Virus record (IMG/VR): IMGVR_UViG_3300027791_000007 | Coordinates: 64,001-128,000 of that record | DNA from: a virus | Length of the DNA stretch: 64,000 bases | Reading direction: 5' to 3' (one strand) | Part shown: piece by piece, positions 1 to 64,000 of the stretch | Position numbering within the stretch: position 1 is the first letter of the stretch | How the letters are laid out: every line of letters begins with the position of its first letter | The notes under the pieces: generated by a model | The model's database searches: none | What the model was told of the DNA's origin: nothing | Seen by the model: the letters and a program-made list of their open reading frames with translations, nothing else | Position numbers and translations under genes: made by a program

Positions 1-187
1 GCCATTTAATACGAAACTCTGTATTCTTTTCTAAATCAGATGTCATCAAGGTCTGTTCCGTTTCAATAGAATTTAGTCTTTCTATGATACCGAAATAAGC
101 CCAAGTTGCTACTGCAACTGCTATGATGATTGACACCATATTTCTAATGGGCATTGCTACATTAGTATTATCTGAAATCTCTGCCAT
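1..187 (-). CDS. Membrane protein, truncated by window edge (MAEISDNTNVAMPIRNMVSIIIAVAVATWAYFGIIERLNSIETEQ...)
   Basis: Translated by hand; ATG at 187 with upstream GGAG-type SD and late promoter at 208-215; one hydrophobic helix. Confidence 0.7.
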   Translation of the reverse strand, partial: MAEISDNTNVAMPIRNMVSIIIAVAVATWAYFGIIERLNSIETEQTLMTSDLEKNTEFRIKW

Positions 188-207
188 TTACAATCGCCTC
201 TCCATAC

Positions 208-215
208 TATTTATA
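208..215 (-). promoter_or_regulatory. T4-type late promoter TATAAATA
   Basis: Exact gp55 consensus, intergenic, about 20 nt upstream of ATG. Confidence 0.75.
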
Positions 216-275
216 AGTTGTCAATCTTTTGACAGTCACTTAAATTTGACATAAACCAAAATATGAATTTTGACA

Positions 276-752
276 CTACTCTTTTGCAGAGGCAGGCCAT
301 CTTCCAAACATTCTTACTGCATAATACGAGGCATAGATTTTCAAACTAGATACCTCTGGTTCAGCAGATTTCATACCATCTAAGAATACACGATCTGAAA
401 GATACCTTGCTCTTTTCCATGTTTTCTTATCTACCTTACCACCACCATGCCACCAGAAATGTCTAAGTTTTGCATATAGATGATCGTGGATTACAGCTGC
501 TCTTGCAACATCCCACGGTGAAATAAAGGCCCAGATTGCTCTTGGAACAGAGGCAAGGTCAGTTTTCATACCTTTACCACATGATACTCTGCCTGTACCT
601 TTACCAGTATCGACTACACTTGCGCCACACTGTGACAAAATTGCAACATCAGCATCGTTTAGTTCTTCGCTTTCAAATGATAATTGTTTTTCTAAAACCC
701 AACTTTTAGGGGGTGTAAATTCAGCAACTAATTTACCATTAAACTTTCCCAT
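276..752 (-). CDS. DUF1353-family protein
   Basis: Motifs TDLASVPRAIW and AAVIHDHLY, plus C-terminal YYAVRMFG, characteristic of this phage family. Confidence 0.75.
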   Translation of the reverse strand: MGKFNGKLVAEFTPPKSWVLEKQLSFESEELNDADVAILSQCGASVVDTGKGTGRVSCGKGMKTDLASVPRAIWAFISPWDVARAAVIHDHLYAKLRHFWWHGGGKVDKKTWKRARYLSDRVFLDGMKSAEPEVSSLKIYASYYAVRMFGRWPASAKE

Positions 753-754
753 AG

Positions 755-1126
755 TTAGTCCTTTCCCTTTGGTTCATCCGTTACAGCTTTCTGATAATAG
801 ATGATTATTTCTTTTTGTTGTTCAATATATCTTCTCAACTCTGCCATGTCTAATGCCAAGTTCTCATATGATGGAACAGACACAGCGTAAAAAACGTAAT
901 CACCATTTTCTTTCGTAAACTTCTCTTTAAACTCTTCGTAGTTTTTTTCCGTAACCACATAGAATTTAACTGGAAGCATTTTAACTGGTTTAGGCATAGG
1001 TTTTACATCTATTACTGGTTTAACAACCTTAGTAATAGTTACTATTTCCTTTTCAGGCATCCAACTACAACTACTTAGTAGTAGTAATAGACTCAAACAT
1101 GTCAAGAACCTTTTGAGATGCATCAT
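755..1126 (-). CDS. Putative outer-membrane lipoprotein spanin (o-spanin, Rz1-like)
   Basis: Signal peptide with lipobox LLSSC; Pro-rich stretch; start overlaps the end of the upstream TM/coiled-coil gene. Confidence 0.6.
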   Translation of the reverse strand: MMHLKRFLTCLSLLLLLSSCSWMPEKEIVTITKVVKPVIDVKPMPKPVKMLPVKFYVVTEKNYEEFKEKFTKENGDYVFYAVSVPSYENLALDMAELRRYIEQQKEIIIYYQKAVTDEPKGKD

Positions 1127-1451
1127 TTATCCTTTTTTGTGTTTCTTCTGGTTTGTTAAGAGATGCGGCTGGTAAATCTATTTTACTTAGTTTTTTCCTA
1201 AGTGTATTACCATATTTCTCTGCATCTATTAACTTTGAAGATAATTCTTTATTCAATTTACTTTGTTTTTCAAAGTTGTCTGTCATTGCTTTTATAGTCT
1301 CTTGGTTCTGTTGGTTTGCTACTTCTAGTTTTGCATTACTATCACGCAATACACCAAGTCTCTGTTGTGTGTCATTGTAGTAATAATATGCACCATAACC
1401 CACACCAGCGAGTAAACCCATAACTATTAACAATCCATATACTTTTATCAT
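1071..1451 (-). CDS. Putative inner-membrane spanin (i-spanin, Rz-like)
   Basis: Single N-terminal TM helix followed by a coiled coil; overlaps lipoprotein gene; late promoter upstream. Confidence 0.6.
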   Translation of the reverse strand: MIKVYGLLIVMGLLAGVGYGAYYYYNDTQQRLGVLRDSNAKLEVANQQNQETIKAMTDNFEKQSKLNKELSSKLIDAEKYGNTLRKKLSKIDLPAASLNKPEETQKRINDASQKVLDMFESITTTK

Positions 1452-1467
1452 ATTTTACCTCTCGTAC

Positions 1468-1475
1468 TATTTATA
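1468..1475 (-). promoter_or_regulatory. T4-type late promoter TATAAATA
   Basis: Exact consensus upstream of the spanin pair. Confidence 0.75.
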
Positions 1476-2535
1476 AAGTTTCTTTTCTTCTGGCGGTCAA
1501 GTTTTTTTGTGTACCACACTGTGAATAACATTGTCTTATATTATTTTTTGGGTCATTACTCCATAGTAATTCTATATAATCTCCTTGTTTTTTATATTCA
1601 TTTATTATCTCATCCCAATCATATTTTCTTAAATCTATTTTCATGTTTTTTAAAATTTGTACATGTTTAGCTTTATGCCCAACATGGTTTGGATTGTATT
1701 TAGATGCAAATTGATAATTACCCCACCAACAACAAGGTAAAACATCTCCATCACATGATACAAATAATTCCTCTTTTTTTTGTGATTGGCACAATATTCC
1801 AGATCCAGATGCATCCCAAGTTGATTCTGTCCATTTCTTTAATTCATTATTTTGTGGAACATAACTTGGTGTTCCACCAAATTTATCTAACATTTGTTGT
1901 TGAATCTTTTTTACTGGTGGTACTCTTGGTTCTCTTATTATACCATCTTCTAAAACGGTACGATTATTTCTTCTAAGTTCAAATTTTTTAAACCCCATCT
2001 TTTTTGCAAGTTCTCTTGCCTCATCTATTTGATGTTCGTTATGTTGAAATGCTATAAATACCCACTCTGCTCTACCACCATTATCTATAAATGTTTGTGC
2101 ATTTTTAATAATCGCATCAAAATTAGTATTTCTTCTATATAAATGATTTGTATCTCTCAACCCATCTATACTAAATCTTACATGACTCTTTCTTCTTGTC
2201 ATGGTTTTTGCAAGTTTTGTCCACCACTCTGTATTTCGCAAAGAACCATTTGTTACGACATGTATCTTACATTCAAATTGTTCTATGTATTCTACTATAT
2301 CTATGAGTTTGGGATGAATTGCTGGATCACCATAATTACCACAAAAATTAACACGCTCCATAGTTTCCCAAGGGATCTTTTTAAGAGTCTCTAATTGCAA
2401 ATCTATCCAACCAGAGTTCTCTATAAATTCTGTAACACCACTAGGTCTACTAGATGTTCTTCCACAAAGAGGACATCCAGCATTACACCTATTAGTAAGT
2501 TCTATATGAAGTTTTTTAATATCACTTTTTATCAT
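1471..2535 (-). CDS. Radical SAM protein with C-terminal SPASM/twitch-like Cys cluster
   Basis: CNAGCPLC (CxxxCxxC), GNYGDP, TNGS, FSIDG, C-terminal C...GDVLPCC...CxxxC. Confidence 0.9.
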   Translation of the reverse strand: MIKSDIKKLHIELTNRCNAGCPLCGRTSSRPSGVTEFIENSGWIDLQLETLKKIPWETMERVNFCGNYGDPAIHPKLIDIVEYIEQFECKIHVVTNGSLRNTEWWTKLAKTMTRRKSHVRFSIDGLRDTNHLYRRNTNFDAIIKNAQTFIDNGGRAEWVFIAFQHNEHQIDEARELAKKMGFKKFELRRNNRTVLEDGIIREPRVPPVKKIQQQMLDKFGGTPSYVPQNNELKKWTESTWDASGSGILCQSQKKEELFVSCDGDVLPCCWWGNYQFASKYNPNHVGHKAKHVQILKNMKIDLRKYDWDEIINEYKKQGDYIELLWSNDPKNNIRQCYSQCGTQKNLTARRKETL

Positions 2536-3607
2536 TCTCTAAACCATAATCGCTTCTATTCATTATCATATACATTTTTTCTGCAAGTAAATTACCGACA
2601 ACATAATCTTGTAAATAATGAAATCCAGCTAAAACTCTACCATATCCACATTCTTTTGCAGCTTCAATGATACCTTTTCTATGTTCTGGAAATTTATTAG
2701 ATATATACAATGCAACTAACATAGATTGTGTTGCATGTCCACTAGGATAACTCTTAGTTTTATTAGTTGTACTTGCCATTGGTTTAATTTCGTTATCATG
2801 ATCAAAAGGTCTTTTTAAGTCAAAAATTTCTTTAAAATATTTGATTGTTGGTCTTGCCTGCTGAACTATATCTATCATCTCATTTTCGTGAAATGACATA
2901 CCGTGTTCAAGTAAATATTGCTCAATCGCATAATAAGTCTGTTCATCATGGTTAGCAATAGACTCTTCATCTTTGTCTGTTCTTTTTGCCATAAGGGATT
3001 TTAATTTTAATACTTCCTCATCCAGATCAGTGTTGGGTTCTGGTAATGTTATTTGAAGGTGTAAGTCTTTTGGAAAAAACTCCATTGCTTCATTAAAACT
3101 TTCAAACTTTAACTTAGGCCCAGAGGTTTTAAAATCTTTCTTTCTCATTACTGTCTTTGCAACAAGTTCTAACTCTCCACCCTTTAGGTTTAATACAAAC
3201 GGCATATTGATATCAGTTTTCATATCATTGATAACTGCTTCTGCATCAGGCCCTAGTTGTGCGATAGTCTTACCAAATTTCTTGTGTGACTGTTTGAATA
3301 GTCTAGTAAGTTCTGCTGGTGTGATTTGTTTATTGTTTCTCGCATCATTTACTCTGTCTAAGAAATGTCGTGTAAACTCTACGTCAATACCAAGAGATGC
3401 AAATATTCTATCTGCATACTTCTCTATTTGATCTAAATCGGATTTCTTTAATGGTTTTTCTGATTGTGCATTTAAATTAATGATTGGAACATAGGTATCT
3501 AACCCAGGCCCAAGGCTACCATCTTTATAAGATACACCAGACAAAGACTCTTTAATATGTGTTCTAAAATCACGAGGCATTGTAAATCCTCTACTGTTAC
3601 TTTGCAA
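2522..3607 (-). CDS. Two-domain protein: N-terminal 'FTRHFLDR' module plus C-terminal PAP2-family phosphatase (probable start ATG 3580)
   Basis: All three PAP2 motifs present: K-x6-RP (KEIFDLKRP), YPSGH, R-x5-H-x3-D (RVLAGFHYLQD). Confidence 0.75.
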   Translation of the reverse strand: MQSNSRGFTMPRDFRTHIKESLSGVSYKDGSLGPGLDTYVPIINLNAQSEKPLKKSDLDQIEKYADRIFASLGIDVEFTRHFLDRVNDARNNKQITPAELTRLFKQSHKKFGKTIAQLGPDAEAVINDMKTDINMPFVLNLKGGELELVAKTVMRKKDFKTSGPKLKFESFNEAMEFFPKDLHLQITLPEPNTDLDEEVLKLKSLMAKRTDKDEESIANHDEQTYYAIEQYLLEHGMSFHENEMIDIVQQARPTIKYFKEIFDLKRPFDHDNEIKPMASTTNKTKSYPSGHATQSMLVALYISNKFPEHRKGIIEAAKECGYGRVLAGFHYLQDYVVGNLLAEKMYMIMNRSDYGLENDKK

Positions 3608-4103
3608 CTTTAAAAGCGATATTTTGTAGTTTCAGAAAATCACCTTTCTTACCGTTCATCATAGGTTTTAACTTTGCTTTATTAACATCATTAACCTTAT
3701 CATAAACTTGTGTAATTACGGATGCTGTCATCAAGTCGCATTTCATAGTTCCATCTTTGAACTTTAAATTTTTAGCCTGTTTACTCTTTACGATTGATCT
3801 CATCACATCAAGATTTTCTTCTGCAAGAAGAGACTCGATACCAAACTCTTGAACACTTGCAATAACACTACTTTGAAAAGAACCCTCTCTCATGGATTTC
3901 TTTTCTCTTTTCATTTGCAATTGTTTTGCATGAGCTCTATATGCTTTTGTTCTTGCATCTAAAAGACTTTTCTTTTTCTTTTTCTTCATCATAGCATCAG
4001 GCGGCATAGCAACTCCACCAGCAGCATTACTGTTAGTTGGAGCATCTTCTTCTATGTTGTTGCCTGTGTATGGATCTACTTCTGTATATATTTTATTTGG
4101 CAT
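3597..4103 (-). CDS. Hypothetical, probable prohead core/internal protein
   Basis: Charged; IEE/LAEE sites resembling gp21 cleavage motifs; in late-gene block. Confidence 0.5.
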   Translation of the reverse strand: MPNKIYTEVDPYTGNNIEEDAPTNSNAAGGVAMPPDAMMKKKKKKSLLDARTKAYRAHAKQLQMKREKKSMREGSFQSSVIASVQEFGIESLLAEENLDVMRSIVKSKQAKNLKFKDGTMKCDLMTASVITQVYDKVNDVNKAKLKPMMNGKKGDFLKLQNIAFKVAK

Positions 4104-4710
4104 TTTTAATATCCTCTACACTTACATATATTTTTTCTTGGGTTCTAATATGAATAACTGGAAATATCTCAACACCCAAAACTGTATCAATAGGTGGTTC
4201 GTCATCATATGTGATAACCTTATCACCTTTTTTAGCAGTTAATTCTTCTTCTTCTTTATTTAGTATATCGTTGATTAGCACATATTCACCTTTGGGTAAA
4301 ACCTCACCAAAACCGGCAATCTCTTCTGAAATTGTATCGTCCAACTGTATTTCGTTCTCATGTAAAAATTTGATAAACTCTTTTTCAAACATATCTTTAT
4401 CATCAACAGATTCTTTGAATGTATCTTTTAGTAGAAACAACGCTGCAGCATATGTACCAACCTTACTTCTAAGTCCAGGCACTTTGTTAAAAATCTTTTT
4501 GATGTTGAATACAAGTTTGTGTAGAATAGTATATGCATTTTTTTCTTGTGATGAAACCAAGGGAACTTGTGGTTTCTTTGCTTTATCTTGCATAATACGA
4601 TTGCCCTTTTCGTCAATGATACCCAACTTATAAGCATCAGTGTCCTCAAAGGGTGTTGTTAGTAACCGTAAAAATCTATACGTTACAAATAGGTCTATCG
4701 CTCTTCCCAT
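4093..4710 (-). CDS. Conserved T4-like marine phage hypothetical protein
   Basis: N-terminus YRFLRLLTTPFEDTDAYKLGIIDEKG recognisable from T4-like phages; translationally coupled to neighbours. Confidence 0.65.
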   Translation of the reverse strand: MGRAIDLFVTYRFLRLLTTPFEDTDAYKLGIIDEKGNRIMQDKAKKPQVPLVSSQEKNAYTILHKLVFNIKKIFNKVPGLRSKVGTYAAALFLLKDTFKESVDDKDMFEKEFIKFLHENEIQLDDTISEEIAGFGEVLPKGEYVLINDILNKEEEELTAKKGDKVITYDDEPPIDTVLGVEIFPVIHIRTQEKIYVSVEDIKNAK

Positions 4711-5072
4711 TATAGTTCCTCTAGTTTTTCTAGAACAAAAGAATCTGTTTCTATAATCTTTAGTTCATCTTCTCTAATTATATTTAGGTAAATACAAAAC
4801 GCCTTTAGTGCAGATAAGTGTTCGTGTTGTATTTTGTGTATAAGAAGAGTTGCACAGGCTTCTGGGCCAAATACATTTGATAAGACTATAATGTGATTGA
4901 TTAGTAGACGTTCTTTTAAAATACCACTTTCATAGTATTTTCTTAGAAGCCTTTTAATATATTTAAATCTTTTCAGATCGTCTTGAAATTCTTTTTCACC
5001 TTCGCAATGTGGGTTGTTGTAATGCCTTATGGCATACATCATTACATTTTCAGGCGTTATCTTTTCATACAT
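4710..5072 (-). CDS. Conserved T4-like marine phage hypothetical protein
   Basis: YNNPHC...EFQDDLKRFKYIKRLL...LKERLLINHII motif typical of cyanophage/pelagiphage core hypotheticals. Confidence 0.7.
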   Translation of the reverse strand: MYEKITPENVMMYAIRHYNNPHCEGEKEFQDDLKRFKYIKRLLRKYYESGILKERLLINHIIVLSNVFGPEACATLLIHKIQHEHLSALKAFCIYLNIIREDELKIIETDSFVLEKLEEL

Positions 5073-5075
5073 GTA

Positions 5076-5507
5076 CTATACAATGGAAGCGTATAGTTTA
5101 CATGAATTATTTCTTCCTACCATTTCATAATCCACTTTCAACTTCAATCCACCCTCTACCATGTGAGAAATCCCATCATCGTCTAAAAACTCATCAAATG
5201 GTGTATTCTCATCTTTACCAAATCTTCCACCCATCTTATTAAGTTGAAGTTCAAATGAACCACTCTGTTCACTCATACTTGGTGTTGCTTCCATACCAAG
5301 ACCAACAGCTGCTAATCTATTTCTTAAAGTATTAAGAGCGTGTTCTGGTAAAATAAATTCTTGATTTCCTATCAGTCCAACAAATGCATTAAGTCTTTTT
5401 ACGACTTCTGGATTTCCTAGTTCGGCAGGATTAATATCTAAATCCACAGCAACATTATGGTGCATATTATTGTGAACTTCTTTTATGTGTTGTTTAAAAC
5501 TTTTCAT
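5076..5507 (-). CDS. Hypothetical with capsid-targeting-like N-terminus (MKSFKQHIKE)
   Basis: ORF track; N-terminus resembles T4 internal-protein CTS MKTYQEFIAE. Confidence 0.6.
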   Translation of the reverse strand: MKSFKQHIKEVHNNMHHNVAVDLDINPAELGNPEVVKRLNAFVGLIGNQEFILPEHALNTLRNRLAAVGLGMEATPSMSEQSGSFELQLNKMGGRFGKDENTPFDEFLDDDGISHMVEGGLKLKVDYEMVGRNNSCKLYASIV

Positions 5508-5635
5508 GAGTTACAACCTTCGCAGTTACAGTTATCATCACATTGTCCTTTACAAGCACACGAACTATCGCACCCACAAGGATTAGGAGTTTCATCTGAA
5601 CCATCGTATATTTCTTTCAACTCTTTTCGTTCCAT
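5504..5635 (-). CDS. 43-aa Cys-rich metallothionein-like peptide MERKELKEIYDGSDETPNPCGCDSSCACKGQCDDNCNCEGCNS
   Basis: Translated by hand (below ORF-track cutoff); SD AAGGAG upstream; TGA overlaps next ATG (ATGA); 8 Cys in CxC/CxxC patterns. Confidence 0.75.
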   Translation of the reverse strand: MERKELKEIYDGSDETPNPCGCDSSCACKGQCDDNCNCEGCNS

Positions 5636-5654
5636 TTTTAACTCCTTTAATAGT

Positions 5655-5687
5655 ATATAGTAGGGGAGCAGAACCCCCCTACTATAT
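5655..5687 (-). terminator. Stem-loop (12-bp inverted repeat ATATAGTAGGGG/CCCCTACTATAT), likely terminator or processing hairpin
   Basis: Perfect inverted repeat between two small ORFs. Confidence 0.6.
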
Positions 5688-5693
5688 TTAATA

Positions 5694-5813
5694 TTACTTC
5701 TTTGCAGCCCTCTTGACTACCTTTTTAACTGCCTGAACTGCTTTAGGAGCAGTTGTACGAGCTACTGGAGGCACCATCATTTTGCCTGCTTTTGACATGA
5801 ATCTTAATCCCAT
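5694..5813 (-). CDS. 39-aa basic Lys/Ala/Val-rich peptide MGLRFMSKAGKMMVPPVARTTAPKAVQAVKKVVKRAAKK
   Basis: Translated by hand; SD AAGGAGA upstream; flanked by hairpins. Confidence 0.7.
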   Translation of the reverse strand: MGLRFMSKAGKMMVPPVARTTAPKAVQAVKKVVKRAAKK

Positions 5814-5841
5814 TGTAATCTCCTTTATCTAATATGGGAAA

Positions 5842-5861
5842 TGGGGAGGCGAACCCCCCCA
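5842..5861 (-). terminator. G/C-rich hairpin with UUCG loop
   Basis: Minus strand TGGGGGGG-TTCG-CCTCCCCA just after stop of 5872-6345; weak U tail. Confidence 0.55.
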
Positions 5862-5871
5862 AATCTAATTA

Positions 5872-6345
5872 TTAGTTAGCGATATCAACAAGTCCACTAT
5901 CAGCACCAGCATCATGCTGTCCGATAACGGCCCATGAAGAACCAGTCCACATTAGTATAACAGCATCACCGTCATCAACAAAGTTGATGTCTGCATAACC
6001 CAATGGGTCAGCAGGTGTACATACAGATGTACCACCATCAGTGTCGTTAATGATAACTTTCAACTGACCTACGATAGTTCCATCAGCAATAGTAGTAGCG
6101 TTAGAACCAGCAGTCTGAAGCAAAGTAACAGCAGTTGTTACAGACAATGCAGCCTGTGTACCATCAGAAATATCTTCTACAGAATTTGAAAATCCGATAA
6201 AAGAAGGAAGGTTGTTAATAAAGTTAGTTACACTAACCTTTTTGTTAATAGGTGTTCCAGTTGGATCATCTACAACGTGTAGCAAGTCTGCGCCTGCGAT
6301 GCCTGTTGAAAGGTCAGTCAGTGCAGTAATTTTCTTATCAGCCAT
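5872..6345 (-). CDS. Probable virion structural (fibre/decoration-like) protein
   Basis: MADKKITALT N-terminus common in phage fibre proteins; T/G/D/A-rich; strong SD. Confidence 0.55.
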   Translation of the reverse strand: MADKKITALTDLSTGIAGADLLHVVDDPTGTPINKKVSVTNFINNLPSFIGFSNSVEDISDGTQAALSVTTAVTLLQTAGSNATTIADGTIVGQLKVIINDTDGGTSVCTPADPLGYADINFVDDGDAVILMWTGSSWAVIGQHDAGADSGLVDIAN

Positions 6346-6435
6346 TTTTATTCTCCTTAAATAGCGTTATTAAATACCTAGACAATTCTAGGAATATTAC
6401 TGTAGGTACACACTCGGCGTCCTACATCACCCATG

Positions 6436-6735
6436 TTATTCTTTTTTGGAGACTGTAGATAAATCTTTATCTATCGACTCTTGACTAACATCAATTATAT
6501 AACCGTCTAGAAGATCTTGGGTTACTTGTTTTGCACCAGTAAGTGCATTTATCAACCCAACATATTCTAATCTCTTCTTGTCATGCAAATCTAGTTGGGA
6601 TTTAACCTTTTCTAAATCTGCATCTAGTACCGTATCCTTTTGCAACAACTTGTTAAACAATGCAGCTGCTTTGGTGCCAGGCACTAGTACAATTTCTTCT
6701 CGTTCAGTGTTATCCACTCTCTGTTTCATTACCAT
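6436..6735 (-). CDS. Hypothetical coiled-coil protein
   Basis: ORF track; late promoter at 6763-6770. Confidence 0.6.
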   Translation of the reverse strand: MVMKQRVDNTEREEIVLVPGTKAAALFNKLLQKDTVLDADLEKVKSQLDLHDKKRLEYVGLINALTGAKQVTQDLLDGYIIDVSQESIDKDLSTVSKKE

Positions 6736-6762
6736 ATTATATTCACCTTTAATTTATAATAT

Positions 6763-6770
6763 TATTTATA
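6763..6770 (-). promoter_or_regulatory. T4-type late promoter TATAAATA
   Basis: Exact consensus, intergenic. Confidence 0.7.
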
Positions 6771-6798
6771 AGACTTTTTGGCCCTATTTTTTCACTTA

Positions 6799-7989
6799 TT
6801 ATGTAGTAGTAACTCCGTTTAGGATAGAACCAGTTCCACTTGTAGAACCTACTTGTGAGTGTAATACAATATCAGAAGTCTTATCTTCTGCAAGTATAGC
6901 ATCAAACTCATCAGCACTTGAACCGTTTGTAGCATCAAAGATGATTGTACCACTAGTATCTCTACCTTCTGTACCATCTTCAAGCAATCCAATTTTGACA
7001 GCAGTATCTTCACCAGTTCTTGTAATACCAGTAATATCTGTAGTTCCACTATCTCCTTGAACAACTAAGTCTAATCCCTCATCACACAAACTGTCGTGTC
7101 CATCAGCAGAGAAGTTTAGAACTATGTCGTTTGCAACTGTAACTGGTCTTGAAAGTGTGACACTTGTTGAACCATTTGTTGCAGTAACAGTTAATGAACC
7201 ATCTTGTGATAAGTCAGTTGAACCATTTTCGTCTGTCAATGGTGTTGCATTTGCCTGTCCGTAAACTTTCATACCTACTGCAATTGTACCAGAGTTACCA
7301 TCTAGAACCAAAGCAGTTGTTGCTGTTGTAATTGCACCATTTACCGTTCCAACAATAGCAGCAACGGAGTCAAGAACAATTCTACCAGCAGGAACAGCGT
7401 CAGTACCACCTTCTTGTCTTATTGCAAGGATAGATGTTCCATCTTCTTCTGTAGCATCAGCAGAACCGTTGAAAACGATTGCTTTTGTGTTAAATCCAAT
7501 AAAACCAGCAGCGGCCGCTTGTAGTGAACCTCTGAATGTAATTTGGTTTGTTCCAGAACCAGAGAGATATTGGGCAGCAATTGTGTTGTCCTCTACCATG
7601 TCTGTCGCACCAAGTCTATTTAATAGAATGTATGCTTTGTTTGTTACTGTTTGGTTCGCTGTTACAGCGGCACTTGTCATGTCTACTGCTTCATCGAATG
7701 TTAGTGTTATATCAAATGTTGCACTATCGGCATATATACCGTCTGTCCAATCAATTGAGCGTACCGTAGCCGAACCAGCAATTGCCGCAAGGTTTCTAAT
7801 GCATACTAGGATTTCTGGTTGAGCATCTTTATTGTCGTTACCAGAAGCCGCAAGGCCAGAGGCAAGCGCCCATCCACCACTTGTTGCAATGGCGTTTTGT
7901 CTCGAACCCATTGATCCAGAAGCATTATCGTCCTCAGGCAAGAATTTTGGTCGGTTAGCTGAACTTGTATTTGATCCCCATAAACCCAT
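6799..7989 (-). CDS. Probable virion structural/decoration protein
   Basis: MGLWG...RPK N-terminus seen in T4-like marine virion proteins; T/G/A/S-rich beta-type sequence; late promoter upstream. Confidence 0.6.
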   Translation of the reverse strand: MGLWGSNTSSANRPKFLPEDDNASGSMGSRQNAIATSGGWALASGLAASGNDNKDAQPEILVCIRNLAAIAGSATVRSIDWTDGIYADSATFDITLTFDEAVDMTSAAVTANQTVTNKAYILLNRLGATDMVEDNTIAAQYLSGSGTNQITFRGSLQAAAAGFIGFNTKAIVFNGSADATEEDGTSILAIRQEGGTDAVPAGRIVLDSVAAIVGTVNGAITTATTALVLDGNSGTIAVGMKVYGQANATPLTDENGSTDLSQDGSLTVTATNGSTSVTLSRPVTVANDIVLNFSADGHDSLCDEGLDLVVQGDSGTTDITGITRTGEDTAVKIGLLEDGTEGRDTSGTIIFDATNGSSADEFDAILAEDKTSDIVLHSQVGSTSGTGSILNGVTTT

Positions 7990-8024
7990 TTTAATCTCCT
8001 TTAGATCTTTAATCTATTTCCTTT

Positions 8025-8032
8025 TATTTATA
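8025..8032 (-). promoter_or_regulatory. T4-type late promoter TATAAATA
   Basis: Exact consensus upstream of 6799-7989. Confidence 0.75.
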
Positions 8033-8033
8033 A

Positions 8034-8546
8034 TTATCTATATCCCAAAGACTTCAATCTTGTAATAGTTTTATTGACATTCGTGTGATGAACCCCAATT
8101 CCACCTCTTTGTTCCCATTCCTTAATGTTCTTTATGTAATCATCAACTAAAACGGATGGTTTCCCATCAATTGTGGCATATGCCTGTTTCTGATCTCTTT
8201 GTACCAAATGAATATTACCTCGTTTAACATTCGTATTTTTGGCCAACCATTTCATCTTACCTGGCCTAGAATTTGAATCCTTCTTTGAAAAAGCAGAAAG
8301 AATATGTGCATCATATTTAGCAATAAATTGCCATAACTTTTTAGAACCAGGCATCCATTCTAACTCTGCCCAGAAACCTTTAGTATCACTAATCTTCTGC
8401 CATCGTTCTCCCTTATCAGCAGTAACAAATGAACCCCCAGCAGCTTTATCAGCACCAGCCATAAAGTTACATAGAACTTGATCCATGTCACAATATATAA
8501 TAGGCAAATCTTCTTTTGCCGTCATTAACTCCGAAAGAGTTTTCAT
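8034..8546 (-). CDS. HAD-superfamily 5'(3')-deoxyribonucleotidase-like protein
   Basis: IYCDMDQVL (motif I DxD), ILSA (II), K (III), LVDD..KNI.EW (IV). Confidence 0.8.
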   Translation of the reverse strand: MKTLSELMTAKEDLPIIYCDMDQVLCNFMAGADKAAGGSFVTADKGERWQKISDTKGFWAELEWMPGSKKLWQFIAKYDAHILSAFSKKDSNSRPGKMKWLAKNTNVKRGNIHLVQRDQKQAYATIDGKPSVLVDDYIKNIKEWEQRGGIGVHHTNVNKTITRLKSLGYR

Positions 8547-8549
8547 ACT

Positions 8550-9074
8550 TTAATCCTTTATTTTAGGATCAATTTCAACCTTTGCAGCTGGTTCACCAGT
8601 TGCGGCTTTTGAACCTTTTGCAAAATCTTTTTTCTCTTTCATCTTCTTTTTGTTCTCATCTTCAAAAGGATTCTTACCCTCTTGTCCACTCCAAACTTTC
8701 TTTAGAGCTTCCCTCATAGATAATGACTTACCATTCATTGCAGAGAGTTGTTCTTCAACTTCTTTTTTAGATTTTTCATCTACACCAAGTGGAGCCTTTT
8801 TTTCTTCTACTGGTTTAGCAGAGGAAAACGACCACTCTTTAAGTTTACCAATTAGTTGATTAACTGCTTCAGATTTCTCACCAGTGTAGTTCTTATCAAT
8901 ATAATCAAAAAACTTTTTCTTTGCTTTATCATCTTTTAATTCAGCAGGCGATTTAATATTAAACTTTTTCAATGCACCGTTAAAGAATTTTTGGTACTCT
9001 GCTTTAGTTCCGTCTGTTAGACTAGCCTTAATCGCCTCTTCAAGACTACCCTCTTTTTTATCAAAATATGCCAT
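8550..9074 (-). CDS. Highly charged hypothetical, probable prohead core/internal protein
   Basis: K/E-rich with SLEE, LKE, MKE sites. Confidence 0.55.
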   Translation of the reverse strand: MAYFDKKEGSLEEAIKASLTDGTKAEYQKFFNGALKKFNIKSPAELKDDKAKKKFFDYIDKNYTGEKSEAVNQLIGKLKEWSFSSAKPVEEKKAPLGVDEKSKKEVEEQLSAMNGKSLSMREALKKVWSGQEGKNPFEDENKKKMKEKKDFAKGSKAATGEPAAKVEIDPKIKD

Positions 9075-9083
9075 TTTAGTCTC

Positions 9084-10433
9084 CTACTTTTTTAGCGCAT
9101 TAAGCAAGTCTTTGTATGACTTCGCTATTTGGTTTGAAAATTTTGCTTTGTCGATTGATGTTCGTATTGATGCAAATTTGTTCAGTGCTGCTTGTGCAAT
9201 CTTATCGTTAACCTTGACTTTTTTATTATCATTGAACTTGACATCTTTTAGTCCTCTTAGACTAACTGATTTTCTAAGTTGCATAAGAATATTATTATCA
9301 GCGGTTTTAATATCATCGTCTGTAGCAAAATCATCAATATCAGCAGGGTCGACTTTTCGTGCCTCTACTGTTTCTTCTTCTTCTTTAAGTTGCGACTTAT
9401 CTACTTTATCACCAATACTCTGTGCAGTCTTTAATCTTGCAATTTTAAGTGGTGAAACATCTTTTAACCTTTTCTCTAAAGAACCTCTTTCTATCTTCAA
9501 ATCTTTTTCATCACTATCTATTGCATAGATTTTCATATCTGTACCAACAAGAGCATATGTTATTTTTGGTGCTTCATCTAAATCTAATTCAGGCCTGTAG
9601 GGTTCAACGATTCTAGAAGCGTTACCTTCTGGAATAACTCTTAGTTTACCAGCAATGTATAGTGGATGCATCTTCATTGCTTTTTGTGCATCTTCCTCAT
9701 CATTACTGTCTACTTTAACTACGAACTTTCCACCTTTAGTGTCTAACTTGTATGCAATATTACCCATTGCATCGTCTACATCAATAGCGATGTTCTTCAT
9801 TTTACCTTCTTTGACATATGCCAACAGTTCTTCATTTTGTCTCCTCAAAACAGCTGCAACTTGTGTCTGTTTTGATAAACCTTTTTTAATTTTTTCTATT
9901 GCATTTACAGCGCCAGTCATGTTTCCTTGTTTATATCTAGGATCGGATGCGACTCCAATTGCCATTTTTACCTCTTTCGGTGTGTAGTTCTCATCAAGGT
10001 CTAATGTAACACACTCCTCGGCCAATGTCAAGTCTTTTTTTTCATTAATTCCTTCTAATTTGATAGTTTTCATTGATGCAGCCATATCACCAAGTGCTAG
10101 ACTTACATTACCGTCTGGCCTCTTGTATAAGAAGTACTTCATACCACCCTTACCACCATCCTTTTTCAGAGTGATTTTCTCACCCATACCAGCAGAACCC
10201 ATCTTTACTTTGTTTTTAGATGTTACTATGAAAGTACTAGACATGTTTTGTGCAACAGACGAGTCGTAACCAATTGTAACTTTTTGTTTTGATTTTAATT
10301 TATCAAATGCAGTTACAGCATCTTTTTTGATATCTTCGGTTACAGAGTATGCTTTTCTACTAGCAATGGAATCAGCATTGTCCATGACTTTGGCGTAAAG
10401 TTCGTATATATTTGTATATTTGTTCATGGTCAT
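9084..10433 (-). CDS. Modular charged protein, probable internal head protein
   Basis: Repeated (L/V/I)xE sites (VTE, INE, LDE, VKE, LDE, LKE) separating short modules; late promoter at 10447. Confidence 0.55.
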   Translation of the reverse strand: MTMNKYTNIYELYAKVMDNADSIASRKAYSVTEDIKKDAVTAFDKLKSKQKVTIGYDSSVAQNMSSTFIVTSKNKVKMGSAGMGEKITLKKDGGKGGMKYFLYKRPDGNVSLALGDMAASMKTIKLEGINEKKDLTLAEECVTLDLDENYTPKEVKMAIGVASDPRYKQGNMTGAVNAIEKIKKGLSKQTQVAAVLRRQNEELLAYVKEGKMKNIAIDVDDAMGNIAYKLDTKGGKFVVKVDSNDEEDAQKAMKMHPLYIAGKLRVIPEGNASRIVEPYRPELDLDEAPKITYALVGTDMKIYAIDSDEKDLKIERGSLEKRLKDVSPLKIARLKTAQSIGDKVDKSQLKEEEETVEARKVDPADIDDFATDDDIKTADNNILMQLRKSVSLRGLKDVKFNDNKKVKVNDKIAQAALNKFASIRTSIDKAKFSNQIAKSYKDLLNALKK

Positions 10434-10446
10434 TCCTTTATAGTAT

Positions 10447-10454
10447 TATTTATA
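10447..10454 (-). promoter_or_regulatory. T4-type late promoter TATAAATA
   Basis: Exact consensus, intergenic. Confidence 0.75.
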
Positions 10455-10457
10455 AAA

Positions 10458-12149
10458 TTAAGCGCCTGCTCCGTGTACAGTTTTTAAAGTAGTTCCACCA
10501 GAGTTCTTAATCAATAGTGTGGATAGTGTTTTTAGTTGTGTTGAACCAATAGCATCGTCTGCCATCATTGTCTCTGTCACACTGTCATCCGTAATTCCTA
10601 TTGCGATTTGATTATTTGTCACTGTCGTAGTAATACCATCTCCACCAGCAAAGTTCAATGTGTCTGTTCCTACAGCAACAGCATCATCACTACCACTGTC
10701 GGCACCAACTGTTAGTGTACTGGATATATTAGCAGTTGTCATTGATGTAATCAAACCTTGACTATTAAATGTAACCACTGGAATTGAAGTAGTTGAACCT
10801 ACAGTTGCACCAGTAACAATATCTGCAAGGACATTATTTCTTGTGAAATCTTCTTGAAGTATACTTTGACCTTCATCAGAACCAGAAGTATTTGTAGCAT
10901 CGAGAATAACTTCATCTCCACTATCATCTTCTAATGCGATACCATCATTTAAATCATCATCAACATGGATGTACTTCTTTGCAAAATCATCATAACGAAG
11001 CATTGCACCGTGGAATCTAGAACCAGCATCTATATCGTCCAAACCAAATAGTTTGATTTCTCCACCACCACCACCAGAGATTTCTCCTTGTGCAGTAGCT
11101 TTTGCATTTTCAGTAATAATTGGTGAAAGATTTTTAATAGTCTGTCCAAACATTTCCTTAAACTTGGAAAGGTCGGCACGTACTTTTTCTACTTCTGTTC
11201 TTTCGTCTATGACTTCTGGATCATTCTTATCATAAGCAACTGTATCAAGTTGTCTAAGAACATCATCAACATAGTTTTGAGCATCGTCAATCTTACTTGT
11301 AAATACTGTCTTATTATCTTTATATGCCTGTATAACTGGATTGAGTTTCTCGTTCTCCATCCTTTCAACTTGTGCTTGATGCATGTCAGCAATTCTTGAT
11401 TTCTTTTCATCAATTGCTGATTGTCTATCTTTTTCAAGTGCTTTCATCTCTTTCTTATAAACTTGTGAATTAACATCACCTCTCTTTAAGGCTTCATATA
11501 ATTCTTTTCTTTTCTCTAAATTTATGAATGTATCAGCATCTTCTTGGAATTGGGAAGTTACCGATTGTTTACCTAGTTTTCTAGTTGGTTGTATGGGTTG
11601 AATTGGTGTAATTGGTTTTACAGATTCACTAACAACTTTCTTATGAATAATTGGTTTTTTCTTTTCTTCGACAATCGGTTCAGGCTTAACACTTACCTTA
11701 ATATCATCGGCATTAAACCCAATCTTACTATTCTCTTTTAAACCAAAAGCCCTTGCAACGGATGCTGATGGTTTTTTAATTTCTTTTATTTCTTCTGTGA
11801 CTTGTTCTTTCTTTACTTTAAAATCAGTTATGTTACCAAAAATACTAACTAGTTCTTGTAAACTCTCTTTTGCTTTTTCAATAGAAGGTTTTACTTCTTC
11901 AAGACTTCTAACCTCTTCTTCAAGATGTTTCTGACCTTTGTTATTAAAACTATCAACTGAAATAATAGATGTTTTCATATCCTCATTAATGAAATTCATC
12001 TTCTCTTCTATTCTTTTTTCTTCAGCAAGTTGGGCTTCAATCTTTGCCTCTAAAACCTTTGTCTGTTTAGATTTCTTATCTTTACGAACCTCATCTATGG
12101 ATAAACCAGCGAGTTTTCGTAATTTTTGTTTTGGTTTTAAATCATCCAT
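10458..12149 (-). CDS. Hypothetical structural protein: charged coiled-coil N-half, fibre-like T/G/D-rich C-half
   Basis: Composition switch after GGGGG linker; LDDID and LED repeats. Confidence 0.55.
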   Translation of the reverse strand: MDDLKPKQKLRKLAGLSIDEVRKDKKSKQTKVLEAKIEAQLAEEKRIEEKMNFINEDMKTSIISVDSFNNKGQKHLEEEVRSLEEVKPSIEKAKESLQELVSIFGNITDFKVKKEQVTEEIKEIKKPSASVARAFGLKENSKIGFNADDIKVSVKPEPIVEEKKKPIIHKKVVSESVKPITPIQPIQPTRKLGKQSVTSQFQEDADTFINLEKRKELYEALKRGDVNSQVYKKEMKALEKDRQSAIDEKKSRIADMHQAQVERMENEKLNPVIQAYKDNKTVFTSKIDDAQNYVDDVLRQLDTVAYDKNDPEVIDERTEVEKVRADLSKFKEMFGQTIKNLSPIITENAKATAQGEISGGGGGEIKLFGLDDIDAGSRFHGAMLRYDDFAKKYIHVDDDLNDGIALEDDSGDEVILDATNTSGSDEGQSILQEDFTRNNVLADIVTGATVGSTTSIPVVTFNSQGLITSMTTANISSTLTVGADSGSDDAVAVGTDTLNFAGGDGITTTVTNNQIAIGITDDSVTETMMADDAIGSTQLKTLSTLLIKNSGGTTLKTVHGAGA

Positions 12150-12156
12150 ATTCCTA

Positions 12157-14577
12157 TTAACCTTTCATCAAGTCTGTGACGGATTTGGTACTCCAAAACT
12201 TACACGACCAATATCCTGCTGTAGTCTTATCTTTTTTCTGATCGCAATTGTGTCTTGCACGAAAATTCTTTCTCGCTTGTGGGTCATCTCGTTTGATTGA
12301 CATATTTGGGTCACCAAACTCTACCTTCACAACATTGCCCTTATCGTTCTTTACATAAACTTTGTACTTTTTGACATCACCCTTTGTTGGATTATTTAGT
12401 TCTTTGCCTTCAGCATCTTCTGTATATTCACCCCAATCATTCATTTTCTTAAATTCAGTAAATGATGCGGCAAGTTTAGTTATTGCTTTTCTTCTTGAGA
12501 ATTTTGTTTGGCCTGATTTACCCTTTTTGGGGATTAGTAAATTAGGTAATTTTTTGTCTTTCTTTAGAGTTGATTTCTCTTCCATATCTGTTGATTCTGG
12601 TACACAGTTAGGAACTTGTTTTCCACCCTTATTCTTCATACCAACTTGTTTGTAACCATCCCAACATGGGCCTGTATCAGACTTTAATGATTCCTCATCA
12701 AAGTTATCAGCACAATCATCACAACAACCAACCTTTTCTAACATTGATTCCTTGACTTCTTGTAGTTTCCACCACCAATCTTCACCATGTCTTAATTGAT
12801 AGTTTGCACGAACAACTTGACTTTCAAACCACTCATTAACTTGGCCTGGTGTTACTTTCTTAGTATGATCTGCATAGTCTTTACCAATTTCATATGATTC
12901 TGCTTTTTTCTTCTTCTTATATCCACCTTGTGAAATGTCTTTTTGTAAATCTGGGTCTGCTTTACCACCAGTTAACATAGAATTAACTCTTGCAAATGCC
13001 CACTGTTGTGGGGTTGTGCCTGGGCGATGTCCACCTTTCCATGCAGCCAGTCCTCTGTCATATGACTTTTTAAGAATACCATATGGAACACCACTCTGTT
13101 TTGATTTGTTTACAAGTCCTTCAATCTTTTCGTCTAACTGTACTGATTCAGTATATGGGATTTGTTTAAGACCTCGTTCTTTTTCTACTTGTTTATTTGC
13201 TTTGTCAAGTATAGATGATATATCAGAACCATCAAATGCAATAGGTTTTGTTGGGTCACCAGTTATCCACCCCTTTTCCTTTGACTTTTTATCATCTACT
13301 TGGCCTGGATAATGTTTGAAATCTTCTTTTTTATCTCCAAACATCTGTTTAAACTTTTTAGTATACTGTGATGGTTTGGTATCAGCATCTTTATCGCCTG
13401 GAGCATTGTCTCTACTTCCACCTTTTGCAAAATGTCTTGCACGAGCAAGTTTAGTAGATTTTGACATTTCATCTCCTTCGGAATCTTTTGAGTAATACTT
13501 TGCTGGTTGTGTACCCTTTACATCTTTAACATCACCCTTGACTTGTTTTGTCTTTGTAATCTTCTTAGGTTCTTCTCTAAGTCTTGGTTCTCTACGATTA
13601 ACAGATGGGTCTTCCATTTTAAGATTTGATGGGTCATTGTTCATAGGATCATTATCTTTGTGTCCTACGTCCATACCCTTAATTACCTTATCACCCATAA
13701 CTCTGCGAGCCTTGTTCCTAGAAGAACGTCTTGCAATCTGTTCTGGTGTACCTTGATAATTTGCATACTCTTGTTTATAGTTTCTAACTTCTGTTAACCA
13801 TGCCTTATGTACTTTACCAGATGCATCGTTAAATGATATGTAATTAGTTCCTCTTGATATAATTTTACCATCAATACCATTTGCACTAATCATTTCTCCA
13901 ACTAACCAGATTTTTCCAGTAAGATACTTATCTCTTAGAGTTTCATAGTCATCCATGTCACCCATGTCTTTTTCTTCTCTGATACCCATATATTTACGAA
14001 CATCATTGAATAATTTTCTTGCAGTTGTTTCATCAGAAGCAACTCCTTGTTTGAAGATATCAAAACTATTTGCAGTTGCAGCAGCTCTCATCTTAGATGC
14101 CGACATACCCTCAACACCCTCTGCATCTGGATCTCTTTCTCCAGCAGAAATAACTTTGATTTCGTCAAAACCGTAATAACCGTGTTTCTTACCTTCTACA
14201 CCATTGTACTGATTTAGTAGTCTTTCAAACTCTTTTACTCTATCAGAACCAGCAATCATAGTGATTGACTTATATCCTAGTCCATGCAATCTAACAGCAA
14301 TGTCAAATACATTTCTTATTTTTGGATCTGCAACAATATTCTTAGAATGTTTTTTGAATATCTTTCTCATATATGCAATCTTTAGTGCATACGGTAAAGG
14401 GTCTTTAGCAGGACTTTGAGACTGTGAAGCGAAAATAGAATACTCTCTAGAACCAGAAGAGGTCTTTGCAACCTTTAGTATTAGTTTCTCATGCCCAACC
14501 GTTGGTGGATTGAATCTACCGAAAGTAAACGTATGATTAAACTTAGCTTCGTTAAGTATTTGTTTAAATTTTTTCAT
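12157..14577 (-). CDS. Cytidylyltransferase-like (HIGH-type nucleotidyltransferase) multidomain protein with internal HNH-like module and several small modules
   Basis: FTFGRFNPPTVGHEKL, AGSDRV, GERDPD, MSASKMR; later DVGHKD..N..NL...S.NR (HNH-like); GPCWDGYKQVGMK..VPNCVP; C-terminal FRARHNC..AGYWSC. Confidence 0.8.
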   Translation of the reverse strand: MKKFKQILNEAKFNHTFTFGRFNPPTVGHEKLILKVAKTSSGSREYSIFASQSQSPAKDPLPYALKIAYMRKIFKKHSKNIVADPKIRNVFDIAVRLHGLGYKSITMIAGSDRVKEFERLLNQYNGVEGKKHGYYGFDEIKVISAGERDPDAEGVEGMSASKMRAAATANSFDIFKQGVASDETTARKLFNDVRKYMGIREEKDMGDMDDYETLRDKYLTGKIWLVGEMISANGIDGKIISRGTNYISFNDASGKVHKAWLTEVRNYKQEYANYQGTPEQIARRSSRNKARRVMGDKVIKGMDVGHKDNDPMNNDPSNLKMEDPSVNRREPRLREEPKKITKTKQVKGDVKDVKGTQPAKYYSKDSEGDEMSKSTKLARARHFAKGGSRDNAPGDKDADTKPSQYTKKFKQMFGDKKEDFKHYPGQVDDKKSKEKGWITGDPTKPIAFDGSDISSILDKANKQVEKERGLKQIPYTESVQLDEKIEGLVNKSKQSGVPYGILKKSYDRGLAAWKGGHRPGTTPQQWAFARVNSMLTGGKADPDLQKDISQGGYKKKKKAESYEIGKDYADHTKKVTPGQVNEWFESQVVRANYQLRHGEDWWWKLQEVKESMLEKVGCCDDCADNFDEESLKSDTGPCWDGYKQVGMKNKGGKQVPNCVPESTDMEEKSTLKKDKKLPNLLIPKKGKSGQTKFSRRKAITKLAASFTEFKKMNDWGEYTEDAEGKELNNPTKGDVKKYKVYVKNDKGNVVKVEFGDPNMSIKRDDPQARKNFRARHNCDQKKDKTTAGYWSCKFWSTKSVTDLMKG

Positions 14578-15821
14578 TTATCCCATGCCTTTATAGCGGT
14601 AAAGTTGTTAAACGAGAACTCCATTCTGTCCACTAATTTAACTGCATTTCCACTAACTCTATCAATAGCAACATAACCTTCTGGGTTAGTTACTTTAAAT
14701 CCATTACTAGTCTTAATAAAGGTATTTGTTAATCCCTTTACACTATTTAGTTTATTCACAATTTCTGCTTTAGCATCAACTAGATAGTTCTGAAACTCTA
14801 GAGTTAAGGTTAATACGTTTGTAAATTTCTTGACTTCTCGTACATATTCTTTTTGCAAATTCTTGTATTTTTCTTTACCAGCAACCGACTTTACTTTATC
14901 AATATTCTTCTGCAATGCCATCTCTACATGTTTTGCATATCCTATAGCATGTTGTCTGGGGTTAGATATTGTCTCTCCAGCCCTAACTTTAGTATTATTA
15001 TATGTTTTTAATCCAGCACTAGCAAGTTGTCCAGTAAACAACTCTTGTAGTTTTAAAAACGATTTCAACTGGTTTGAATTAATCTTTTGAAAAGTCTTTC
15101 CAGTTTGTGACAGTAGAGCAGTTACTTTTTCTGTCTCTTTTGAATTAAATGTCGCACTTCCAGACACATCCTTATAGGTTGCATCATCCATCCACACAGA
15201 GGACGGTTTATTTAAACTTGATATGTTCGCACCAAATGATGCTTTCATTGATTGTAAATCACTTCCAGTATAAGTTGTATGCCAAACTACACCGATTTTT
15301 GATTTGTTTATTGTATTTCCTATGTCACTATCCACTGGTACTGCATATACAATAGTATTAGGCTGAAAAGTATAACACTTTTCGCCACCAATTGTTGTGG
15401 TGTCAACATCATCGGTGAACATGAGGTCTCCTTGAAGAACTCCTTTGATACCCAATTTAGAAAATTCTGTAAATGCAATCTTAAACTTAGAATTAAGAGC
15501 TCCAGATAATTTATCATCATCTATCTCCTTTATTGATTTGTATAGTTTTGGTTCAGCATTAAATACAGACTTCTTTGCAACAAAGAACTTATTATCAGAA
15601 GGGTCGATGCCAGAAAAGATTGCAGGCGCACCATCCCACTTAACAGTCATTGAAATAGATGAACGAGAGTTACCAGCAAGCATATCTCTTAATGAACGTA
15701 GGAAGTTAATTGCAGCTCTACCACCGTCAACTCCGTAGTTGAGAATTTCATCCTCTAGATGTTCTAGGTGTAAATTCTTACCACCCTTATCTTCTGTAAG
15801 TAGTTGATTAAATGTTTTCAT
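14574..15821 (-). CDS. Conserved T4-like protein (DUF6267-like) with ATP-dependent ligase-type motifs
   Basis: KNLHLEHLED N-terminus; TVKWDGAP (KxDG), LQGDLMF, PEGYVA, VKLVDR. Confidence 0.7.
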   Translation of the reverse strand: MKTFNQLLTEDKGGKNLHLEHLEDEILNYGVDGGRAAINFLRSLRDMLAGNSRSSISMTVKWDGAPAIFSGIDPSDNKFFVAKKSVFNAEPKLYKSIKEIDDDKLSGALNSKFKIAFTEFSKLGIKGVLQGDLMFTDDVDTTTIGGEKCYTFQPNTIVYAVPVDSDIGNTINKSKIGVVWHTTYTGSDLQSMKASFGANISSLNKPSSVWMDDATYKDVSGSATFNSKETEKVTALLSQTGKTFQKINSNQLKSFLKLQELFTGQLASAGLKTYNNTKVRAGETISNPRQHAIGYAKHVEMALQKNIDKVKSVAGKEKYKNLQKEYVREVKKFTNVLTLTLEFQNYLVDAKAEIVNKLNSVKGLTNTFIKTSNGFKVTNPEGYVAIDRVSGNAVKLVDRMEFSFNNFTAIKAWDK

Positions 15822-15961
15822 TTGGTATACGCCTTATAGCCTGTGCCAGTTTCTCTATTGTGCCACCTTTTATGCCAGGCCCAATTACTAATTCTACCAC
15901 ACTTAGTTTCTACCATACGATAGAATTTGTCAAGTACTTTTATTTTTAAACTTATCTTCAT
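15818..15961 (-). CDS. 47-aa basic Trp-rich peptide MKISLKIKVLDKFYRMVETKCGRISNWAWHKRWHNRETGTGYKAYTK
   Basis: Translated by hand; ATGA overlaps at both ends exactly fill the gap between flanking genes. Confidence 0.7.
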   Translation of the reverse strand: MKISLKIKVLDKFYRMVETKCGRISNWAWHKRWHNRETGTGYKAYTK

Positions 15962-17313
15962 TTTTGTAATCCATTGTATTTTACAGCAAGACTGAATTGC
16001 CCCAACTTCTTCTGTCCAGCATTTCCAGACTTATTTGTTCTAATTGACATATTCATAGTTAACTTGTCTTGTCCAGATTTCAACTCTATAAACCAACTTT
16101 GTTTAGATGATTTACTAGAATATGCTTTAACAAACTGTACTTGTGGTAAAAATACTCCAAGGGCATCTTTGTCTGTTACTTCCTCATACTTGTCACCAAT
16201 TGCTTTGATAACTAAAGTAGGAACATCTGGAGCATCCCTCAATACTTCATGTCGAATATAATCTACGGTTTTCTCTTTATTCTTATTAAATAAGTCAATA
16301 ACACCATTTCTCATAATTTCTAGATACTGATTGTAATACAACTCATATTCTTTATTATTCTTTTGGTCAAATTTTCTTAAAGCATTAACAGTTTTAAGTG
16401 TGCCTGATCTTTGTCTATATTGATTTTCTGCTGGGAAATCTGGTATTTTTGAATATATTTGAGAATACACCGTTTTCATTAATGTATCATGTATTCTTTT
16501 TTCTTTGAATACATCAAAAATCTTTGTAGTATATGTGTTAAGTTGTGGTTCAGAAGTTTTCTTTCCACCAGCTTTTAAACTCACACCTAATATACTTTTA
16601 TCGGCATACATTAAAAACATATCGCCTGGGTGTCCACTTGGAACACCAGAAGGTTTTTGACGATATCCCCAAAATACACTTTGAATAGGTTTGTCGTTAT
16701 GTTGATCTGTTAAGAATTTTGTTATTGCAATTGCATTAGTCATCTTATCTTCAAACTTAGATGATGTATCTGCTTTATTAATTGTCTCTTGAGCGGCTTG
16801 TAAGTCTTTACTACCAATACATTTAAGACTTTTGATATCCATGTCTAATAGATATTTATGAAATGCTTGTGTGTCTCTAGGTGTATATTTTGTTTCAAAT
16901 GCAATACAAGGAAATAGTTCTGTTATACTTGCATTAAGGGTAGTTTCTGCCATACCACCAGAAATAGGTTTCACAAAGATACGAAACTTCTTACCTTCAT
17001 GTTCACCATCAATTGGGTCAACACTTGATTGAGCAGTTCCTAACTGTGCCTGAATACCAGCTTGATTAAGATTCCTTAGAATCTCATCTCTATCCGTTTC
17101 TCTATCTTTTGAACGAACAATTATTACATCTCTAGAAGTAGAAGATTGTCTCTCATTCTTCTCGAAATCAAGTCCTCTAAAAATATCTACTGGTAATGTT
17201 GTTTGTTCTGATAAGAAATACTCCTCCACCAAATCAAGTTTAGGTTTATATGTAGATGCTCTACGCCTAACTTGTTGAACGGATTTCTTTAGTAATGACA
17301 TCAGTTTCCCCAT
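15958..17313 (-). CDS. Putative PD-(D/E)XK restriction-like endonuclease
   Basis: TELFPC...HPGDMFL...ILGVSLKAG pattern (E...D...SLK variant); late promoter upstream. Confidence 0.55.
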   Translation of the reverse strand: MGKLMSLLKKSVQQVRRRASTYKPKLDLVEEYFLSEQTTLPVDIFRGLDFEKNERQSSTSRDVIIVRSKDRETDRDEILRNLNQAGIQAQLGTAQSSVDPIDGEHEGKKFRIFVKPISGGMAETTLNASITELFPCIAFETKYTPRDTQAFHKYLLDMDIKSLKCIGSKDLQAAQETINKADTSSKFEDKMTNAIAITKFLTDQHNDKPIQSVFWGYRQKPSGVPSGHPGDMFLMYADKSILGVSLKAGGKKTSEPQLNTYTTKIFDVFKEKRIHDTLMKTVYSQIYSKIPDFPAENQYRQRSGTLKTVNALRKFDQKNNKEYELYYNQYLEIMRNGVIDLFNKNKEKTVDYIRHEVLRDAPDVPTLVIKAIGDKYEEVTDKDALGVFLPQVQFVKAYSSKSSKQSWFIELKSGQDKLTMNMSIRTNKSGNAGQKKLGQFSLAVKYNGLQK

Positions 17314-17332
17314 TTAAATATAGTTACATTGT

Positions 17333-17340
17333 TATTTATA
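17333..17340 (-). promoter_or_regulatory. T4-type late promoter TATAAATA
   Basis: Exact consensus heading the 17313-10458 gene run. Confidence 0.75.
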
Positions 17341-17354
17341 AGAAACATTTAGTT

Positions 17355-17431
17355 TGGCCTGCTCGGTAGGAGTCGAACCTACGACCTATTGCTTAGAAGG
17401 CAATTGCTCTATCCAGCTGAGCTACGAGCAG
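17355..17431 (-). tRNA. tRNA-Arg (anticodon TCT)
   Basis: Cloverleaf: CTGCTCG acceptor stem, TAGCTCAGCTGGATAGAGC D-arm, loop CTTCTAA, GGTTCGACTCC T-arm, encoded CCA. Confidence 0.95.
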
Positions 17432-17440
17432 ATAACAAAC

Positions 17441-18865
17441 TTAAACTTTAAAGGTAGAAAATTTATCGTATTTTTGGTTCTGTCCTTTATCAAATATAGG
17501 TGTATCCTCGTCAATTTCTTGACCACTTTCCACTATGTCTTTCTGTTCGTTTAGATCAACATCACTTAGTTTCATCCTTGACCTATCAACACCTATCACA
17601 AACCTCTTGTTCATTGTAGGATCGTTGTATCGGTTCTTCAATTGTTTGACTACGATTTGGTTTAGTTCTTCAAGTTCTTCTGTAGAAATAAGCGCAAACA
17701 TGAAATCTGCTGTTGCAGGCAACCCAAACGATTCAGATGTATCCTCAAGCCCGACATCTGTTGAGGAGAATCCACTTCTTGTTGTCTGTGTTGCCGACAT
17801 GATTGGTAAATTATTCTCAACGGCAAGTCCTCTAAGTTCTTCTGCAACTGCTTTGATATACATGTAAGAATTGACATTCTGGGCTCCTTTAAACCTTGAC
17901 GATGCACATATATTTAGATAGTCTATAAATATAATATCTGGATTGAATGATTTCTTAATTGCAAGTTCTTTAATCAATCCTCTGAAATGAGCACTATTTG
18001 CACTTGCAGTAGGATATTCTTTAATAATTAACTTACCCTCTGTTTTACTTCGTATCTGTTCTACCTTATCCGTGAACATTGTCTTAGGTAAATCATGTAG
18101 TTCTTCCATAGTAACATTCATTAGGTTTGCATCAATACGTTCTGCAATACGTTCCTCTGCCATCTCTAAGGTGATGTATAATACATTCTTACCTTGTGAT
18201 AAACAGTTTGCAGCCATATGACACATAAACAAAGATTTACCAACACCAGTTCCAGCAAGACATATATTCAAAGTCTTTTGTGGTAAACCACCCTTTGTAA
18301 TCTTGTTAAAGAAGTCTAGGTCAAAAGGAATCTTAATTTCCTTCTTATGGTAAAACTCATATCTTGTTTCTCCATCGTCAAGATAATCGTGTCCTACAGA
18401 TTGGTCAAAACTTACAGCAAGAGCATCTCTCATTATTTCTGGAATTGCTTCTTGTGTTCTATCTCCATCTTTACCATCAATAATTGCAATACCGTCTACG
18501 ATTGCATTATATACTGCTTTATCTTTACAGAACTTTTCTGTAGTATTTACTAACCACTCTAAGTCCACTTCTGTTTCATTTAGATTCTGAATAAGAGCAA
18601 CAACTGATTTGTGTTCTGTATCAGTTAAGTCTCTTCTGTTTTCTAATTCAACTTCTAGAGAAACCTTAGTAGGGCGTTTTTTGTATTTGTCAACAAATTT
18701 GACAATTTCTTCAAATACAACTCTATCTTCTTTTAACTCAAAGTATTTTGGTTTGATGAAAGGAATAACCTTTCTACAAAAATCATCATTCGTTATTAGA
18801 TTCGATAATGTCGTTTTCTCGATTGTGTTGGTCAATTGTTCCATTATTATTTCCTGCTTGTTCAT
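17441..18865 (-). CDS. gp41: Replicative DNA helicase gp41 (DnaB-like; probable start 18844)
   Basis: Walker A AGTGVGKS, TLEMAEE, IFIDYL, ATQTTR, SESFGLPATAD, QLKNRY. Confidence 0.97.
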   Translation of the reverse strand: MNKQEIIMEQLTNTIEKTTLSNLITNDDFCRKVIPFIKPKYFELKEDRVVFEEIVKFVDKYKKRPTKVSLEVELENRRDLTDTEHKSVVALIQNLNETEVDLEWLVNTTEKFCKDKAVYNAIVDGIAIIDGKDGDRTQEAIPEIMRDALAVSFDQSVGHDYLDDGETRYEFYHKKEIKIPFDLDFFNKITKGGLPQKTLNICLAGTGVGKSLFMCHMAANCLSQGKNVLYITLEMAEERIAERIDANLMNVTMEELHDLPKTMFTDKVEQIRSKTEGKLIIKEYPTASANSAHFRGLIKELAIKKSFNPDIIFIDYLNICASSRFKGAQNVNSYMYIKAVAEELRGLAVENNLPIMSATQTTRSGFSSTDVGLEDTSESFGLPATADFMFALISTEELEELNQIVVKQLKNRYNDPTMNKRFVIGVDRSRMKLSDVDLNEQKDIVESGQEIDEDTPIFDKGQNQKYDKFSTFKV

Positions 18866-19148
18866 CTATAATTTCTACCAGTATGTCACCGATTTGTTTA
18901 AAAAACACTTCGTCAAACTGGGATTTGTCTAAACCATTATTATCTAATATATCATACTCGAAGCGAAAAGTCAAGTCTTTTTTTTCATCTGGTTCTCCTA
19001 AAGTCACTTTTCCGTATTTGTAAACTACACCTTTATACATTCCAGTATTAATACCAATACAAGTTGTGTCTGGATACTTTGGTGAGTTTAAGTAAACATA
19101 TCTCTTTTGATCAATTTTTATTTTTGCAGTTTCTTGTATATCAGACAT
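18786..19148 (-). CDS. Probable gp40-like head vertex assembly chaperone
   Basis: Position between uvsX and gene 41 as in T4; YKGVVYKYGKV...L.FEYDIL motif. Confidence 0.55.
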   Translation of the reverse strand: MSDIQETAKIKIDQKRYVYLNSPKYPDTTCIGINTGMYKGVVYKYGKVTLGEPDEKKDLTFRFEYDILDNNGLDKSQFDEVFFKQIGDILVEIIDEQAGNNNGTIDQHNRENDIIESNNE

Positions 19149-19689
19149 AATGTAAATAACTCCCCACGATATATTTTGGTGTGTCTATTGGTTTTTGTCC
19201 AGCATGTAACCAAGGCCACATTGGTGGAAATATAAGTAAAGAACCTTTCTTACATGGCGAACCTTTATTCATTAGGGGGAATGTTGTCATACCACCTACA
19301 TTGTCATCTAAGTACAAGAAGAATACTAAAAACCTTCTTGCATTTTCATAGTTGTTTACATCTACATGTGCTCTAAATTCATCTTTATCGTTTGGTAGAT
19401 ATCTTTTCATCCTCAAACCTTCAAGTCCATATTTATTAGGCCACATTTCTTTAGTAATACCAGCTTGCATTTTATAATCAGCAACTCTAGATAGAAGTAT
19501 TTTTTGAAGTTTTTCACTATCTTCTTTCCACTCATCATGCTCGTAAAGATGAATTTGTGTAAAGTCAGCAGTGCTTTGTTTAATATCTTCATAACAATTA
19601 CTACTCTTATCAAACTTTTCTTTTAGATAATTACAGTATTCTTCATCAATGACATTATCATGTCGTTTCACAAAACTCATCAAGTCCAT
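19141..19689 (-). CDS. 2OG-Fe(II) oxygenase (prolyl-4-hydroxylase-like)
   Basis: HVD...YLDD..GG.T.F...LIFPP.W...H.G...K.I. Confidence 0.9.
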   Translation of the reverse strand: MDLMSFVKRHDNVIDEEYCNYLKEKFDKSSNCYEDIKQSTADFTQIHLYEHDEWKEDSEKLQKILLSRVADYKMQAGITKEMWPNKYGLEGLRMKRYLPNDKDEFRAHVDVNNYENARRFLVFFLYLDDNVGGMTTFPLMNKGSPCKKGSLLIFPPMWPWLHAGQKPIDTPKYIVGSYLHYV

Positions 19690-20204
19690 TATATCTTCCT
19701 AACTGTAAAATCTATAGCCATTCTTTTGTGGTCTGTTAGTATATCAGAAGCCGCATGTGGAATTGTAGAATCAAATAATGCAAAAGATGTTGGTTTGATA
19801 TAGTTAGAAACACCATCATGTGTAAAACCACCACCCCAACTTTCTTTCCAATCACTATTCACCACACCCAAGATTTTAATTACATTATCTTGTTTATTAT
19901 GGTCAGTGTGGATATTATCTTTTCGATTTTTATCCTTTATAGACAATCCACAAAAATATATTTCAGGCACAAAGAAATCTTTTCCTCCTGCTTCATATAT
20001 TTGTATTAACAACCCCATTGCAATACCAGCAAGTAGTGGATGTTTAGTGTCATCATTATCTATAATATCTAACTTTAGATGTTTTTCATCCAGCGATTTG
20101 CCCATTGGATATTTTAGATTCCAACTGTCATCGTTAGATGCAACATGTTTAATCATATCTAAGTAGAATGGACTACAACAATTATCTAAAATTTTAACCG
20201 CCAT
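19689..20204 (-). CDS. 2OG-Fe(II) oxygenase
   Basis: HTD...WGGG...FDSTIPHAA...R. Confidence 0.85.
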
Positions 20205-21210
20205 ATTTAAACTCCTTTGAAGCAGCTTCTTCTAGTTTCTCCATAACTTCTTCTGTGAAATATTTCTCTGGATCACCTAAAACAGCTTTACCATATTGTT
20301 TTGTACCATCAGGCATTAAATACCTTGGCCCTTCTTTCTTGAAAACTTCATACTTTTCTGCAAGTTCAATCAATCCGTAATATTTATCTAGTCCAGTACT
20401 ATAACTCAATCTAACATCAACCATTTTGTTTTCAATAGTCAATCTTGATTTGTGATTCTTACAGTGAATAATATTACCGACAACATCTGTACCTTCTTTA
20501 TCTTTTCTTTTAGATAAGAAGATAATTGATGAGGCTGCATACTTCAATCCAGAACCACCACCCATTTCCTTAGTAGGAAACATAGAACCCATAGAGTCAT
20601 ATGTGTGATTTGTTACAATCATTGGGATACCAGCTTTACCAAGTTTCAAAGTCAACACTCTAAATGCAGCCTTAAGAACTTGTGCTCGTGTCATGTCTCT
20701 AGTTTCTTTTCCTGCTTCTGTATCCTCTACTTCCTTTGTAGTAGATAACATACCAAGTGAATCTAAACACATCATCATAGGACGTTTTACATCCACATCT
20801 TGCTGAGAAAATCTATCTGCAATTTTAATCGCTTGTGTTCTAAACTCTTGTACAGTAGTAACTGGCATCATAACCATCCTAGTTGGGTCAATACCCCTAT
20901 CAACTACCATCTGTTTAGTAATAGCACTTTCTGATTCAAAGTAAACTACACCACCATCTGGATTTGCATCCAAAAAGTTCTTTACCATTCCCATCAAAAA
21001 GAATGTCTTACCAGTTGCACTTTCACCAGCAAGAGCAGTAATTTTGTTTGCAGGCAATCCACCATACAAACTACCACTCAATAGTGCATTGAAAATGTAA
21101 CTACCAGTATCTACAAAGTTTTCTACGTCACCAGCGGCAACACCATCGGATACTAAATCAGCATACTCATTTCCAGTTATTTTAATTATGTCTTTTAAAA
21201 AATCATTCAT
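20194..21210 (-). CDS. uvsX: RecA-like recombinase UvsX
   Basis: [37 protein letters not shown]. Confidence 0.97.
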
Positions 21211-21583
21211 AAATCACTCCTTCTAAATTAGGTTCTTCATAATTTGGGCCTTTCATGACCTTACCATCTTTTCGATACATGGGTTGACCATCTTCACCTA
21301 ATTTTGTCATATTAGATCGTTGAACCTCATCAAAACATTTGTCTAAGTCTAATCCAAATGTATGTCCAGCACCATAAACGACATATAAAATATCAGTTAA
21401 TGCATCTGCCACATCTACAAGTGTACCACTTTCGCAAGCTTCTTCTAGTTCATTCAGTTCTTCTCGTATTAAATCAATCCTCAAATCCACTTCTTCATCT
21501 GTTGGCCATTGAGGATTTTCTCGTATTTTCTGCTTGAAAGCAGACATAAAGTTTTCGACTTTGTTAAAGTTTGTTTGATTCAT
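21203..21583 (-). CDS. MazG-superfamily (all-alpha) NTP pyrophosphohydrolase
   Basis: LIREELNEL...[11 protein letters not shown]...[25 protein letters not shown]. Confidence 0.9.
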
Positions 21584-21589
21584 TTGTAG

Positions 21590-21618
21590 ATCCTATCATA
21601 ATTAGCGTTGTTTGTCAA
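21590..21618 (-). promoter_or_regulatory. Sigma70-type promoter TTGACA-17-TAGGAT (with extended TG)
   Basis: Consensus -35 and 17-nt spacer upstream of MazG-like gene/uvsX. Confidence 0.6.
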
Positions 21619-22421
21619 GTAAAAAATTCACTTAATGTTGCAACTCCGTGTTTGTCTGCAACTTTATTTACATTACTAGAGTTGTGGTTTGTTACAGTAC
21701 CATCTATAAATGGTAGTGTCTTTGTGAGAGTATATTTTTCTTCGCCTGGTTTCTTTATTTTCCATTGTAAATCAACATCTTTGGGATAATTGATATTCCA
21801 ATCCATAGTGGACTGTTTAAGATACTTCTTAGCCTTTTTATTTAGTGGGTAAATATATCTAAATTGTTTACCCCATACTCTACTAAATCCTAATTCACCC
21901 ATCTTCTTATCACTTGGTCTTGGGCCATACTTAGTATCCATACGATTCATTTCTTTTTTCATCTTTCTTTGGATAGTTCTGAAATGTACCTTTTCACCAG
22001 TTTCACTCAAATATATATCTGTCCAGATGAACCCACCAAATAAGAAGTTAGCGGCCTGATAAACATATCCTGGCTTACCAACAATTCCATCTGCCCATGT
22101 GTAAAGATATTTTATATTAGGTTTATTTTCTTTCAACCATTTAATAGTTAAACTCTGCATTTGTGATTCTGAATTTCTGGGCATCTTATCATCCATACAC
22201 ATCTTACCTATTTCAAAATAATCAGCAGTTGTTAACTCTGGAAACATCTTTCTTATTGTTCCCATAGGGTTCGTACCCCAACCCAAAGTTAGAACACCAA
22301 CCAATTCTTCATCTACATATGTACCAAGATAATGTTTAGTTAGTTTGGGCATCACAGCACTATAGTGTCGTTCTTGAACGAATAGTGTTGCAACTCTCCA
22401 ATCTATAGGTTTAATTATCAC
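21615..22421 (-). CDS. Mom-family GNAT DNA-modifying acyltransferase (adenine methylcarbamoylation-like)
   Basis: IKPI...FVQERHYS, LVGVLTLG, EIGKMC, PRNSES, YTWADG...GYVYQAANF: hallmark Mom-family motifs. Confidence 0.8.
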   Translation of the reverse strand: MIIKPIDWRVATLFVQERHYSAVMPKLTKHYLGTYVDEELVGVLTLGWGTNPMGTIRKMFPELTTADYFEIGKMCMDDKMPRNSESQMQSLTIKWLKENKPNIKYLYTWADGIVGKPGYVYQAANFLFGGFIWTDIYLSETGEKVHFRTIQRKMKKEMNRMDTKYGPRPSDKKMGELGFSRVWGKQFRYIYPLNKKAKKYLKQSTMDWNINYPKDVDLQWKIKKPGEEKYTLTKTLPFIDGTVTNHNSSNVNKVADKHGVATLSEFFT

Positions 22422-22861
22422 CCCTTATGTCTCCTCAAATAAGCGGCTCCCGCTTCTAAAACTTCTGGACGATCTAGTGAACGTCCTATCATAATATTAC
22501 AATAGTCACAGATATATTCTCTTGGTGTTTCAGTTTCATGGTCATGATCTAACACCCAAACAGTTTTTGATGTTGCAGACGATAATCCTTGAAATGCACC
22601 TCTACCTCTGATATATTCTTCATTGTCATTACAAATACCACACTTATGATCCGACTCTGGTTTAGCTATTTCTTTTCTAACTTTATTAAGAATTTTTGTT
22701 TGGTGATTATTACACACTTTACAAATATTCTTAGTTTCTCTTGAACCATCTTTTCTGTGTCCTCTGTTTGCAAAGAGGTCTAAATGTTTTACCTCTTTAC
22801 AAGAATAACACATCTTTGTATGCTCAACTTCTTCTGGGCCCCATAATGTTTGAATAATCAT
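22418..22861 (-). CDS. Endonuclease VII-family (His-Me) endonuclease with N-terminal Zn ribbon
   Basis: CYSC...CKVC, CGIC, VLDHDHET...R.YICDYCN..IG. Confidence 0.85.
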   Translation of the reverse strand: MIIQTLWGPEEVEHTKMCYSCKEVKHLDLFANRGHRKDGSRETKNICKVCNNHQTKILNKVRKEIAKPESDHKCGICNDNEEYIRGRGAFQGLSSATSKTVWVLDHDHETETPREYICDYCNIMIGRSLDRPEVLEAGAAYLRRHKG

Positions 22862-23625
22862 ATTGGTAACTTTCCAACTTGACTATCTGTATACATTTTC
22901 TTCCACTTGATTTTAATCTTCTTGAAATCTCCACCCATAACATTCTCTTTAATGCCATTCCATGATACATGGTTAGGATACATCTCAATAAGTTTTGCAT
23001 GAGTATCATTAATTAAATCTAAAGTTCTCCATTCGTTACATCCACCCTCAACTAGAATCTTAGAAATATAACCAAACTCATCCCATATACGATTTGTATG
23101 TCCTTTTTCAAACAACTGTAATACCATATGAATATCTTCACATACTGGTAATGACCAATCTAGTTTTGTCTCATCAGGCATTTTATTACCATTGAAAAAG
23201 AAACCACAGTTTACAGCAGCGATATCAATAAATGGTTTTCCTGCTGGTGGTAGATTACCTTGACGAAAACCAGCGAAATCAACTTCATCTAACCATCGAC
23301 TAGTTTCTGATAACATATAATCCCAATCCTTAGCGTCCATAAATCTTTTAGATTTTTCTTTACCAGGCGTTCTACGAATGAATTTTAAGTCATCGTCAAA
23401 CACTCCGTATTTGATATTCATAGATTTCATATATATCCAGCGCCTAGTCTCCGTGATCCCAATATCATCATCAGGCAAAACCATTATGGGATAATTTGGG
23501 TATAAATGTTTTTCCTTCGGTTGCACTACAAGAGTAGTAATAGATTGTGTAGGGCCTGACAAATTATCAAAAGTAATTTGGTTGTGAGATCGGCCTAAGG
23601 TCGGTATATAAATCTGATCTATCAT
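22858..23625 (-). CDS. GT-A glycosyltransferase of the TET-associated/T-even beta-glucosyl-HMC glucosyltransferase type
   Basis: IYIPTLGR, GITETRRWI, FDDDL (DxD), EDIHMVLQL, GGC motifs. Confidence 0.75.
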   Translation of the reverse strand: MIDQIYIPTLGRSHNQITFDNLSGPTQSITTLVVQPKEKHLYPNYPIMVLPDDDIGITETRRWIYMKSMNIKYGVFDDDLKFIRRTPGKEKSKRFMDAKDWDYMLSETSRWLDEVDFAGFRQGNLPPAGKPFIDIAAVNCGFFFNGNKMPDETKLDWSLPVCEDIHMVLQLFEKGHTNRIWDEFGYISKILVEGGCNEWRTLDLINDTHAKLIEMYPNHVSWNGIKENVMGGDFKKIKIKWKKMYTDSQVGKLPI

Positions 23626-24608
23626 ATCGCAGTGTCCATTCTATTTGTAAATTCGTGATAGTAAGCGTCCAGAGATAACAATACTTGTTTGTAGTTGTTT
23701 CTATATTCTTCTAACTTACTGTTAAAGAAATCTTCATCTCTTAATTGTAAAATCTTTTCTTCTAGTTCTTCAAACTCTTGTACTCGTTGCCATTCATCAA
23801 TTCTGTATGTATTATTCTTATCATAGTCTCTCCATACAAATGGCACCATTCCAATTGAAAGTGCTTCTGGATACCTACTAGTTGTGGCATATGGGTCAAT
23901 CCAGTTAAAACAAAGTGTACTTCTTGCTGGTTCTAACATTGGATATAATTGTTTCCAATCTTTAATCCATGCGGCTTGTCGTTTTACCCCACTAGGAAAA
24001 CCACCCACCATTACAGTAGATAGTTGTGAACGATAGATTTTACGAATTGTTTTCTCTCTATCGTTACCATGTTTCATACGACCCCAGTAGGCCCAATCAA
24101 CAGTTTTACCTTCACTCATCATATCATAAAGAGGATTTTTTAAAGTCTGAATAAAATGATATTTCATACCGTGGATATTTCCACTAAAATCTATTTCATC
24201 TATCGTAGTAAATCTTGTAATTGTAGTACCCTTTAAAGTATGCACTCTATACAACTCTTCTGTGTCACCCCTATCTGAACGAAACATAATCACCTTTTTA
24301 TCTCTAAAGAACGGGCGAATAGTTTCCATATGACTTTCAGACTTTGCAAGGTCTTTTGGATTCATCTGTAACTCACCATGATACCTAAACTCTGAATCAC
24401 TAGGTATGACAATTACATCGGCCCACTCAATATTCTCTGGTGTTCGTTTGGGTCTACTTTCATCAAACGATACGTTATATGTTCTGTATTCATGTTGTGG
24501 GTTTGCTTTCATCCACTTGACATAGTTTTCAAAGAAACTATCTAGGACAGTTTCTAATGGGCCATTATACTTTACGTTACTTCGTAATCTTGCAATTGTT
24601 ATTTTCAT
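23622..24608 (-). CDS. DNA beta-glucosyltransferase-like GT-B enzyme
   Basis: Aligns by eye to T4 BGT: KTVDWAYWGRMKHGNDRE vs KTLDVIYGGSFRSGQRE; TSRYPEALS...RDYDK vs TLRVWETMA...EEFDT; syntenic with T4 bgt. Confidence 0.7.
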   Translation of the reverse strand: MKITIARLRSNVKYNGPLETVLDSFFENYVKWMKANPQHEYRTYNVSFDESRPKRTPENIEWADVIVIPSDSEFRYHGELQMNPKDLAKSESHMETIRPFFRDKKVIMFRSDRGDTEELYRVHTLKGTTITRFTTIDEIDFSGNIHGMKYHFIQTLKNPLYDMMSEGKTVDWAYWGRMKHGNDREKTIRKIYRSQLSTVMVGGFPSGVKRQAAWIKDWKQLYPMLEPARSTLCFNWIDPYATTSRYPEALSIGMVPFVWRDYDKNNTYRIDEWQRVQEFEELEEKILQLRDEDFFNSKLEEYRNNYKQVLLSLDAYYHEFTNRMDTAI

Positions 24609-25819
24609 TACATATCTTCTAAAGAGTTTTTGATCTTATATTCTAATGAAATCACCTCTACATTAAAACCCTTAGGCGCAATCCAAAACTCAATGTCATC
24701 CATCACCTTAGGCAACCACTTCTTGTTCCACTCTTGCATGGTCTTCCAATTGGGATGGGTGATGTAAATAGTTGCATACTTCTTCTTTGACTTTGCCTTT
24801 ACAAGTAACTTTAACTCATCTTGTAACGAATGTAAGTTAAACTTTCCAGATGAAGCGTGCATTGAAATTGAATCCTTATCAGTAGCATTTTCAAGAATAG
24901 TAGCTAATTCAGACTTGTATAGTGACCACTTCTTCCAAATCCAACCATCAGGCAACTTATCATTTAGAGTAATCGTTGTCTGTGCCTTATTGATAATCCA
25001 GTTGATTTGTCTTGTGCTCCAATTCATATCTTCCAAGTATTTAATATTATCTGTTGAGTCGGCCGGAACACCTTTCTTATTAAATGCAGCAACAATCCAT
25101 GCTACTTGGTCGTCTGGATGACCAACCTTTGTAGCCTTTTTCTGCTGAGGATTTAACAGATTAGCAAGAATTTGTAACTGTGTGACATCAAACTGATTCC
25201 AAATCTTCTTTGAGATATACATAACTGGCACCTTAATTACATGAGAAACCCTCTTTGCGGCCGCAGTAGTGTGATTACCATCAAGAATGATATCATCACC
25301 ATTCTTTCCATATCCCTTTAATACAATAATTGGATCAAAACTATCAATCTTTCCATGTAAGTCAATCATAGCATCTGCAAGAACTCCAACATGATTAGTG
25401 TCAGTATTTTCTACCCTTGTCTGATACCTCGCAAGTTCAGTAATTATTGACTTCTCAATCAACTCAATAGGTAATTCCTTAGTCTTAATCATTTGAGATA
25501 ATTCCCTCAATTCTAAATTCTTACCTACTGTCTTGAGGTACTTACCACCACCATTTGACTTGTTGTAGTATTCTTCATTGTTGTTCGCATCTACTTCTAA
25601 TAACATATTTCTCTCCAATGTCGCCATATTAATTTTAGTTCCTTGTTTCACAATCTTGTATTCATTATCACCCTCAGCAAAATCTTCCATGAAAATAGGA
25701 CACTTACTTGAATGAATATAATTAGAAATAGTTTCTCCTTTTTTTAAAACATGATAACCAATATACTTCTTTCCAGTTCCATTAACTGTGATTTCGTAAA
25801 CATAAGCTTCTTGATTCAT
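24608..25819 (-). CDS. GIY-YIG endonuclease domain fused to ParB/Srx-like domain
   Basis: AYVYEIT...KKYIGYH...E...YYN (GIY-YIG); DPIIVL...ILDGNHT..A (ParB-N-like). Confidence 0.7.
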   Translation of the reverse strand: MNQEAYVYEITVNGTGKKYIGYHVLKKGETISNYIHSSKCPIFMEDFAEGDNEYKIVKQGTKINMATLERNMLLEVDANNNEEYYNKSNGGGKYLKTVGKNLELRELSQMIKTKELPIELIEKSIITELARYQTRVENTDTNHVGVLADAMIDLHGKIDSFDPIIVLKGYGKNGDDIILDGNHTTAAAKRVSHVIKVPVMYISKKIWNQFDVTQLQILANLLNPQQKKATKVGHPDDQVAWIVAAFNKKGVPADSTDNIKYLEDMNWSTRQINWIINKAQTTITLNDKLPDGWIWKKWSLYKSELATILENATDKDSISMHASSGKFNLHSLQDELKLLVKAKSKKKYATIYITHPNWKTMQEWNKKWLPKVMDDIEFWIAPKGFNVEVISLEYKIKNSLEDM

Positions 25820-25851
25820 ATTTTTTCTTTCTCTTGATTGTTTATACTAAT

Positions 25852-25880
25852 AGTATAACAGCCAAAAGTGCATTTGTCAA
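25852..25880 (-). promoter_or_regulatory. Sigma70-type promoter TTGACA-17-TATACT
   Basis: Near-perfect consensus with extended TG, heading the GIY-YIG/GT/GT/endoVII/Mom run. Confidence 0.8.
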
Positions 25881-25953
25881 GTAGGGCAAAAATCTCCAGT
25901 AAAAACAAAGACTTAAATTTAACGTAAAATTTGTGTTTTAGCACAACTGCGAA

Positions 25954-27066
25954 TCACCTTATTATATCAATCTTATCCATAGTATCTTTATTCCAGACTT
26001 CAAGTTCTTTTCTTAACTTGTCCTCTCTAATCATTTTAGTGTATCTTTTAGTAGAAAGCTTCTTCCACCACTGTACTACATTTTCAAGTTCAAATCTATC
26101 ATAGTTTTCTGCTTTTGTCAAGGTATTTGTTTCACCTAGTAAAACATTTCTTGCATTTTCATATCCATATGTTGACATATAAAATCTTTTCTGTGTGGTC
26201 ACTTCTCCTGCTTTATTCATTGCATCTGTAAATAACTGATAGGCCTTTGAGTCATGTTGTTTTAATGATGCCTTAACCGTTCCCACCATCTTGGTCTGCA
26301 TCTTTAACTTTCTTGAACTTGCACCTTTATGTATTAGGTCTTCACCACCGTTTCTTTCAGTAAACCAATCTCTCATCTCCATATAGATTTCTTCTCCAAG
26401 TGTCAATAGAAACTTAGATTGAGTATCACCTTTGTATCTTAGATATGGGCGCATACCATCATACATACTACCACCTTTGATATTACCATAAAGACTTGTA
26501 GTTTCAAATAGACAGAACTTTGTATTATACTTCTTATTCAACATACGTCTAGTTGCATGAGAACAACAAATAGCTGCAAGTAACTTACCACCAAGATAAT
26601 TATACCCAAATGGTTGTGCAGGCACAATATTAAATCCCATGATAGCACGTTTGTTAAAGATATCTAAATCTGGAACACCACCAAGAAAATCATTTCTAGG
26701 TTTAGAGTTAATTAGTGGACTACCATAACGTATAAATCCTACAATAGTATTTGTAGTTGTTTCCTTAACAACTAGTTTCAAAGTCTTGCCTGGGTTTTCA
26801 TCTGGACTGAATGATGCAGTCTTTTCTAATAGTGTATCATATACCTTGTTTGGTATTTCTACAACTTGAAAGTTCATATCCTCTGGATGCATATCAAAGT
26901 CTTGAAACAAATCATCTTCAATTGACATGCCAGGCAGTGGTGACGGAATATCTTTAACTCTTTCAATCTTTCTTACACGAAAGTAATCATCAATGCGATT
27001 AAAATCTTTGAAGTATTTCATCAATTTTGTAGCAGCGTATATTGAGTCTTGTCTGTCTAGTATCAT
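25954..27066 (-). CDS. DUF4338 / Druantia DruA-like GNAT-fold protein
   Basis: VGFIRYGSP, IVPAQPFGYNYLGGKLLA, FETTSLYG motifs recalled from the DUF4338/DruA family. Confidence 0.7.
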   Translation of the reverse strand: MILDRQDSIYAATKLMKYFKDFNRIDDYFRVRKIERVKDIPSPLPGMSIEDDLFQDFDMHPEDMNFQVVEIPNKVYDTLLEKTASFSPDENPGKTLKLVVKETTTNTIVGFIRYGSPLINSKPRNDFLGGVPDLDIFNKRAIMGFNIVPAQPFGYNYLGGKLLAAICCSHATRRMLNKKYNTKFCLFETTSLYGNIKGGSMYDGMRPYLRYKGDTQSKFLLTLGEEIYMEMRDWFTERNGGEDLIHKGASSRKLKMQTKMVGTVKASLKQHDSKAYQLFTDAMNKAGEVTTQKRFYMSTYGYENARNVLLGETNTLTKAENYDRFELENVVQWWKKLSTKRYTKMIREDKLRKELEVWNKDTMDKIDIIR

Positions 27067-29549
27067 AGAAAATCCATTAAGTTACCTTGTTGGCCATATG
27101 TGCGATCCACTGTCCATTTAAGTTTGGACACAATAAAGTTTAGTGGTTCAACAAATGACTTTTCAAATTGTTGTTCATAATCAATCATACTCTGTAATCC
27201 AAACTCATCAGGCATTTTTGTAATGAATGAAATAGAACTTGATTGGTGAGCATTTGGTATTCGTAAGTGCAAGAATTTAATCTTATCCCCTTCTTGAATG
27301 TATGGGTATTTGTTTACTAGTTTCTTTTGTTTGAGAAGATGGTTGTATAGAATTGCTCCCTTACAATGAATAGGGGCTCCTTTAGCAAATAGGGAACTAG
27401 GATCACTCCATTTCGTCAAACCGTTTACACTTCTAGGATATGCAATCATCTCTGCTGGCATGTTCATAAACTCTTCTCTAAAGTCTCGTATAAACTTATT
27501 TAGCATTTTCTCATCACCACTCATGATGATTTTCAAACCTTCTTTAATTTTGTTTCTACAAGGTTCTGGCGTAGAAGATTTTACTGCTTCAATACCCATA
27601 ATCTTTAGTTTAGGTTCTTGATAACGAACACCCTCATTATCCCACACATTAAGAATATATCGTTTCTTAGCAGTCCATATACCCTTGTCAGCGATGACTT
27701 CTCTTGACATCTCCATCTTCTGTTGGTATGCTTTCATGTAAGTAGCGAGTTCTTCATAACATGAACTGATATATGGTTCTATCTTATCCTTTGCAATGCT
27801 GTCTAGAAAATCAATTGGACTAGATGGATTAAACTTTTCTACCAAAGAACCGAATGTAACATAGATGGAATCTGTATCAGAAGCAACCACATAATCTTGA
27901 TTATCAGTTTTGAGTAAATTGTTCATATAACTATTAATCTTGTTTTCAATCCAACGAATAGATAATTGTCCAGAAGTTGTAACAGCCTCTGCCATTGCAA
28001 GGGAGTAGTATCTGAAATACTGATTACCGATAGCACCATAAGCACTGTTCAATGCAATCTTTCTTGCCATCTGAATATTATCATACTTAGAAATCTTTTT
28101 AAGTAGTTTTGGTTCTTTGGTATCTTCATATTCTTGTTTTGCCTGTAACATCTTCTTCTTGAATACGACACGATCATTGTACATGTTTTCCATCAACTCT
28201 GGAAGAAAACCTTTTGTATCTGTTCTGAACAATGCACCGTTTGGTGTCATAGTGGTATCTTTGAAAATAGATGTATCAACTTCCTTGTTTAGAAGTTTGT
28301 CCACCTTCATACCTTTTACCGTATCCAGAGATTTTAATGTTTCTGGGGAAATATTATATTGCATCATTAAGTGTGGATACAAAGAGTTCAAGTCAAAAGA
28401 CATAATCCATTTATGTTCACCGACTATAGGGTCTTTGACATATGCACCCTCAAACTTCTCTGCCTTTTCTGAATGACGTTTCTGTGGAATTACAATATTC
28501 TTTTTCTTTAGATAATTGTAAATCAGAACATCCCAATATTTAACCGAACCAAGAACATCCATGTAATTAACTTTGGCTTCATATGCCATAGTCAAACACA
28601 ATTCAATAAGTCTCATCTTATCTTCAATACGATCAACTAGTTCCACATCAAGAATGTTATAGTCAATAAAAGATTGAAAGTCTTTTGTATACCACTCACT
28701 GAAAGTTTCATATGGATTTGTATCTTTCTTTTGTCCAAGTTCTACATATGCGATATGAGTAAGTGCATATGACTCTTGACTTGTGTATGTAAACTTGTGA
28801 TATAAGTCCAAGTAATCCAAGTGAGCAACACCTCTAATATCGTAGAGTTGATGATTCCTACCATTTCTGAAAACTTCTTTATCTTGAACCATACGCCATG
28901 GTGATAATCTTTTTAGTTCATCCTCACCAAACAAGTTCTTCATACGATTACATAGATAAGGAATATCAAAAAATTCTGTATTCCAACCAGTGATAATATC
29001 TGGTGGGCTGTTTTCCCAAAAGATAAGAAACTCTTTAAGTAAATGTATTTCACTCTCACATTCAATGTAAGTTACATCGTCACGACTATTAGTATATTTA
29101 CCAACACCCCAAACAATAATTTGTTTGTTAGAATGGTTCTTTAAAGTAATTGATAGAAAAGGTTCTGCAGCCTCTTGTGGATTAGGAAACCCATTCTCAC
29201 ATTTAACCTCAATGTCAATAGTGTATATTAGAATCTGATCTAAATCCCAATTGACATCATTAGGATATTCTTCTGAAAGATAAGTATATGGATATTGGTT
29301 TAACCCCAATACCAACGATTTTTGATTCTCGTATGATTTTTGCCACTCTTTCGCATCTTTGATATTATCAAATTTGATTGGGGCAGCATTCTTGCCAGTA
29401 AGAGTTTTGAAACCGCTTACCTTTTCGCAGGGCGTGTACAAAGTTGGTTGGTATTTAACCTTACGAACTTGTCGTTTGCCGTTTACAACTTCTCTTAGAA
29501 AAAGTTGGTTTCCCCACTGTAAAATATTTGTGTAAAAGTTTATCATCAT
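27063..29549 (-). CDS. gp43: Family B DNA polymerase gp43
   Basis: DIEV exo I, GWNTEFFDIPY, SFDLNSLYP, KIALNSAYG, SDTDS, KKRY. Confidence 0.98.
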   Translation of the reverse strand: MMINFYTNILQWGNQLFLREVVNGKRQVRKVKYQPTLYTPCEKVSGFKTLTGKNAAPIKFDNIKDAKEWQKSYENQKSLVLGLNQYPYTYLSEEYPNDVNWDLDQILIYTIDIEVKCENGFPNPQEAAEPFLSITLKNHSNKQIIVWGVGKYTNSRDDVTYIECESEIHLLKEFLIFWENSPPDIITGWNTEFFDIPYLCNRMKNLFGEDELKRLSPWRMVQDKEVFRNGRNHQLYDIRGVAHLDYLDLYHKFTYTSQESYALTHIAYVELGQKKDTNPYETFSEWYTKDFQSFIDYNILDVELVDRIEDKMRLIELCLTMAYEAKVNYMDVLGSVKYWDVLIYNYLKKKNIVIPQKRHSEKAEKFEGAYVKDPIVGEHKWIMSFDLNSLYPHLMMQYNISPETLKSLDTVKGMKVDKLLNKEVDTSIFKDTTMTPNGALFRTDTKGFLPELMENMYNDRVVFKKKMLQAKQEYEDTKEPKLLKKISKYDNIQMARKIALNSAYGAIGNQYFRYYSLAMAEAVTTSGQLSIRWIENKINSYMNNLLKTDNQDYVVASDTDSIYVTFGSLVEKFNPSSPIDFLDSIAKDKIEPYISSCYEELATYMKAYQQKMEMSREVIADKGIWTAKKRYILNVWDNEGVRYQEPKLKIMGIEAVKSSTPEPCRNKIKEGLKIIMSGDEKMLNKFIRDFREEFMNMPAEMIAYPRSVNGLTKWSDPSSLFAKGAPIHCKGAILYNHLLKQKKLVNKYPYIQEGDKIKFLHLRIPNAHQSSSISFITKMPDEFGLQSMIDYEQQFEKSFVEPLNFIVSKLKWTVDRTYGQQGNLMDFL

Positions 29550-29554
29550 GTTCC

Positions 29555-29583
29555 ATTGTATAGTAAATTGTTGGCATTGTCAA
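29555..29583 (-). promoter_or_regulatory. Sigma70-type promoter TTGACA-17-TACAAT
   Basis: Directly upstream of gp43. Confidence 0.75.
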
Positions 29584-29588
29584 GTCTT

Positions 29589-29837
29589 TTATTCAAATAA
29601 TTCTATTTGTTTTTTCTTGTTAACTGGTTTCATTGGGAAATAAATATTAATCATTTCTAGTCTATCATGTGCGGCAGATAGTTTATCTAGTTCAGCCATA
29701 ACTGCTTCTGTTACATCTGAATGCTCTCCAATTCCTGCCGGCATTGTTTGATACACTGCAATATTTGCCTTGTGAACTTCAATTTGTCCTTCTGCATGTT
29801 TTTTTGCAGCAAAAATAATTTGTTCGCCTACTTTCAT
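29589..29837 (-). CDS. Conserved small T4-like marine phage protein
   Basis: HAEGQI..HKANI.VY...PAGIGEHSD motif. Confidence 0.7.
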   Translation of the reverse strand: MKVGEQIIFAAKKHAEGQIEVHKANIAVYQTMPAGIGEHSDVTEAVMAELDKLSAAHDRLEMINIYFPMKPVNKKKQIELFE

Positions 29838-31306
29838 TTTGTACTCCTTTTATTGAGTTTTTGGGGTAAATCGTCCTCATCTGTTTTATCGCCTCTTTCA
29901 ATCCAATCGGATAGAACGAATCTCCTATTTGGATTGACACTTACTTGAAACAAAGTCATAATATCTCTGTTAGCAAGAAAAGTACTTCTTGAATCTTTTT
30001 CAGTAAGTCCTATTGGTACATCTAAATATTTTCTATTATTAAATGTTATGTTTACGTTAACAATAGGTCTTTCATCTATTTTTCCAACATGTTCTGGTTT
30101 GGAAACACCTTGTAAGGCACTTGTAAATTTCTTTCCGTCTTTTTCCCACTTAACTGTTCTGCCGTTAATATCTACTTTGTCAACAACAAACATTGATGCA
30201 TGTGTTCCATTTCCAGTATCGAACTTTGCTCTTAGTGGGCCGTAACCATCTATTTCAATTCTTTCTACATATCCAGATTCAGTAGGAAATGAATGTCTAC
30301 GATTATTTGGTATCATAATAAACTCTAATAACTTTTCTACAATCTTAGATGGATTTGCATCACCAATATATGCATTGTTGTCTGATTCTGTATCAGTAGC
30401 ATCATACAATGCAAAATTAGAACCAATACCAGCAGAACCATTACACTCTAAAACGTAAACATCTCCACTTACAATAGCATGGTCAACACCAACAACATAT
30501 GCACCAACTGAACGAGATGCCCTTAGAATCACTTCTCTTTCTCTATCATTCAATTTATATGGTTCTGTTGTAGCACCTCTATGTCTATTAGACCTAAAAT
30601 CTTTCTTTGCAGAAATCCTCTTTGTTGATGCTAGTATTTTACCACCAACTACAATTGTTCTTATATCACTATCGAATTTAAAATATTCTTGAATTAAAAG
30701 TTCAGCACCAAATTTCCATAATGACTGAACATTAGAAACTAAACTCTCGTAATCTTTAGCAATAGAAACACCAATACCTTGTGTACCAGTAATTGTTTTA
30801 ATGATAACTGGAAACTTACCACCAATTCTTTTTAATCCATCTTCTAGAGACTTTTCATTTGAAACTATTGATGTTCTAGGAGTCGGTATACTGTTTCTTT
30901 CAAAAGATAAGAACGCTGACATTTTATTATCACATGTCAACATACCTTCTCTATTGTTAATCATAAACGAACCAGACTTCTCAAAAGATGTTAGTAGTGC
31001 GAGTCCGATTTCATCTTCTAAAACTCCAGCACGAACAAAACACACAGTCTTTCTAGTGTTAAATTCTACATCATTATCGTTACCATCAAAATTAGATACT
31101 GTTATTATTCCAGTTTCTAAATCATTAGCAGCGATCCATGCATCTCTAACATTAATGATGTGACATTTAATATTACGTTTTTCGCAAGCTTTCTGTAAAA
31201 GATTGCTTACTAGTTCTGGTTTTTTAGATTTAACTTTGGTTAGAATTGCTACTTCAATATCAGTGTCAACTTTGGCCTCAGTAAAAAAATCGGCAAATTT
31301 TTCCAT
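29834..31306 (-). CDS. RimK-family ATP-grasp ligase fused to RimK-associated retropepsin-like (DTG) protease
   Basis: DNKM, PVIIKTITGTQGIGV, IQEY, DIR, DFRSN, GVD, LECNGSAG; C-terminal RAKFDTGN...ERP.V. Confidence 0.9.
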   Translation of the reverse strand: MEKFADFFTEAKVDTDIEVAILTKVKSKKPELVSNLLQKACEKRNIKCHIINVRDAWIAANDLETGIITVSNFDGNDNDVEFNTRKTVCFVRAGVLEDEIGLALLTSFEKSGSFMINNREGMLTCDNKMSAFLSFERNSIPTPRTSIVSNEKSLEDGLKRIGGKFPVIIKTITGTQGIGVSIAKDYESLVSNVQSLWKFGAELLIQEYFKFDSDIRTIVVGGKILASTKRISAKKDFRSNRHRGATTEPYKLNDREREVILRASRSVGAYVVGVDHAIVSGDVYVLECNGSAGIGSNFALYDATDTESDNNAYIGDANPSKIVEKLLEFIMIPNNRRHSFPTESGYVERIEIDGYGPLRAKFDTGNGTHASMFVVDKVDINGRTVKWEKDGKKFTSALQGVSKPEHVGKIDERPIVNVNITFNNRKYLDVPIGLTEKDSRSTFLANRDIMTLFQVSVNPNRRFVLSDWIERGDKTDEDDLPQKLNKRSTK

Positions 31307-31323
31307 ACACCATCTCCAAGGCT

Positions 31324-31755
31324 TTATATTTCTTTAGTTTCTTCTTTTTTCTTTCCAATATTATATTTTGTCTCTAAAACCCACTCATTCTTTTCTTTGA
31401 ATGAAATGATTTTGATTTGACTCAATGGTGTTATTGGTTCAGCCTCACCCTTTAGTGTTACCAGACCCCAATCACTTAATAGTTTACCGATTGTATTACG
31501 TCTTGCAACATCATTCTCACTTAAATTAGTTTCCTTACCATCTAGGGCAAAGAGTTCTTTAAAGTGAACTAAGTAATATTTACCTTGTTTATGTAGTATG
31601 TGGCAAGATTGATAGAGTTTCCTATCTTTTCTACTTGCAACACCAATTCTGGATAATGTCTCTCTCACTTTTAGAAAATCATCCGGCTCTTTTAAGACGA
31701 TTTCTAACATATCGTCTTGCTTCCAATTCAGTTTAACCTCTTCCATTTTTTCCAC
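31324..31755 (-). CDS. regA: Translational repressor RegA
   Basis: PDDFLKVRETLSRIGVAS...LYQSCHILHKQGKYYLVHFKELF. Confidence 0.97.
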   Translation of the reverse strand: MEKMEEVKLNWKQDDMLEIVLKEPDDFLKVRETLSRIGVASRKDRKLYQSCHILHKQGKYYLVHFKELFALDGKETNLSENDVARRNTIGKLLSDWGLVTLKGEAEPITPLSQIKIISFKEKNEWVLETKYNIGKKKEETKEI

Positions 31756-32125
31756 CTTTATTCAAACTATCTTTAATAGTCTTTATCTGTTCATCATTAA
31801 GTATACTTAGAGCGGACTTTGCCTTTTCATTACTATATCCATAATACTCTTTTACATACTCTAGATCTTTAAGTTTACTTGCTTTCAACCAAGGATTAAA
31901 TCGTTTCCTTGGTCTTAGACTATTTAGTAAAAAGTCAAACTGCAACTTATTGTCTAGGTGATGTTGACGGTTCATCTCATTTGCGAGATGTATGGTTTCT
32001 TGGTCTAATAAACATTTATTTATAATGAATGGTGCATACTTCTTTTCCCAAGTTTCGTCACCACTATCCATAAGACGTTCTTTAGTATAGTTTATAGCAT
32101 TTAGGTATTCTTTCAATTCATACAT
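31733..32125 (-). CDS. gp62: Clamp loader small subunit gp62
   Basis: YAPFIINKCL, ANEMN, YYGYSNEKAK; upstream of regA. Confidence 0.93.
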   Translation of the reverse strand: MYELKEYLNAINYTKERLMDSGDETWEKKYAPFIINKCLLDQETIHLANEMNRQHHLDNKLQFDFLLNSLRPRKRFNPWLKASKLKDLEYVKEYYGYSNEKAKSALSILNDEQIKTIKDSLNKGGKNGRG

Positions 32126-32127
32126 GA

Positions 32128-32715
32128 CTAATCTCTATAATCATCTAGACGGTTTGGATTAGTTATTTCTCCACCCATGTCCATTGTTTTAAATACAATA
32201 CAAGTCCTTAGTTTATGGCACATCCTTGAAACAGGCAAAGCACCATGTGTAGTTTTCGCTGGGAAACAAATTAATCTATTACCCACATATTCTGCAACTT
32301 CATTACCCACGATTGTTCCACCCATGAAATCTTTTTCCCAATCCATTCTAGGATAATATATCAAGGTATAATCACCGTCATCTTTGTGTGTTAGTGGTTC
32401 TATACCATGAGTGTGGGCATTTAGGTAAACTCTTACCCATTCTAGTTTCAATTCAATCTTTCGCATGGCTGCATCCCAGATAGGTAAAAGCCAATCCATA
32501 TTTGCTGAAAGTACCTCATCACGATTATGCATACCAGCAACATGCCAGTGTTTACTTGCACCACCTTTTCTAGAATTATAATCATACTTCCATGAAAGAG
32601 AATTTACTTCTTGGTCTATAAGTTCAGCGATATGTGGTTCAACCAGATTATCTACAATATTTAATTTATCATATCTCATTTGAATTTCACAGCCCCCATA
32701 ATCTCTGTTAGACAA
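32128..32715 (-). CDS. 2OG-Fe(II) oxygenase inserted between gp44 and gp62 (probable start 32679)
   Basis: HKDDG...GGT...NRLICF....HGA...LRTCIVFK. Confidence 0.85.
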   Translation of the reverse strand: MSNRDYGGCEIQMRYDKLNIVDNLVEPHIAELIDQEVNSLSWKYDYNSRKGGASKHWHVAGMHNRDEVLSANMDWLLPIWDAAMRKIELKLEWVRVYLNAHTHGIEPLTHKDDGDYTLIYYPRMDWEKDFMGGTIVGNEVAEYVGNRLICFPAKTTHGALPVSRMCHKLRTCIVFKTMDMGGEITNPNRLDDYRD

Positions 32716-33611
32716 GCCAACAAGTTAATCTCTTGATCTGCAACAAAGGCAGACTTATATTGATAATCACCTAGAATAACCACAGCATGAGGAATAGTAC
32801 TAGGATTAAGATAATCGTATAGCGCATCGTAAACCCTACGATAAATCCTAATAGGGTCATTATCGAGATTAGCAACAATCCATTTTCTGACATTTGTAAA
32901 TTCCTTTCCTTTTAGTGATGACATCAAGTCACCAATATTCTTTTCAGATATATTGACTAGAACACCAGCATCAATTTGACCAGTAACAGAGTATCTTTGA
33001 AGTTCATTTATCACTCTACGCCAGTCTGGAAAGTGTTTGTTGATTAATTCAGCAACAGCCTTAGGTTCATTTTTAATATCTTCTATTACTAGAATCTTTA
33101 GGATTCTTTCAAAGAACTGTTCTGCAAGTTTTACTTTGTCACTATTATTAATAGAGAAATCAATACCAGAACACCTTGAGTGTAACGGTTCAATTAATCT
33201 ATTCTTATAATTACAAGTAAGAATAAATCCACAGTTATTGTGAAACTCTTCCATAAACCCACGAAGGGCAGGTTGAGTTGATTGTGGATTTAGATAATCA
33301 GCCTCATCTAGAATGACGTATTTTCTACCACCCTCTAGACTTACAGTTGAAGCAAAGTTTTTGATTTTTGTTCTAAGAACATCAATACCAGATTCTTCCG
33401 AACCATTTATCAACATATAAGTAGCACCGATTTCATTTAACATCGCTTTTGCAACTGTAGTTTTACCCACACCAGCAGTACCAGATAATATTAGATTTGG
33501 TATTGATTTGTTCTTAACAAATTCTGTGAATGTATCTTGTAAACCTTTTGGTAAGATACATTCAGCAATAGTCGTTGGGCGGTATTTCTCCACCCACAAG
33601 AAGTTTTCCAT
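32676..33611 (-). CDS. gp44: Clamp loader large subunit gp44
   Basis: LWVEKYRP, GTAGVGKTT, ILDEAD, LHSRC. Confidence 0.97.
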   Translation of the reverse strand: MENFLWVEKYRPTTIAECILPKGLQDTFTEFVKNKSIPNLILSGTAGVGKTTVAKAMLNEIGATYMLINGSEESGIDVLRTKIKNFASTVSLEGGRKYVILDEADYLNPQSTQPALRGFMEEFHNNCGFILTCNYKNRLIEPLHSRCSGIDFSINNSDKVKLAEQFFERILKILVIEDIKNEPKAVAELINKHFPDWRRVINELQRYSVTGQIDAGVLVNISEKNIGDLMSSLKGKEFTNVRKWIVANLDNDPIRIYRRVYDALYDYLNPSTIPHAVVILGDYQYKSAFVADQEINLLACLTEIMGAVKFK

Positions 33612-33626
33612 AATATAATTCCTAAA

Positions 33627-34316
33627 TTAAACTTTGTAAGAGGATTCTGGTTCAAGAGCAATCCAATACTCAACTTTATTAGTTACGTTTTGAAAGTGAC
33701 TAATATTTTGAGAAGATACTGTAACATCATAGTTACCAGATAACAATTTCATATTTTCTACTTTGAAATAAAAATTATAGTCTGCACCCTCTGGAGCAGT
33801 ACAATCAACATCCATAGAATAATTGTTAGCAGTATCGTTTTTCTTATCCTTTACTGTCAATGAATTATTTTTCAACGCCATATCTGGTGAAGAAATAACT
33901 CCAGCAGCACGTTTAAGTTGATTGATTGTATCTTCTTGTAAAGAAAATGTAACATCACTTGAAGGCATAGTTATCATTTTAGTAGGACTAGTTACTACAC
34001 TAGGATCAGAATAGAAATACTTCAAAGATTTCTTTGGATTACTTTCTTCTGCCATCATTACAAACTGTTCTTGGAAATCCAAAACTGGTGTTGTAAATAA
34101 AGATAAAGCAGCAAGAAATTCATTCAAGTCATAGATTGCAACTTCTTGTGGAAATGATTGATCTACTTCTGCTTTTGCAACGATATTCTTCATCGCTGAC
34201 ATTGTTGTAAGTGTATTACCCTCTTTTATAATCAAGTTCTGATTAATAGTTGAAAAGTTTTTTAGTACACTGATAGTTTGACTACTTAGTTTCATTGGTT
34301 TCAATCTCCGTTTCAT
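33627..34316 (-). CDS. gp45: Sliding clamp gp45 (probable start 34295)
   Basis: MKLS..T..VLKNFSTINQ, IYDLNEFL, YWIALE. Confidence 0.95.
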   Translation of the reverse strand: MKRRLKPMKLSSQTISVLKNFSTINQNLIIKEGNTLTTMSAMKNIVAKAEVDQSFPQEVAIYDLNEFLAALSLFTTPVLDFQEQFVMMAEESNPKKSLKYFYSDPSVVTSPTKMITMPSSDVTFSLQEDTINQLKRAAGVISSPDMALKNNSLTVKDKKNDTANNYSMDVDCTAPEGADYNFYFKVENMKLLSGNYDVTVSSQNISHFQNVTNKVEYWIALEPESSYKV

Positions 34317-34575
34317 TAATATAAAGTGCTATTATACCATAATGTATAATTTTAAGCAAGTCATTTCGGTCTTTACCGTTCTTTTTTCCATATCGTTGTG
34401 CATACTTTAGTATGTTACCCATACAGAAACCTTCACCGTGTCCACCGTCTATAATAAACTCTGTCGCTTGGTACTTACCATCACTGTAGTGTTTATTATA
34501 AGTTTTGTCTACATAATCTTTAAGTTCATTTAATATTTTACCTTCCATAAACTTATATTCAATATTCTTTGCCAA
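34282..34575 (-). CDS. DUF3310-family protein
   Basis: HY...QATEFI...GFCMGNILKYAQRYGKK...DLLK. Confidence 0.75.
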   Translation of the reverse strand: MAKNIEYKFMEGKILNELKDYVDKTYNKHYSDGKYQATEFIIDGGHGEGFCMGNILKYAQRYGKKNGKDRNDLLKIIHYGIIALYINETEIETNETK

Positions 34576-35544
34576 CTAAGACCTCCGTAGTGTTTTAATA
34601 TATTTTGATTGATCTTCTGGACTAGTGATACCCAATTTCTTTAATGTAAGTTTATCAACTACATTAATATTTGCAGAAAATGTTCTACGTTCACCTTCAC
34701 CAAAAAATGGCATTACGGAATGTCTTAACCAATTAGGGAATATATACATAGCCCCAACTTCTGGTTTAACATATTCGTCTGTAGCAGGTCTAAGAATCTT
34801 AGTATCTGCCCTTCCATTATTACCCCATGAGAAATAAGTGAAACCATCAACACCACCAGAATTATTATTCAAGTTGACTTGATCTCCACTAACCTTTTTC
34901 TCAATCGCCTCTGGAACTTTTAGATACAGAATACACGACAACCCATAAGGTGTAGCAACACCGTGGTCGTGTAAAGGATTATAATCTCCAGAGTAACTAT
35001 GAACTGACCATGCTTCAAATGTATCTACTTCTGCATCAACTTCATGTCCATTCTTTAAATAAGTTCTTGCACACTGGTCGATAATAGTTTTTACTTGTGA
35101 TGGTATAGAAAGAGTCTCTGGTGTTTCTGGTTCATGAGTAATTGGAAAGACAAGTTGTGCTGATTTATTATCTTGTTTGATTTGTCCTACAAGTCCACCG
35201 GCCAAACTATTGTTTGCAGTTGTATTACCAGCAGTTTCACCAAATGATTCGTCTTGTGTTACAATAGTTTCATCAATGTATCTATTAATTTCAGTTATAG
35301 CATCAACTGGAATTTCTACTCGCATCATATGTAGTGCAAGTTTAGTTTTCATAGAAATTCTTAAACCAGAATTTTTCTGTGTATGTTCTTCATCAGCATC
35401 AGCCATAGCCTGTCCATCTTCAATTGCTTTTTCAGCATCTGTTTTAGGAATTGGTTCGTTTGAAGTCCAATGATTTTTGTCTGTTTTTGCGACACCACCG
35501 TCTTTGAATTGGTCTGGTGCAACATCAAATGTTTTTAAACCCAT
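34576..35544 (-). CDS. Putative 2OG-Fe(II) oxygenase (HxH type)
   Basis: WSV....GDYNPLHDH, SCILYLKVP, IFPNWLRHSVMPF..ERRTFSAN. Confidence 0.8.
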   Translation of the reverse strand: MGLKTFDVAPDQFKDGGVAKTDKNHWTSNEPIPKTDAEKAIEDGQAMADADEEHTQKNSGLRISMKTKLALHMMRVEIPVDAITEINRYIDETIVTQDESFGETAGNTTANNSLAGGLVGQIKQDNKSAQLVFPITHEPETPETLSIPSQVKTIIDQCARTYLKNGHEVDAEVDTFEAWSVHSYSGDYNPLHDHGVATPYGLSCILYLKVPEAIEKKVSGDQVNLNNNSGGVDGFTYFSWGNNGRADTKILRPATDEYVKPEVGAMYIFPNWLRHSVMPFFGEGERRTFSANINVVDKLTLKKLGITSPEDQSKYIKTLRRS

Positions 35545-35571
35545 AATATATCTCCTTGGATTAAGTGAATA

Positions 35572-35596
35572 GGGGTGGCGAATGACTCGCCACCCC
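35572..35596 (-). terminator. Strong hairpin GGGGTGGCGA/TCGCCACCCC
   Basis: Perfect 10-bp inverted repeat just after stop of 35612-35872. Confidence 0.65.
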
Positions 35597-35611
35597 AGAA
35601 ATTAATACCGA

Positions 35612-35872
35612 TTAGGCTTCGTAACCTTGAGCACCAAATAGTGCAGTTTGTCCAGCTGCAATCACAGCTTTACTTGGAGTACCAACTCGATACGAAACAC
35701 CAGCAGTTCCACGATTTTCATAAATCATCATACCTTCATTTCGTAGTTTACCAACCATCCCAGCTGGGGATGCAAGGTCAAATTTAGTTCGCAAACTTTT
35801 CCAAGTTACAGCATTGCCTTTTGCAAAAAGGTTTCGGATTTTTGCAGTCTTAGTCATTTTAGTCTTAGTCAT
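35612..35872 (-). CDS. Small basic early protein, possibly winged-helix DNA-binding
   Basis: Own sigma70 promoter and downstream hairpin; helix pattern followed by YRVGTPS. Confidence 0.6.
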   Translation of the reverse strand: MTKTKMTKTAKIRNLFAKGNAVTWKSLRTKFDLASPAGMVGKLRNEGMMIYENRGTAGVSYRVGTPSKAVIAAGQTALFGAQGYEA

Positions 35873-35920
35873 ATTGTATTATACCTTTCATAGTATATTT
35901 GGTAATTTGTTAGTATCTAT

Positions 35921-35949
35921 ATACTAACATAGATTAGAGGCATTGTCAA
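35921..35949 (-). promoter_or_regulatory. Sigma70-type promoter TTGACA-17-TAGTAT
   Basis: Consensus -35, 17-nt spacer, extended TG. Confidence 0.7.
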
Positions 35950-35974
35950 CCCCTAAAATTCTTTTATTTGGATT

Positions 35975-36047
35975 TGGAGCGGGCAGATGGAATTGAACCA
36001 CCTTCTTCAATTTGGAAATTGACATAATACCTTTATACGATGCCCGC
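35975..36047 (-). tRNA. tRNA-Gly (anticodon TCC)
   Basis: GCGGGCA/TGCCCGC acceptor stem, anticodon loop TTTCCAA, GGTTCAATTCC T-arm, T discriminator plus CCA. Confidence 0.92.
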
Positions 36048-36054
36048 ATTTTTC

Positions 36055-37233
36055 CTAGAATGATGGTTCTTCTTCATCATCACTATCCATATCAGATAAC
36101 ATATTATCCAATTCAGTTTCGTTGTTAGTAGAATCAATCTCGATTCCACTGTCAATTTTGGTGTACAAGTCCATGAAAGAGTCTTTGGTCTCTTCATCGA
36201 ATCTTGCAACACAAAGTTCGATAGACTTCATCTTGTCATTGAAAATGGCAAATGCCTTTACAATGTGGTCTAACCTTCTGGTCGAAATCACTTCATCGAC
36301 TCCACCGTCAAAGAAAGTCTTTCTGATAACCTCGGCCCACTTGACAAGATTATCTGCAAACACTTCATCAACAGTTCCATACTTTTTCATAGAACCGATA
36401 ACAATCTTCTTTTCGGTTTTTGTGGTAGCGTATGGTTGTTCAATAGTGATTGCAAATCTTTCGAGGAAGGCCTCATTCAATACGTTAGTACCAATAAATC
36501 TACCGTCATCAGAACCTTTACCTTTAGTGTTAGCAGTCGCCATCACATTAAAACCAGTTTTAGGAGTAATCCACTTGTTTACTTTTTTCAAGTAAACACC
36601 TTTACCCTCAAGAACTGGTTGGAGTGCAAGTAACTTGTTTGAACCCAAATCACACTCATCAAGCAAAAGAGTACAACCTCTTTGCATGGCCTCAATGACT
36701 GGCCCAGGAACAAACTTAGTTTCTCCATTCACCAATCTGAAACCACCAAGTAAATCATCTTCATCAGTTTCGATTGTGATGTTCACTCTGATCAATTCTT
36801 TTTTCATCTCAGCGTGAATCTGTTCAATCATCAATGTTTTACCATTACCAGATAATCCAGTAACAAATATTGGATAGAACAAACCAGACTTTACAATCTG
36901 TTTGATTGTAGTGTAATGACCCCAAGGTACGAAACCTACAAATGTCTCTGGAACTAAATTTTGTTTTTCCATATTTGTTGCAACTAAATTCATAACAGTA
37001 TTCTCCACTGGAGCAGTAGTATTAACTTGAACTGTCTCAGCAACATACAAATCTTCATTAGGAAGTTTGAACTGATTATAACCAGTTTTACACTGACCTA
37101 GAAACCAACCAGCAAGTGGTAGTTCTAGTTTTTCACAAACCTCTTTTACTTGAGTCTTGTTTAGAATAGAACCAGCACCGAATTGTTCAGATGCAGAATC
37201 TACAAACTTCTGTTTTCTTGGACTTAAATACAT
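36055..37233 (-). CDS. CobS-like MoxR-family AAA+ ATPase
   Basis: GLSGNGKT, DEDDLLGG, LLLDE, TANTKGKG, NEAFLERF, ISTRRL. Confidence 0.93.
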   Translation of the reverse strand: MYLSPRKQKFVDSASEQFGAGSILNKTQVKEVCEKLELPLAGWFLGQCKTGYNQFKLPNEDLYVAETVQVNTTAPVENTVMNLVATNMEKQNLVPETFVGFVPWGHYTTIKQIVKSGLFYPIFVTGLSGNGKTLMIEQIHAEMKKELIRVNITIETDEDDLLGGFRLVNGETKFVPGPVIEAMQRGCTLLLDECDLGSNKLLALQPVLEGKGVYLKKVNKWITPKTGFNVMATANTKGKGSDDGRFIGTNVLNEAFLERFAITIEQPYATTKTEKKIVIGSMKKYGTVDEVFADNLVKWAEVIRKTFFDGGVDEVISTRRLDHIVKAFAIFNDKMKSIELCVARFDEETKDSFMDLYTKIDSGIEIDSTNNETELDNMLSDMDSDDEEEPSF

Positions 37234-37267
37234 AATATAACCTCTTTTTCAATTTTCATCATACCTT

Positions 37268-37296
37268 AAAGTAACACATCTTTAACCCATTGTCAA
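37268..37296 (-). promoter_or_regulatory. Sigma70-type promoter TTGACA-17-TACTTT with A-rich UP element
   Basis: AAAAAAAGACTTGACA upstream element; 17-nt spacer. Confidence 0.65.
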
Positions 37297-37333
37297 GTCT
37301 TTTTTTAAGTCCTTGATTTTAAAGGGTTTTTCA

Positions 37334-39613
37334 TTAGGCAATCATTCCCACAAACTTGTTTAATACTGGGCGATTCGCCATCTTATTATTCGCAGATTTC
37401 ATGAAGGCCTTTTTCAATTCACCAACTTTAGCGTTTGGTGATACTTCAAACTCCTCTGATTCTTTCATTGCACCAGCACCAGGCAAGATATAAAATTCAT
37501 CATAACCTTCCTCTTTACAAACTACTACGTTTTCTTTCTTTAGTTTTCTGTAAATATCCTTTATAGCATTATAGTCTGTATAACTATGTAGATCGAATTT
37601 ATCAGAAATAATATTCTTATGAACCATACCTCTTTTTCCAGAACCAGCAATAAAGAAACCTACAATATTCATATTAGGCACTCTTTTCTTTAATAACTTG
37701 AACATGGCAACAGTTTGTTCATTCCTATATCCATTAGACTTACCAATTACAATTTTTGCATTTGTAACTGGGTCAGTGATATGAGTAGTACTTCTACTCC
37801 AACCTTGCACTGGTCTAGTAGTTTCAATATCATTACCATCTCTATTAGTTATGATTGTGAAAGCATCATCCATTCTGTGACTATATCCATCAGTAAGAAA
37901 AACGGTGTGTATTTTTTCAACACCATGTTTTTTCTGAAAGTCTGGAACAATTTTCATTGCAGCGACAATAGCGTGATTAAGTGGTGTACCACCTAACTGA
38001 AACTTGTATGGTGGTGAAATAGGATAACCCTCTTGACTCCAATTCCTATAACCCTTCCAAGCCTCGGCCATCATAAACATATAATGCATCATCTCAAACT
38101 GTTCTTTTTTCTTCATTGAAGAACTCAAAAAGTTAAACAATTTCAAATCTTCAATTGATAAATCACCAGACTTAAATTCTTGTTTAAATTGTCCTTCTCT
38201 TTTATTTCTAGAACACCTATCTGAAAAAGCATAAACGTCAAAAGGAATTTTAGTTCTCATACAAAATTCAGTAAGATTAAACAACTGTTTCATAGTACCA
38301 CTCATATTTTCTTGCATTGATCCAGACCAATCCAAAAAGAAAACTAAACCGTGATTTGTCGCACCAGGCACTGTAGTGACTTTAGCGAATAAATCCTCAT
38401 TGAATTTGTAAGTGTGTAACTTACCCATATCAAGAGTTCCAGTTTTTGAAGTAGTAGCACGATTATACTGACTTGCAGCTTTTTTCATCTCAAATTCTTT
38501 AGTAATATAAGAAACTGTCTTTTTAGAACTTGTAAGAAAATCTTTCAACTCATCTTGAGTATAAGAGAAAAACCTATCTTGATGATCATTTTTATATTCT
38601 TCTCTCAATTCTAGTAGAAGATCAGTTGGTGTTTCAATCAAATCTTTAATATTGTTTAGTTTTGGTATCCAAGCATATGTTCTATCTGTTGCAGTACCAT
38701 CTATAAATTTCTTAGATGCACTCTGATAAGCACTATCTGTAGAAGCAACAAATGGTTTATCATCAGACTTACCACCTTCTCGACCATTAGATACGACTTC
38801 TTTTTTATCGTCCTTTTTGTCCTCTGATTCATTGTCTGCACCAGAACTACCATTTGGAGTTTGTTCCTCTTGGTCGTCCTTCTGGTCGTCTCCAGCCTCA
38901 CTCTGGTCATCAGATTCACCGTTTTCTTGGTTATCTTCTTTACCTTCACCAGCGTCTGATTTCTGTGGAGTCTGTTCACCAGACTCATTACCGTCACTAG
39001 GCATCTGACTCATCTTACCGTCAGCACCAGCACCATCTTGGTCTGGATCACCTTGGGATTCTTCGTTTTGTTCAATATATTCATATAACTCTTGAGCAAG
39101 TTTTAATACTTGTTTAGGAGTCTTAGTTTCATTTGCTTTTTGAACCCACTCCATCTCTGCATCAGAAAATGGAACATCAGACACATGTTTAAAATGAAGA
39201 TTAATTCTATCAATCAAGTTCATTGATTTTAGATGTTTACCTTGGAGTTTGAAAAAATCCATTTGTAATAATTCAGTATATCCTAGATTGAAACACCTAA
39301 CACCGCCTGGGTATCTAGATTGTATCATCTTTTCAATTCTAACATCTTCTAGGACATTGACAAAAGAAAAATCAATATTTTTCTTTCTAGCGGTTTCCAA
39401 CATATCTAATGGAGTCCAAAATGCATGACCTACCTCATGAAGTGTAAATAAGTCTTGAACACTTTCACTCATATCTTTCCAGATAGGTAAAACCAATTCA
39501 CGATTTTTAACGTCAAAAGCAGCAGTTTCTACTTTTTTATGAACTACATGGATATCTTCTTCTGCAAGTAACTTCGCAAGTCTCGATTTATCTTTCATAG
39601 TTTTTCCTCTCAA
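37334..39613 (-). CDS. CobT-like protein: HExxH metallopeptidase-like N-domain, acidic linker, VWA domain
   Basis: LHEVGHA...NVLEDVRIE; D/E/Q-rich linker; LDWSGSM (MIDAS), GGTPL, LTDG. Confidence 0.9.
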   Translation of the reverse strand: MRGKTMKDKSRLAKLLAEEDIHVVHKKVETAAFDVKNRELVLPIWKDMSESVQDLFTLHEVGHAFWTPLDMLETARKKNIDFSFVNVLEDVRIEKMIQSRYPGGVRCFNLGYTELLQMDFFKLQGKHLKSMNLIDRINLHFKHVSDVPFSDAEMEWVQKANETKTPKQVLKLAQELYEYIEQNEESQGDPDQDGAGADGKMSQMPSDGNESGEQTPQKSDAGEGKEDNQENGESDDQSEAGDDQKDDQEEQTPNGSSGADNESEDKKDDKKEVVSNGREGGKSDDKPFVASTDSAYQSASKKFIDGTATDRTYAWIPKLNNIKDLIETPTDLLLELREEYKNDHQDRFFSYTQDELKDFLTSSKKTVSYITKEFEMKKAASQYNRATTSKTGTLDMGKLHTYKFNEDLFAKVTTVPGATNHGLVFFLDWSGSMQENMSGTMKQLFNLTEFCMRTKIPFDVYAFSDRCSRNKREGQFKQEFKSGDLSIEDLKLFNFLSSSMKKKEQFEMMHYMFMMAEAWKGYRNWSQEGYPISPPYKFQLGGTPLNHAIVAAMKIVPDFQKKHGVEKIHTVFLTDGYSHRMDDAFTIITNRDGNDIETTRPVQGWSRSTTHITDPVTNAKIVIGKSNGYRNEQTVAMFKLLKKRVPNMNIVGFFIAGSGKRGMVHKNIISDKFDLHSYTDYNAIKDIYRKLKKENVVVCKEEGYDEFYILPGAGAMKESEEFEVSPNAKVGELKKAFMKSANNKMANRPVLNKFVGMIA

Positions 39614-39629
39614 TCATCATCATATATAT

Positions 39630-39658
39630 AAGCTGACACACTTTTGAGGCAAAGTCAA
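39630..39658 (-). promoter_or_regulatory. Possible sigma70-type promoter (AAAAGACTTGACT, weak -10)
   Basis: Same UP/-35 context as the other promoters; -10 degenerate. Confidence 0.4.
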
Positions 39659-39714
39659 GTCTTTTTTTCACTTTTTTTCAATTTAAATTTCGCTGTAAAA
39701 TCAGTGGCTTACTA

Positions 39715-40581
39715 TCACGCCCACTGTTTATTCCATGCCTTATATAGGTATTCTGCCAGATATTTGTGGCCTGATTCGTTTGGATGCGAATCATCTACTC
39801 CCATTCTATACTTTTCATGGTGAATTATTGATGATGCTGTATTTCCACCAATATCTCCAAATATAGGCCAACCAACAAATGTTTCATTATTTATAGAAAG
39901 CATATAATCTGTAGTCATTAAATGATCTATTACTTTTCTTCTTTCTACATTATAATCTTGTTCATCAAACCAAGTAAAAAATGGATTAGTTCCCATAATC
40001 TGTAAATATGGTATTTTCTCATTTTCACAAATACTTTGAATTGCATACCAATATCGTAGACTTTGATTCCACGATGTTTCAATTTGCCATATACCTAACT
40101 TTAATGTATTATCTGCAAGGTGGTCAAAATCTGTTGGTGATCTTTGTAATTGTCTTTGAACTATGCCTGTTATGCCTGTTTCAAAAAATGTTCTATAATG
40201 CTGTTCTAGTGGCATATGTGTTTGTCTTTTATTACCAAGAGATCGTCTAGGACTCCAATGGAAAAAAGCGCTGTCCGTTATTGAATTATAACCTTTTAAA
40301 GCTTTATTATTATGAACTTCAAAATCAATTCTATCTGGTTCACTCCACATACAAACCACACCACCAATATTATCAGCATAATTTGTGACATCCACAGCTT
40401 TATTGAATATCTGTTGATTACCAGATCCAGATTGACCAAGATTTATTAAATCCATATCTAAATATTTAGCAAGATGTTCAGGCCATTTGGGCCAATTAGT
40501 ATCCATATCTGGATAAACAGAACTGTTAAAATTATCATCTGTCCAGCTATCACCAATACAGACTAAAACTTTTTTCGCCAT
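39715..40581 (-). CDS. SGNH/GDSL-like hydrolase-fold protein
   Basis: GDSWT, NLGQSGSGN, C-terminal DSHPNESGH. Confidence 0.75.
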   Translation of the reverse strand: MAKKVLVCIGDSWTDDNFNSSVYPDMDTNWPKWPEHLAKYLDMDLINLGQSGSGNQQIFNKAVDVTNYADNIGGVVCMWSEPDRIDFEVHNNKALKGYNSITDSAFFHWSPRRSLGNKRQTHMPLEQHYRTFFETGITGIVQRQLQRSPTDFDHLADNTLKLGIWQIETSWNQSLRYWYAIQSICENEKIPYLQIMGTNPFFTWFDEQDYNVERRKVIDHLMTTDYMLSINNETFVGWPIFGDIGGNTASSIIHHEKYRMGVDDSHPNESGHKYLAEYLYKAWNKQWA

Positions 40582-41114
40582 TATTTTCTTCCCACAAATT
40601 GAATTAGTTGTGAATCACCCTTACTAAACAAATACCAACAACAATTATCTTTGCCTGTGGAATTACTGTCTGGTATCCATTGCACTCTACCAATACTTAC
40701 TATCTTTTTTAAAAGTGGTAGATATTGAACACTCTGTTTAGTATGTATCCAATCAGCATCAAACAATAACCATGTAGGTCTAAATGCAGTAAAGTATTCA
40801 ATCATAGGATGTAATAGTTTTCTATCCCAAGGCGGATTTGTAATGATATAATCAGCTTCTAAAAACTCATGTTCACCTAAATCTCTAAAGTGTTTATTAA
40901 TAATACTTTTTTTCTGTGGTTCAATATCTGATGCCCATGAACACCAACCACCTTCCATCAAAGTTTCAATATGATTTACCAATGCACCATCACCAGCACA
41001 AGGTTCAGCAAATGCAAACTCCTCTGGTAAATGTGGAACAAGAGGTTCTACTGCTTGCCAAGGTGTAGGATAAAAATCCCTCTCGACTCTTTCAAAATCA
41101 CTCCTCTTACCCAT
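40581..41114 (-). CDS. SAM-dependent amino (N6-adenine/N4-cytosine) DNA methyltransferase
   Basis: DFYPTP (motif X), EPCAGDG (motif I), IITNPPW (motif IV). Confidence 0.85.
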   Translation of the reverse strand: MGKRSDFERVERDFYPTPWQAVEPLVPHLPEEFAFAEPCAGDGALVNHIETLMEGGWCSWASDIEPQKKSIINKHFRDLGEHEFLEADYIITNPPWDRKLLHPMIEYFTAFRPTWLLFDADWIHTKQSVQYLPLLKKIVSIGRVQWIPDSNSTGKDNCCWYLFSKGDSQLIQFVGRK

Positions 41115-42820
41115 TAAGTAGCAACATGACTAAAGTTTCTTATCTTTTCAAATCTTATTGAGTTTCTAAATTTGTCTGTTAATTGGTCACCCTTATGTGA
41201 TATAACAAATATGTTTTCATTTTCTAAAGTTCCCAGTATTTTTAAGAACTCTTCTGTTCCAGTTCCATCTAGTGAACTATCAAATATTTCATCAAGTATT
41301 AATAGATTAGTATTCGTAGAGTTTTTCATTTTTGCAATTGCACGCCAAGTAAATAGTAATGCGAGGTCTATTCGCATTTTCTCACCCTCACTAAATGAAG
41401 CATAATTAAAATCATCACGGAATCTAGACTTAATAGTTTCATTAAAGTTTTCATCTAAATTAAAGTTTACATAAAATTCCATAGATTGTAAGTAAGCATT
41501 AATTAGTTTATTCATGATAGGAAGATACTGTTTAATAATCTTAGTCTTGATTCCAGTATCTTGTAACATTGCTTTTGCAGCTTCATTATATTGTTGTTCA
41601 TCTTTTAAAGATGATTGTTGTTTATCTAACTCATCTAATTTAGTCTGTAAATTATCTAGATTAGATTCATCTGCTGACTTTTCTTTGTTGTCCAGTTGTG
41701 TTAGTTCAGTTTCCAGTTTAATATTAAACTTCTCCAATTCAGATTTAGAATATCCTATTGATGAAATCTCCACATCCAACTCTCTAATTTTATTAGAGTT
41801 AGACTCTATTTCTGATTGTCTCTTTTGTGTATTCTCCATCTCTACTTTAAGCTGTTTCATACCATCTTCTAATTCTTCAAGTTGTCCTTGTTTATTAAAC
41901 AGTACTTCGTCCTTAAACGATTGACTAATTTCTTGGTCACATGTTGGACAACTTTCATTATCTTTGAAAAATTGAGCAGAGTTACTATGACTTTTGTGTT
42001 TTTCTACTAATGTAGCCCGAATACCCAACATCTTTTGCAATTTTTGTTCTATCTTACTTGCATCTGAAATCTTTACTAGATATTCTTCTTTTGTAGATTT
42101 TAAACTATTAATTTGACTTTCTCTTCTAACTATCTCTTTTTCGTTTTGTTCTATCTGTCTCTTCTTATCAGTTCGTATCTTTGCTTTCTCGCTTTTACTT
42201 TCATTGATATACTTACTAGATAAATCAAATTCTGTTTGTGTAACCTCAAACTTATGTGAAACTTCTCTAGTTTCATCTACAATATTCTTTATGTGTGTTT
42301 TTACAATCATATTCATCATTGAAAAGATTTTTATATCTAATATCTCTTCAACAACTTCTCTTCTTTTCATTGCTTTAAGTTGCATAAACGGAGCCCATGA
42401 TGCACTTCCAAGAATAACTACTTGTGTAAATGAACCATAGTTTAGTTTTAGAATTTGTTGTTCTAGTATCTTTTGATAATCTCTAGCATGCGCTTCTTGA
42501 TTCACCATTACATCATCACAATAGATTTCAAACTTATTTGGTTTGATACTTCTAAATATTTTGTAGTTTTTTGTTCCGATTTGAAATGTAACTTCTACTT
42601 CTGTACCACTACCATTAATAGAATTAATCAATTGATTTTTACTAATCACTCTAAATGGTTTACCAAACAAACCAAAACATAGTGCATCCAGTATTGTAGA
42701 CTTACCAGCACCGTTATCTCCAACAATAAGTGTTTGTGGGTTTCTGTCTAAATCAATACTTGTACTAGTATTGCCAGTTGATAAAAAATTCTTCCACTTC
42801 ACATTCTTAAATATAATCAA
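41114..42820 (-). CDS. gp46: Recombination endonuclease ATPase subunit gp46 (SbcC/Rad50-like)
   Basis: GDNGAGKST, CPTC hook, FSEGEK, LILDEIFD, ISH. Confidence 0.97.
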   Translation of the reverse strand: MIIFKNVKWKNFLSTGNTSTSIDLDRNPQTLIVGDNGAGKSTILDALCFGLFGKPFRVISKNQLINSINGSGTEVEVTFQIGTKNYKIFRSIKPNKFEIYCDDVMVNQEAHARDYQKILEQQILKLNYGSFTQVVILGSASWAPFMQLKAMKRREVVEEILDIKIFSMMNMIVKTHIKNIVDETREVSHKFEVTQTEFDLSSKYINESKSEKAKIRTDKKRQIEQNEKEIVRRESQINSLKSTKEEYLVKISDASKIEQKLQKMLGIRATLVEKHKSHSNSAQFFKDNESCPTCDQEISQSFKDEVLFNKQGQLEELEDGMKQLKVEMENTQKRQSEIESNSNKIRELDVEISSIGYSKSELEKFNIKLETELTQLDNKEKSADESNLDNLQTKLDELDKQQSSLKDEQQYNEAAKAMLQDTGIKTKIIKQYLPIMNKLINAYLQSMEFYVNFNLDENFNETIKSRFRDDFNYASFSEGEKMRIDLALLFTWRAIAKMKNSTNTNLLILDEIFDSSLDGTGTEEFLKILGTLENENIFVISHKGDQLTDKFRNSIRFEKIRNFSHVAT

Positions 42821-43149
42821 ACTGGTATCCCCCTAATCTCTGTTGCAGATATACTTTCAATTTCTTCATCAAGTTTTTCTTGTTCAATCTTATAACCAAC
42901 ATCTCTGCCATATGTAATATTAACAATATTAGGAACATTCATAATAATATAGTCAACATCATATAAGAAACCAGCATTAGATAGTTTGATTTTTACATCC
43001 ACACTGTCATGATACCCTTCACCAGTATCACGAACCATTATTGCAACTTGGCCAGTCTTTGAATGAGCTCTTTTGAAAAGCTCTGTGTGTCCATCGTGCC
43101 AAGGCTGAAACCTTCCAAGCATTTGTACAGTTGGTTTTCGGCTATCCAT
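42817..43149 (-). CDS. Small HIGH-motif nucleotidyltransferase
   Basis: GRFQPWHDGH, ITYGRDVGY, ISATEIR; own SD (AAGGA). Confidence 0.85.
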   Translation of the reverse strand: MDSRKPTVQMLGRFQPWHDGHTELFKRAHSKTGQVAIMVRDTGEGYHDSVDVKIKLSNAGFLYDVDYIIMNVPNIVNITYGRDVGYKIEQEKLDEEIESISATEIRGIPV

Positions 43150-43496
43150 TTTGTTATCCTTATGTCTGCTATTTTAATAGGTGGTTTGAACAGAGCATCA
43201 GTATCTTTATACGGTGATGCTTGTACGGTATCCATCCAGATCAATATATCTGGTCTAAAGTTATTTCTTAATGCTGGTAGTGGACAAATAAATGCACTAA
43301 TACTTACTGGGTCTAACTCTGCAAGTGTTCTCATCCTATTAGCTTGAATGGCTCTTCCTTGAATAGAAAAATCCCAATCATTGTATATTTTTCTTACTAC
43401 ATCAGCATCCCAAGTAGGAACAGATAACTCTTTTCCCAATCTATTTGCTAACCAAGTTTTTCCACTATTGGGTAAACCCATAATCAAAATTTTCAT
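43038..43496 (-). CDS. Adenylylsulfate kinase (CysC)-like P-loop kinase
   Basis: GLPNSGKT, DADVVR...DWDFS..GR..QA.RM, FICP. Confidence 0.8.
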   Translation of the reverse strand: MKILIMGLPNSGKTWLANRLGKELSVPTWDADVVRKIYNDWDFSIQGRAIQANRMRTLAELDPVSISAFICPLPALRNNFRPDILIWMDTVQASPYKDTDALFKPPIKIADIRITKWIAENQLYKCLEGFSLGTMDTQSFSKELIQRLAKLQ

Positions 43497-43506
43497 AATA
43501 TTTTTC

Positions 43507-44568
43507 TCATATTTCTAAGTCTTGTGCTTCTGTGTATAGTTGTTTCATAATGTATTTTAGTTTCTTTTTATTTAAGTCAATTGATAAGTCATCTACATAC
43601 CTATCCAAAATTGTAAGTGTGTCTTGTGTTCCTTCTACAATTTCATCTGATACATTGTTAGCATTTAATTCTGAAAAATCTTCTACAATTTTTACTTCGT
43701 GAGCATCTGCTTTTAAAAGTTTCTCCGTAAACTTATCAAATGTATACAAGTCTTTCTTATTTACAACAATCAATTTTACATACTTACTTGCATATTGTGT
43801 GAAATCGTGATTATCATAATCCTTCATAGAATCATCATAGTAAATCTTTTGGAATATCTGAAAAGGGTTCTCTATTCTAGTTAGTTCTCTAGTTTCAGTA
43901 TCAAAAATATGAAATCCTTTCGGACACCCATAGTCACTCCATGTCATCTGATATGGTGTTCCCAAATAAAATACTTGTCCATCATCTGATTTCTTGTGAA
44001 AGTGACCAGAAAATACAGTATCAAATTTCTTAAACTCTTTCTTTTCCCATCCAGTTTCCGATACATGTCCAGCATGCATTTCAAAACCTTTAAGTTCTAG
44101 ATGAGACATACAAACTGTTGCTGGTGTTTTATCAATCATACCAAAAGAATATATTTCATTTTGTGGATTAATCCAAGGCAACATGAGAATAGGCATACCA
44201 TCAAAGTCCACTGTTTCTGCTTCTGAATACATTTTAATATTTTTATAATGTGTGCCTATAAGTTCTTGTAAAGAATTTACTTCGTTTGTATTTTTGAAAT
44301 AAATATCATGATTACCAACCAACATATGTAAGTTGACATCTAAAACATTGAATGGTAAAAGAAATCTCTCTCTAAAGTTCTTTGCAGTTCTATAAGAAAT
44401 ATATTTTCTTCTATCCATTACATCGCCGAGATGGATACAATGCTTTATGTTATGTTGTTGCAGATATGGGAAAAATATTCCTTCATAAAACTTGTAGAAA
44501 TATTCATCAAAAAATATATTATCATTTCTTGCACCAAAATGAGTATCAGTTACTAAAGCGATTTTCAT
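43507..44568 (-). CDS. gp47: Recombination endonuclease nuclease subunit gp47 (Mre11/SbcD-like)
   Basis: DTHFG, LGDVMD, GNHD, SGHFH. Confidence 0.97.
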   Translation of the reverse strand: MKIALVTDTHFGARNDNIFFDEYFYKFYEGIFFPYLQQHNIKHCIHLGDVMDRRKYISYRTAKNFRERFLLPFNVLDVNLHMLVGNHDIYFKNTNEVNSLQELIGTHYKNIKMYSEAETVDFDGMPILMLPWINPQNEIYSFGMIDKTPATVCMSHLELKGFEMHAGHVSETGWEKKEFKKFDTVFSGHFHKKSDDGQVFYLGTPYQMTWSDYGCPKGFHIFDTETRELTRIENPFQIFQKIYYDDSMKDYDNHDFTQYASKYVKLIVVNKKDLYTFDKFTEKLLKADAHEVKIVEDFSELNANNVSDEIVEGTQDTLTILDRYVDDLSIDLNKKKLKYIMKQLYTEAQDLEI

Positions 44569-44729
44569 ATATTGAAGGGCCCTTCTATTTCTTTTTTACG
44601 ATATACTAATACAAATGCATCACAGTTTTTACATGAAAGATTTGTTTCCATATCATATTCATCCTCTAAATCATCCATATCATTATCTCCACCCCATATT
44701 AATTCGGTGTTACAGAAATAACACTTCAT
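44565..44729 (-). CDS. 54-aa Zn-ribbon protein MKCYFCNTELIWGGDND...NLSCKNCDAFVLVY
   Basis: Translated by hand; CxxC...CxxC; ATGA overlaps with gp55 and gp47. Confidence 0.75.
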   Translation of the reverse strand: MKCYFCNTELIWGGDNDMDDLEDEYDMETNLSCKNCDAFVLVYRKKEIEGPFNI

Positions 44730-45280
44730 ATCTGGGTTTCCTCTTCTTCATCCATAAAATTCTCTAATCCAACTCTTTTCTTATCAGATTCATCTTTTTT
44801 CTTCTTTGGTTTGTATACTGCTTCTTCTGGCACCATTACATTTGGGTCAAATCCTACAACGCTGTACTTTGAAGTATCTCCGTCAATAGTATCAAAAGGA
44901 ACGTACTCTTGTTTTGAAATTAATTGGTGTTTAACATGTGTCTGTTTTTTTTCTTTTGCAATTCGTCTAAGAAATGCATAGTAGATAATTTGTGTAAAAT
45001 ATGCAAATGGGTTGCTTGATTTTTCTGGATTGAAATTGTGTAAATATTGTAAACAATTTTCAATGCCGTCTGCAACCATTTCATCTTTATATGTGTAATT
45101 GATAAAGTTAGGACGATATGATAACCCTTGTGCTATCTTTAAAAAGCATGTTCCAATGTAATTGGATATTGCTGGTTTATCATCTGTTTCTTCCATCTCT
45201 AAACATAGTTGCTTATATTCCTTCATCGCTTGAAGAAACTTCTTATTGTCTACATAGTGTGGTTTTTGTTTTTTAATCAT
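44726..45280 (-). CDS. gp55: Late-transcription sigma factor gp55
   Basis: HYVDNKKF, RPNFINYTY..EM..DGIENC, NPFAYFTQIIYYAFLRRI.KEKKQ. Confidence 0.96.
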   Translation of the reverse strand: MIKKQKPHYVDNKKFLQAMKEYKQLCLEMEETDDKPAISNYIGTCFLKIAQGLSYRPNFINYTYKDEMVADGIENCLQYLHNFNPEKSSNPFAYFTQIIYYAFLRRIAKEKKQTHVKHQLISKQEYVPFDTIDGDTSKYSVVGFDPNVMVPEEAVYKPKKKKDESDKKRVGLENFMDEEEETQI

Positions 45281-45307
45281 CCTAATATATCCTTGTAGTT
45301 AGGTCTT

Positions 45308-45336
45308 ATACTACATCAATTTGGGGCTGTTGTCAA
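45308..45336 (-). promoter_or_regulatory. Sigma70-type promoter TTGACA-17-TAGTAT
   Basis: AAAAAAGACTTGACA context, upstream of gp55. Confidence 0.7.
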
Positions 45337-45346
45337 GTCTTTTTTG

Positions 45347-45769
45347 TTAATGGAGTGTTTTTTTTGTGACTAAATCACCATACAAATCTTGCCACTCTTC
45401 TGTAGTATCAAACTCTTCAAAAGCTTCTTCTGCTAACAAGTCTGAATCTTTAGGGGGGCCCCATTCTTCTGGTTTCATATTATCCATTTTTGCTACAACA
45501 TACTCGTAATACTTACTCAATCCAGCTGAGGCGTCTATTCGCATAGTAACCGAATCACTTGGTATGATATGTGTTTTGTCATCTGAAAATGGTTGTAACC
45601 ATCTAGACAATCCTAAAGTTTCCATGAATCCCTTTGGGGAATGTTTAGAAAATAAATCCATTTTCATTGGGTCAGAAATCTCATAATGATCGTCTGTAGT
45701 TTCGATTACTTTACATATTACATCTTCACCATTATTTAATTTAAAAATATGATATATCTCATTACTCAT
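45347..45769 (-). CDS. Conserved T4-like hypothetical (Sm-like fold likely)
   Basis: FKLNNGEDVICKV...WLQPFS; typical gene between uvsW and gene 55. Confidence 0.65.
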   Translation of the reverse strand: MSNEIYHIFKLNNGEDVICKVIETTDDHYEISDPMKMDLFSKHSPKGFMETLGLSRWLQPFSDDKTHIIPSDSVTMRIDASAGLSKYYEYVVAKMDNMKPEEWGPPKDSDLLAEEAFEEFDTTEEWQDLYGDLVTKKTLH

Positions 45770-47210
45770 GTAATTTTACCTTTTCTACTGTATAATTTAA
45801 TTGTTCTGTCTTGTATATATTTAGTCTCTGTTGAAAATGTCTATAAGTGAAATTCTGTCTGCTTAGATATGATATATCGTCTGCAATATCAAAGATTAAA
45901 ACGGAATCTTTATTATCGCCCTTACGCAGCCCACGTCCAATTGATTGGAGCACTCGTACCCTACTTTTACTTGGTGATGCGAACACGATGTTGTGAAGAT
46001 TGCGAATATTGATGCCTGTAGAAAACGTACCATAAGAAGCAATAATGATTGCGTTCTTTTCTTTTTCAACAATGCCTCGTATACTTTCTCTAGTTTTAGT
46101 TTCTGTATTACCATAAACAAAAAATACCTTCTTATCTCCATCCTTCATCATATCATAAAGAGGTTTACCGTGTTTCTCTACAAGTTGAAAAAGGATTAAT
46201 GTGTTACCCTTTACAGTTTCGCCTAATGTTTTAATAAAATTATTTCGTTTTGCATGTGAAACAATATAATTCATTTCTTCTTGATAATCGTATTTTTTAA
46301 CTCGCTTACAATCTTCCTTATCATGTTTCAAGACAATACAGTTAATATTTAGTTGTGAAAGAGTTCCTTTATCAATTAATTCTTTAGTGGTAGTCACTTT
46401 ATTAACAGTACCAAAAAGTCCTTCTAAAATTAATTGATGTGTTTCCATACCATCTAAAGTTCCAGTAAATCCAAATCTATATTTACATTCTGTAAGAAAA
46501 GTCATAATCTTAGTAAGACTTTTAGATTTAAACAAATGGGCCTCATCCCCTATCACACAACCAAATTGATTAAAGTAGGTTCTAGGCATCTTGTAAATTG
46601 ACTGCCAAGTTGAAATAACTATAGGTAACTCTGTATCTTTATCGTGTCCAGAATATATCTTATGTAGTTTAGTTCTATCCATACCATAAGAAACAAAATC
46701 TCCATACATTTGTTCTACTAAAGATGTGGTTGGAACTATGATTAATATCTTCTTTTCTTGTAATAATTGATAATATCTAGTTAAGATATATATTATTAAT
46801 GATTTGCCCGAAGCAGTAGGACTAACAAGAAAACACCTATTTTTTGATATAGCATGTTGGATAGCATCAAGTTGATAGTCTCGCATAACGATGGTCTTTG
46901 GTAGTATGGAGGTGGCAAATTTTCCCACATCCTCACGAATAACATTCCGTTCATTGTCGAATCCTTCCAATGTTAAATTAATTTGATTATTATCACAAAA
47001 GCGCTTGACATAGGCCACTAAGCCAGTATATAATGAACTTGTTCTTAGTTCATATAACCTTATCTTTCCATCCCATAACCTTCTTCTGTAATGTGGCATA
47101 TACCTTGCGCCTGGTACGTCAAAGGTAAAAAAGTCTTTAAGGTTGTGTTCAACATCTTCATCAACTTCACTTACTTTCATAAACACTTCATTCTTTTTAA
47201 TTAGTTTCAT
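45762..47210 (-). CDS. uvsW: DNA helicase UvsW
   Basis: WDGKIRL, RDYQ, SPTASGKS, GDEAH, LQSIGRGLR. Confidence 0.97.
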   Translation of the reverse strand: MKLIKKNEVFMKVSEVDEDVEHNLKDFFTFDVPGARYMPHYRRRLWDGKIRLYELRTSSLYTGLVAYVKRFCDNNQINLTLEGFDNERNVIREDVGKFATSILPKTIVMRDYQLDAIQHAISKNRCFLVSPTASGKSLIIYILTRYYQLLQEKKILIIVPTTSLVEQMYGDFVSYGMDRTKLHKIYSGHDKDTELPIVISTWQSIYKMPRTYFNQFGCVIGDEAHLFKSKSLTKIMTFLTECKYRFGFTGTLDGMETHQLILEGLFGTVNKVTTTKELIDKGTLSQLNINCIVLKHDKEDCKRVKKYDYQEEMNYIVSHAKRNNFIKTLGETVKGNTLILFQLVEKHGKPLYDMMKDGDKKVFFVYGNTETKTRESIRGIVEKEKNAIIIASYGTFSTGINIRNLHNIVFASPSKSRVRVLQSIGRGLRKGDNKDSVLIFDIADDISYLSRQNFTYRHFQQRLNIYKTEQLNYTVEKVKLHE

Positions 47211-47767
47211 TTCATCTTAGGCCCTAATACCCAACCCACAAGACTTCTTCTTATTCCGTTTGTAATTGGACGAACTCTGTGCCACTGGTCAGATTTAAAG
47301 AAGAGTGCTGTATCTGGTAATGAACGAAATGTTTCATATCTATTTTCAACAGCAGGCGAGTATATTTCCAAATCAAACTCTCCACCCTCAAAAGTATCGT
47401 TTAAAAAAACAGAGAATGACATCTTTCTTACTCTACCATCTTTGTATGGTTTATCATGAACATCTTGATGCCAACCATATTCACCACCTATAGGATACTC
47501 TCCATATTGTAATGGTTCAATTGTATCTATATCAAATCCCCAACCCACATCTTGATTAACTTTTTTAGCAATATGTAGAAAATGTTCTCGTATATCTGCA
47601 TCTTCGATAAAAGAAACATAGGAGTCTCTTTGAGTTTTTCCAGTTTGGTTGTGAGTTTGAGCTGCTTTTACACCTCTAACTCTATCCATAGTCATTACTA
47701 ATAAATATGATGGGATTTCTCTAGTTGTGTATGGCCATCCGTAAGACATTACATTCCATGCTCCCAT
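47207..47767 (-). CDS. 2OG-Fe(II) oxygenase (PKHD-type)
   Basis: YGWHQD, RKMSFSVFLN..FEGGEF, HRVRPIT.GIRRSLVGW. Confidence 0.9.
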   Translation of the reverse strand: MGAWNVMSYGWPYTTREIPSYLLVMTMDRVRGVKAAQTHNQTGKTQRDSYVSFIEDADIREHFLHIAKKVNQDVGWGFDIDTIEPLQYGEYPIGGEYGWHQDVHDKPYKDGRVRKMSFSVFLNDTFEGGEFDLEIYSPAVENRYETFRSLPDTALFFKSDQWHRVRPITNGIRRSLVGWVLGPKMK

Positions 47768-48174
47768 TGTCTAAATGCAATAGCGTTTTTAATATCCCAT
47801 CCTCTACCTTGGATTGATTTTAAAACACCATCAATATATTTGACAATTGTTTCAAGGTACATAATCTTATGTTCCATCTTAATGATATCTTCATCGGATT
47901 CTATGTATATTGATAAGTCTGTTTTTAATACTTTTAAGTCAAATGGTTTTGTTGCATAAATTTTTGCATCAGCTTTACCACCGTAATATTCCCATTTGTC
48001 TCTGTAAATAACTTTATACTCACCCTTTGATTTCCATAAGAGTAGTTCATATCTAGTTTTGTGATCTAGATATTTTGCATATAGTTCTTGGTTTTTGAGG
48101 GATTCGGTGTCTAACTTTTCATCATTTACTACCAAGTCACTTGCGACTTGAATCTTCAATTCATCTAGTGTCAT
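47749..48174 (-). CDS. uvsY: Recombination mediator UvsY
   Basis: LDTESL, KWEYYGGKA, YIESDEDI, RGWDIKNAI. Confidence 0.93.
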   Translation of the reverse strand: MTLDELKIQVASDLVVNDEKLDTESLKNQELYAKYLDHKTRYELLLWKSKGEYKVIYRDKWEYYGGKADAKIYATKPFDLKVLKTDLSIYIESDEDIIKMEHKIMYLETIVKYIDGVLKSIQGRGWDIKNAIAFRQWEHGM

Positions 48175-48194
48175 AATATATCCTTTGTTAATAC

Positions 48195-48202
48195 TATTTA
48201 TA
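48195..48202 (-). promoter_or_regulatory. T4-type late promoter TATAAATA
   Basis: Exact consensus upstream of uvsY. Confidence 0.65.
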
Positions 48203-48779
48203 TCTTATTAATAGTATATATTTTGTATCTAAAACTTACGTCTGCTGTTAAATATTCCACATCTGTAGCACCTTGAGTAAATGATAGTGCTCCAACAGCT
48301 ACTGGAAATATATCTTCAAATCTCACCTCTACGATTGGGTTATTCTTATTTGACAAAATTGTTAATGTTGCATCAGAGTACATTGATTTATCAGCAACAG
48401 CACGTCCAACTTGATCAACTGATACATTACTTGGAGTAGATGGTGTCACAGAAGTACTATTTCTAAAAAATGCAAATTGGTCTCTTTGTTGTGGAAAACC
48501 AATACCAGTTAACCAACCGTGTATCTCTCTATAGTTATCTAATTCTTCATCAACAATAAAAGTAATATCTAAATTACCATATGTTATATTTGTGCCTGGG
48601 ATAGGAATATCTTTAAATGGTGTGGGTATGACTGCCTCACCTAAAGTCAAGTCTGGTATAGTTACTGCTGTAGTATTAAATTGCACCTTTGGAAGTTGCA
48701 AGATATTAAAAGCAAATTGTGTAGGACTTAGATAGTCCAAATTAGTTGGTTGTCTTGACAGTGGATTTGTTTCGGCCAT
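48198..48779 (-). CDS. gp3: Tail completion/sheath stabiliser gp3
   Basis: YLSPTQF, FIVDEELDNY.EIHGWL, SDATLTIL; follows gene 23 as in marine T4-likes. Confidence 0.85.
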   Translation of the reverse strand: MAETNPLSRQPTNLDYLSPTQFAFNILQLPKVQFNTTAVTIPDLTLGEAVIPTPFKDIPIPGTNITYGNLDITFIVDEELDNYREIHGWLTGIGFPQQRDQFAFFRNSTSVTPSTPSNVSVDQVGRAVADKSMYSDATLTILSNKNNPIVEVRFEDIFPVAVGALSFTQGATDVEYLTADVSFRYKIYTINKI

Positions 48780-48804
48780 TACAAACTCCTTACAGTTATA
48801 TTTT

Positions 48805-48812
48805 TATTTATA
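48805..48812 (-). promoter_or_regulatory. T4-type late promoter TATAAATA
   Basis: Exact consensus upstream of gp3. Confidence 0.75.
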
Positions 48813-48817
48813 ACGCT

Positions 48818-48842
48818 AAAAAAAGGGGGAGCGAACTCCCCC
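48818..48842 (-). terminator. Rho-independent terminator after gp23
   Basis: GGGGGAG-TTCG-CTCCCCC followed by T7 on the minus strand. Confidence 0.9.
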
Positions 48843-48863
48843 CTCTAATATTATTTTCAAATA

Positions 48864-50195
48864 TTACATTAAGTTTGAAACTTTAACTTTTCTGTAATAC
48901 TGGTTAGTCGCAGAAGATACGGAAATCGCACCGTTAGCAGCAGCAGCAACCGTTCCAGTGTGGAATGGGTTAGCAGCAATACCGTAACGAGTTTTGAAAC
49001 CAATCTTTGGTTGGAATGTATTTTCACCAACTGCACGAACCATTTGTAGTGGAACGTAAGGGCAATAGAACATACCAGCGTCATAAGGTGATGTACCTTT
49101 ATATCCAACAATGTAGTATTGTGAGGAAGATACGTTTGCAGAGTATGGGTCTACATAGACTTTAAATCTACCGTTCATAACACCAGCGAAAGTAGTTGAT
49201 GTGTCATCTACGTTCAAGTTGTTATTTAGAGCAGGAGTATAGTCTAGAACACCAGCCATTTGAAGGGCAGATGCGACATCAGCGGAACAGATAATCATGT
49301 TACCTTTTCCTCTTCTTGTCTGTTGACCGATTGCGTTTGCATCTCTTTCAAGAGCGAACATCAAACCTTTAAACTTCTCAACACTCCAACGTCCGTTAGA
49401 ATCTGTGTCTAAGTCAAAGATACCAGCGTTAGTTGTATTTGTTTGAGCACCTTTTACAGCAGAAACATAAATGTTTCTTACAACTTCTCTGTTGATTTCA
49501 GCAAGGATTTCAGCAGATAGGATGTTTGCAAGTTCTGTCTCAGCGTCTAAACCATGAATTGCTTTTAAGTCTTGTGCAAGTTCCATAGTGTATTCTGCTT
49601 TAAGAGCACGTGTTACAGCAGTAACAGTATGCTTCTCAATTGAGAACGCCATTTCAGCAAACTGATTTCCAGCAGCGTCACCTAATGCTTCTGCCTGTGC
49701 AGTTGTCATACCAGTTGCACTAGTATAAGTTCCAGCAGGACTGTCATTAAGAACAGATGGATTAGTTTCACTTGAACCAATATCTCCACCACCGACATCG
49801 CCAGCAGCATTTTGGTTTGAATGATCTGGTAGTGCTTCATCGACAAGTGCTTCTGCACCGTCCATTGATGCAAATCTTGCTCTCATTGCAAAGATTAAAC
49901 CAGTTGGCCCAGTCATAGGTTGCACACCACAAATGTCATATGCAATAAGATTAGGCATTGATCGTCTTACTAGGGAAATCAAGATCGGATCCCATGTGTC
50001 TAGAGAAGCGTTACCACCAACAAAGTTTGTTGGAGCGGCTTCTGTCATGAAGGCTTTATCTTCTTTTAAAGCTTTCTCTTGGTTCTCTAGGATAATTGTA
50101 GTAACGGCCCGTCTGTAACTATCCGAAATTTTTGGTAATTCTGGATGTTCTAGGACTGGCTGCCACTTTTCTTGTAAATGTTCTGTTTGAAACAT
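48864..50195 (-). CDS. gp23: Major capsid protein gp23
   Basis: LQEKWQPVL, LVRRSMPNLIAYDICGVQPMTGPTGLIFAMR, YCPYVPLQM, FQPKIGFKTRYG. Confidence 0.99.
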   Translation of the reverse strand: MFQTEHLQEKWQPVLEHPELPKISDSYRRAVTTIILENQEKALKEDKAFMTEAAPTNFVGGNASLDTWDPILISLVRRSMPNLIAYDICGVQPMTGPTGLIFAMRARFASMDGAEALVDEALPDHSNQNAAGDVGGGDIGSSETNPSVLNDSPAGTYTSATGMTTAQAEALGDAAGNQFAEMAFSIEKHTVTAVTRALKAEYTMELAQDLKAIHGLDAETELANILSAEILAEINREVVRNIYVSAVKGAQTNTTNAGIFDLDTDSNGRWSVEKFKGLMFALERDANAIGQQTRRGKGNMIICSADVASALQMAGVLDYTPALNNNLNVDDTSTTFAGVMNGRFKVYVDPYSANVSSSQYYIVGYKGTSPYDAGMFYCPYVPLQMVRAVGENTFQPKIGFKTRYGIAANPFHTGTVAAAANGAISVSSATNQYYRKVKVSNLM

Positions 50196-50227
50196 GTGTT
50201 CCTCCTTATTTAAACAATTTTACGTTA

Positions 50228-51526
50228 TTATTTCGTATTCGCACTCTTGACACTTCTACCTATGGCAGACATGTAGACATTCATAGTATCAGTTGTGTCA
50301 ATGTCCTTTACGGTGCCAGTTTCTACATCATCAAATGCGCCAACCACCTCTTTAATGGTTCTTGGAAAGTAACTTTCTTTCAAAGTATCAATTTTCTCTC
50401 TAAATGATTCTTCGTCAGTGAAGTCAACTTCTCTAACCAGCGATTGAAACTTTTCAATTTCAGTTTCAGCCAAATCAGTAACACTCTCTGATATGACCTT
50501 TTCCCTCACTAGTTTAGCATTCTGTTCTTTAGACTCGACTACCTTTTGGATAGTTTCGTCCAGTTTGCTTTCTAGTTTAGAAATCTTGTCTGATTGTGCC
50601 TCAAGTACATCGTACTTTTCGTCAGGCACGTCTACATAATGATCTTCAAAGAGTTGTTTCAATCCAGAGATAAAGTCCTCAGCAATTTCACCTTTTAGTC
50701 CTCGTTCAATTGCAAGTGTATTCTCTTTCATCCATTCTTCGACAACATAATTCAAGTAGTTGTCAACTTTTTCCGATAGGTCGTCTTTGGTTTCATTAAT
50801 TTCAGAAGTAAGTTCGTTCTTATATTCTTCTTCAAGACGTTCTACTTCTTCTCTTACCTTAGATTTAACTGCAGCTTCAAATACTGTTGCAGCTTTTTTC
50901 TTAAATTCATCTGTTAGTTCAGAATTTTCATCGTTCATAAGTGCATCGACATGTTCTTTAACATCTATGTCTGCAACTCTTTTCTCGATTTTTTCTGATT
51001 TTTCTTTAGAAGCTTCGTCCATGTCCATTTCGTCCATCTTATTGTACATGGCCATAAGTTTTTCCATCTTTGCCTTAGGCATAGATGCCATCGCATTAAT
51101 CATCTTGTCTTTCATTTCCATTTTAGTCATTTCTGCGATTTCTTCTTCACCTTTTACGTTCTCATCGCCTGCAGCGAGAGACTTAGCAACTTTACCTTCT
51201 CCATCATTTGGTGTATCCATTTTATCTGCACCACCTTGTGATTTCTGTTGAGCGTCGCCTGAAACTTGTTTAGCTTTAGCAGCTGCTTTTTTACCAACAT
51301 CTGCACCAGCAAGATTACTTGCTTTAACTGCATCTTTAGTTACAGTTCCTTCTGGTTTTGCACCACCAACATCGTCTTTGCCAGTTGCACCATCAGTTGG
51401 AACAGATTCTTGTTTTTCTGCTTTCGCAGCGTTTTTCATAGGAGCATCGGCACCGTTGGCTTCTTCTAATTCACCAAGTACTTCAGCTTCCAATTCCTCA
51501 ATGGTTTTGTCTAATTGATCAGCCAT
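50228..51526 (-). CDS. gp22: Prohead scaffolding/core protein gp22
   Basis: FKKKAATVFEAAV, VDNYLNYVVEEWM.EN.LAIE.GL, LKESYF. Confidence 0.95.
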   Translation of the reverse strand: MADQLDKTIEELEAEVLGELEEANGADAPMKNAAKAEKQESVPTDGATGKDDVGGAKPEGTVTKDAVKASNLAGADVGKKAAAKAKQVSGDAQQKSQGGADKMDTPNDGEGKVAKSLAAGDENVKGEEEIAEMTKMEMKDKMINAMASMPKAKMEKLMAMYNKMDEMDMDEASKEKSEKIEKRVADIDVKEHVDALMNDENSELTDEFKKKAATVFEAAVKSKVREEVERLEEEYKNELTSEINETKDDLSEKVDNYLNYVVEEWMKENTLAIERGLKGEIAEDFISGLKQLFEDHYVDVPDEKYDVLEAQSDKISKLESKLDETIQKVVESKEQNAKLVREKVISESVTDLAETEIEKFQSLVREVDFTDEESFREKIDTLKESYFPRTIKEVVGAFDDVETGTVKDIDTTDTMNVYMSAIGRSVKSANTK

Positions 51527-51568
51527 GGGATTCTCTCCTTTTTATTTAACTCTATGGTTATTAACTAT

Positions 51569-51576
51569 TATTTATA
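51569..51576 (-). promoter_or_regulatory. T4-type late promoter TATAAATA
   Basis: Exact consensus upstream of gp22. Confidence 0.8.
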
Positions 51577-51578
51577 AA

Positions 51579-52223
51579 TTACAACATTTTGAGGAACTTA
51601 GCAAATTCTAATGCTTGATTTGCAGCTTTCCCCTTCTCAAGTCTTTGTTTCATCTCCACCAAATGTGGTTCAAGATAACTTCCATTATCCCACACCCACT
51701 CTTTTCCTTCCATGATACCTTCCACGAAAGCGGATGGAGCCGATGGATCAGCAACGATATCAGCCGCAGTTGCGAGCATGAAATCTTTGTTTACATAGTT
51801 TGCACCACCTTTTGATACTAAACTACCCATACCTCTTGATGAAACACCTAATGTAGCACCCTCATCCATAAGACTTTTTACAATCTTACCCATAGGGGTG
51901 TCCATTATTTTTGCCTCTCCGATAAAATTTTTACCTTCGGGCACTAATGATGTTATCAAATGAGATGCTCTTTCGAGATTTACAGTCGGCCCTTCTGGGT
52001 GACCTAATTCTCCAAAAGCTCTCTTTTTCGCTATGAAGTTTTTATTATACTTACCTACTTCATTAGTCAATACTTCCATAGGATAAACACGGCCATTTCG
52101 GTTCTTTATGTCCGCCTGCATGAAAACACCACGAATTTTATAGTTCTTCTTACCATCAGCAGCTTCTTCTGCGATAAAATGAACATCTTGGATATCTTCT
52201 GTAATTAATTTTACTAAGCGCAT
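51579..52223 (-). CDS. gp21: Prohead protease gp21
   Basis: NRNGRVYP, GELGHP, GVSSRGMGS, DIVADPSAP. Confidence 0.97.
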   Translation of the reverse strand: MRLVKLITEDIQDVHFIAEEAADGKKNYKIRGVFMQADIKNRNGRVYPMEVLTNEVGKYNKNFIAKKRAFGELGHPEGPTVNLERASHLITSLVPEGKNFIGEAKIMDTPMGKIVKSLMDEGATLGVSSRGMGSLVSKGGANYVNKDFMLATAADIVADPSAPSAFVEGIMEGKEWVWDNGSYLEPHLVEMKQRLEKGKAANQALEFAKFLKML

Positions 52224-52254
52224 TTGTTTACCTTTTCCGAAATCTTATTACTTT

Positions 52255-52262
52255 TATTTATA
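52255..52262 (-). promoter_or_regulatory. T4-type late promoter TATAAATA
   Basis: Exact consensus upstream of gp21. Confidence 0.8.
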
Positions 52263-52285
52263 ATTATAAAATGTTCTATAATTAT

Positions 52286-52879
52286 TTAAATTCCAGTTTG
52301 TCCTAGAATGATTTCTTCTACATATATTTTGCTGTTAGAACCAGCAGTCTCGTTAATATGTGATATACTGTAACATGATCTTGCAGTAGCATCACCAGTA
52401 AATGTTGCAGTACTACTACCATCAACAGCACCAAGTGTGATTGTTGTAGAACCCACAGCAGATACATTAACATTTGTTAACAGTGTATTCCATGCAGCAA
52501 CATCAGCATCCACTACAGATATTTGATCACCTACAGCAAAAGGATGATTTACACCACCACCGCCTGGGGAGTTACCACCACCTTCTCCTCTTTGTGCAAC
52601 TGTTAATACCACTGGATCAGCAGAAGTTGCAGACAAAATTTGAATTGCGTTTGGTCTTTCTTCTGGTATCATAGTGATTACAGTACCCCCATCTATATAA
52701 CTTCCGTTGGTTGCTGTAACTGTTGTACCCTCTTGTGTTATTTTGACAAAACCATTCTCTCCACCATGTTCCGAAATTCTGATAGCAGAACTTGGCCCTA
52801 ATGGCCCCAGAACTAACGAAGCCGCGGCATTGTTGGCTTGAACGATTTTACCAATGTGTCGTAACATTTTAAACGCCAT
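52286..52879 (-). CDS. Hypothetical, probable virion-associated beta-rich protein
   Basis: G/T/A/V-rich; HPFAVGDQISV motif; lies in head cluster; good SD. Confidence 0.55.
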   Translation of the reverse strand: MAFKMLRHIGKIVQANNAAASLVLGPLGPSSAIRISEHGGENGFVKITQEGTTVTATNGSYIDGGTVITMIPEERPNAIQILSATSADPVVLTVAQRGEGGGNSPGGGGVNHPFAVGDQISVVDADVAAWNTLLTNVNVSAVGSTTITLGAVDGSSTATFTGDATARSCYSISHINETAGSNSKIYVEEIILGQTGI

Positions 52880-52888
52880 TTTATTCTC

Positions 52889-53131
52889 CTATATGTCTAA
52901 AATCTCTCGTTCAAAGTACTTGATTAAATCTTTCTCTGGAACGCTATTTTTTTTCGCTACATTTTTAATTGTTTTTTCAAAAGTATTTAGGAAATCAGAA
53001 GGTTTGTCATCCATAACTTGAAAAATTCCGTCCACAGCTTTCTTCATCCTAGGCGACAATTTCTTGTACTCCTTAGATTTTTTGTGTTCGTCCTTTTCAA
53101 GAACTGTATTATACATACCTTCAAATATCAT
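52889..53131 (-). CDS. Small prohead core protein (gp68-like position)
   Basis: Charged; VLE site; position between genes 20 and 21. Confidence 0.5.
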   Translation of the reverse strand: MIFEGMYNTVLEKDEHKKSKEYKKLSPRMKKAVDGIFQVMDDKPSDFLNTFEKTIKNVAKKNSVPEKDLIKYFEREILDI

Positions 53132-53310
53132 TATTCTTCTGTCTCATCTGCATTTGGGAGTCCATCTCTAACAAAAGTCTTTGCAACTTCTTTTCTTTTT
53201 GCTTCAAGAGCATCCCCTACTTTGGTTTGAATAGCGGCCTTAAAAGCATCTTCTGCCTCAAGGTTATTCTTATTCACAACTGCATCAACAAACTCTTTAC
53301 TTGTCGCCAT
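53131..53310 (-). CDS. Small prohead core protein, gp67-like (MATSKEFVDAV...; ORF track extends it to 53424)
   Basis: Immediately after portal; A.DAF..AI..KV.DALE.KR.EVA pattern; GGAG SD before ATG 53310. Confidence 0.65.
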   Translation of the reverse strand: MATSKEFVDAVVNKNNLEAEDAFKAAIQTKVGDALEAKRKEVAKTFVRDGLPNADETEE

Positions 53311-54955
53311 TTTCATCTCCATTTGGTTTAGGTTTCGGTTTATCTTTGGATTTATCATCCCCACCTTCTGGTGGCACCTCGCCTCTAAATTTCGCAACAT
53401 CATCAGCAGGAAGAGCACCACCATCTACTTGTGGATATCTAGTAATACCATCTGTTGCAGTTGGAACATTAACTCCACCATCTTCAACATCCATACCAGC
53501 CTCTTTCTTAATTTGAAGTTGCATCTCATCTACTTCAGCATCAGTCATATTCAACACATTTCTCAATACATATTCTTTTGAAAAGAATGTGCCGATATAA
53601 GGTTCTATCGTTGATAAAGAGTTTAACCTACCCTCTAATAGTTCTGCTTTCTTTAGTTCTGCAAAATGTCCGTCTTGTAGAAAATCATATTGAATATGTT
53701 CTACCATTTTCGGCCAATCTTCTATACCAATTACTCCTTTTAAGAGTAGTTGTGTTTTTAGAAGATCTGTTAGTAGTGGTGTAAACCTCTTCCTCATTCT
53801 CTGAACAAACTTAGTAAATTTAAGTTCATCCCTTGTAATCTCTGTACTTCTACCTAAACTAAATCCTTCTTCTGCATTTAATCTAGCTTGTGGAACATTT
53901 AATGATTGATACAATTTCTTTTTAAAATATTCAATATCATCAATCTCTCCAAGATTAGAACCGCCTGGTAATGTAGTAATTTCTGTTCCTCTACCACCTT
54001 CTCTTCGTGGCAACCAGAAATCTTCTAGCATTGACATGTGATTTCTATCATCTTTAATTTCACCAGTTTGAGCATCATATACCAGTTTGTTACGATATCT
54101 GTTCATAACATCTTTTAGGTATTGTTCTGCTTTAATTTTAGGTAAGTTACCCACATCAATATAGAATATACGTCTTTCAGGCGCCCTTGATATACGATAG
54201 ATAACAAGTGCATCCTCAATCATTCTAAGTTGATTAACTGGTTTGATTGCTTTGTGTAAGTATGAAAGTACATGACCTTTGTTTTGGTCAATTAATCCAG
54301 ATGGACAGTAAGCGATTGAATCTCCAGCGACTTTAATACCTTGATTAGAACCACCTCCTACACCAATACCCTTTTCATTATACATGTAGTAATCTTCTAC
54401 ATCTGTAATGAGTTCCATTGATTGATGAGCGCCTTTGCCTTTATCTTTTTTAATCTCTCTTACTTTTTTAATCTTTTTGGGATCAATGTATCGTAATTCT
54501 ACAATACCTTGTCTGGGATTCTTTTTATCAATTACTTTATGATAAAACAATCTTCCATCAACATACCAACGTCTGAATATGTCGTGACCTTTAGCTTCAA
54601 AGTCTAGTAGTTGTAAGACTTGTGAAAACTCTTCCCTAATTCTTCTTTTGATTTTGTCTGAATAACCAAGGTTATCAAGTGTGACTTGAATCGCTTGATC
54701 TCTTTCGTTAGAGACAATGGACTCGTTAACAATATCTTCAATCGCAGCATCGCACTCTGCCTGTTGGGCAATGTCTCGATATCTACGAATAAGGTCTTGT
54801 TCAGTCCGTTCTCTACCGTCTGTGTCTAAAATTTGAGCAAAATGTCCACCACCAGCGACTTCAACAGTTCCGTCATCGGTTTTTGGTGGGGTAAATTTCT
54901 CTACCCCACCAGTATCTTTTATTTTCTCAAATTTAAATCCAAATAGTTCCGCCAT
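53297..54955 (-). CDS. gp20: Portal protein gp20
   Basis: FRRWYVDGR, SYLHKAIKPVNQLRMIEDALVIYRISRAPERRIFYIDVGNLPK, EDFWLPRREGGRGTEITTLPGG. Confidence 0.99.
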   Translation of the reverse strand: MAELFGFKFEKIKDTGGVEKFTPPKTDDGTVEVAGGGHFAQILDTDGRERTEQDLIRRYRDIAQQAECDAAIEDIVNESIVSNERDQAIQVTLDNLGYSDKIKRRIREEFSQVLQLLDFEAKGHDIFRRWYVDGRLFYHKVIDKKNPRQGIVELRYIDPKKIKKVREIKKDKGKGAHQSMELITDVEDYYMYNEKGIGVGGGSNQGIKVAGDSIAYCPSGLIDQNKGHVLSYLHKAIKPVNQLRMIEDALVIYRISRAPERRIFYIDVGNLPKIKAEQYLKDVMNRYRNKLVYDAQTGEIKDDRNHMSMLEDFWLPRREGGRGTEITTLPGGSNLGEIDDIEYFKKKLYQSLNVPQARLNAEEGFSLGRSTEITRDELKFTKFVQRMRKRFTPLLTDLLKTQLLLKGVIGIEDWPKMVEHIQYDFLQDGHFAELKKAELLEGRLNSLSTIEPYIGTFFSKEYVLRNVLNMTDAEVDEMQLQIKKEAGMDVEDGGVNVPTATDGITRYPQVDGGALPADDVAKFRGEVPPEGGDDKSKDKPKPKPNGDENGDK

Positions 54956-54996
54956 TATATTACTCCAAATTTCCTACTACTATTTAGTAGGTTTCA

Positions 54997-55527
54997 TTAT
55001 AAGATATTTGAGGGTTCAAAATGTTGATATCTCCAAGTAACCTCAAATGTTTCAATTTCTGTTGCTTCAGCAGTTGTTAAGTCAATCTGTGAAACAGTCA
55101 GTGGAAACGCATTTCTAAAAATGTAAGATTTAAGGATTGTATCATCTCTGTCTAGTTGTTCAACTGTTAAATCAGTTTGATAACCAGCAGGGGTAATTAA
55201 TCCAGTAGCATCGGCATAATTGTTAATACCGTTCTGCCATCTTTCCATTGCGTTTCTAATCATAAAGTCAGTATCATTATAAAAAGTAGTTGTCCAAGTT
55301 TCTGGAGCAGGTCTATCACCAGCCATATAAATGGTTCTACCTCTGAATGGTACAGCAATCTCACCTAAAGTACTTGCAGGCAAGTTAGTTGCAGTTACCA
55401 AGAATGAAGTTCTACGAACATCCAATCCAGTAGTAATTTCAGAAGGTGGAGTTAACGTCACTTTAAATTGGTTGGCACGAGCACCACCACCGATAAGATT
55501 TGCTTTGAAATCGTCTATTTTAGCCAT
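54997..55527 (-). CDS. gp19: Tail tube protein gp19
   Basis: GGARANQF, VPFRGR...AGDR, WTTTFYND.DF.IR.A.E.W. Confidence 0.95.
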   Translation of the reverse strand: MAKIDDFKANLIGGGARANQFKVTLTPPSEITTGLDVRRTSFLVTATNLPASTLGEIAVPFRGRTIYMAGDRPAPETWTTTFYNDTDFMIRNAMERWQNGINNYADATGLITPAGYQTDLTVEQLDRDDTILKSYIFRNAFPLTVSQIDLTTAEATEIETFEVTWRYQHFEPSNIL

Positions 55528-55529
55528 GA

Positions 55530-57704
55530 TTAACCTCCTACCTCTGTAAATGCGACACCAGTTCTTACGGCGACAAAGTTAAGAGTAATAAAGTTGATAC
55601 TTCTGTTAGGTTTAACATAGATATCTGCAACAAACTCATTTCTGTCAATTACTTGTCCAGTATTATTAGTACCGTCAGCAACAACCTTAAAGTCTGTTAT
55701 TCCTCTTCTTCCTTGTACATCTCTAAGGAATGGTTCTACTAAGTTTCTAAATTGTGCCCTCGTAAATTCATCGTTGAACTCAAAGAGTTGGAACTTAGCA
55801 GCAGTTGCGATTGCTTTTTCTAATACCAAGAACAACCTTCTAACATTAATTCTGTCGAAAGCACTTGGTTTTGATAATGCAGTCTTATCACCGAATAGTA
55901 CAACACCTTGGCCTGGGAAGTTAACAACTGGATTAATCCTTGCACGATACAATATATCTCTTTGAGATTTACTTGGATTGTAAGCAAGTTTTACAGCGCC
56001 TCTAACATTTCCTCTATTGAAACCGCCTGGTGAAAACCAAGGATCAGCAACATTGTCTGTGTTTGCACATAGTCCAGCAGTATCTCCGTTCAATGGAACG
56101 AATCTAAACTGGTCGTTGTATTTGTCATACATGTACTTGTAACCACTGTCAAACACCATGTAAGATGATGATGGGCAGTTATCAAATGCAGATTTAACAT
56201 TATCAGTTTGTGTTACCGAATCTGCAATACCAACTACAGCATTTCTGTGGGGTGATACAAATCCTACACAATCTTTTCTAAACTCAACCAAATCTGTAAT
56301 CATAGTAACATGTGTGTCCATACCAGTTTCAGTATCAGCAGCGATACTTGACGGCCCACCTAATACTAGGTTGATGTCAATACTCTCTACATCTTTGAAC
56401 TTATCGTATGCAAGTGCAATTTCACCAGCAGATACACTAAAATCATCTGCACCACCGTTAAGTTGTGATTCATATGCACTAGTAACAGCAGTGTATGCAC
56501 CACCTTCTTCTAGTAGAATATCACTACCAGCATTAGTTGATGAACCATCTGTACCGTCTAAGATAACATTGTCACCTTCGTTAGTACCAGAAGCATCTGT
56601 TCCGTTCAATAATATTTCGTTACCAGTTTGTAAATCTGTTCCCCAGTTAGTACCAGATGAAGTAATTTCTTCAGCTTTACTTGTTGGGATATCAGAAGTT
56701 ACTGGATGATCCATCCAATAAATCAAAGTTGATTGTCTGTAGACTACATCTGGATAATAGTTACTCTGTCCTTGAGCAGTTTTTCCATTTACGTTTTTAG
56801 AAAGACTTGCAAAAATTTCAAGCACACCTAGAGTTCTTTGTCCTGCTGTATCACTATCAAAACCAGCAATAGTTCCAGTTGTGTCGAAAACTACAATGTG
56901 TAGTTCATCGCCTGTACCTCTACCATTTTGAGTTGCCCAAGCAGATGTGCCTGGGGCACCATCAAACAAGTCATAAAATTTCCACCTACGTCTGATAAAT
57001 GTACCAGTAGAAAGTGCGGCAACCAAACCAGTTCCGTTTACGTTGTCAAGTTCTCTGATTGTTGCAGTGTTGTTAGTAATATCAATTGCAGTCACTTCAT
57101 ATTGTTTATCTTCATGTCCACTTACTTGTGTAGTAAATGCAGAAGATGTGAAGAACGAAAGTATATCTCCAATATTAATTTCGTTATCTGCAACATCAAC
57201 ATCGTCTAGTGTAATTGAAGTTGCACCAGAAGCAGCCGGTGCAGCGACTTTATTTGCAGTAGTTAAATTTTGTTCGTAAGCACTTGCACTAGGACATACA
57301 GAAACAGCAATACTATTTCCTTCTGATCCAGAAGTTCTTGATGCCCACAAACCAACAGTTCCTTGCCCTTCAGCAAAAGATGTTGTATAGTGGTCAGTTG
57401 ATCTTATTAGTAGTCCACTCGCCTTTGATGTTGCGTTTAAAACACCAGATTCGATACGAACCACTCTTAGAGCATCTGAATATTGTAAAAAGTTTGCGGC
57501 TGTAAACCAAGTTTCGTAGTTACTAGAATTAGGTTTTCCAAAGATTTTTAATAGTTCTTCTTCCGATCCAATTGCAGTAACCTCACCGACAGGCCCCTTT
57601 TCAAATGGCCCAGCAATTGCACCAATAGATGTTGCAACAGCAGGAACTACATTTGTTAAGTCGACCTCTTTAACTTGGACGCCAGGTGATACTAGAAATG
57701 CCAT
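55530..57704 (-). CDS. gp18: Tail sheath protein gp18
   Basis: SPGVQVKEVDLT, PWFSPGG.NRG, FGDKT, FDRINVRRLF, FEFNDEFTR. Confidence 0.98.
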   Translation of the reverse strand: MAFLVSPGVQVKEVDLTNVVPAVATSIGAIAGPFEKGPVGEVTAIGSEEELLKIFGKPNSSNYETWFTAANFLQYSDALRVVRIESGVLNATSKASGLLIRSTDHYTTSFAEGQGTVGLWASRTSGSEGNSIAVSVCPSASAYEQNLTTANKVAAPAASGATSITLDDVDVADNEINIGDILSFFTSSAFTTQVSGHEDKQYEVTAIDITNNTATIRELDNVNGTGLVAALSTGTFIRRRWKFYDLFDGAPGTSAWATQNGRGTGDELHIVVFDTTGTIAGFDSDTAGQRTLGVLEIFASLSKNVNGKTAQGQSNYYPDVVYRQSTLIYWMDHPVTSDIPTSKAEEITSSGTNWGTDLQTGNEILLNGTDASGTNEGDNVILDGTDGSSTNAGSDILLEEGGAYTAVTSAYESQLNGGADDFSVSAGEIALAYDKFKDVESIDINLVLGGPSSIAADTETGMDTHVTMITDLVEFRKDCVGFVSPHRNAVVGIADSVTQTDNVKSAFDNCPSSSYMVFDSGYKYMYDKYNDQFRFVPLNGDTAGLCANTDNVADPWFSPGGFNRGNVRGAVKLAYNPSKSQRDILYRARINPVVNFPGQGVVLFGDKTALSKPSAFDRINVRRLFLVLEKAIATAAKFQLFEFNDEFTRAQFRNLVEPFLRDVQGRRGITDFKVVADGTNNTGQVIDRNEFVADIYVKPNRSINFITLNFVAVRTGVAFTEVGG

Positions 57705-57766
57705 GATTTACTCCTTGTCCTTTAAGTTATGCCCGTTTAGCATTGTTCTTACTTAATCATTACTTT

Positions 57767-57774
57767 TATTTATA
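57767..57774 (-). promoter_or_regulatory. T4-type late promoter TATAAATA (gp18)
   Basis: Exact consensus. Confidence 0.8.
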
Positions 57775-57817
57775 ATTTACCGTTTCTTAAAAACCCACAT
57801 TTATATGTATTTAATCA

Positions 57818-57825
57818 TATAAATA
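57818..57825 (+). promoter_or_regulatory. T4-type late promoter TATAAATA on plus strand
   Basis: Exact consensus 5 nt before the ATG of the only plus-strand gene. Confidence 0.7.
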
Positions 57826-57830
57826 GTAGT

Positions 57831-58130
57831 ATGACAACACACTATGAAAAATACAAAGACACTATTAAAAAGGTTGCAAGAAGAAACTATCGCAAACGAG
57901 GCGTTTGGTTAAACAATATTCTAGCAAATCAGTCTTGTACACACTGTGGTGAATCAGAAACAGTCTGTCTCAAATTCTATCCTCACGATAATGTAATTCG
58001 CTCTCAAACCAAAAGAAAAGGTATGAACGATGATAGCAGAGAACAAATACAAGAATTGATTGATAACTCTAAGGTTGTTTGTTCTAACTGTTGGATTAAA
58101 CTAGATAGTGATTTGATAGAATTTCTCTAA
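57831..58130 (+). CDS. HNH-like Zn-binding protein (degenerate HNH endonuclease)
   Basis: CTHCGE...CLKFYPHD...VVCSNC; fills gap between minus-strand genes. Confidence 0.7.
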   Translation: MTTHYEKYKDTIKKVARRNYRKRGVWLNNILANQSCTHCGESETVCLKFYPHDNVIRSQTKRKGMNDDSREQIQELIDNSKVVCSNCWIKLDSDLIEFL

Positions 58131-58678
58131 TCAATATTTCCAGCAACCATTACTCTGTCATGTTCACATTCTTGTGGTGGTACACAATGCATGTTATATT
58201 GATATTTATCATTTGCAAGTATTCCATTCCAAAAAATTAAAGTATCTTCTTCTGGTATAATTTCTAAATTTCTTTGTTCAAATACTAAGGGTGAACACTT
58301 AGGACAACATTCTGCATAGTAAGTCCATGCCCATACAACACTATGTATATGTGCTGTCGCTTCATCACCCCTCTGATATATTGCACCCCAACAATCTTTT
58401 GTTTCCCATCTTCTAGCATGTCCAGTAAAATAGTTTAATACATCTATTACTGAGTCTGATATTTCCCCAAAGATTGGATTAAAATGATTCATATGCCAAC
58501 TAGTTCTGTGTTCAGCGACTATATTGGTAGACTTGCCTGGATGATTTTTTAAATTAAATGCATCATCTTTTATTATACTTTTGATTAGAAGTCTTTTATC
58601 CGTAGGTATATTTAACTTAACTTTACCAATTGGATGAATAGTCTCTAACAATTGGAGCCCACTTTGTTCCATATTCAT
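58127..58678 (-). CDS. Putative 2OG-Fe(II) oxygenase (HxH type)
   Basis: CWGAIY..GD.A..HIH, WTYY, LIFW...HCVPPQ...RVMVAGN. Confidence 0.75.
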   Translation of the reverse strand: MNMEQSGLQLLETIHPIGKVKLNIPTDKRLLIKSIIKDDAFNLKNHPGKSTNIVAEHRTSWHMNHFNPIFGEISDSVIDVLNYFTGHARRWETKDCWGAIYQRGDEATAHIHSVVWAWTYYAECCPKCSPLVFEQRNLEIIPEEDTLIFWNGILANDKYQYNMHCVPPQECEHDRVMVAGNID

Positions 58679-60260
58679 CTACCATCTCCCCAATATTTTC
58701 ATCTTCTAAACCATCTACTATAAATCCGAAAGGAGCCATATCTTGTTCTATTTGGTTTTTATTTTCTTGTAACATGCGTTCTCGCATATCCATGTTAGTT
58801 AATTCTTTAAAATACGTTTGGTCAATCGACCATGCAAACATAAACAAACATGCAACCAAATCATCGTTACATCCATCGTCTGCTTGAAAAGACGATCCTT
58901 TTACTATGAATGTTGATAATTCGTTTATCATATCATAATCTTGTACTATCATTTTATTATCTTCGATCATCTGTTTTAGATTAGAACAACCAATCTTCTT
59001 AACTGCTTTAGTTGTTCTTACCCCCAACTGTGCCTTACCACCACTAAATCCACCACCCATGATTTGTCCAGCACGACCTCTCATAGATGCCATAACTAGA
59101 TTATCATATTCTAAATCAAACTGTAATGTATTAGCAACTTGTTCACCGATATCATTTACCTCTACCAAAACAAATGCTTGATTATATGCTCTTGCAACAT
59201 CATATATTTTTTGTGGGAACAATAGTGGTTTTATTTCGTTATCTCTGTACTTCGCACATATTTTATATGGTATCTGTGTTACGTCAAAAACAACAAAGGC
59301 AGAGTAATCACTCTCTACTCCTCTTGCAACGTCCACCGTCATAAAATAAGTATGATCTTTTTCTGGTGGATAATAAACATCCAAACCTTTATTAGATTGT
59401 ATCGGAGTCTTATATGCAAGTTCTCTTAGTTTGCGTGGCGAAATAAGTGTATCAATAGAACCTAAAAACTCACACTCAAACTCTGTGTTAAACTGTTGTT
59501 CACTTGTATTCGCAATAGTTTCTTTCTTCCATTTCTCATCTCGGCCTGGTACTTCTGACCAATGAACCTCAATAGGTATATAACTATTTCGTTTTTCTTC
59601 TGCTTCTGTCCATATCTTATAGAACATGTTCATACCGTGTGGTGTGGAAACAATCATAACCTTTGTTGTTTTACCAGAAGAAATGGTAGGATACACAGAA
59701 CTAAAAAATTGTTCTGCTACGTTGCTGGGTACATATGCAAACTCATCCAAGAAAATAATATTATAAGAACCACCACGAACGGCAGATGCTGAAGTAGATG
59801 ACGCCAAAATTTTAGAACCGTTTTCAAGTTCAAGACTCCCTTTGTTCCAAGACATAACTCCTTGTTGTAACCACTTGGGAAGATGTTCATACGCAAGTTG
59901 CAGTCTCCCCAATAAATCTCTCGCAGTTGCGGCCTTGTTTGCAAGTATAGCAATATTAACTGCTGGATTAAATAAAGCATAGTGTAACAAATACGACACC
60001 ATTGTTGTGGACTTACCAGACTGTCTAGGTAATTTACATATAGTAAAACGATTACTGTGGAATGTACCAACCATTTCTTTTTGAAAAGGATACATCGTAA
60101 ATGGTACTAAACCTTCATCAAGATTAATAATCTTCACATAGTTTTGAATAAAGTATAGTGGGTCTTCCATACAACTAGCATATTCTTGCAGTTCTTTCTT
60201 AGTCCAGTTCTGCTGTACATTGGCCTTTTTAAGATTTGGATTACCTAGATAAGTTTCCAT
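58623..60260 (-). CDS. gp17: Terminase large subunit gp17
   Basis: YLGNPNLK, PRQSGKST, IFLDEFA, VSTPHG, VDVARG..SDYS, DDLV. Confidence 0.98.
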   Translation of the reverse strand: METYLGNPNLKKANVQQNWTKKELQEYASCMEDPLYFIQNYVKIINLDEGLVPFTMYPFQKEMVGTFHSNRFTICKLPRQSGKSTTMVSYLLHYALFNPAVNIAILANKAATARDLLGRLQLAYEHLPKWLQQGVMSWNKGSLELENGSKILASSTSASAVRGGSYNIIFLDEFAYVPSNVAEQFFSSVYPTISSGKTTKVMIVSTPHGMNMFYKIWTEAEEKRNSYIPIEVHWSEVPGRDEKWKKETIANTSEQQFNTEFECEFLGSIDTLISPRKLRELAYKTPIQSNKGLDVYYPPEKDHTYFMTVDVARGVESDYSAFVVFDVTQIPYKICAKYRDNEIKPLLFPQKIYDVARAYNQAFVLVEVNDIGEQVANTLQFDLEYDNLVMASMRGRAGQIMGGGFSGGKAQLGVRTTKAVKKIGCSNLKQMIEDNKMIVQDYDMINELSTFIVKGSSFQADDGCNDDLVACLFMFAWSIDQTYFKELTNMDMRERMLQENKNQIEQDMAPFGFIVDGLEDENIGEMVDEYGTKWAPIVRDYSSNW

Positions 60261-61218
60261 AAAATTTATTTTCTCTTTCTATTCTTTCTTCTAATATATC
60301 AGTTGTTACTCTTTGGTAATAATTACTCTCTTTGCACCATTCATTATATCTATCAACACATTCAGAAAAATTCTCTATCTTATTTCTTTTATCAAGTAAA
60401 GTATTCATTTTTAATGGAACACCCCACAAGAGTCTTTTCTGTTTTACTAGACTACTTATGTATTCTTCAAACCTTATAGATTTTAACAGTGAACCTAAAC
60501 CAATATTATCAACACCAATATTACTAAGATTGTATGTTGTCTTATTATATTCATCAAAACTTATACCTTTCATTTCATGTTCTATTCCAGTTAATTTCCA
60601 AAGCATATGGTCTGTATTGTATGCAAATTCATTATAATCAACTTCAATAGCTGTAGGAAAATACTTATCTACCCACCACTTATATCTAAGATACATTTTT
60701 AATTTTTTATTAAATAAATTTAAATCAACTTTGTAGTTTTCATCTTTGACATTATTTCTATGTTCGTCTACACTAAAAACATTTCTAATCTTATTAGTAT
60801 CCCTAATACCCCAACTTAAAGCGTATTCAAATGGATCTCTTGTACAATAAAAAATCTTTTGATAATGTCTGTTTAAAAAAGGATACCACTCTCTTGTACC
60901 ACCAGCTTTTTTACCAGCCATTACAGCTCTTTCTTTCATCACATAATGTGCTAATCTAGAAACTAAAGAACTTCCAGTATTGTTTTCTAAAAGTTGTATA
61001 ACTCTTTCTAGTGGTTGTCCATATCGTATATATGTGTAATCAGGGCCTCTAGGCACTTTGTGTACAATTTTTACAATATTATTATTGTATAATTCTAATC
61101 CTGCAGCTATTTCATGTGTATTAGTATAATCTAATCCAGCACTATTTAAAAATACTGTAAGACTTCTTTGTAAGTAGGTTGAACCTACTCCATCTGGAGT
61201 CAATATCAAATAATTCAT
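60241..61218 (-). CDS. Putative sulfotransferase-like P-loop protein
   Basis: N-terminal TPDGVGSTYL (5'-PSB-like), CTRDPFEYALSW (3'-PB-like RxP...S), later YNEF. Confidence 0.5.
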   Translation of the reverse strand: MNYLILTPDGVGSTYLQRSLTVFLNSAGLDYTNTHEIAAGLELYNNNIVKIVHKVPRGPDYTYIRYGQPLERVIQLLENNTGSSLVSRLAHYVMKERAVMAGKKAGGTREWYPFLNRHYQKIFYCTRDPFEYALSWGIRDTNKIRNVFSVDEHRNNVKDENYKVDLNLFNKKLKMYLRYKWWVDKYFPTAIEVDYNEFAYNTDHMLWKLTGIEHEMKGISFDEYNKTTYNLSNIGVDNIGLGSLLKSIRFEEYISSLVKQKRLLWGVPLKMNTLLDKRNKIENFSECVDRYNEWCKESNYYQRVTTDILEERIERENKFYGNLSR

Positions 61219-61221
61219 GCA

Positions 61222-61614
61222 TCACTTTCCCTTTAACATCTTTTGTAATTCAGCAGTTGAACCAACAAACAATGCATTAGTAACATTCTTAGGAGCATTA
61301 CTGGGTACTTCTTTAAGTTTTCTCATCTTCTCTTGTAAGTCGCCCAACTTCTCTGTTACTTCTGCTACTTGTTTTATAAGATTACCAGCAACTTCATATG
61401 CTCTTGGATGATCAGATTCCTTTGCAAGTTCTAATATACCATCAATTGCATGAGAACCCTTTTCTACAAGATTATAAAAGTTCTCTCGTTGATACTTGTA
61501 ATCATTGTCAACGTCACCCCAATCTTCTCTTTGACTTTTCTTTGGTGTAACATCTATAAGGTCTTTACCTTCTTCGATAGGTATACCCAGAGATTCTGCT
61601 ATTTCAATACTCAT
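61222..61614 (-). CDS. gp16: Terminase small subunit gp16
   Basis: DYKYQRENFY.LVEKG, HPRAYEVAG.LIK, NALFVGSTAELQK. Confidence 0.93.
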   Translation of the reverse strand: MSIEIAESLGIPIEEGKDLIDVTPKKSQREDWGDVDNDYKYQRENFYNLVEKGSHAIDGILELAKESDHPRAYEVAGNLIKQVAEVTEKLGDLQEKMRKLKEVPSNAPKNVTNALFVGSTAELQKMLKGK

Positions 61615-61616
61615 AA

Positions 61617-62411
61617 CTAACTACTAGGTTCGCCGTCCTCAAAGAATGAGGTCGTTTCATTAAATCCAAAATCATCATCATCTGCACTTGCAGTTGCTGG
61701 TGCTGGGGTAACACTATATTTCTGTTGTCTAGTTGGTGTATTCTCTGGTAAGTCAGTATACTGGTCAACTGTTGCAGTTTTGATAACTGCCTGTGACGTA
61801 ACTGGGCCATATAAGTAAAATTTACATGTGAAAGATAAGTTATAGATAACTGCCCTTCTCTCTGCAAAGTCTCCTTGATAACTATCCTCGTAACTGATAT
61901 CGTTTAGAACAATAGGTACATCTCTTTTGATTCCCATATCAACCATATCATTGATTGTCAATGTGTAGTCTGGTTGAAAGTATGGTAAAATTTGTTCTAC
62001 GATTTGTAGTGCATCGTCTGATTGTTTTGCCATAATGTATAGTGTAAAATTCAAATTATATGGAACAGGCATATATTGCATATCCATTCTATTTGACTTA
62101 TCATCACTACCACTATCTTTTACTCTTTTGAATTTCTGTACACGATTTAATTTTCGTGTGGGATCATAAGTCATTCCAGTAATTTCAAATCCAATTCTAG
62201 GTAAAGTAATTGCAACCTTGGATGCTAAACTTGGGTCTTGATTAAGTCTAGATAAAAACTTTTGTTGTGGGCCATATGCCAATGGCACCTTCATTGATTG
62301 AGTCACTTTTCCGGCATTGTCTTTTCTAACAATACTAATATTATTAAATAATGAACCGAAAGAGACTACCACTTTTCGCATACTTTCGTGGTAAAATTGT
62401 TGTCCTAACAT
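61617..62411 (-). CDS. gp15: Tail sheath stabiliser gp15
   Basis: FYHE..RK.VV.FG.LFN, VPLAYGP, LPRIGFE, EQILPYFQP. Confidence 0.96.
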   Translation of the reverse strand: MLGQQFYHESMRKVVVSFGSLFNNISIVRKDNAGKVTQSMKVPLAYGPQQKFLSRLNQDPSLASKVAITLPRIGFEITGMTYDPTRKLNRVQKFKRVKDSGSDDKSNRMDMQYMPVPYNLNFTLYIMAKQSDDALQIVEQILPYFQPDYTLTINDMVDMGIKRDVPIVLNDISYEDSYQGDFAERRAVIYNLSFTCKFYLYGPVTSQAVIKTATVDQYTDLPENTPTRQQKYSVTPAPATASADDDDFGFNETTSFFEDGEPSS

Positions 62412-62413
62412 AT

Positions 62414-63313
62414 CTAAGCTCCTGCATCACCAAATGGGTTTCTCTCACTGAAATCAAGAATATTCTCATTGGTTATTTGTTGTGTTATAAATTCATTTTG
62501 TGCCGACTTATCACTATCCATGTCACCTACTATATATTCTTCTGAAATTAAGTAACTGGTTGTTCCAGTATCAGCATCATTCTCTAACTGTAGAGAACCT
62601 ATTTCATTCTCTAGTGTAAATTGATACACTAGAGCATCAGTACTATTGACATCTTCGATAGAATCAATTGCTTCAATACCAGTATCTAATCTACTCATAT
62701 CGTATTCGTACTGTCTGCATCTTAGTTTGTAAATAGGATTGTTATCTAGTTGATGAAATGGAGCATCATGGTCAACAAAACCAATCTCAAACATTTTACC
62801 CAATACTGGATGATAAACCAAATCGCCTTCTAAAGGTCTATCTGCATCTGTAGCATCGGTTTCGTTTAGAAGATAATGATAATTTGATCCAAATGTTTCA
62901 AACTGTGTTCCATCGGTAATTGTTCTGGTTGCATCTTCCAGTTCGATTGAACCACCAGTAGTATCTGTACCATCTTCTATTGTAAACTGTTTAGTTAATT
63001 CTTGAAATCTTTCTTTATGGACAACAAATGTAATTTCATTTCTATTGTCCAAACCAAACTGTGTCATTAATTCTTTATCACCAGCATATCCACTTTCGGC
63101 ATCCTCAACATACATCTCTATGGGTTGTTGATTTCTATACTTTGCAAGAGAATCTTCACCAAGAACATTGTCTAAAGCTACAGCTGTTCTGTCCACATAA
63201 TACACATCATGACCGTGTATTTGGATTGCTTCTTTTATCAAGTCTTTATATAGGTTTCTCTCACTTGCAATACTTGTTAAGTTACTCGTATGAAATGCCT
63301 TATTGACTGCCAT
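62414..63313 (-). CDS. gp14: Neck protein gp14
   Basis: EAIQIHGHDVYY, RPLEGDLVY, FEI.FV.HD.PF.QL, DFSERNPFG. Confidence 0.93.
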   Translation of the reverse strand: MAVNKAFHTSNLTSIASERNLYKDLIKEAIQIHGHDVYYVDRTAVALDNVLGEDSLAKYRNQQPIEMYVEDAESGYAGDKELMTQFGLDNRNEITFVVHKERFQELTKQFTIEDGTDTTGGSIELEDATRTITDGTQFETFGSNYHYLLNETDATDADRPLEGDLVYHPVLGKMFEIGFVDHDAPFHQLDNNPIYKLRCRQYEYDMSRLDTGIEAIDSIEDVNSTDALVYQFTLENEIGSLQLENDADTGTTSYLISEEYIVGDMDSDKSAQNEFITQQITNENILDFSERNPFGDAGA

Positions 63314-63316
63314 AGT

Positions 63317-64000
63317 TTATCCTATCATATAGTTAACTGGAGTTTCAAACATTAACTGTATTGTTTCTTCGAGTTTATTGATTTCTTCTTGGGCTTGTGA
63401 ATAAATTGTTTCGCCATTCATAGTTACACCACCCAACATTGCGACACCACTAAATTTTGAGAGGTTTGCACCCCACTGCCTTTTTATCAAAGCCGTTGCA
63501 TATCTTTTTAGATAGATGTCATCGAATATATCTGTATAGGTTGATGGATCTAGTTTACGATAACACTCAATGATTAAAAACTCATCTTTTGTTACTGCCT
63601 GAACATCCATATCCAGATATAATCTATTCTGGTGTTGGTTAAATCTAATTGGAACTTCTCCTACCAATATGTGTGATAGATGATCTAATTGTTGCATAGT
63701 CATTTCATATGATATAATAGAAGTAGAACTAAAATCAAAAAGGTCATTTAATCTCATTTGATATCTAATATCAAACATACTGTTTGTGGATGAATCATCA
63801 AATGGAAAGATGTTTAAAACTGAAACCACAGAAGATGGCATCGGTATAAAATTTTGGCCTTCTAGAAAAGAACTAGTAATAGTACTGTCTACTGAATCTG
63901 TTCCAGTAGTGCTTGCATTAGTTGACCATCTTGTGATATCAGCAGATGTAATTTTATATTTTAAATACATTCTTTCAATACCATCGTAATGATACTGTGC
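63317..64000 (-). CDS. gp13: Neck protein gp13 (5' end outside window)
   Basis: MFDIRYQMRLND, LKRYATALIKRQWGANLSKF.G..M.GGVT.NG. Confidence 0.93.
   Translation of the reverse strand, partial: AQYHYDGIERMYLKYKITSADITRWSTNASTTGTDSVDSTITSSFLEGQNFIPMPSSVVSVLNIFPFDDSSTNSMFDIRYQMRLNDLFDFSSTSIISYEMTMQQLDHLSHILVGEVPIRFNQHQNRLYLDMDVQAVTKDEFLIIECYRKLDPSTYTDIFDDIYLKRYATALIKRQWGANLSKFSGVAMLGGVTMNGETIYSQAQEEINKLEETIQLMFETPVNYMIG

Follow-up and report, generated by a model that had tools for sequence, protein, structure and literature searches.

Candidate capsid-targeting leaders on enzymes encoded by an uncultured T4-like marine myophage

The window analysed here, a stretch of 64,000 nucleotides, is part of the 148-kb genome of an uncultured T4-like marine myophage; among cultured phages, Methylophilales phage Melnitz is the closest to it. 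Several enzymes encoded in it begin with short peptides that resemble the capsid-targeting sequence (CTS) carried by T4's internal proteins, and the initial annotation had proposed that a suite of such enzymes is packaged in the head. The question is whether these peptides are leaders of the T4 kind and, if so, whether the enzymes behind them travel in the head and enter the host with the DNA.

Candidate leaders and cargo in the window

All seven N-termini quoted in the initial annotation are present in the translated genes of the window. The T4 CTS with which they had been compared, MKTYQEFIAE, was read at the start of both IPII and IPIII in NC_000866, where the N-terminus of IPI is MKTFKEFTST. 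The pattern M-K-x-F-x-x-x-[LI]-x-E opens three proteins of the late block, namely the DUF6267 protein, the cytidylyl/NMNAT-like transferase and the 143-aa protein (Table 1). Variant leaders are found on the RimK-like enzyme, the PAP2 fusion, the 447-aa protein and a kinase encoded outside the window. The peptides probably share one form, 9 to 11 residues long: M, one to three residues, F or Y, two residues of any kind, a hydrophobic residue, L or I, any residue, and E. The proposed suite stands for most of the seven N-termini, but the nucleotidase leader is weak and that of a 43-aa Cys-rich peptide (5504-5635, minus strand), which starts MERKELKE, fits no form of the motif and was rejected.

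Table 1. Tagged cargo candidates, late promoter box and head-assembly genes in the window
Feature	Position	Strand	N-terminus or other detail	Family match
PAP2 phosphatase fusion, 352 aa	2522..3580	-	MPRDFRTHIKE, 11-residue variant leader	
143-aa protein	5076..5507	-	MKSFKQHIKE, 5478-5507; strict motif match	
NT5C/HAD 5'-nucleotidase, 170 aa	8034..8546	-	MKTLSELMTAKE; candidate only	NT5C E=4.2e-6; phrog_2643 3.3e-23
447-aa protein	9084..10427	-	MNKYTNIYE, 9-residue variant leader (Y4, I7, E9)	none assigned
Cytidylyl/NMNAT-like nucleotidyltransferase, 806 aa, extra modules	12157..14577	-	MKKFKQILNE, 14548-14577	
DUF6267 protein, 415 aa	14574..15821	-	MKTFNQLLTE, 10 residues, codons 15792-15821	
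T4-type late promoter box	17333..17340	-	TATAAATA, 39 nt ahead of the block's first gene (15958-17313)	
RimK-like ATP-grasp enzyme, 490 aa	29834..31306	-	MEKFADFFTE	Pfam RimK E=2.8e-35
Major capsid protein	48864..50195	-		Pfam Gp23 E=5.6e-144, model from residue 66
Capsid assembly scaffold, gp22 type	50228..51526	-		Pfam T4_CASP E=8.9e-65
Prohead core serine protease, T4 gp21 type	51579..52223	-		Pfam Peptidase_S77 E=5.8e-33

In the DUF6267 protein the Pfam model (E=2.7e-103) begins at residue 16 and the folded core at about residue 20, and residues 1-19 of the AlphaFold model have pLDDT <50, placing the leader outside the predicted fold. K61, D63 and G64 (KxDG, in VKWDGAP) are invariant in 25 homologues and correspond to ligase motif I with its catalytic lysine. 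A search of the PDB by sequence gave no match and Foldseek gave none at E<=0.001, its weak rows being enriched in DNA/RNA ligases. With VIA-align, for which the confidence line is Z 8, the longest fold matches were RNA ligases at Z 5.9-6.9, namely REL1 (Z 6.9, rmsd 4.2, 192 residues), 5cot (Z 6.9, 179 residues), T4 Rnl2 (Z 6.6, 164 residues) and a tRNA ligase (Z 5.9, 194). The earlier description of this protein as ligase-like is plausible: KxDG and the longest fold matches agree with it, but the fold scores lie under the confidence line.

In the 806-aa transferase the leader immediately precedes the FTFGRFNPPTVGH core. The protein matches the PHROG cytidyltransferase families phrog_3041 (4e-71) and phrog_395 (7e-66) and has the features of the HIGH-motif family, the (T/H)xGH signature that follows strand 1 reading FTFGRFNPPTVGHEKL. 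A PDB search by sequence gave no match. Pfam DUF5824 covers residues 489-541, and the linker ahead of it contains a conserved L-x-E at residue 483. Homologues are S-CREM2 ORF154 (1.9e-30) and S-CRM01 g127 (1.6e-37).

No Pfam or PHROG family was found for the 143-aa protein. Its homologues start MKNFKNHIAE in Melnitz and MKSFKDF in HTVC008M; relatives start MKNFSKFITE and MKKFKQVIAE. The 447-aa protein, which was absent from the earlier list, has a copy of TATAAATA 27 nt upstream, and its homologues start MTRYNKTMSE/A in Melnitz and MTRYTKTMAE/A in HTVC008M (the slash marks the putative cleavage site). For the PAP2 fusion the start used is an ATG served by the ribosome site AGAGGA; a TTG nine codons earlier opens the longest ORF. 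The leader of the fusion fits only as an 11-residue variant, with the core FRTHIKE set against FKQHIKE in the 143-aa protein. Besides PAP2 (E=1.2e-11) the fusion contains a phrog_23027-type domain at residues 49-159 (3.9e-22) and a degenerate leader-like junction, KLKFESFNE/A; in one IMG/VR record (L130) the phrog_23027-type domain stands alone behind a canonical leader, MKSFQEFLTE (46% identity, E=2e-26). The RimK leader is a relaxed motif match at a true gene start. In Melnitz the RimK-like protein starts (TTG) TQKFSQFITE/E, and the 160 residues that follow have no BLAST match. The nucleotidase has a 15-residue extension, MKTLSELMTAKEDLP, ahead of its DxD core. Its N-terminus is a weak candidate for a targeting leader, because position 4 is L and positions 8-10 do not form (L/I)xE. 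Relatives start MKSLKQLTE and MKQLYELRE, and a zeta-kinase+NT5C fusion in IMG/VR (L123) bears the canonical leader MKSFDQFLTE.

Occurrence and conservation of the leader

The strict motif, ^MK.[FY]...[ILVM].E, was derived from T4 and the three best cases. It matches 3 of 192 gene starts in this genome, whereas permuting every N-terminal column across the genes predicts 0.10. A relaxed motif matches 4 gene starts (0.55 expected, P=0.002), and the 10- or 9-residue forms give 5 matches (0.97 expected, P=0.0015). The occurrence of the leader at gene starts is beyond chance. As a side observation, the specificity of the motif is incomplete: T4 gene 61.1 and a Melnitz DNA methylase both start with it and neither is known as packaged.

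A census of MKxFxxF[LF]TE in IMG/VR gave 82 matches, 76 of which lie <=35 codons from an upstream stop. The 73 ORFs fall into 20 cargo clusters that are unrelated by BLAST, so that the leader precedes at least 20 unrelated families. Tagged cargo in relatives includes a SAM hydrolase, kinases, a GNAT, a methyltransferase and a CCA-adding enzyme. An S77 protease is encoded in 3 of the 5 large leader-bearing records, including both of the complete ones.

The 22 distinct DUF6267 leaders, gathered by homology of the core, have information peaks at positions 1, 4, 8 and 10 (4.06 bits for F4) and a hydrophobic residue (L, I, Y or M) at position 7. Across 25 DUF6267 homologues down to 32% identity, M1, F4 and E10 never vary and L8 is present in >=90%. 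Position 2 varies in DUF6267 relatives (I, L, K). Like T4-type targeting peptides in general, which occupy about the first 10-19 residues, the leader stands at the extreme N-terminus from Met1, and it contains an (L/I)-x-E site, with L/I at 8 and Glu at 10. Mutagenesis of T4 (Mullaney & Black, 1996), as summarized in review passages, ascribed targeting to residues 4 and 7, with residues 8 and 10 serving in processing. Judged by alignment, the conserved leader positions are the same four.

The codons of the leader are mixed: TTT (23) and TTC (9) for F4, five codons for L8, and GAA (24) and GAG (9) for E10. None of 33 distinct coding sequences has Asp at position 10. The invariance of residues encoded by mixed synonymous codons points to selection on the peptide. 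Some homologues are leaderless and start at the core, namely DUF6267 of S-CRM01 and S-SZBM1 and the transferases of P-HM1, P-HM2 and Syn1. On these comparisons the leader is a detachable module.

These data bear on the reading that the likeness is functionless and reflects chance or the composition of AT-rich gene starts with their Lys-rich second codons. MK starts are frequent in this genome (34% G+C), and relaxed motifs applied to all possible start codons give about 2-3 chance matches per genome at arbitrary ATGs in shuffles. We observed 4 internal or antisense matches, a number that agrees with the shuffles, in addition to the 4 at true starts. However, the column permutation retains N-terminal composition and still gives P=2e-4 for the strict motif, and a scan of four records gave 12 matches against 1 with the reversed pattern. 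F4, L8 and E10 are kept through synonymous change, and in S-CREM2, with 48% G+C, all five matches are both gene starts and virion proteins (see below). We regard chance or composition as very unlikely, to the point of being scarcely credible.

Late promoters, head-assembly genes and virion proteomes

A T4-type box fits the earlier claim that the block is late: it sits in the gap between a helicase gene and the gene that opens the block, and the DUF6267 and transferase genes come directly after that gene with no gap. Further minus-strand copies of TATAAATA are found at 10447, 8025 and 6763, and the sheath, protease and scaffold genes each have one ahead of them. Within 120 nt of the RimK and 143-aa genes no late box was found, and RimK is also without a canonical upstream box.

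The phage encodes a portal alongside the S77 protease, the T4_CASP scaffold and Gp23. In T4 the leaders bind the core formed by the gp22-type scaffold. Removal of the leaders is presumably the work of the S77 protease, which itself begins MRLVKLITE/D; T4 gp21 begins MNEPQLLIE/T. A leader-like site, KAFMTE/AAPT, is found at residues 48-52 of the major capsid protein, ahead of the Pfam core. The corresponding T4 gp23 site is GSFLTE/AEIGG (residues 60-66), and the T4 maturation site SFLTE/AE is identical to the latter half of the leader in cyanophages. P3 of the capsid site here is Met rather than Leu/Ile, so the rule of this protease may differ slightly from that of T4.

An independent test came from the virions of related cultured phages. 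For S-CREM2 the motif was set in advance and applied to all 4841 candidate starts of the genome; it found 5 sites, every one an annotated gene start. In the published 52-protein virion proteome all 5 motif proteins are listed, compared with 47 of 214 others (Fisher p=6.5e-4, a test that rests on five proteins of one phage). They are ORF6 (SAM hydrolase), ORF13, ORF14 (kinase), ORF136 and ORF154 (cytidylyltransferase). Nine S-CREM2 virion proteins beyond the structural set have no canonical leader (ORF12, 15, 17, 155, 156, 160, 165, 174 and 176). In the protein file of Sullivan 2010, 12 of 17 entries of family T4-GC190 start MK[KS]F..F[LI].E. That paper marks the family with proteomic data and reports its detection in S-SM1 virions, and it gives no such mark to the leaderless DUF6267 family T4-GC71. 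In S-SZBM1 the cytidylyltransferase (MRFRQFIIE/A) is the only enzyme among the 30 virion proteins, and the leaderless DUF6267 protein encoded next to it is not in that list. The 23-protein proteome of S-SCSM2R includes no such enzyme, a result that covers its virion proteins rather than its genes.

Leader-bearing proteins were thus detected in virions of three related cultured phages, S-CREM2, S-SM1 and S-SZBM1. The central claim, that a CTS puts the enzymes into the head, is well supported, though indirectly, by these three proteomes, by the conserved positions and by the S77 protease and scaffold, with all the mass-spectrometry detections coming from these cyanophages.

The same data could be explained if the peptide were simply a propeptide that a protease can remove, or an N-terminal helix of a generic kind, holding late enzymes inactive or stable in the cytoplasm, and if the virion detections were carry-over of late proteins present in abundance. 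Cytidylyltransferase detections are of low abundance (3 peptides in S-CREM2; 2 peptides, emPAI 0.26, in S-SZBM1), and the authors of one cyanophage proteome paper themselves raise carry-over of non-structural proteins. Additionally, tagged genes other than RimK and the 143-aa gene are preceded by late boxes, which confounds the tag with late abundance. On the other hand, the leaderless DUF6267 protein shares a late operon with the tagged transferase and yet goes undetected or unmarked in the S-SZBM1 and Sullivan lists, and other late-box genes in this genome have unrelated N-termini. The conserved positions also include 4 and 7, which the T4 mutagenesis ties to targeting and not to cutting. 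We find this explanation distinctly unlikely.

Marine T4-like particles repeatedly contain unexplained enzymes (NMNAT-like transferases, kinases, SAM hydrolase), and their authors were unsure whether these are cargo or contamination. The leader offers a simple mechanistic answer, and in two published proteomes it parts detected proteins from undetected neighbours. The accessible parts of the cyanomyophage papers give detections and speculation on function and mention neither a targeting peptide nor a protease site. Our literature search found no paper linking a T4-type leader to cyanophage virion enzymes.

Proposed route into the host and comparison with known systems

Taken together, the data make it likely, by analogy with T4, that the tagged enzymes are head cargo of the T4 CTS type. 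Late in infection they would bind the prohead scaffold core through the leader, with positions 4 and 7 carrying the binding. The S77 protease would then cut after Glu at the (L/I)-x-E site formed by positions 8 and 10, and the mature enzymes would remain in the head amid the DNA and probably be shipped with it into the next host. Binding, cleavage, ejection and the roles of the enzymes in the host are modelled on T4, and from the same model we infer the action in the first minutes of infection and the role in counter-defence that had been proposed. The cargo, mostly basic, would act on nucleotides, nucleic acids or proteins. It would comprise the ligase-like DUF6267 protein, the NMNAT/cytidylyltransferase-like enzyme, the PAP2 fusion, RimK, a P-loop kinase, two proteins of no assigned family and perhaps the 5'-nucleotidase.

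Alternatively, the leader might load the prohead while the proteins work inside the capsid, as internal structural proteins with enzyme folds that, for instance, condense DNA, balance charge, assist head assembly or handle DNA ends. Four of the six cargo proteins are basic (pI 9.2-9.5), as are DNA-binding internal proteins; T4 internal proteins touch DNA phosphates through lysines, according to the accessible part of a review; and ejection is here argued from analogy. However, catalytic motifs are kept (KxDG in DUF6267, an intact PPTVGH in the transferase), and the cargo families of relatives are typically host-directed. Reviews, in their accessible parts, also describe both T4 internal proteins and CTS fusions as delivered to the cell. 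We therefore consider a purely in-capsid role rather improbable and prefer delivery into the host.

If delivery occurs, the leader gives a sequence rule that predicts which proteins enter SAR11, OM43 and cyanobacterial cells at infection by phages that are some of the ocean's most abundant viruses. Candidate counter-defence enzymes could be picked out in this way, and the leader itself may be a natural tag, apparently very permissive, with which phage heads could be loaded with foreign proteins. A bolder reading, which we offer as possible but doubtful, is that a portable code of about 10 residues, serving as an address, extends from coliphage T4 to the abundant T4-like phages of ocean bacteria, allows the injected proteome to be read directly off the sequence, and delivers a pre-expression kit for repair or modification of nucleic acids and nucleotides against host defence. 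The kit would hold the RNA-ligase-like enzyme, NMNAT-like transferase, kinase, phosphatases and RimK and, in relatives, CCA-adding enzymes, PNK-like phosphatases, methyl- and acetyltransferases and SAM hydrolase. Active before phage gene expression, it might reverse or forestall the host's abortive-infection attacks, for example tRNA cleavage, depletion of NAD+ or nucleotides, and restriction.

The leaders resemble the CTS of IPI, IPII and IPIII in starting from Met1, in their 10 residues, and in having an aromatic residue at 4, a hydrophobic one at 7, L/I at 8 and, at 10, a Glu with a small residue after it (MKTYQEFIAE/A in T4, MKKFKQILNE/A here, MKKFSAFLTE/A in cyanophages). The protease family and scaffold are also alike, and late-type promoter boxes lie before the block. 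In contrast with T4, the leaders here vary from 9 to 11 residues and Lys2 is not conserved. The tagged genes lie between helicase and primase genes, unlike the T4 ip loci, and the cargo consists of enzymes of several families rather than small inhibitor-type proteins. Membership in the IPI, IPII and IPIII sequence families was rejected on the size of the cargo (143-806 aa), its enzyme families and the pI of 5.5 of the 143-aa protein. By analogy, the tagged proteins may work like T4 internal proteins while standing outside their families.

A further comparison is with the 'non-structural' virion proteins of the cyanomyophages S-CREM2, S-SM1, S-SZBM1, S-SCSM1, S-CBWM1 and S-CRM01, to which the transferase here is homologous; the virion enzymes of the first three carry the same leader. 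The accessible text on the ejection proteins of the giant phages phiKZ and SPN3US (PMC5694885) describes many head-internal proteins, enzymes among them, whose N-terminal propeptides serve for loading, finish in x-x-E sites and are cut off by a homologous protease. Their propeptides are mostly >100 residues with small P3 residues (ALE, SLE), in contrast to the short T4-type tag here. The T4 Alt ADP-ribosyltransferase is, in the accessible sources, likewise an enzyme packed in the head core, trimmed by gp21 and sent into the cell along with the DNA. The phage studied here has other enzyme families, and the IMG/VR census turned up a single ART-like cargo, a weak match (E=0.0026).

T4-like leaders in the phage and their expected number by chance

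The virus record is 148,443 bp long (the window being its bases 64001-128000) and the minus strand carries all the window genes except a few. A T4-type head and tail module is encoded, with a Gp23 capsid protein, a T4_CASP scaffold, a Peptidase_S77 prohead protease and a T4 portal, and there is also a T4-type replication set in the window. The initial annotation described a suite of enzymes whose N-termini resemble the T4 capsid targeting sequence, a leader that in T4 is cut after (L/I)xE by the gp21 prohead protease, and proposed that these enzymes form an injected payload. Every N-terminus that it quoted was found in the window. The likeness to T4 holds position by position for the DUF6267 protein, the transferase and the 143-aa protein, and RimK and the PAP2 fusion can be kept as variants; the nucleotidase fits weakly and MERKELKE was rejected, as it matched no form of the motif. 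Two proteins absent from that list have a 9-residue form, with an aromatic residue at position 4, I/L at 7 and E at 9.

Leaders and related features of the phage (window coordinates unless stated; a slash marks the presumed cut point)
Feature	Position	N-terminus or site	Remark
DUF6267 protein (ligase-like, 415 aa)	14574-15821	MKTFNQLLTE	fits T4 leaders at each position
Transferase (cytidylyl/NMNAT-like, 806 aa)	12157-14577	MKKFKQILNE	fits T4 leaders at each position
143-aa protein without family	5076-5507	MKSFKQHIKE	fits T4 leaders at each position
RimK	29834-31306	MEKFADFFTE	variant leader
PAP2 fusion	2522-3580	MPRDFRTHIKE	variant leader; core FRTHIKE equals FKQHIKE of the 143-aa protein, shifted by one residue
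447-aa protein	9084-10427	MNKYTNIYE	9-residue form
P-loop kinase	genome 31747-32409, outside window	MKSYKELQE	9-residue form
Nucleotidase		MKTLSELMTAKE	weak fit
Cys-rich peptide	5504-5635 (-)	MERKELKE	leaderless; 43 aa, 13 Cys, CxC-type repeats, metallothionein-like; strong ribosome site; stop overlaps start of the 143-aa gene
Prohead protease	51579-52223	MRLVKLITE/D	(L/I)xE ends at residue 9, like T4 gp21
Capsid protein	48864-50195	AFMTE/AA	residues 48-52 (...KAFMTE/AAPT); P3 is Met, not Leu or Ile

A motif scan of the phage's gene starts, as the initial annotation had proposed, found the strict motif (MKx[FY]xxx[ILVM]xE), built from T4 and the three best cases, in 3 of 192 starts when 0.10 were expected (P=2e-4). 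The null was obtained by permuting each N-terminal column among the genes. With the relaxed, looser motif there were four gene starts against 0.55 expected (P=0.002), and allowing 10- or 9-residue forms gave five against 0.97 (P=0.0015) with a motif shaped post hoc from the same data. We also scanned every ATG, GTG or TTG with a 40-codon ORF, for which shuffles yield two to three chance matches per genome; in this genome there were four internal or antisense matches and four at true starts. Raw totals over all possible start codons were not above the shuffles (cyanophage S-CREM2: 5, shuffle mean 2.85; this genome: 8, shuffle mean 2.05), and therefore only placement at true gene starts carries signal. 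Run over four further whole records, the strict DNA pattern matched 12 times and its reversed control once.

T4 gene 61.1 and a DNA methylase of Methylophilales phage Melnitz, a cultured relative whose host is OM43 strain H5P1, also start with the motif, packaging being known for neither. T4 gp61.1 (hypothetical, 54 aa; NC_000866 18966-19130; 967-1131 of L226, L-numbers denoting DNA stretches fetched for comparison) begins MKTFKEFIKE, a near-perfect leader. Its gene lies between genes 41 and 61, the helicase-to-primase slot in which the leader-bearing block sits here and in Melnitz, and gp61.1 may be a head cargo of T4 that has gone unrecognised, or else a relic. The Melnitz protein, an HhaI-type DNA cytosine methylase (MZ577097 4010-5227; L215 1501-2715), begins MKYFRYTLDE, a strict match, with GTATAAAT upstream; the enzyme may be packaged, or the match may be a false positive.

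Conserved positions and modularity of the leader

The DUF6267 protein has matches in 402 phage records. The best is to Melnitz (71% identity); next come phage C48C1 and Pelagibacter phage HTVC008M, then several hundred T4-like cyanophages. The DUF6267 leaders were gathered by core homology, which kept the set free of bias from the motif search. In 22 distinct leaders there is information at positions 1, 4 (F), 8 (L/I) and 10 (E), and position 7 is hydrophobic; among 25 aligned homologues, the most distant at 32% identity, there is no change at M1, F4 or E10 and hardly any at L8. The invariant residues are encoded by mixed synonymous codons, so selection acts on the peptide and not on an RNA element. 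For RimK, a tblastn search of 50,697 phage records with its first 160 residues gave no match, so the conservation of its leader is judged from a single comparison, with Melnitz.

According to a review of the T4 head (PMC9026906), amber-suppressor mutagenesis of the T4 IPIII leader assigns targeting mainly to residues 4 and 7 and processing to residues 8 and 10; it also mentions further proteins with CTS-like sequences in T-even relatives. The conserved leader positions correspond exactly to the T4 targeting and processing positions. In NC_000866 the leaders of T4 IPII and IPIII read MKTYQEFIAE and that of IPI reads MKTFKEFTST. T4 gp22 (MLKEQLIAE/A) and gp21 (MNEPQLLIE/T) have an L/I-x-E ending at residue 9, as in the 9-residue form here, and the T4 capsid maturation site (...GSFLTE/AEIGG) repeats, letter for letter, the latter half of the cyanophage leader MKKFSAFLTE/AE.

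The leader is modular and detachable. The Pfam DUF6267 model begins at residue 16, and AlphaFold (mean pLDDT 78) gives residues 1-19 a pLDDT <50 and places the onset of the fold near residue 20. The DUF6267 homologues of cyanophages S-CRM01 and S-SZBM1 start with the conserved core and have no leader, and the short transferases of P-HM1, P-HM2 and Syn1 likewise begin directly at the core. In some IMG/VR relatives an extra domain is fused ahead of DUF6267 and the leader sequence is retained at the joint (...KLSFESFLAE/DKGGKN...), which is how an internal protease site would look. Besides its leader, the 806-aa transferase, a possible polyprotein, has only two conserved (L/I/M)xE motifs. One, at residue 201, is within the catalytic core. 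The other, an L-x-E at residue 483 conserved in 23 of 26 homologues, lies in a linker rich in indels, immediately ahead of DUF5824, and is a possible internal protease site at which cutting would free the C-terminal modules.

There is also a phrog_23027-type domain of about 110 residues (...EKFADRLF..GIDVEFTRHF...) that recurs among the cargo (leader-bearing) proteins: alone behind a canonical leader (L130 2501-2893), before PAP2 in the window fusion, before DUF6267 with the leader at the joint (L019, L026, L031) and inside long transferase homologues (L045, L059). Its role may be that of a carrier or of a module that binds the core. Cyanophage transferases and the S-CREM2 virion kinase (L086 7580-9847) share a second common stretch (...A..LGL...G.G.[WY].D..G...) between leader and catalytic core, which is missing from the window's proteins.

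Leader-bearing proteins in cyanophage virions

The strict and relaxed motifs were fixed before S-CREM2 was scanned over its whole genome (174,876 bp; 4841 candidate starts). There were five matches, every one an annotated gene start: ORF6 (SAM hydrolase), ORF13, ORF14 (kinase), ORF136 and ORF154 (cytidylyltransferase). All are in the 52-protein virion proteome (PMC10665884 Table 3), compared with 47 of 214 other genes (Fisher p=6.5e-4). Nine neighbouring genes outside the proteome have unrelated N-termini, and several virion proteins beyond the structural set have no canonical leader.

In the supplementary protein file of Sullivan 2010 (PMC3037559), 12 of 17 T4-GC190 entries, including those of Syn9 and S-SM1, start MK[KS]F..F[LI].E followed by A or T. 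According to the text, S-SM1 virions contained this putative cytidylyltransferase, and the gene table flags the family with proteomic data; the adjacent DUF6267 family, T4-GC71, is leaderless in these phages and has no proteomic flag (PMC3037559). The cytidylyltransferase is the sole enzyme among the 30 proteins of the S-SZBM1 virion (PMC9146016 Table 1) and begins MRFRQFIIE/A. That list lacks the product of the neighbouring DUF6267 gene, which has no leader (PMC9146016). NMNAT-like proteins have also been reported from the virions of S-SCSM1, S-CBWM1 and S-SZBM1, and a kinase from those of S-CRM01 (PMC9602691, PMC10665884); the S-CRM01 kinase starts MISFDQFLSE. The transferase identifications are of low abundance, and one of the cyanophage proteome papers names carry-over as a concern.

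The initial annotation had regarded absence from the virions of related cultured phages as evidence against packaging. The transferase homologue ORF154 is present in the S-CREM2 virion, and the other S-CREM2 virion proteins tested (ORF6, 12, 13, 14, 15, 136, 137, 155, 156, 160, 165, 174 and 176) had no BLASTP match in this genome; the only other match was to the non-virion ORF159. Window 6799-7989 aligned with S-SZBM1_136 at only E=0.20 over 15 residues, and BLASTP gave nothing for 9084-10427 against S-SZBM1 _139 or 15958-17313 against _142. We therefore do not claim these three as virion-protein homologues.

The head-loading mechanism itself is that of T4 and is textbook knowledge. In a literature search covering few subscription journals, we did not find its extension to marine T4-like phages as an explanation for 'non-structural' virion enzymes. 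The literature on capsid targeting and cyanophages yielded one T4 review, which has the word cyanophage once, the matching passage being a reference title, and the prohead protease and propeptide literature on cyanophages that was covered held nothing on tagged virion enzymes.

Breadth and nature of the putative cargo

Scanning IMG/VR for DNA encoding MKxFxxF[LF]TE gave at least 122 stretches, from which 80 loci with 82 matches were fetched. Among the matches listed, 76 of 82 sit no more than 35 codons from an upstream in-frame stop, and, once their leaders are trimmed off, 73 sizeable ORFs form at least 20 clusters unconnected by BLAST. Annotated representatives among these listed matches include cytidylyltransferases (30), the PHROG 'virion structural protein' (14) and DUF6267 (4), and further cargo among them comprises a PNK-like HAD phosphatase, a CCA-adding/poly(A)-polymerase-type enzyme with an HD domain, a Pol-beta-type nucleotidyltransferase, a SAM methyltransferase, a GNAT acetyltransferase, a DnaJ-domain protein, a weak ART-like protein, a zeta-type kinase fused to an NT5C nucleotidase, and the phrog_23027 domain. 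The S77 protease is present in three of five large leader-bearing records. Both complete records have it, and the two that lack it have a completeness of 43-56%.

In the window, the transferase has a FTFGRFNPPTVGH signature immediately after the leader, strong PHROG 'cytidyltransferase' matches, and further DUF5824 and HNH-like modules. KxDG is invariant in DUF6267. Neither protein had a meaningful sequence match among solved structures (PDB), and Foldseek with the DUF6267 model gave nothing at E<=0.001. The longest structural alignments of that model are all to RNA ligases (REL1, a nick-sealing RNA ligase, T4 Rnl2 and a tRNA ligase) with Z of 5.9-6.9, below the tool's confidence line, and are suggestive of an RNA-ligase-like fold. 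Four of six leader-bearing proteins have a basic pI (9.2-9.5). Because of the enzyme families involved, an early counter-defence or repair role in the host is a reasonable guess, no more.

Finally, there is a run of DNA-modification-type genes at 21615-27066 (-), encoding a Mom-like protein (E=7.7e-51), endonuclease VII, a TET-associated glycosyltransferase (TAGT; E=5e-15), two proteins of unknown family and a weak DruA-like protein. Such a gene set suggests that the phage DNA is hypermodified.

Follow-up and report, generated by a model that had tools for sequence, protein, structure and literature searches.

The genome of this marine T4-like phage encodes, between the gp43 DNA polymerase and the UvsX recombinase, a number of enzymes of DNA-modification type (a TET-associated glycosyltransferase, a putative β-glucosyltransferase-like protein, Mom, a ParB-like protein and a GNAT), which raises the question of whether the virion DNA is marked, in which sequence context, and by which gene product. 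The DNA analysed (the window) is a stretch of 64,000 nucleotides and forms part of a complete genome of 148 kb. A sequence-only reading of the window had proposed that the phage modifies C in GpC, that restriction sites overlapping a GpC are thereby kept and the remainder purged, and that this footprint would predict the specificity of the glycosyltransferase cluster.

Survival of restriction-type words depends on GpC

Word counts were compared with shuffles conserving amino acids and dinucleotide counts; for the window alone, 150 synonymous-codon shuffles were run and expected values are given as pairs (dinucleotide-preserving null/simple null). Copies preceded by G or followed by C are termed flanked.

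1..64000, no strand: genome-wide footprint from word counts against shuffles, including the range 3111-62315 of the sequence-only reading
36704..36708, no strand: the one unflanked CCWGG of the window (C-CCAGG-A); 1 bp farther out stands a GpC, within GGCC-CAGG

Exact counts in the window were 0 for GGWCC, 39 for GGSCC, 7 for CCGG, 30 for CCWGG and 0 for CCSGG. Unflanked CCWGG occurred once (20.7/26.6 expected; the lowest count in any shuffle was 15), the single exception being the site at 36704 already singled out in the sequence-only reading, and flanked CCWGG 29 times (15.7/10.9 expected). The seven CCGG stood exactly where that reading had placed them and all were flanked (10.4/10.2 expected), with no unflanked copy (8.9/14.8 expected). 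Across the 148-kb genome, flanked and unflanked CCWGG numbered 65 (28–35 expected) and 3 (46–56 expected), and flanked and unflanked CCGG 15 (22–26 expected) and 0 (19–40 expected). CCSGG was found once in the genome and ACCGGT not at all; the CCGG rule, taken by itself, could come from avoiding CCSGG plus WCCGGW. Target words are depleted on both strands against a null preserving protein and codon usage, and the footprint is real and stronger than had been claimed.

The avoidance of GGWCC was also borne out: none was present in the window (18.7/31.5 expected) and 2 in the genome (39–64 expected). Glycine codons genome-wide are GGT 1692, GGA 850, GGG 188 and GGC 234, yet before proline they are GGG 23, GGC 30 and GGT 1, and all 26 Gly-Pro pairs in window genes use GGG (14) or GGC (12), never GGT or GGA. 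The loss of GGWCC with GGSCC kept needs no GpC explanation: ordinary avoidance of AvaII-type sites would produce it, and almost all relatives share it. A group of words that cannot be overlapped by a GpC (GGWCC, GGGAC, GAATTC, AACGTT, TACGTA, TTCGAA and GGTACC) is absent.

The strongest signal, which the sequence-only reading had overlooked, comes from the asymmetric word CAGG/CCTG, depleted on both strands. In the genome, HCAGGD was observed 12 times against 234 expected, GCAGGD 66 against 91 and CAGGC 187 against 86. All 12 HCAGGD exceptions have a GpC 1–2 bp away, so that each of the 265 CAGG sites has a GpC no more than 2 bp off; about 198 sites lacking one would be expected. Further words obey the same rule (genome, both strands, observed/expected):

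CTGCAG: shielded 36/36, unshielded 0/31
CTTAAG: shielded 4/3.5, unshielded 4/36
CCATGG: shielded 8/11, unshielded 4/27
CTGAAG: shielded 21/35, unshielded 2/40
CTSAG: shielded 44/79, unshielded 18/124
CACGT: shielded 9/13, unshielded 5/34
CCCG: shielded 27/18, unshielded 4/37

The rule was seen on both strands and in at least ten unrelated words starting with C or ending with G, while the non-depleted control words (CATG, CTGG, CACC, CCTT and others) showed no flank bias. A global test of GpC-containing against GpC-free 6 bp palindromes was not significant (p = 0.22). Nearly all surviving copies of restriction-type words are overlapped or directly adjoined by a GpC.

Context of the protecting GpC

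Protection is given only by G followed by C; a preceding C or a following G gives none. Words starting with CT or CC are protected by a TG flank. For words starting with CA, a TG flank creates TGCA, with GCA on either strand, and such copies number 10 against 50 expected, compared with 74 against 69 for a VG flank. The failure of TGCA contexts to protect implies, indirectly, a probable target of 5'-GC[C/T/G]-3' and not GCA. Some phage C5-methyltransferases (C5-MT43/88) have this very specificity, GpC[C/T/G] and not GpCA (PMC8256090).

The earlier statement that GGCC, GCGC, AGCT and TGCA are common fared unevenly: GGCC is enriched and TGCA slightly so, GCGC is neutral, and AGCT is depleted (74 in the window against 146–209 expected). 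Both strands of AGCT read GCT, and its 2–3 fold depletion runs contrary to a simple model in which every GpC protects; GCTA and GCTAG are depleted as well.

The gp43–UvsX slot

27063..29549, minus strand: gp43 DNA polymerase, upstream border of the variable modification slot
25954..27066, minus strand: DruA-like protein of 370 aa with a predicted GNAT (Mom-like) fold (profile, PHROG, predicted structure)
24608..25819, minus strand: ParB-like protein of 403 aa (motif and predicted structure)
23622..24608, minus strand: probable GT-B protein of 328 aa, T4 β-glucosyltransferase-like (Atlas feature search)
22858..23625, minus strand: TET-associated glycosyltransferase (TAGT) family (PF20691, 5e-15; phrog_842, 1.2e-20)
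22418..22861, minus strand: Endonuclease VII-like protein (PF02945; phrog_2633)
21615..22421, minus strand: Mom-family protein of 268 aa (PF25680, 7.7e-51; phrog_1384)
21203..21583, minus strand: MazG/PRA-PH-type nucleotide pyrophosphohydrolase (PF01503, 2e-22; phrog_671)
20194..21210, minus strand: UvsX recombinase, downstream border of the slot (PF00154; synteny)
19141..19689, minus strand: small 2OG-Fe(II) oxygenase of 182 aa (PF13640), not a member of the TET/JBP family

The DruA-like protein matches phrog_19197 and Pfam DruA (PF14236) at 22 bits, under the curated cut-off of 27. Its AF2 model (pLDDT 90.8) matched GNATs, malonyl-CoA decarboxylase and Mu Mom (8bv8_B) in Foldseek, and many of the closer among its more than 6000 metagenomic homologues bear a precomputed PF14236 label. 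It is abundant among marine T4-like phages. It shares its name with the bacterial Druantia protein DruA, which is not known to have been characterised. The 403-aa protein had no match in Pfam or PHROG; it has a GIY-YIG-like motif at the N-terminus (conserved YxY...YIG) and, in its centre and C-terminus, a predicted ParB/Noc/sulfiredoxin-like NTPase fold (AF2 pLDDT 81; Foldseek matches to Noc, ParB, KorB and Srx at probability 1.0), and is 28% identical to a 427-aa neighbour of the C5-methyltransferase of phage Melnitz. The 328-aa protein had no sequence match in Pfam, PDB or PHROG; the Atlas feature search places it beside PF09198 T4-Gluco-transf clusters (0.96–0.97), a lead by which it is probably a T4 β-glucosyltransferase-like GT-B enzyme. 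The TAGT protein is related to the T-even β-glucosyl-HMC α-glucosyltransferase. The Endonuclease VII-like gene is missing at the same position in three rule-keeping relatives (L003, L006 and L007), and the 2OG-Fe(II) oxygenase is conserved beside UvsX in Melnitz (45% identical). The Mom protein belongs firmly to its family (PF25680, 173 bits against a curated cut-off of 27). As determinant of the footprint Mom was rejected: a relative without it (L088) retains the CAGG rule, and loci with Mom 76–78% identical show no CAGG loss.

The rule in relatives with other slot contents

In relatives the same slot holds CmoY-CmoX-CmoA or a C5-methyltransferase. In Melnitz, where a C5-methyltransferase with SPPC but with Leu replacing Arg follows gp43, unshielded CCWGG, CTGCAG and CTTAAG are at 0/105, 0/60 and 0/38 (observed/expected). 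Others have ligase-CmoX-CmoA between gp43 and UvsX, with the SPPC motif plus GRMVP (as in the CmoX of L041 and L080), and in the CmoYXA-bearing contig G005 CTGGA copies with an H flank are at 1/35, those with a G flank at 22/13. The cultured relative HTVC008M, with the DruA-like gene only, obeys the rule as Melnitz does (CTTAAG shielded 8/4.6, unshielded 2/26). In contig G001 and loci L008-L019, of DruA type, CCWGG is flanked 51 times and unflanked once; where gp43 adjoins UvsX with no DruA or C5-methyltransferase gene within 10 kb, the counts are 24 and 0, on short contigs. The rule is therefore present with the glycosyltransferase cluster, with CmoY-CmoX-CmoA, with a C5-methyltransferase, with the DruA-like gene only and with an empty slot, and is not tied to the glycosyltransferase cluster.

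The set of avoided words differs among lineages: CAGG is avoided in the close lineage only, GATC, AGCT, GAATTC, CASTG and CTGGA vary, and G001 purges CASTG even with a G flank. P-HM1 served as control phage; the 100 kb of it that were examined contain no DruA-like or C5-methyltransferase gene. It has purged GCGC, GCSGC and every CCGG without a clean rescue, and its CCWGG flank bias is partial and of a different shape.

Search for a writer

No C5-methyltransferase was found in the complete 148-kb genome by PF00145, which did match control genomes, or by a local HMM built from three relatives. PF12851 gave no match to a TET/JBP (5mYOX) dioxygenase in this genome or in the control genomes; the 182-aa PF13640 protein is the sole oxygenase nearby. 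Searches of the complete genome for a ThyA-type hydroxymethylase, TGT/DpdA, an N4/N6 methylase and CmoX (SPPC motif with carboxymethyl-binding Arg) found none, nor did tblastn with the relatives' SAM-methyltransferase and Asn-synthase-like proteins find CmoA or the amide ligase. The proposed C5-methyltransferase/TET/glycosyltransferase pathway is therefore absent here, and with every known GpC writer missing from a complete genome the writer is hypothetical. The sequence-only interpretation is nonetheless supported in part: GpC overlap does decide word survival, and its fine structure matches C5-methyltransferase specificity.

Since the DruA-like GNAT-fold protein occupies the position of the relatives' C5-methyltransferase or CmoX, we tentatively consider it a candidate writer, of modest likelihood. 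It is conceivable, at a similar likelihood, that it represents a new kind of sequence-specific base-modifying enzyme that marks GC[C/T/G] without a C5-methyltransferase, replaces CmoX/C5-MT in the slot and provides the handle for the two T-even-like glycosyltransferases.

Proposed explanation and alternatives

Our working hypothesis, which we consider likely, is that the virion DNA bears a sequence-specific GpC mark that shields overlapped or abutting sites from host restriction. A mark at GpC steps in the context 5'-GC[C/T/G]-3' would block host nucleases at such sites; selection by many host restriction systems would have removed nearly all unshielded target words through synonymous codon choice, and copies forced by protein sequence (Pro-Gly as CCNGG) would have been re-flanked to touch a GpC. 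The implied restriction types would include CCWGG, CCGG, CVGG, CTGCAG, CTTAAG, CCATGG, CTSAG, CTGAAG, GGWCC, GGGAC, GAATTC and others. The DruA-like protein may act as the writer, the ParB-like protein as an accessory factor, and the two glycosyltransferases may elaborate the mark. The modified base could be cytosine, for which the chances appear even, the footprint being compatible with either the C or the G of GpC.

A first alternative, which we regard as unlikely, is that there is no modification and that the pattern sums host restriction specificities with flank-dependent recognition or cleavage, such as HCCWGGD, HCVGGD and CCSGG plus WCCGGW. The last pair reproduces the CCGG rule exactly, the loss of GGWCC requires no shield, P-HM1 has its partial CCWGG bias with no candidate writer in the 100 kb examined, and the complete genome here yielded no writer gene. 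At least ten unrelated words would, however, have to share the requirement of not G before and not C after; a GpC 1–2 bp outside the word also rescues; the TGCA exception belongs to the GpC context and not to the restriction word; and the same pattern occurs in genomes carrying a GC-specific writer from a family that has been characterised by experiment.

It is also distinctly unlikely that the pattern is a relic, left undecayed after an ancestral C5-methyltransferase or CmoX in the slot was replaced by a DruA/glycosyltransferase cluster of other function. Such a history would suit the many relatives whose slot holds CmoY-CmoX-CmoA or a C5-methyltransferase, the match between the inferred specificity and that of known C5-methyltransferases, and the lack of a writer in the complete genome. 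Against it, the DruA-type lineages are deeply diverged (DruA 50–93%, gp43 62–95% identical) and all keep the flank rule near 100% (CCWGG 29/0 and 51/1, flanked/unflanked); the CAGG rule, lineage-specific and therefore recent, obeys the same shield; and without a shield the unshielded sites would be lethal targets.

It is distinctly improbable, too, that the GpC mark comes from a host enzyme, or from a conserved phage gene that lies beyond the slot and has escaped recognition, instead of from the cluster in the window. The rule does accompany three different slot contents as well as an empty slot, but the three cultured rule-bearing phages infect unrelated hosts (SAR11, OM43 and Synechococcus), P-HM1 has no clean rule, and no bacterial GpC-specific methyltransferase is known (PMC8256090). 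Mutational or repair bias (methyl-cytosine deamination, very-short-patch repair) in place of restriction selection is very improbable: CpG is depleted overall (0.52 of expectation) and AGC/GCT-containing words mildly so, but GpC itself stands at 0.91 of expectation, the depleted words are classical type II/IIS targets and differ by lineage, and the depletion is 10–20 fold with shielded synonyms enriched in compensation.

Relation to known systems

Virulent phage genomes avoid restriction sites, commonly short palindromes. The loss seen here is of this kind, being strong, different between lineages, directed at type II/IIS words on both strands and achieved with synonymous codons; avoidance is, however, conditional on the flank, and GpC-touched words persist at or above expectation. 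We found no earlier report of flank-conditional restriction-site avoidance in the literature searched. T4 replaces every C by way of a dCMP hydroxymethylase and dCTPase (glucosyl-hydroxymethylcytosine); the glycosyltransferase families are homologous and the anti-restriction role would be alike, whereas this genome has no ThyA-type hydroxymethylase and the footprint indicates that most cytosines are unshielded. Mom of phage Mu acts on adenine in S-A-S-N-Y. It is a GNAT-fold adenine N6-carbamoylmethyltransferase (PDB 8bv8). The cluster has a true Mom-family gene and the DruA-like protein is predicted to share the GNAT/Mom fold, but the CCGG and GCC-type rescues contain no adenine and the presence of Mom is untied to the footprint.

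Synechococcus phage S-B43 has a 5-carboxymethylcytosine system made up of CmoA/CmoX/CmoY (Yang et al. 2025, PMC12783734), in which CmoX modifies GC and blocks HhaI in vitro and which ParB-domain proteins often adjoin. That system shares with ours a T4-like marine phage and a GC motif, and relatives carry its genes in the same gp43–UvsX slot; in contrast, none of the three is present here, and the slot holds the DruA-like GNAT, two glycosyltransferases and Mom. Phage hypermodification of GpC cytosines by C5-methyltransferase, TET (5mYOX) and glycosyltransferase has been described (Burke et al. 2021, PMC8256090; bioRxiv 10.1101/2023.12.21.572611). The apparent GC[C/T/G]-not-GCA context, the marine viral setting, the TAGT-family (PF20691) enzyme and the probable BGT-like glycosyltransferase are all features in common, whereas this complete genome has no C5-methyltransferase and no TET/JBP match. 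Burke et al. questioned whether a mark limited to GpC would be able to protect a genome (PMC8256090). In the explanation proposed here, the genome sequence itself would have adapted so that such a mark can protect it.

Methods

Genes were called by greedy choice of the longest ORF (186 ORFs, 92% genome coverage), and synonymous codons were shuffled within each gene in two ways, being permuted either freely (simple null) or only among positions followed by an identical base, so that every dinucleotide count stays unchanged (strict null). All 3- to 6-mers were ranked against the strict null in an unbiased scan, and other depleted words starting with C or ending with G were compared with expectation on both strands. 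Relatives comprised about 200 IMG/VR loci (L-numbers), fetched with TAGT, gp43 (DNA polymerase) and Mom as queries, together with three fuller contigs and four cultured genomes. A word overlapped or abutted by GpC is termed shielded or flanked, and the survival of mainly such copies is termed the flank rule.

Results

The window spans positions 64001-128000 of an IMG/VR viral contig 148,443 bp long. The contig (34.6% G+C, with nearly all genes on the minus strand) is from a T4-like marine myovirus. Its DNA polymerase shares 62% protein identity with the enzyme of Methylophilales phage Melnitz and 53-55% with the enzymes of cyanomyoviruses. CheckV judged it 84% complete and linear, a verdict overruled by the synteny of its ends: a single gene of ~2100 codons, uninterrupted in Melnitz (89582-95965), is split between them, one half in the first 1.76 kb and the other in the last 4.6 kb. 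The contig thus represents a complete, circularly permuted genome. The phage also encodes an alphaproteobacterial permuted tmRNA (Rfam RF01849, 126.6 bits; RF04321, 115 bits), which fits, and points to, a host of the SAR11 type; ARAGORN missed it in the same 20 kb.

Genome 46,474-46,754 (beyond the window; L117:6474-6754), minus strand, tmRNA (Rfam)

The sequence-only reading had proposed that restriction words in this DNA survive where a GpC touches them. Exact counts in the window agree with its tallies, namely no GGWCC, seven CCGG where it had placed them and, among 30 CCWGG, a single exception at 36704. GGSCC occurs 39 times, and all 26 Gly-Pro pairs in window genes do use GGC or GGG, while 86% of Gly codons genome-wide are GGT or GGA. 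Across the genome, GGWCC had z-scores of about -8 to -13 and unflanked CCWGG one of about -11. The absence of GGWCC, which had been offered as an argument for shielding, carries no weight either way, because GpC cannot overlap this word and Gly-Pro can always be recoded.

Observed and expected counts in the window
GGWCC: observed 0, expected 19-31
CCWGG, unflanked: observed 1, expected 21-27 (every shuffle at least 15)
CCWGG, flanked: observed 29, expected 11-16
CCGG, unflanked: observed 0, expected 9-15

In the unbiased scan the most depleted 5-mer was ACCTG/CAGGT (17 observed versus 174 expected) and the most enriched was CAGGC/GCCTG (187 versus 86). With a 5' A and no 3' C, CAGG was observed 0 times against 100 expected, with a 5' T once against 75 and with a 5' G 66 times against 91; with a 3' C it was enriched whatever the context. 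Twelve copies were apparent exceptions, and in 12 of 12 a GpC lies 1-2 bases from the word; overall, none of the 265 observed CAGG lacks a GpC within 2 bp, as opposed to about 198 of 412 expected. The depletion is seen on both strands, which indicates an effect at the level of DNA and rejects a translational cause. GGAGG, by contrast, is depleted across the window on the coding (minus) strand only (18 versus 65 expected; other strand, 12 versus 13.5), a separate signal that fits avoidance of a Shine-Dalgarno-like word. Since CCGG and CCCG/CGGG show the same flank behaviour as CAGG and CTGG does not, the core word is CVGG, of which CCWGG is largely a subset.

Shielding extends to further depleted words, and no flank effect was seen in about twenty non-depleted control words. 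Among 6-bp palindromes overall, the difference between those with and without GpC was not significant.

Depleted words with and without GpC shielding (observed/expected, both strands)
CTGCAG: shielded 36/36, unshielded 0/31
CTTAAG: shielded 4/3.5, unshielded 4/36
CCATGG: shielded 8/11, unshielded 4/27
CCTAGG: shielded 4/4, unshielded 0/7
CTGAAG: shielded 21/35, unshielded 2/40
CTSAG: shielded 44/79, unshielded 18/124
CACGT: shielded 9/13, unshielded 5/34

Words beyond the reach of GpC overlap were purged (observed versus expected): GGWCC (2 versus 39), GGGAC (0 versus 39), GAATTC (0 versus 24), AACGTT (0 versus 19), TACGTA (0 versus 15), TTCGAA (0 versus 13) and GGTACC (0 versus 10).

Not every GpC protects. 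The internal GpC of CTGCAG, in TGCA context, gives no protection, and TGCAGG (4 observed versus 39 expected) is depleted like unshielded CAGG, while AGCAGG and GGCAGG are retained. Pooled CA-starting words stood at 10/50 (observed/expected) with a TG flank versus 74/69 with a VG flank; where the word starts with CT or CC, a TG flank is no less protective than other flanks. The sole failing context is thus GCA read on both strands, which implies that the putative mark requires C, T or G after the GC. The phage enzymes C5-MT43 and C5-MT88 were measured to have this specificity, which lies near the GpC[C/T] of most enzymes in the same study (Burke et al., PMC8256090).

AGCT, which had been described as common, is in fact depleted two- to three-fold (0.33-0.49 of expectation, window and genome), as are GCTA/TAGC, GCTAG and the trinucleotide AGC/GCT, although GCT would be expected to be a shielded context. 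This might reflect a modification-dependent nuclease, or the mark may carry a cost at GCT.

Seven genes lie in the slot between gp43 and UvsX.

DruA-like protein: AF2 pLDDT 90.8, GNAT core, Foldseek matches including Mu Mom chain 8bv8_B
403-aa protein: N-terminal GIY-YIG-like motif, ParB/Noc/sulfiredoxin fold
328-aa protein: closest in feature space to T4 beta-glucosyltransferase clusters
TAGT-family glycosyltransferase: related to T-even beta-glucosyl-HMC alpha-glucosyltransferase
Endonuclease VII-like protein
Mom-family protein
MazG-type protein

Sequence searches of PDB, Pfam and PHROG with the 403-aa and 328-aa proteins were blank. The whole genome gave no match to PF00145, PF12851, PF00303, PF01702 or PF01555, nor to an HMM built from the C5-MTs of relatives. 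Beside UvsX (window 19141-20204), the 171-aa and 182-aa proteins both have, in addition to the 2OG-Fe(II) oxygenase match, weak PHROG matches labelled 'DNA endonuclease V', probably a mis-annotation borne by the family.

Among relatives the slot is a hot spot with four alternative contents, according to lineage.

DruA-type cluster
Asn-synthase-like ligase, C5-MT (SPPC and GRMVP motifs) and SAM-MT
A different C5-MT, e.g. in Melnitz
Nothing

The second set, found in many relatives, is the CmoY-CmoX-CmoA system, by which GC is marked with 5-carboxymethylcytosine and HhaI is blocked (Yang et al., 2025, PMC12783734). The slot C5-MTs of L041/L101 and L080/L102 carry the CmoX hallmarks SPPC and GRMVP; the Melnitz C5-MT (L103:4010-5227) also has SPPC, with a Leu where GRMVP has its Arg, and may therefore transfer a different group.

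The flank rule for CCWGG and CCGG holds across almost all slot contents, the only group without it being one of 31% G+C, in which there is no avoidance of CCWGG. The CAGG rule is limited to the close lineage of the phage, with a YCAGG version in Melnitz-like genomes.

Flanked/unflanked sites in relatives
TAGT loci without the CAGG rule: CCWGG 51/1, CCGG 7/0
DruA-only loci: CCWGG 29/0, no CCGG sites
Empty-slot loci: CCWGG 24/0

Other purged words vary within the clade and form a mosaic record of host restriction specificities. CASTG and GTCAC are absent from the fuller contig G001 (L105-L107), and GGATC and CAGGA are depleted in another, G005 (L108-L110); GATC is lacking from L008, L019, L035, L042 and many of L081-L100, and AGCT is near zero in the 31%-G+C group. 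Ribosomal protein S21 is encoded in a related phage contig (L088:9237-9521), and likewise in HTVC008M and Melnitz.

Cultured Melnitz (host OM43) is the cleanest case of the flank rule: unshielded CCWGG (0/105, observed/expected), CCGG (0/34), CTGCAG (0/60) and CTTAAG (0/38) are all missing, shielded copies of the four are at least at expectation, and TCAGG is kept solely as TCAGGC. Its gene at L104:19571-20380 (record 69571-70380), annotated as DUF465 of unknown function, encodes a Mom-family protein that shares 79% identity with its homologue in the window. Cultured HTVC008M (host Pelagibacter HTCC1062) has the DruA-like gene as the sole content of the slot and shows no avoidance of CCWGG or GGWCC; CTTAAG stands at 8/4.6 shielded versus 2/26 unshielded, and CCGG and CTGCAG follow the flank rule too. 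Two further genes of this phage lie outside the slot, some 11-15 kb upstream of gp43: a second, divergent DruA-like paralogue (gp106, L123:36116-37258) and gp104 (L123:34548-35555), the product of which is homologous (40%) to the 328-aa BGT-like protein. In G005, which bears CmoYXA, CTGGA preceded by G stands at 22/13 and CTGGA lacking a 5' G at 1/35; no rescue is seen for CA-starting words. In phage P-HM1 no DruA-like or C5-MT gene was found within the 100 kb examined; GCGC and GCSGC are purged, CCGG does not occur, and the CCWGG flank bias is partial and differently shaped.

Discussion

The simplest account of the footprint is that a GpC mark in GC[C/T/G] contexts would block restriction at any site it touches, and that selection would edit the genome until only GpC-touched sites remain. 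Three observations fall outside this account: relatives with an empty slot, AGCT depletion, and the CASTG of G001, which G flanks do not rescue.

The CmoX and C5-MT/TET systems of related phages represent the same biology of GpC marks, viewed here from genome sequence. The misfit with those systems is that this genome, complete and with the full footprint, carries no known writer, which points to an undescribed enzyme. To our knowledge, one GNAT is known to modify DNA bases. The DruA-like GNAT, which shares the fold of that protein and replaces the other systems by position, is the best candidate for the writer. Mom initially tracked the CAGG rule but was rejected on three counts: L088 keeps the rule with no Mom in the locus, loci with a Mom 76-78% identical show no loss of CAGG, and the Mom of Melnitz is located elsewhere in its genome. 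The glycosyltransferase cluster, the target of which the sequence-only reading had expected the footprint to predict, was rejected as determinant because L011-L019 have TAGT and no CAGG rule, and because the CCWGG rule is found without the cluster. A thymine dioxygenase route (PMC13229309) was rejected, as a flanking G/C adds no T and no TET/JBP gene was found, and a 7-deazaguanine route for want of a TGT/DpdA gene.

Two recent enzyme studies have described GpC-specific DNA marks in marine phages, and one group has considered it unlikely that a GpC-limited mark could protect the genome as a whole (bioRxiv 10.1101/2023.12.21.572611). The footprint answers that doubt with evolutionary evidence for a protective GpC mark: codon by codon, the genome has been rewritten so that unavoidable restriction words lie under GpC and avoidable ones are gone. 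The specificity of the putative mark can be read from genome sequence alone, the footprint predicts restriction specificities circulating in uncultured hosts, and the DruA-like candidate writer is testable in cultured HTVC008M.
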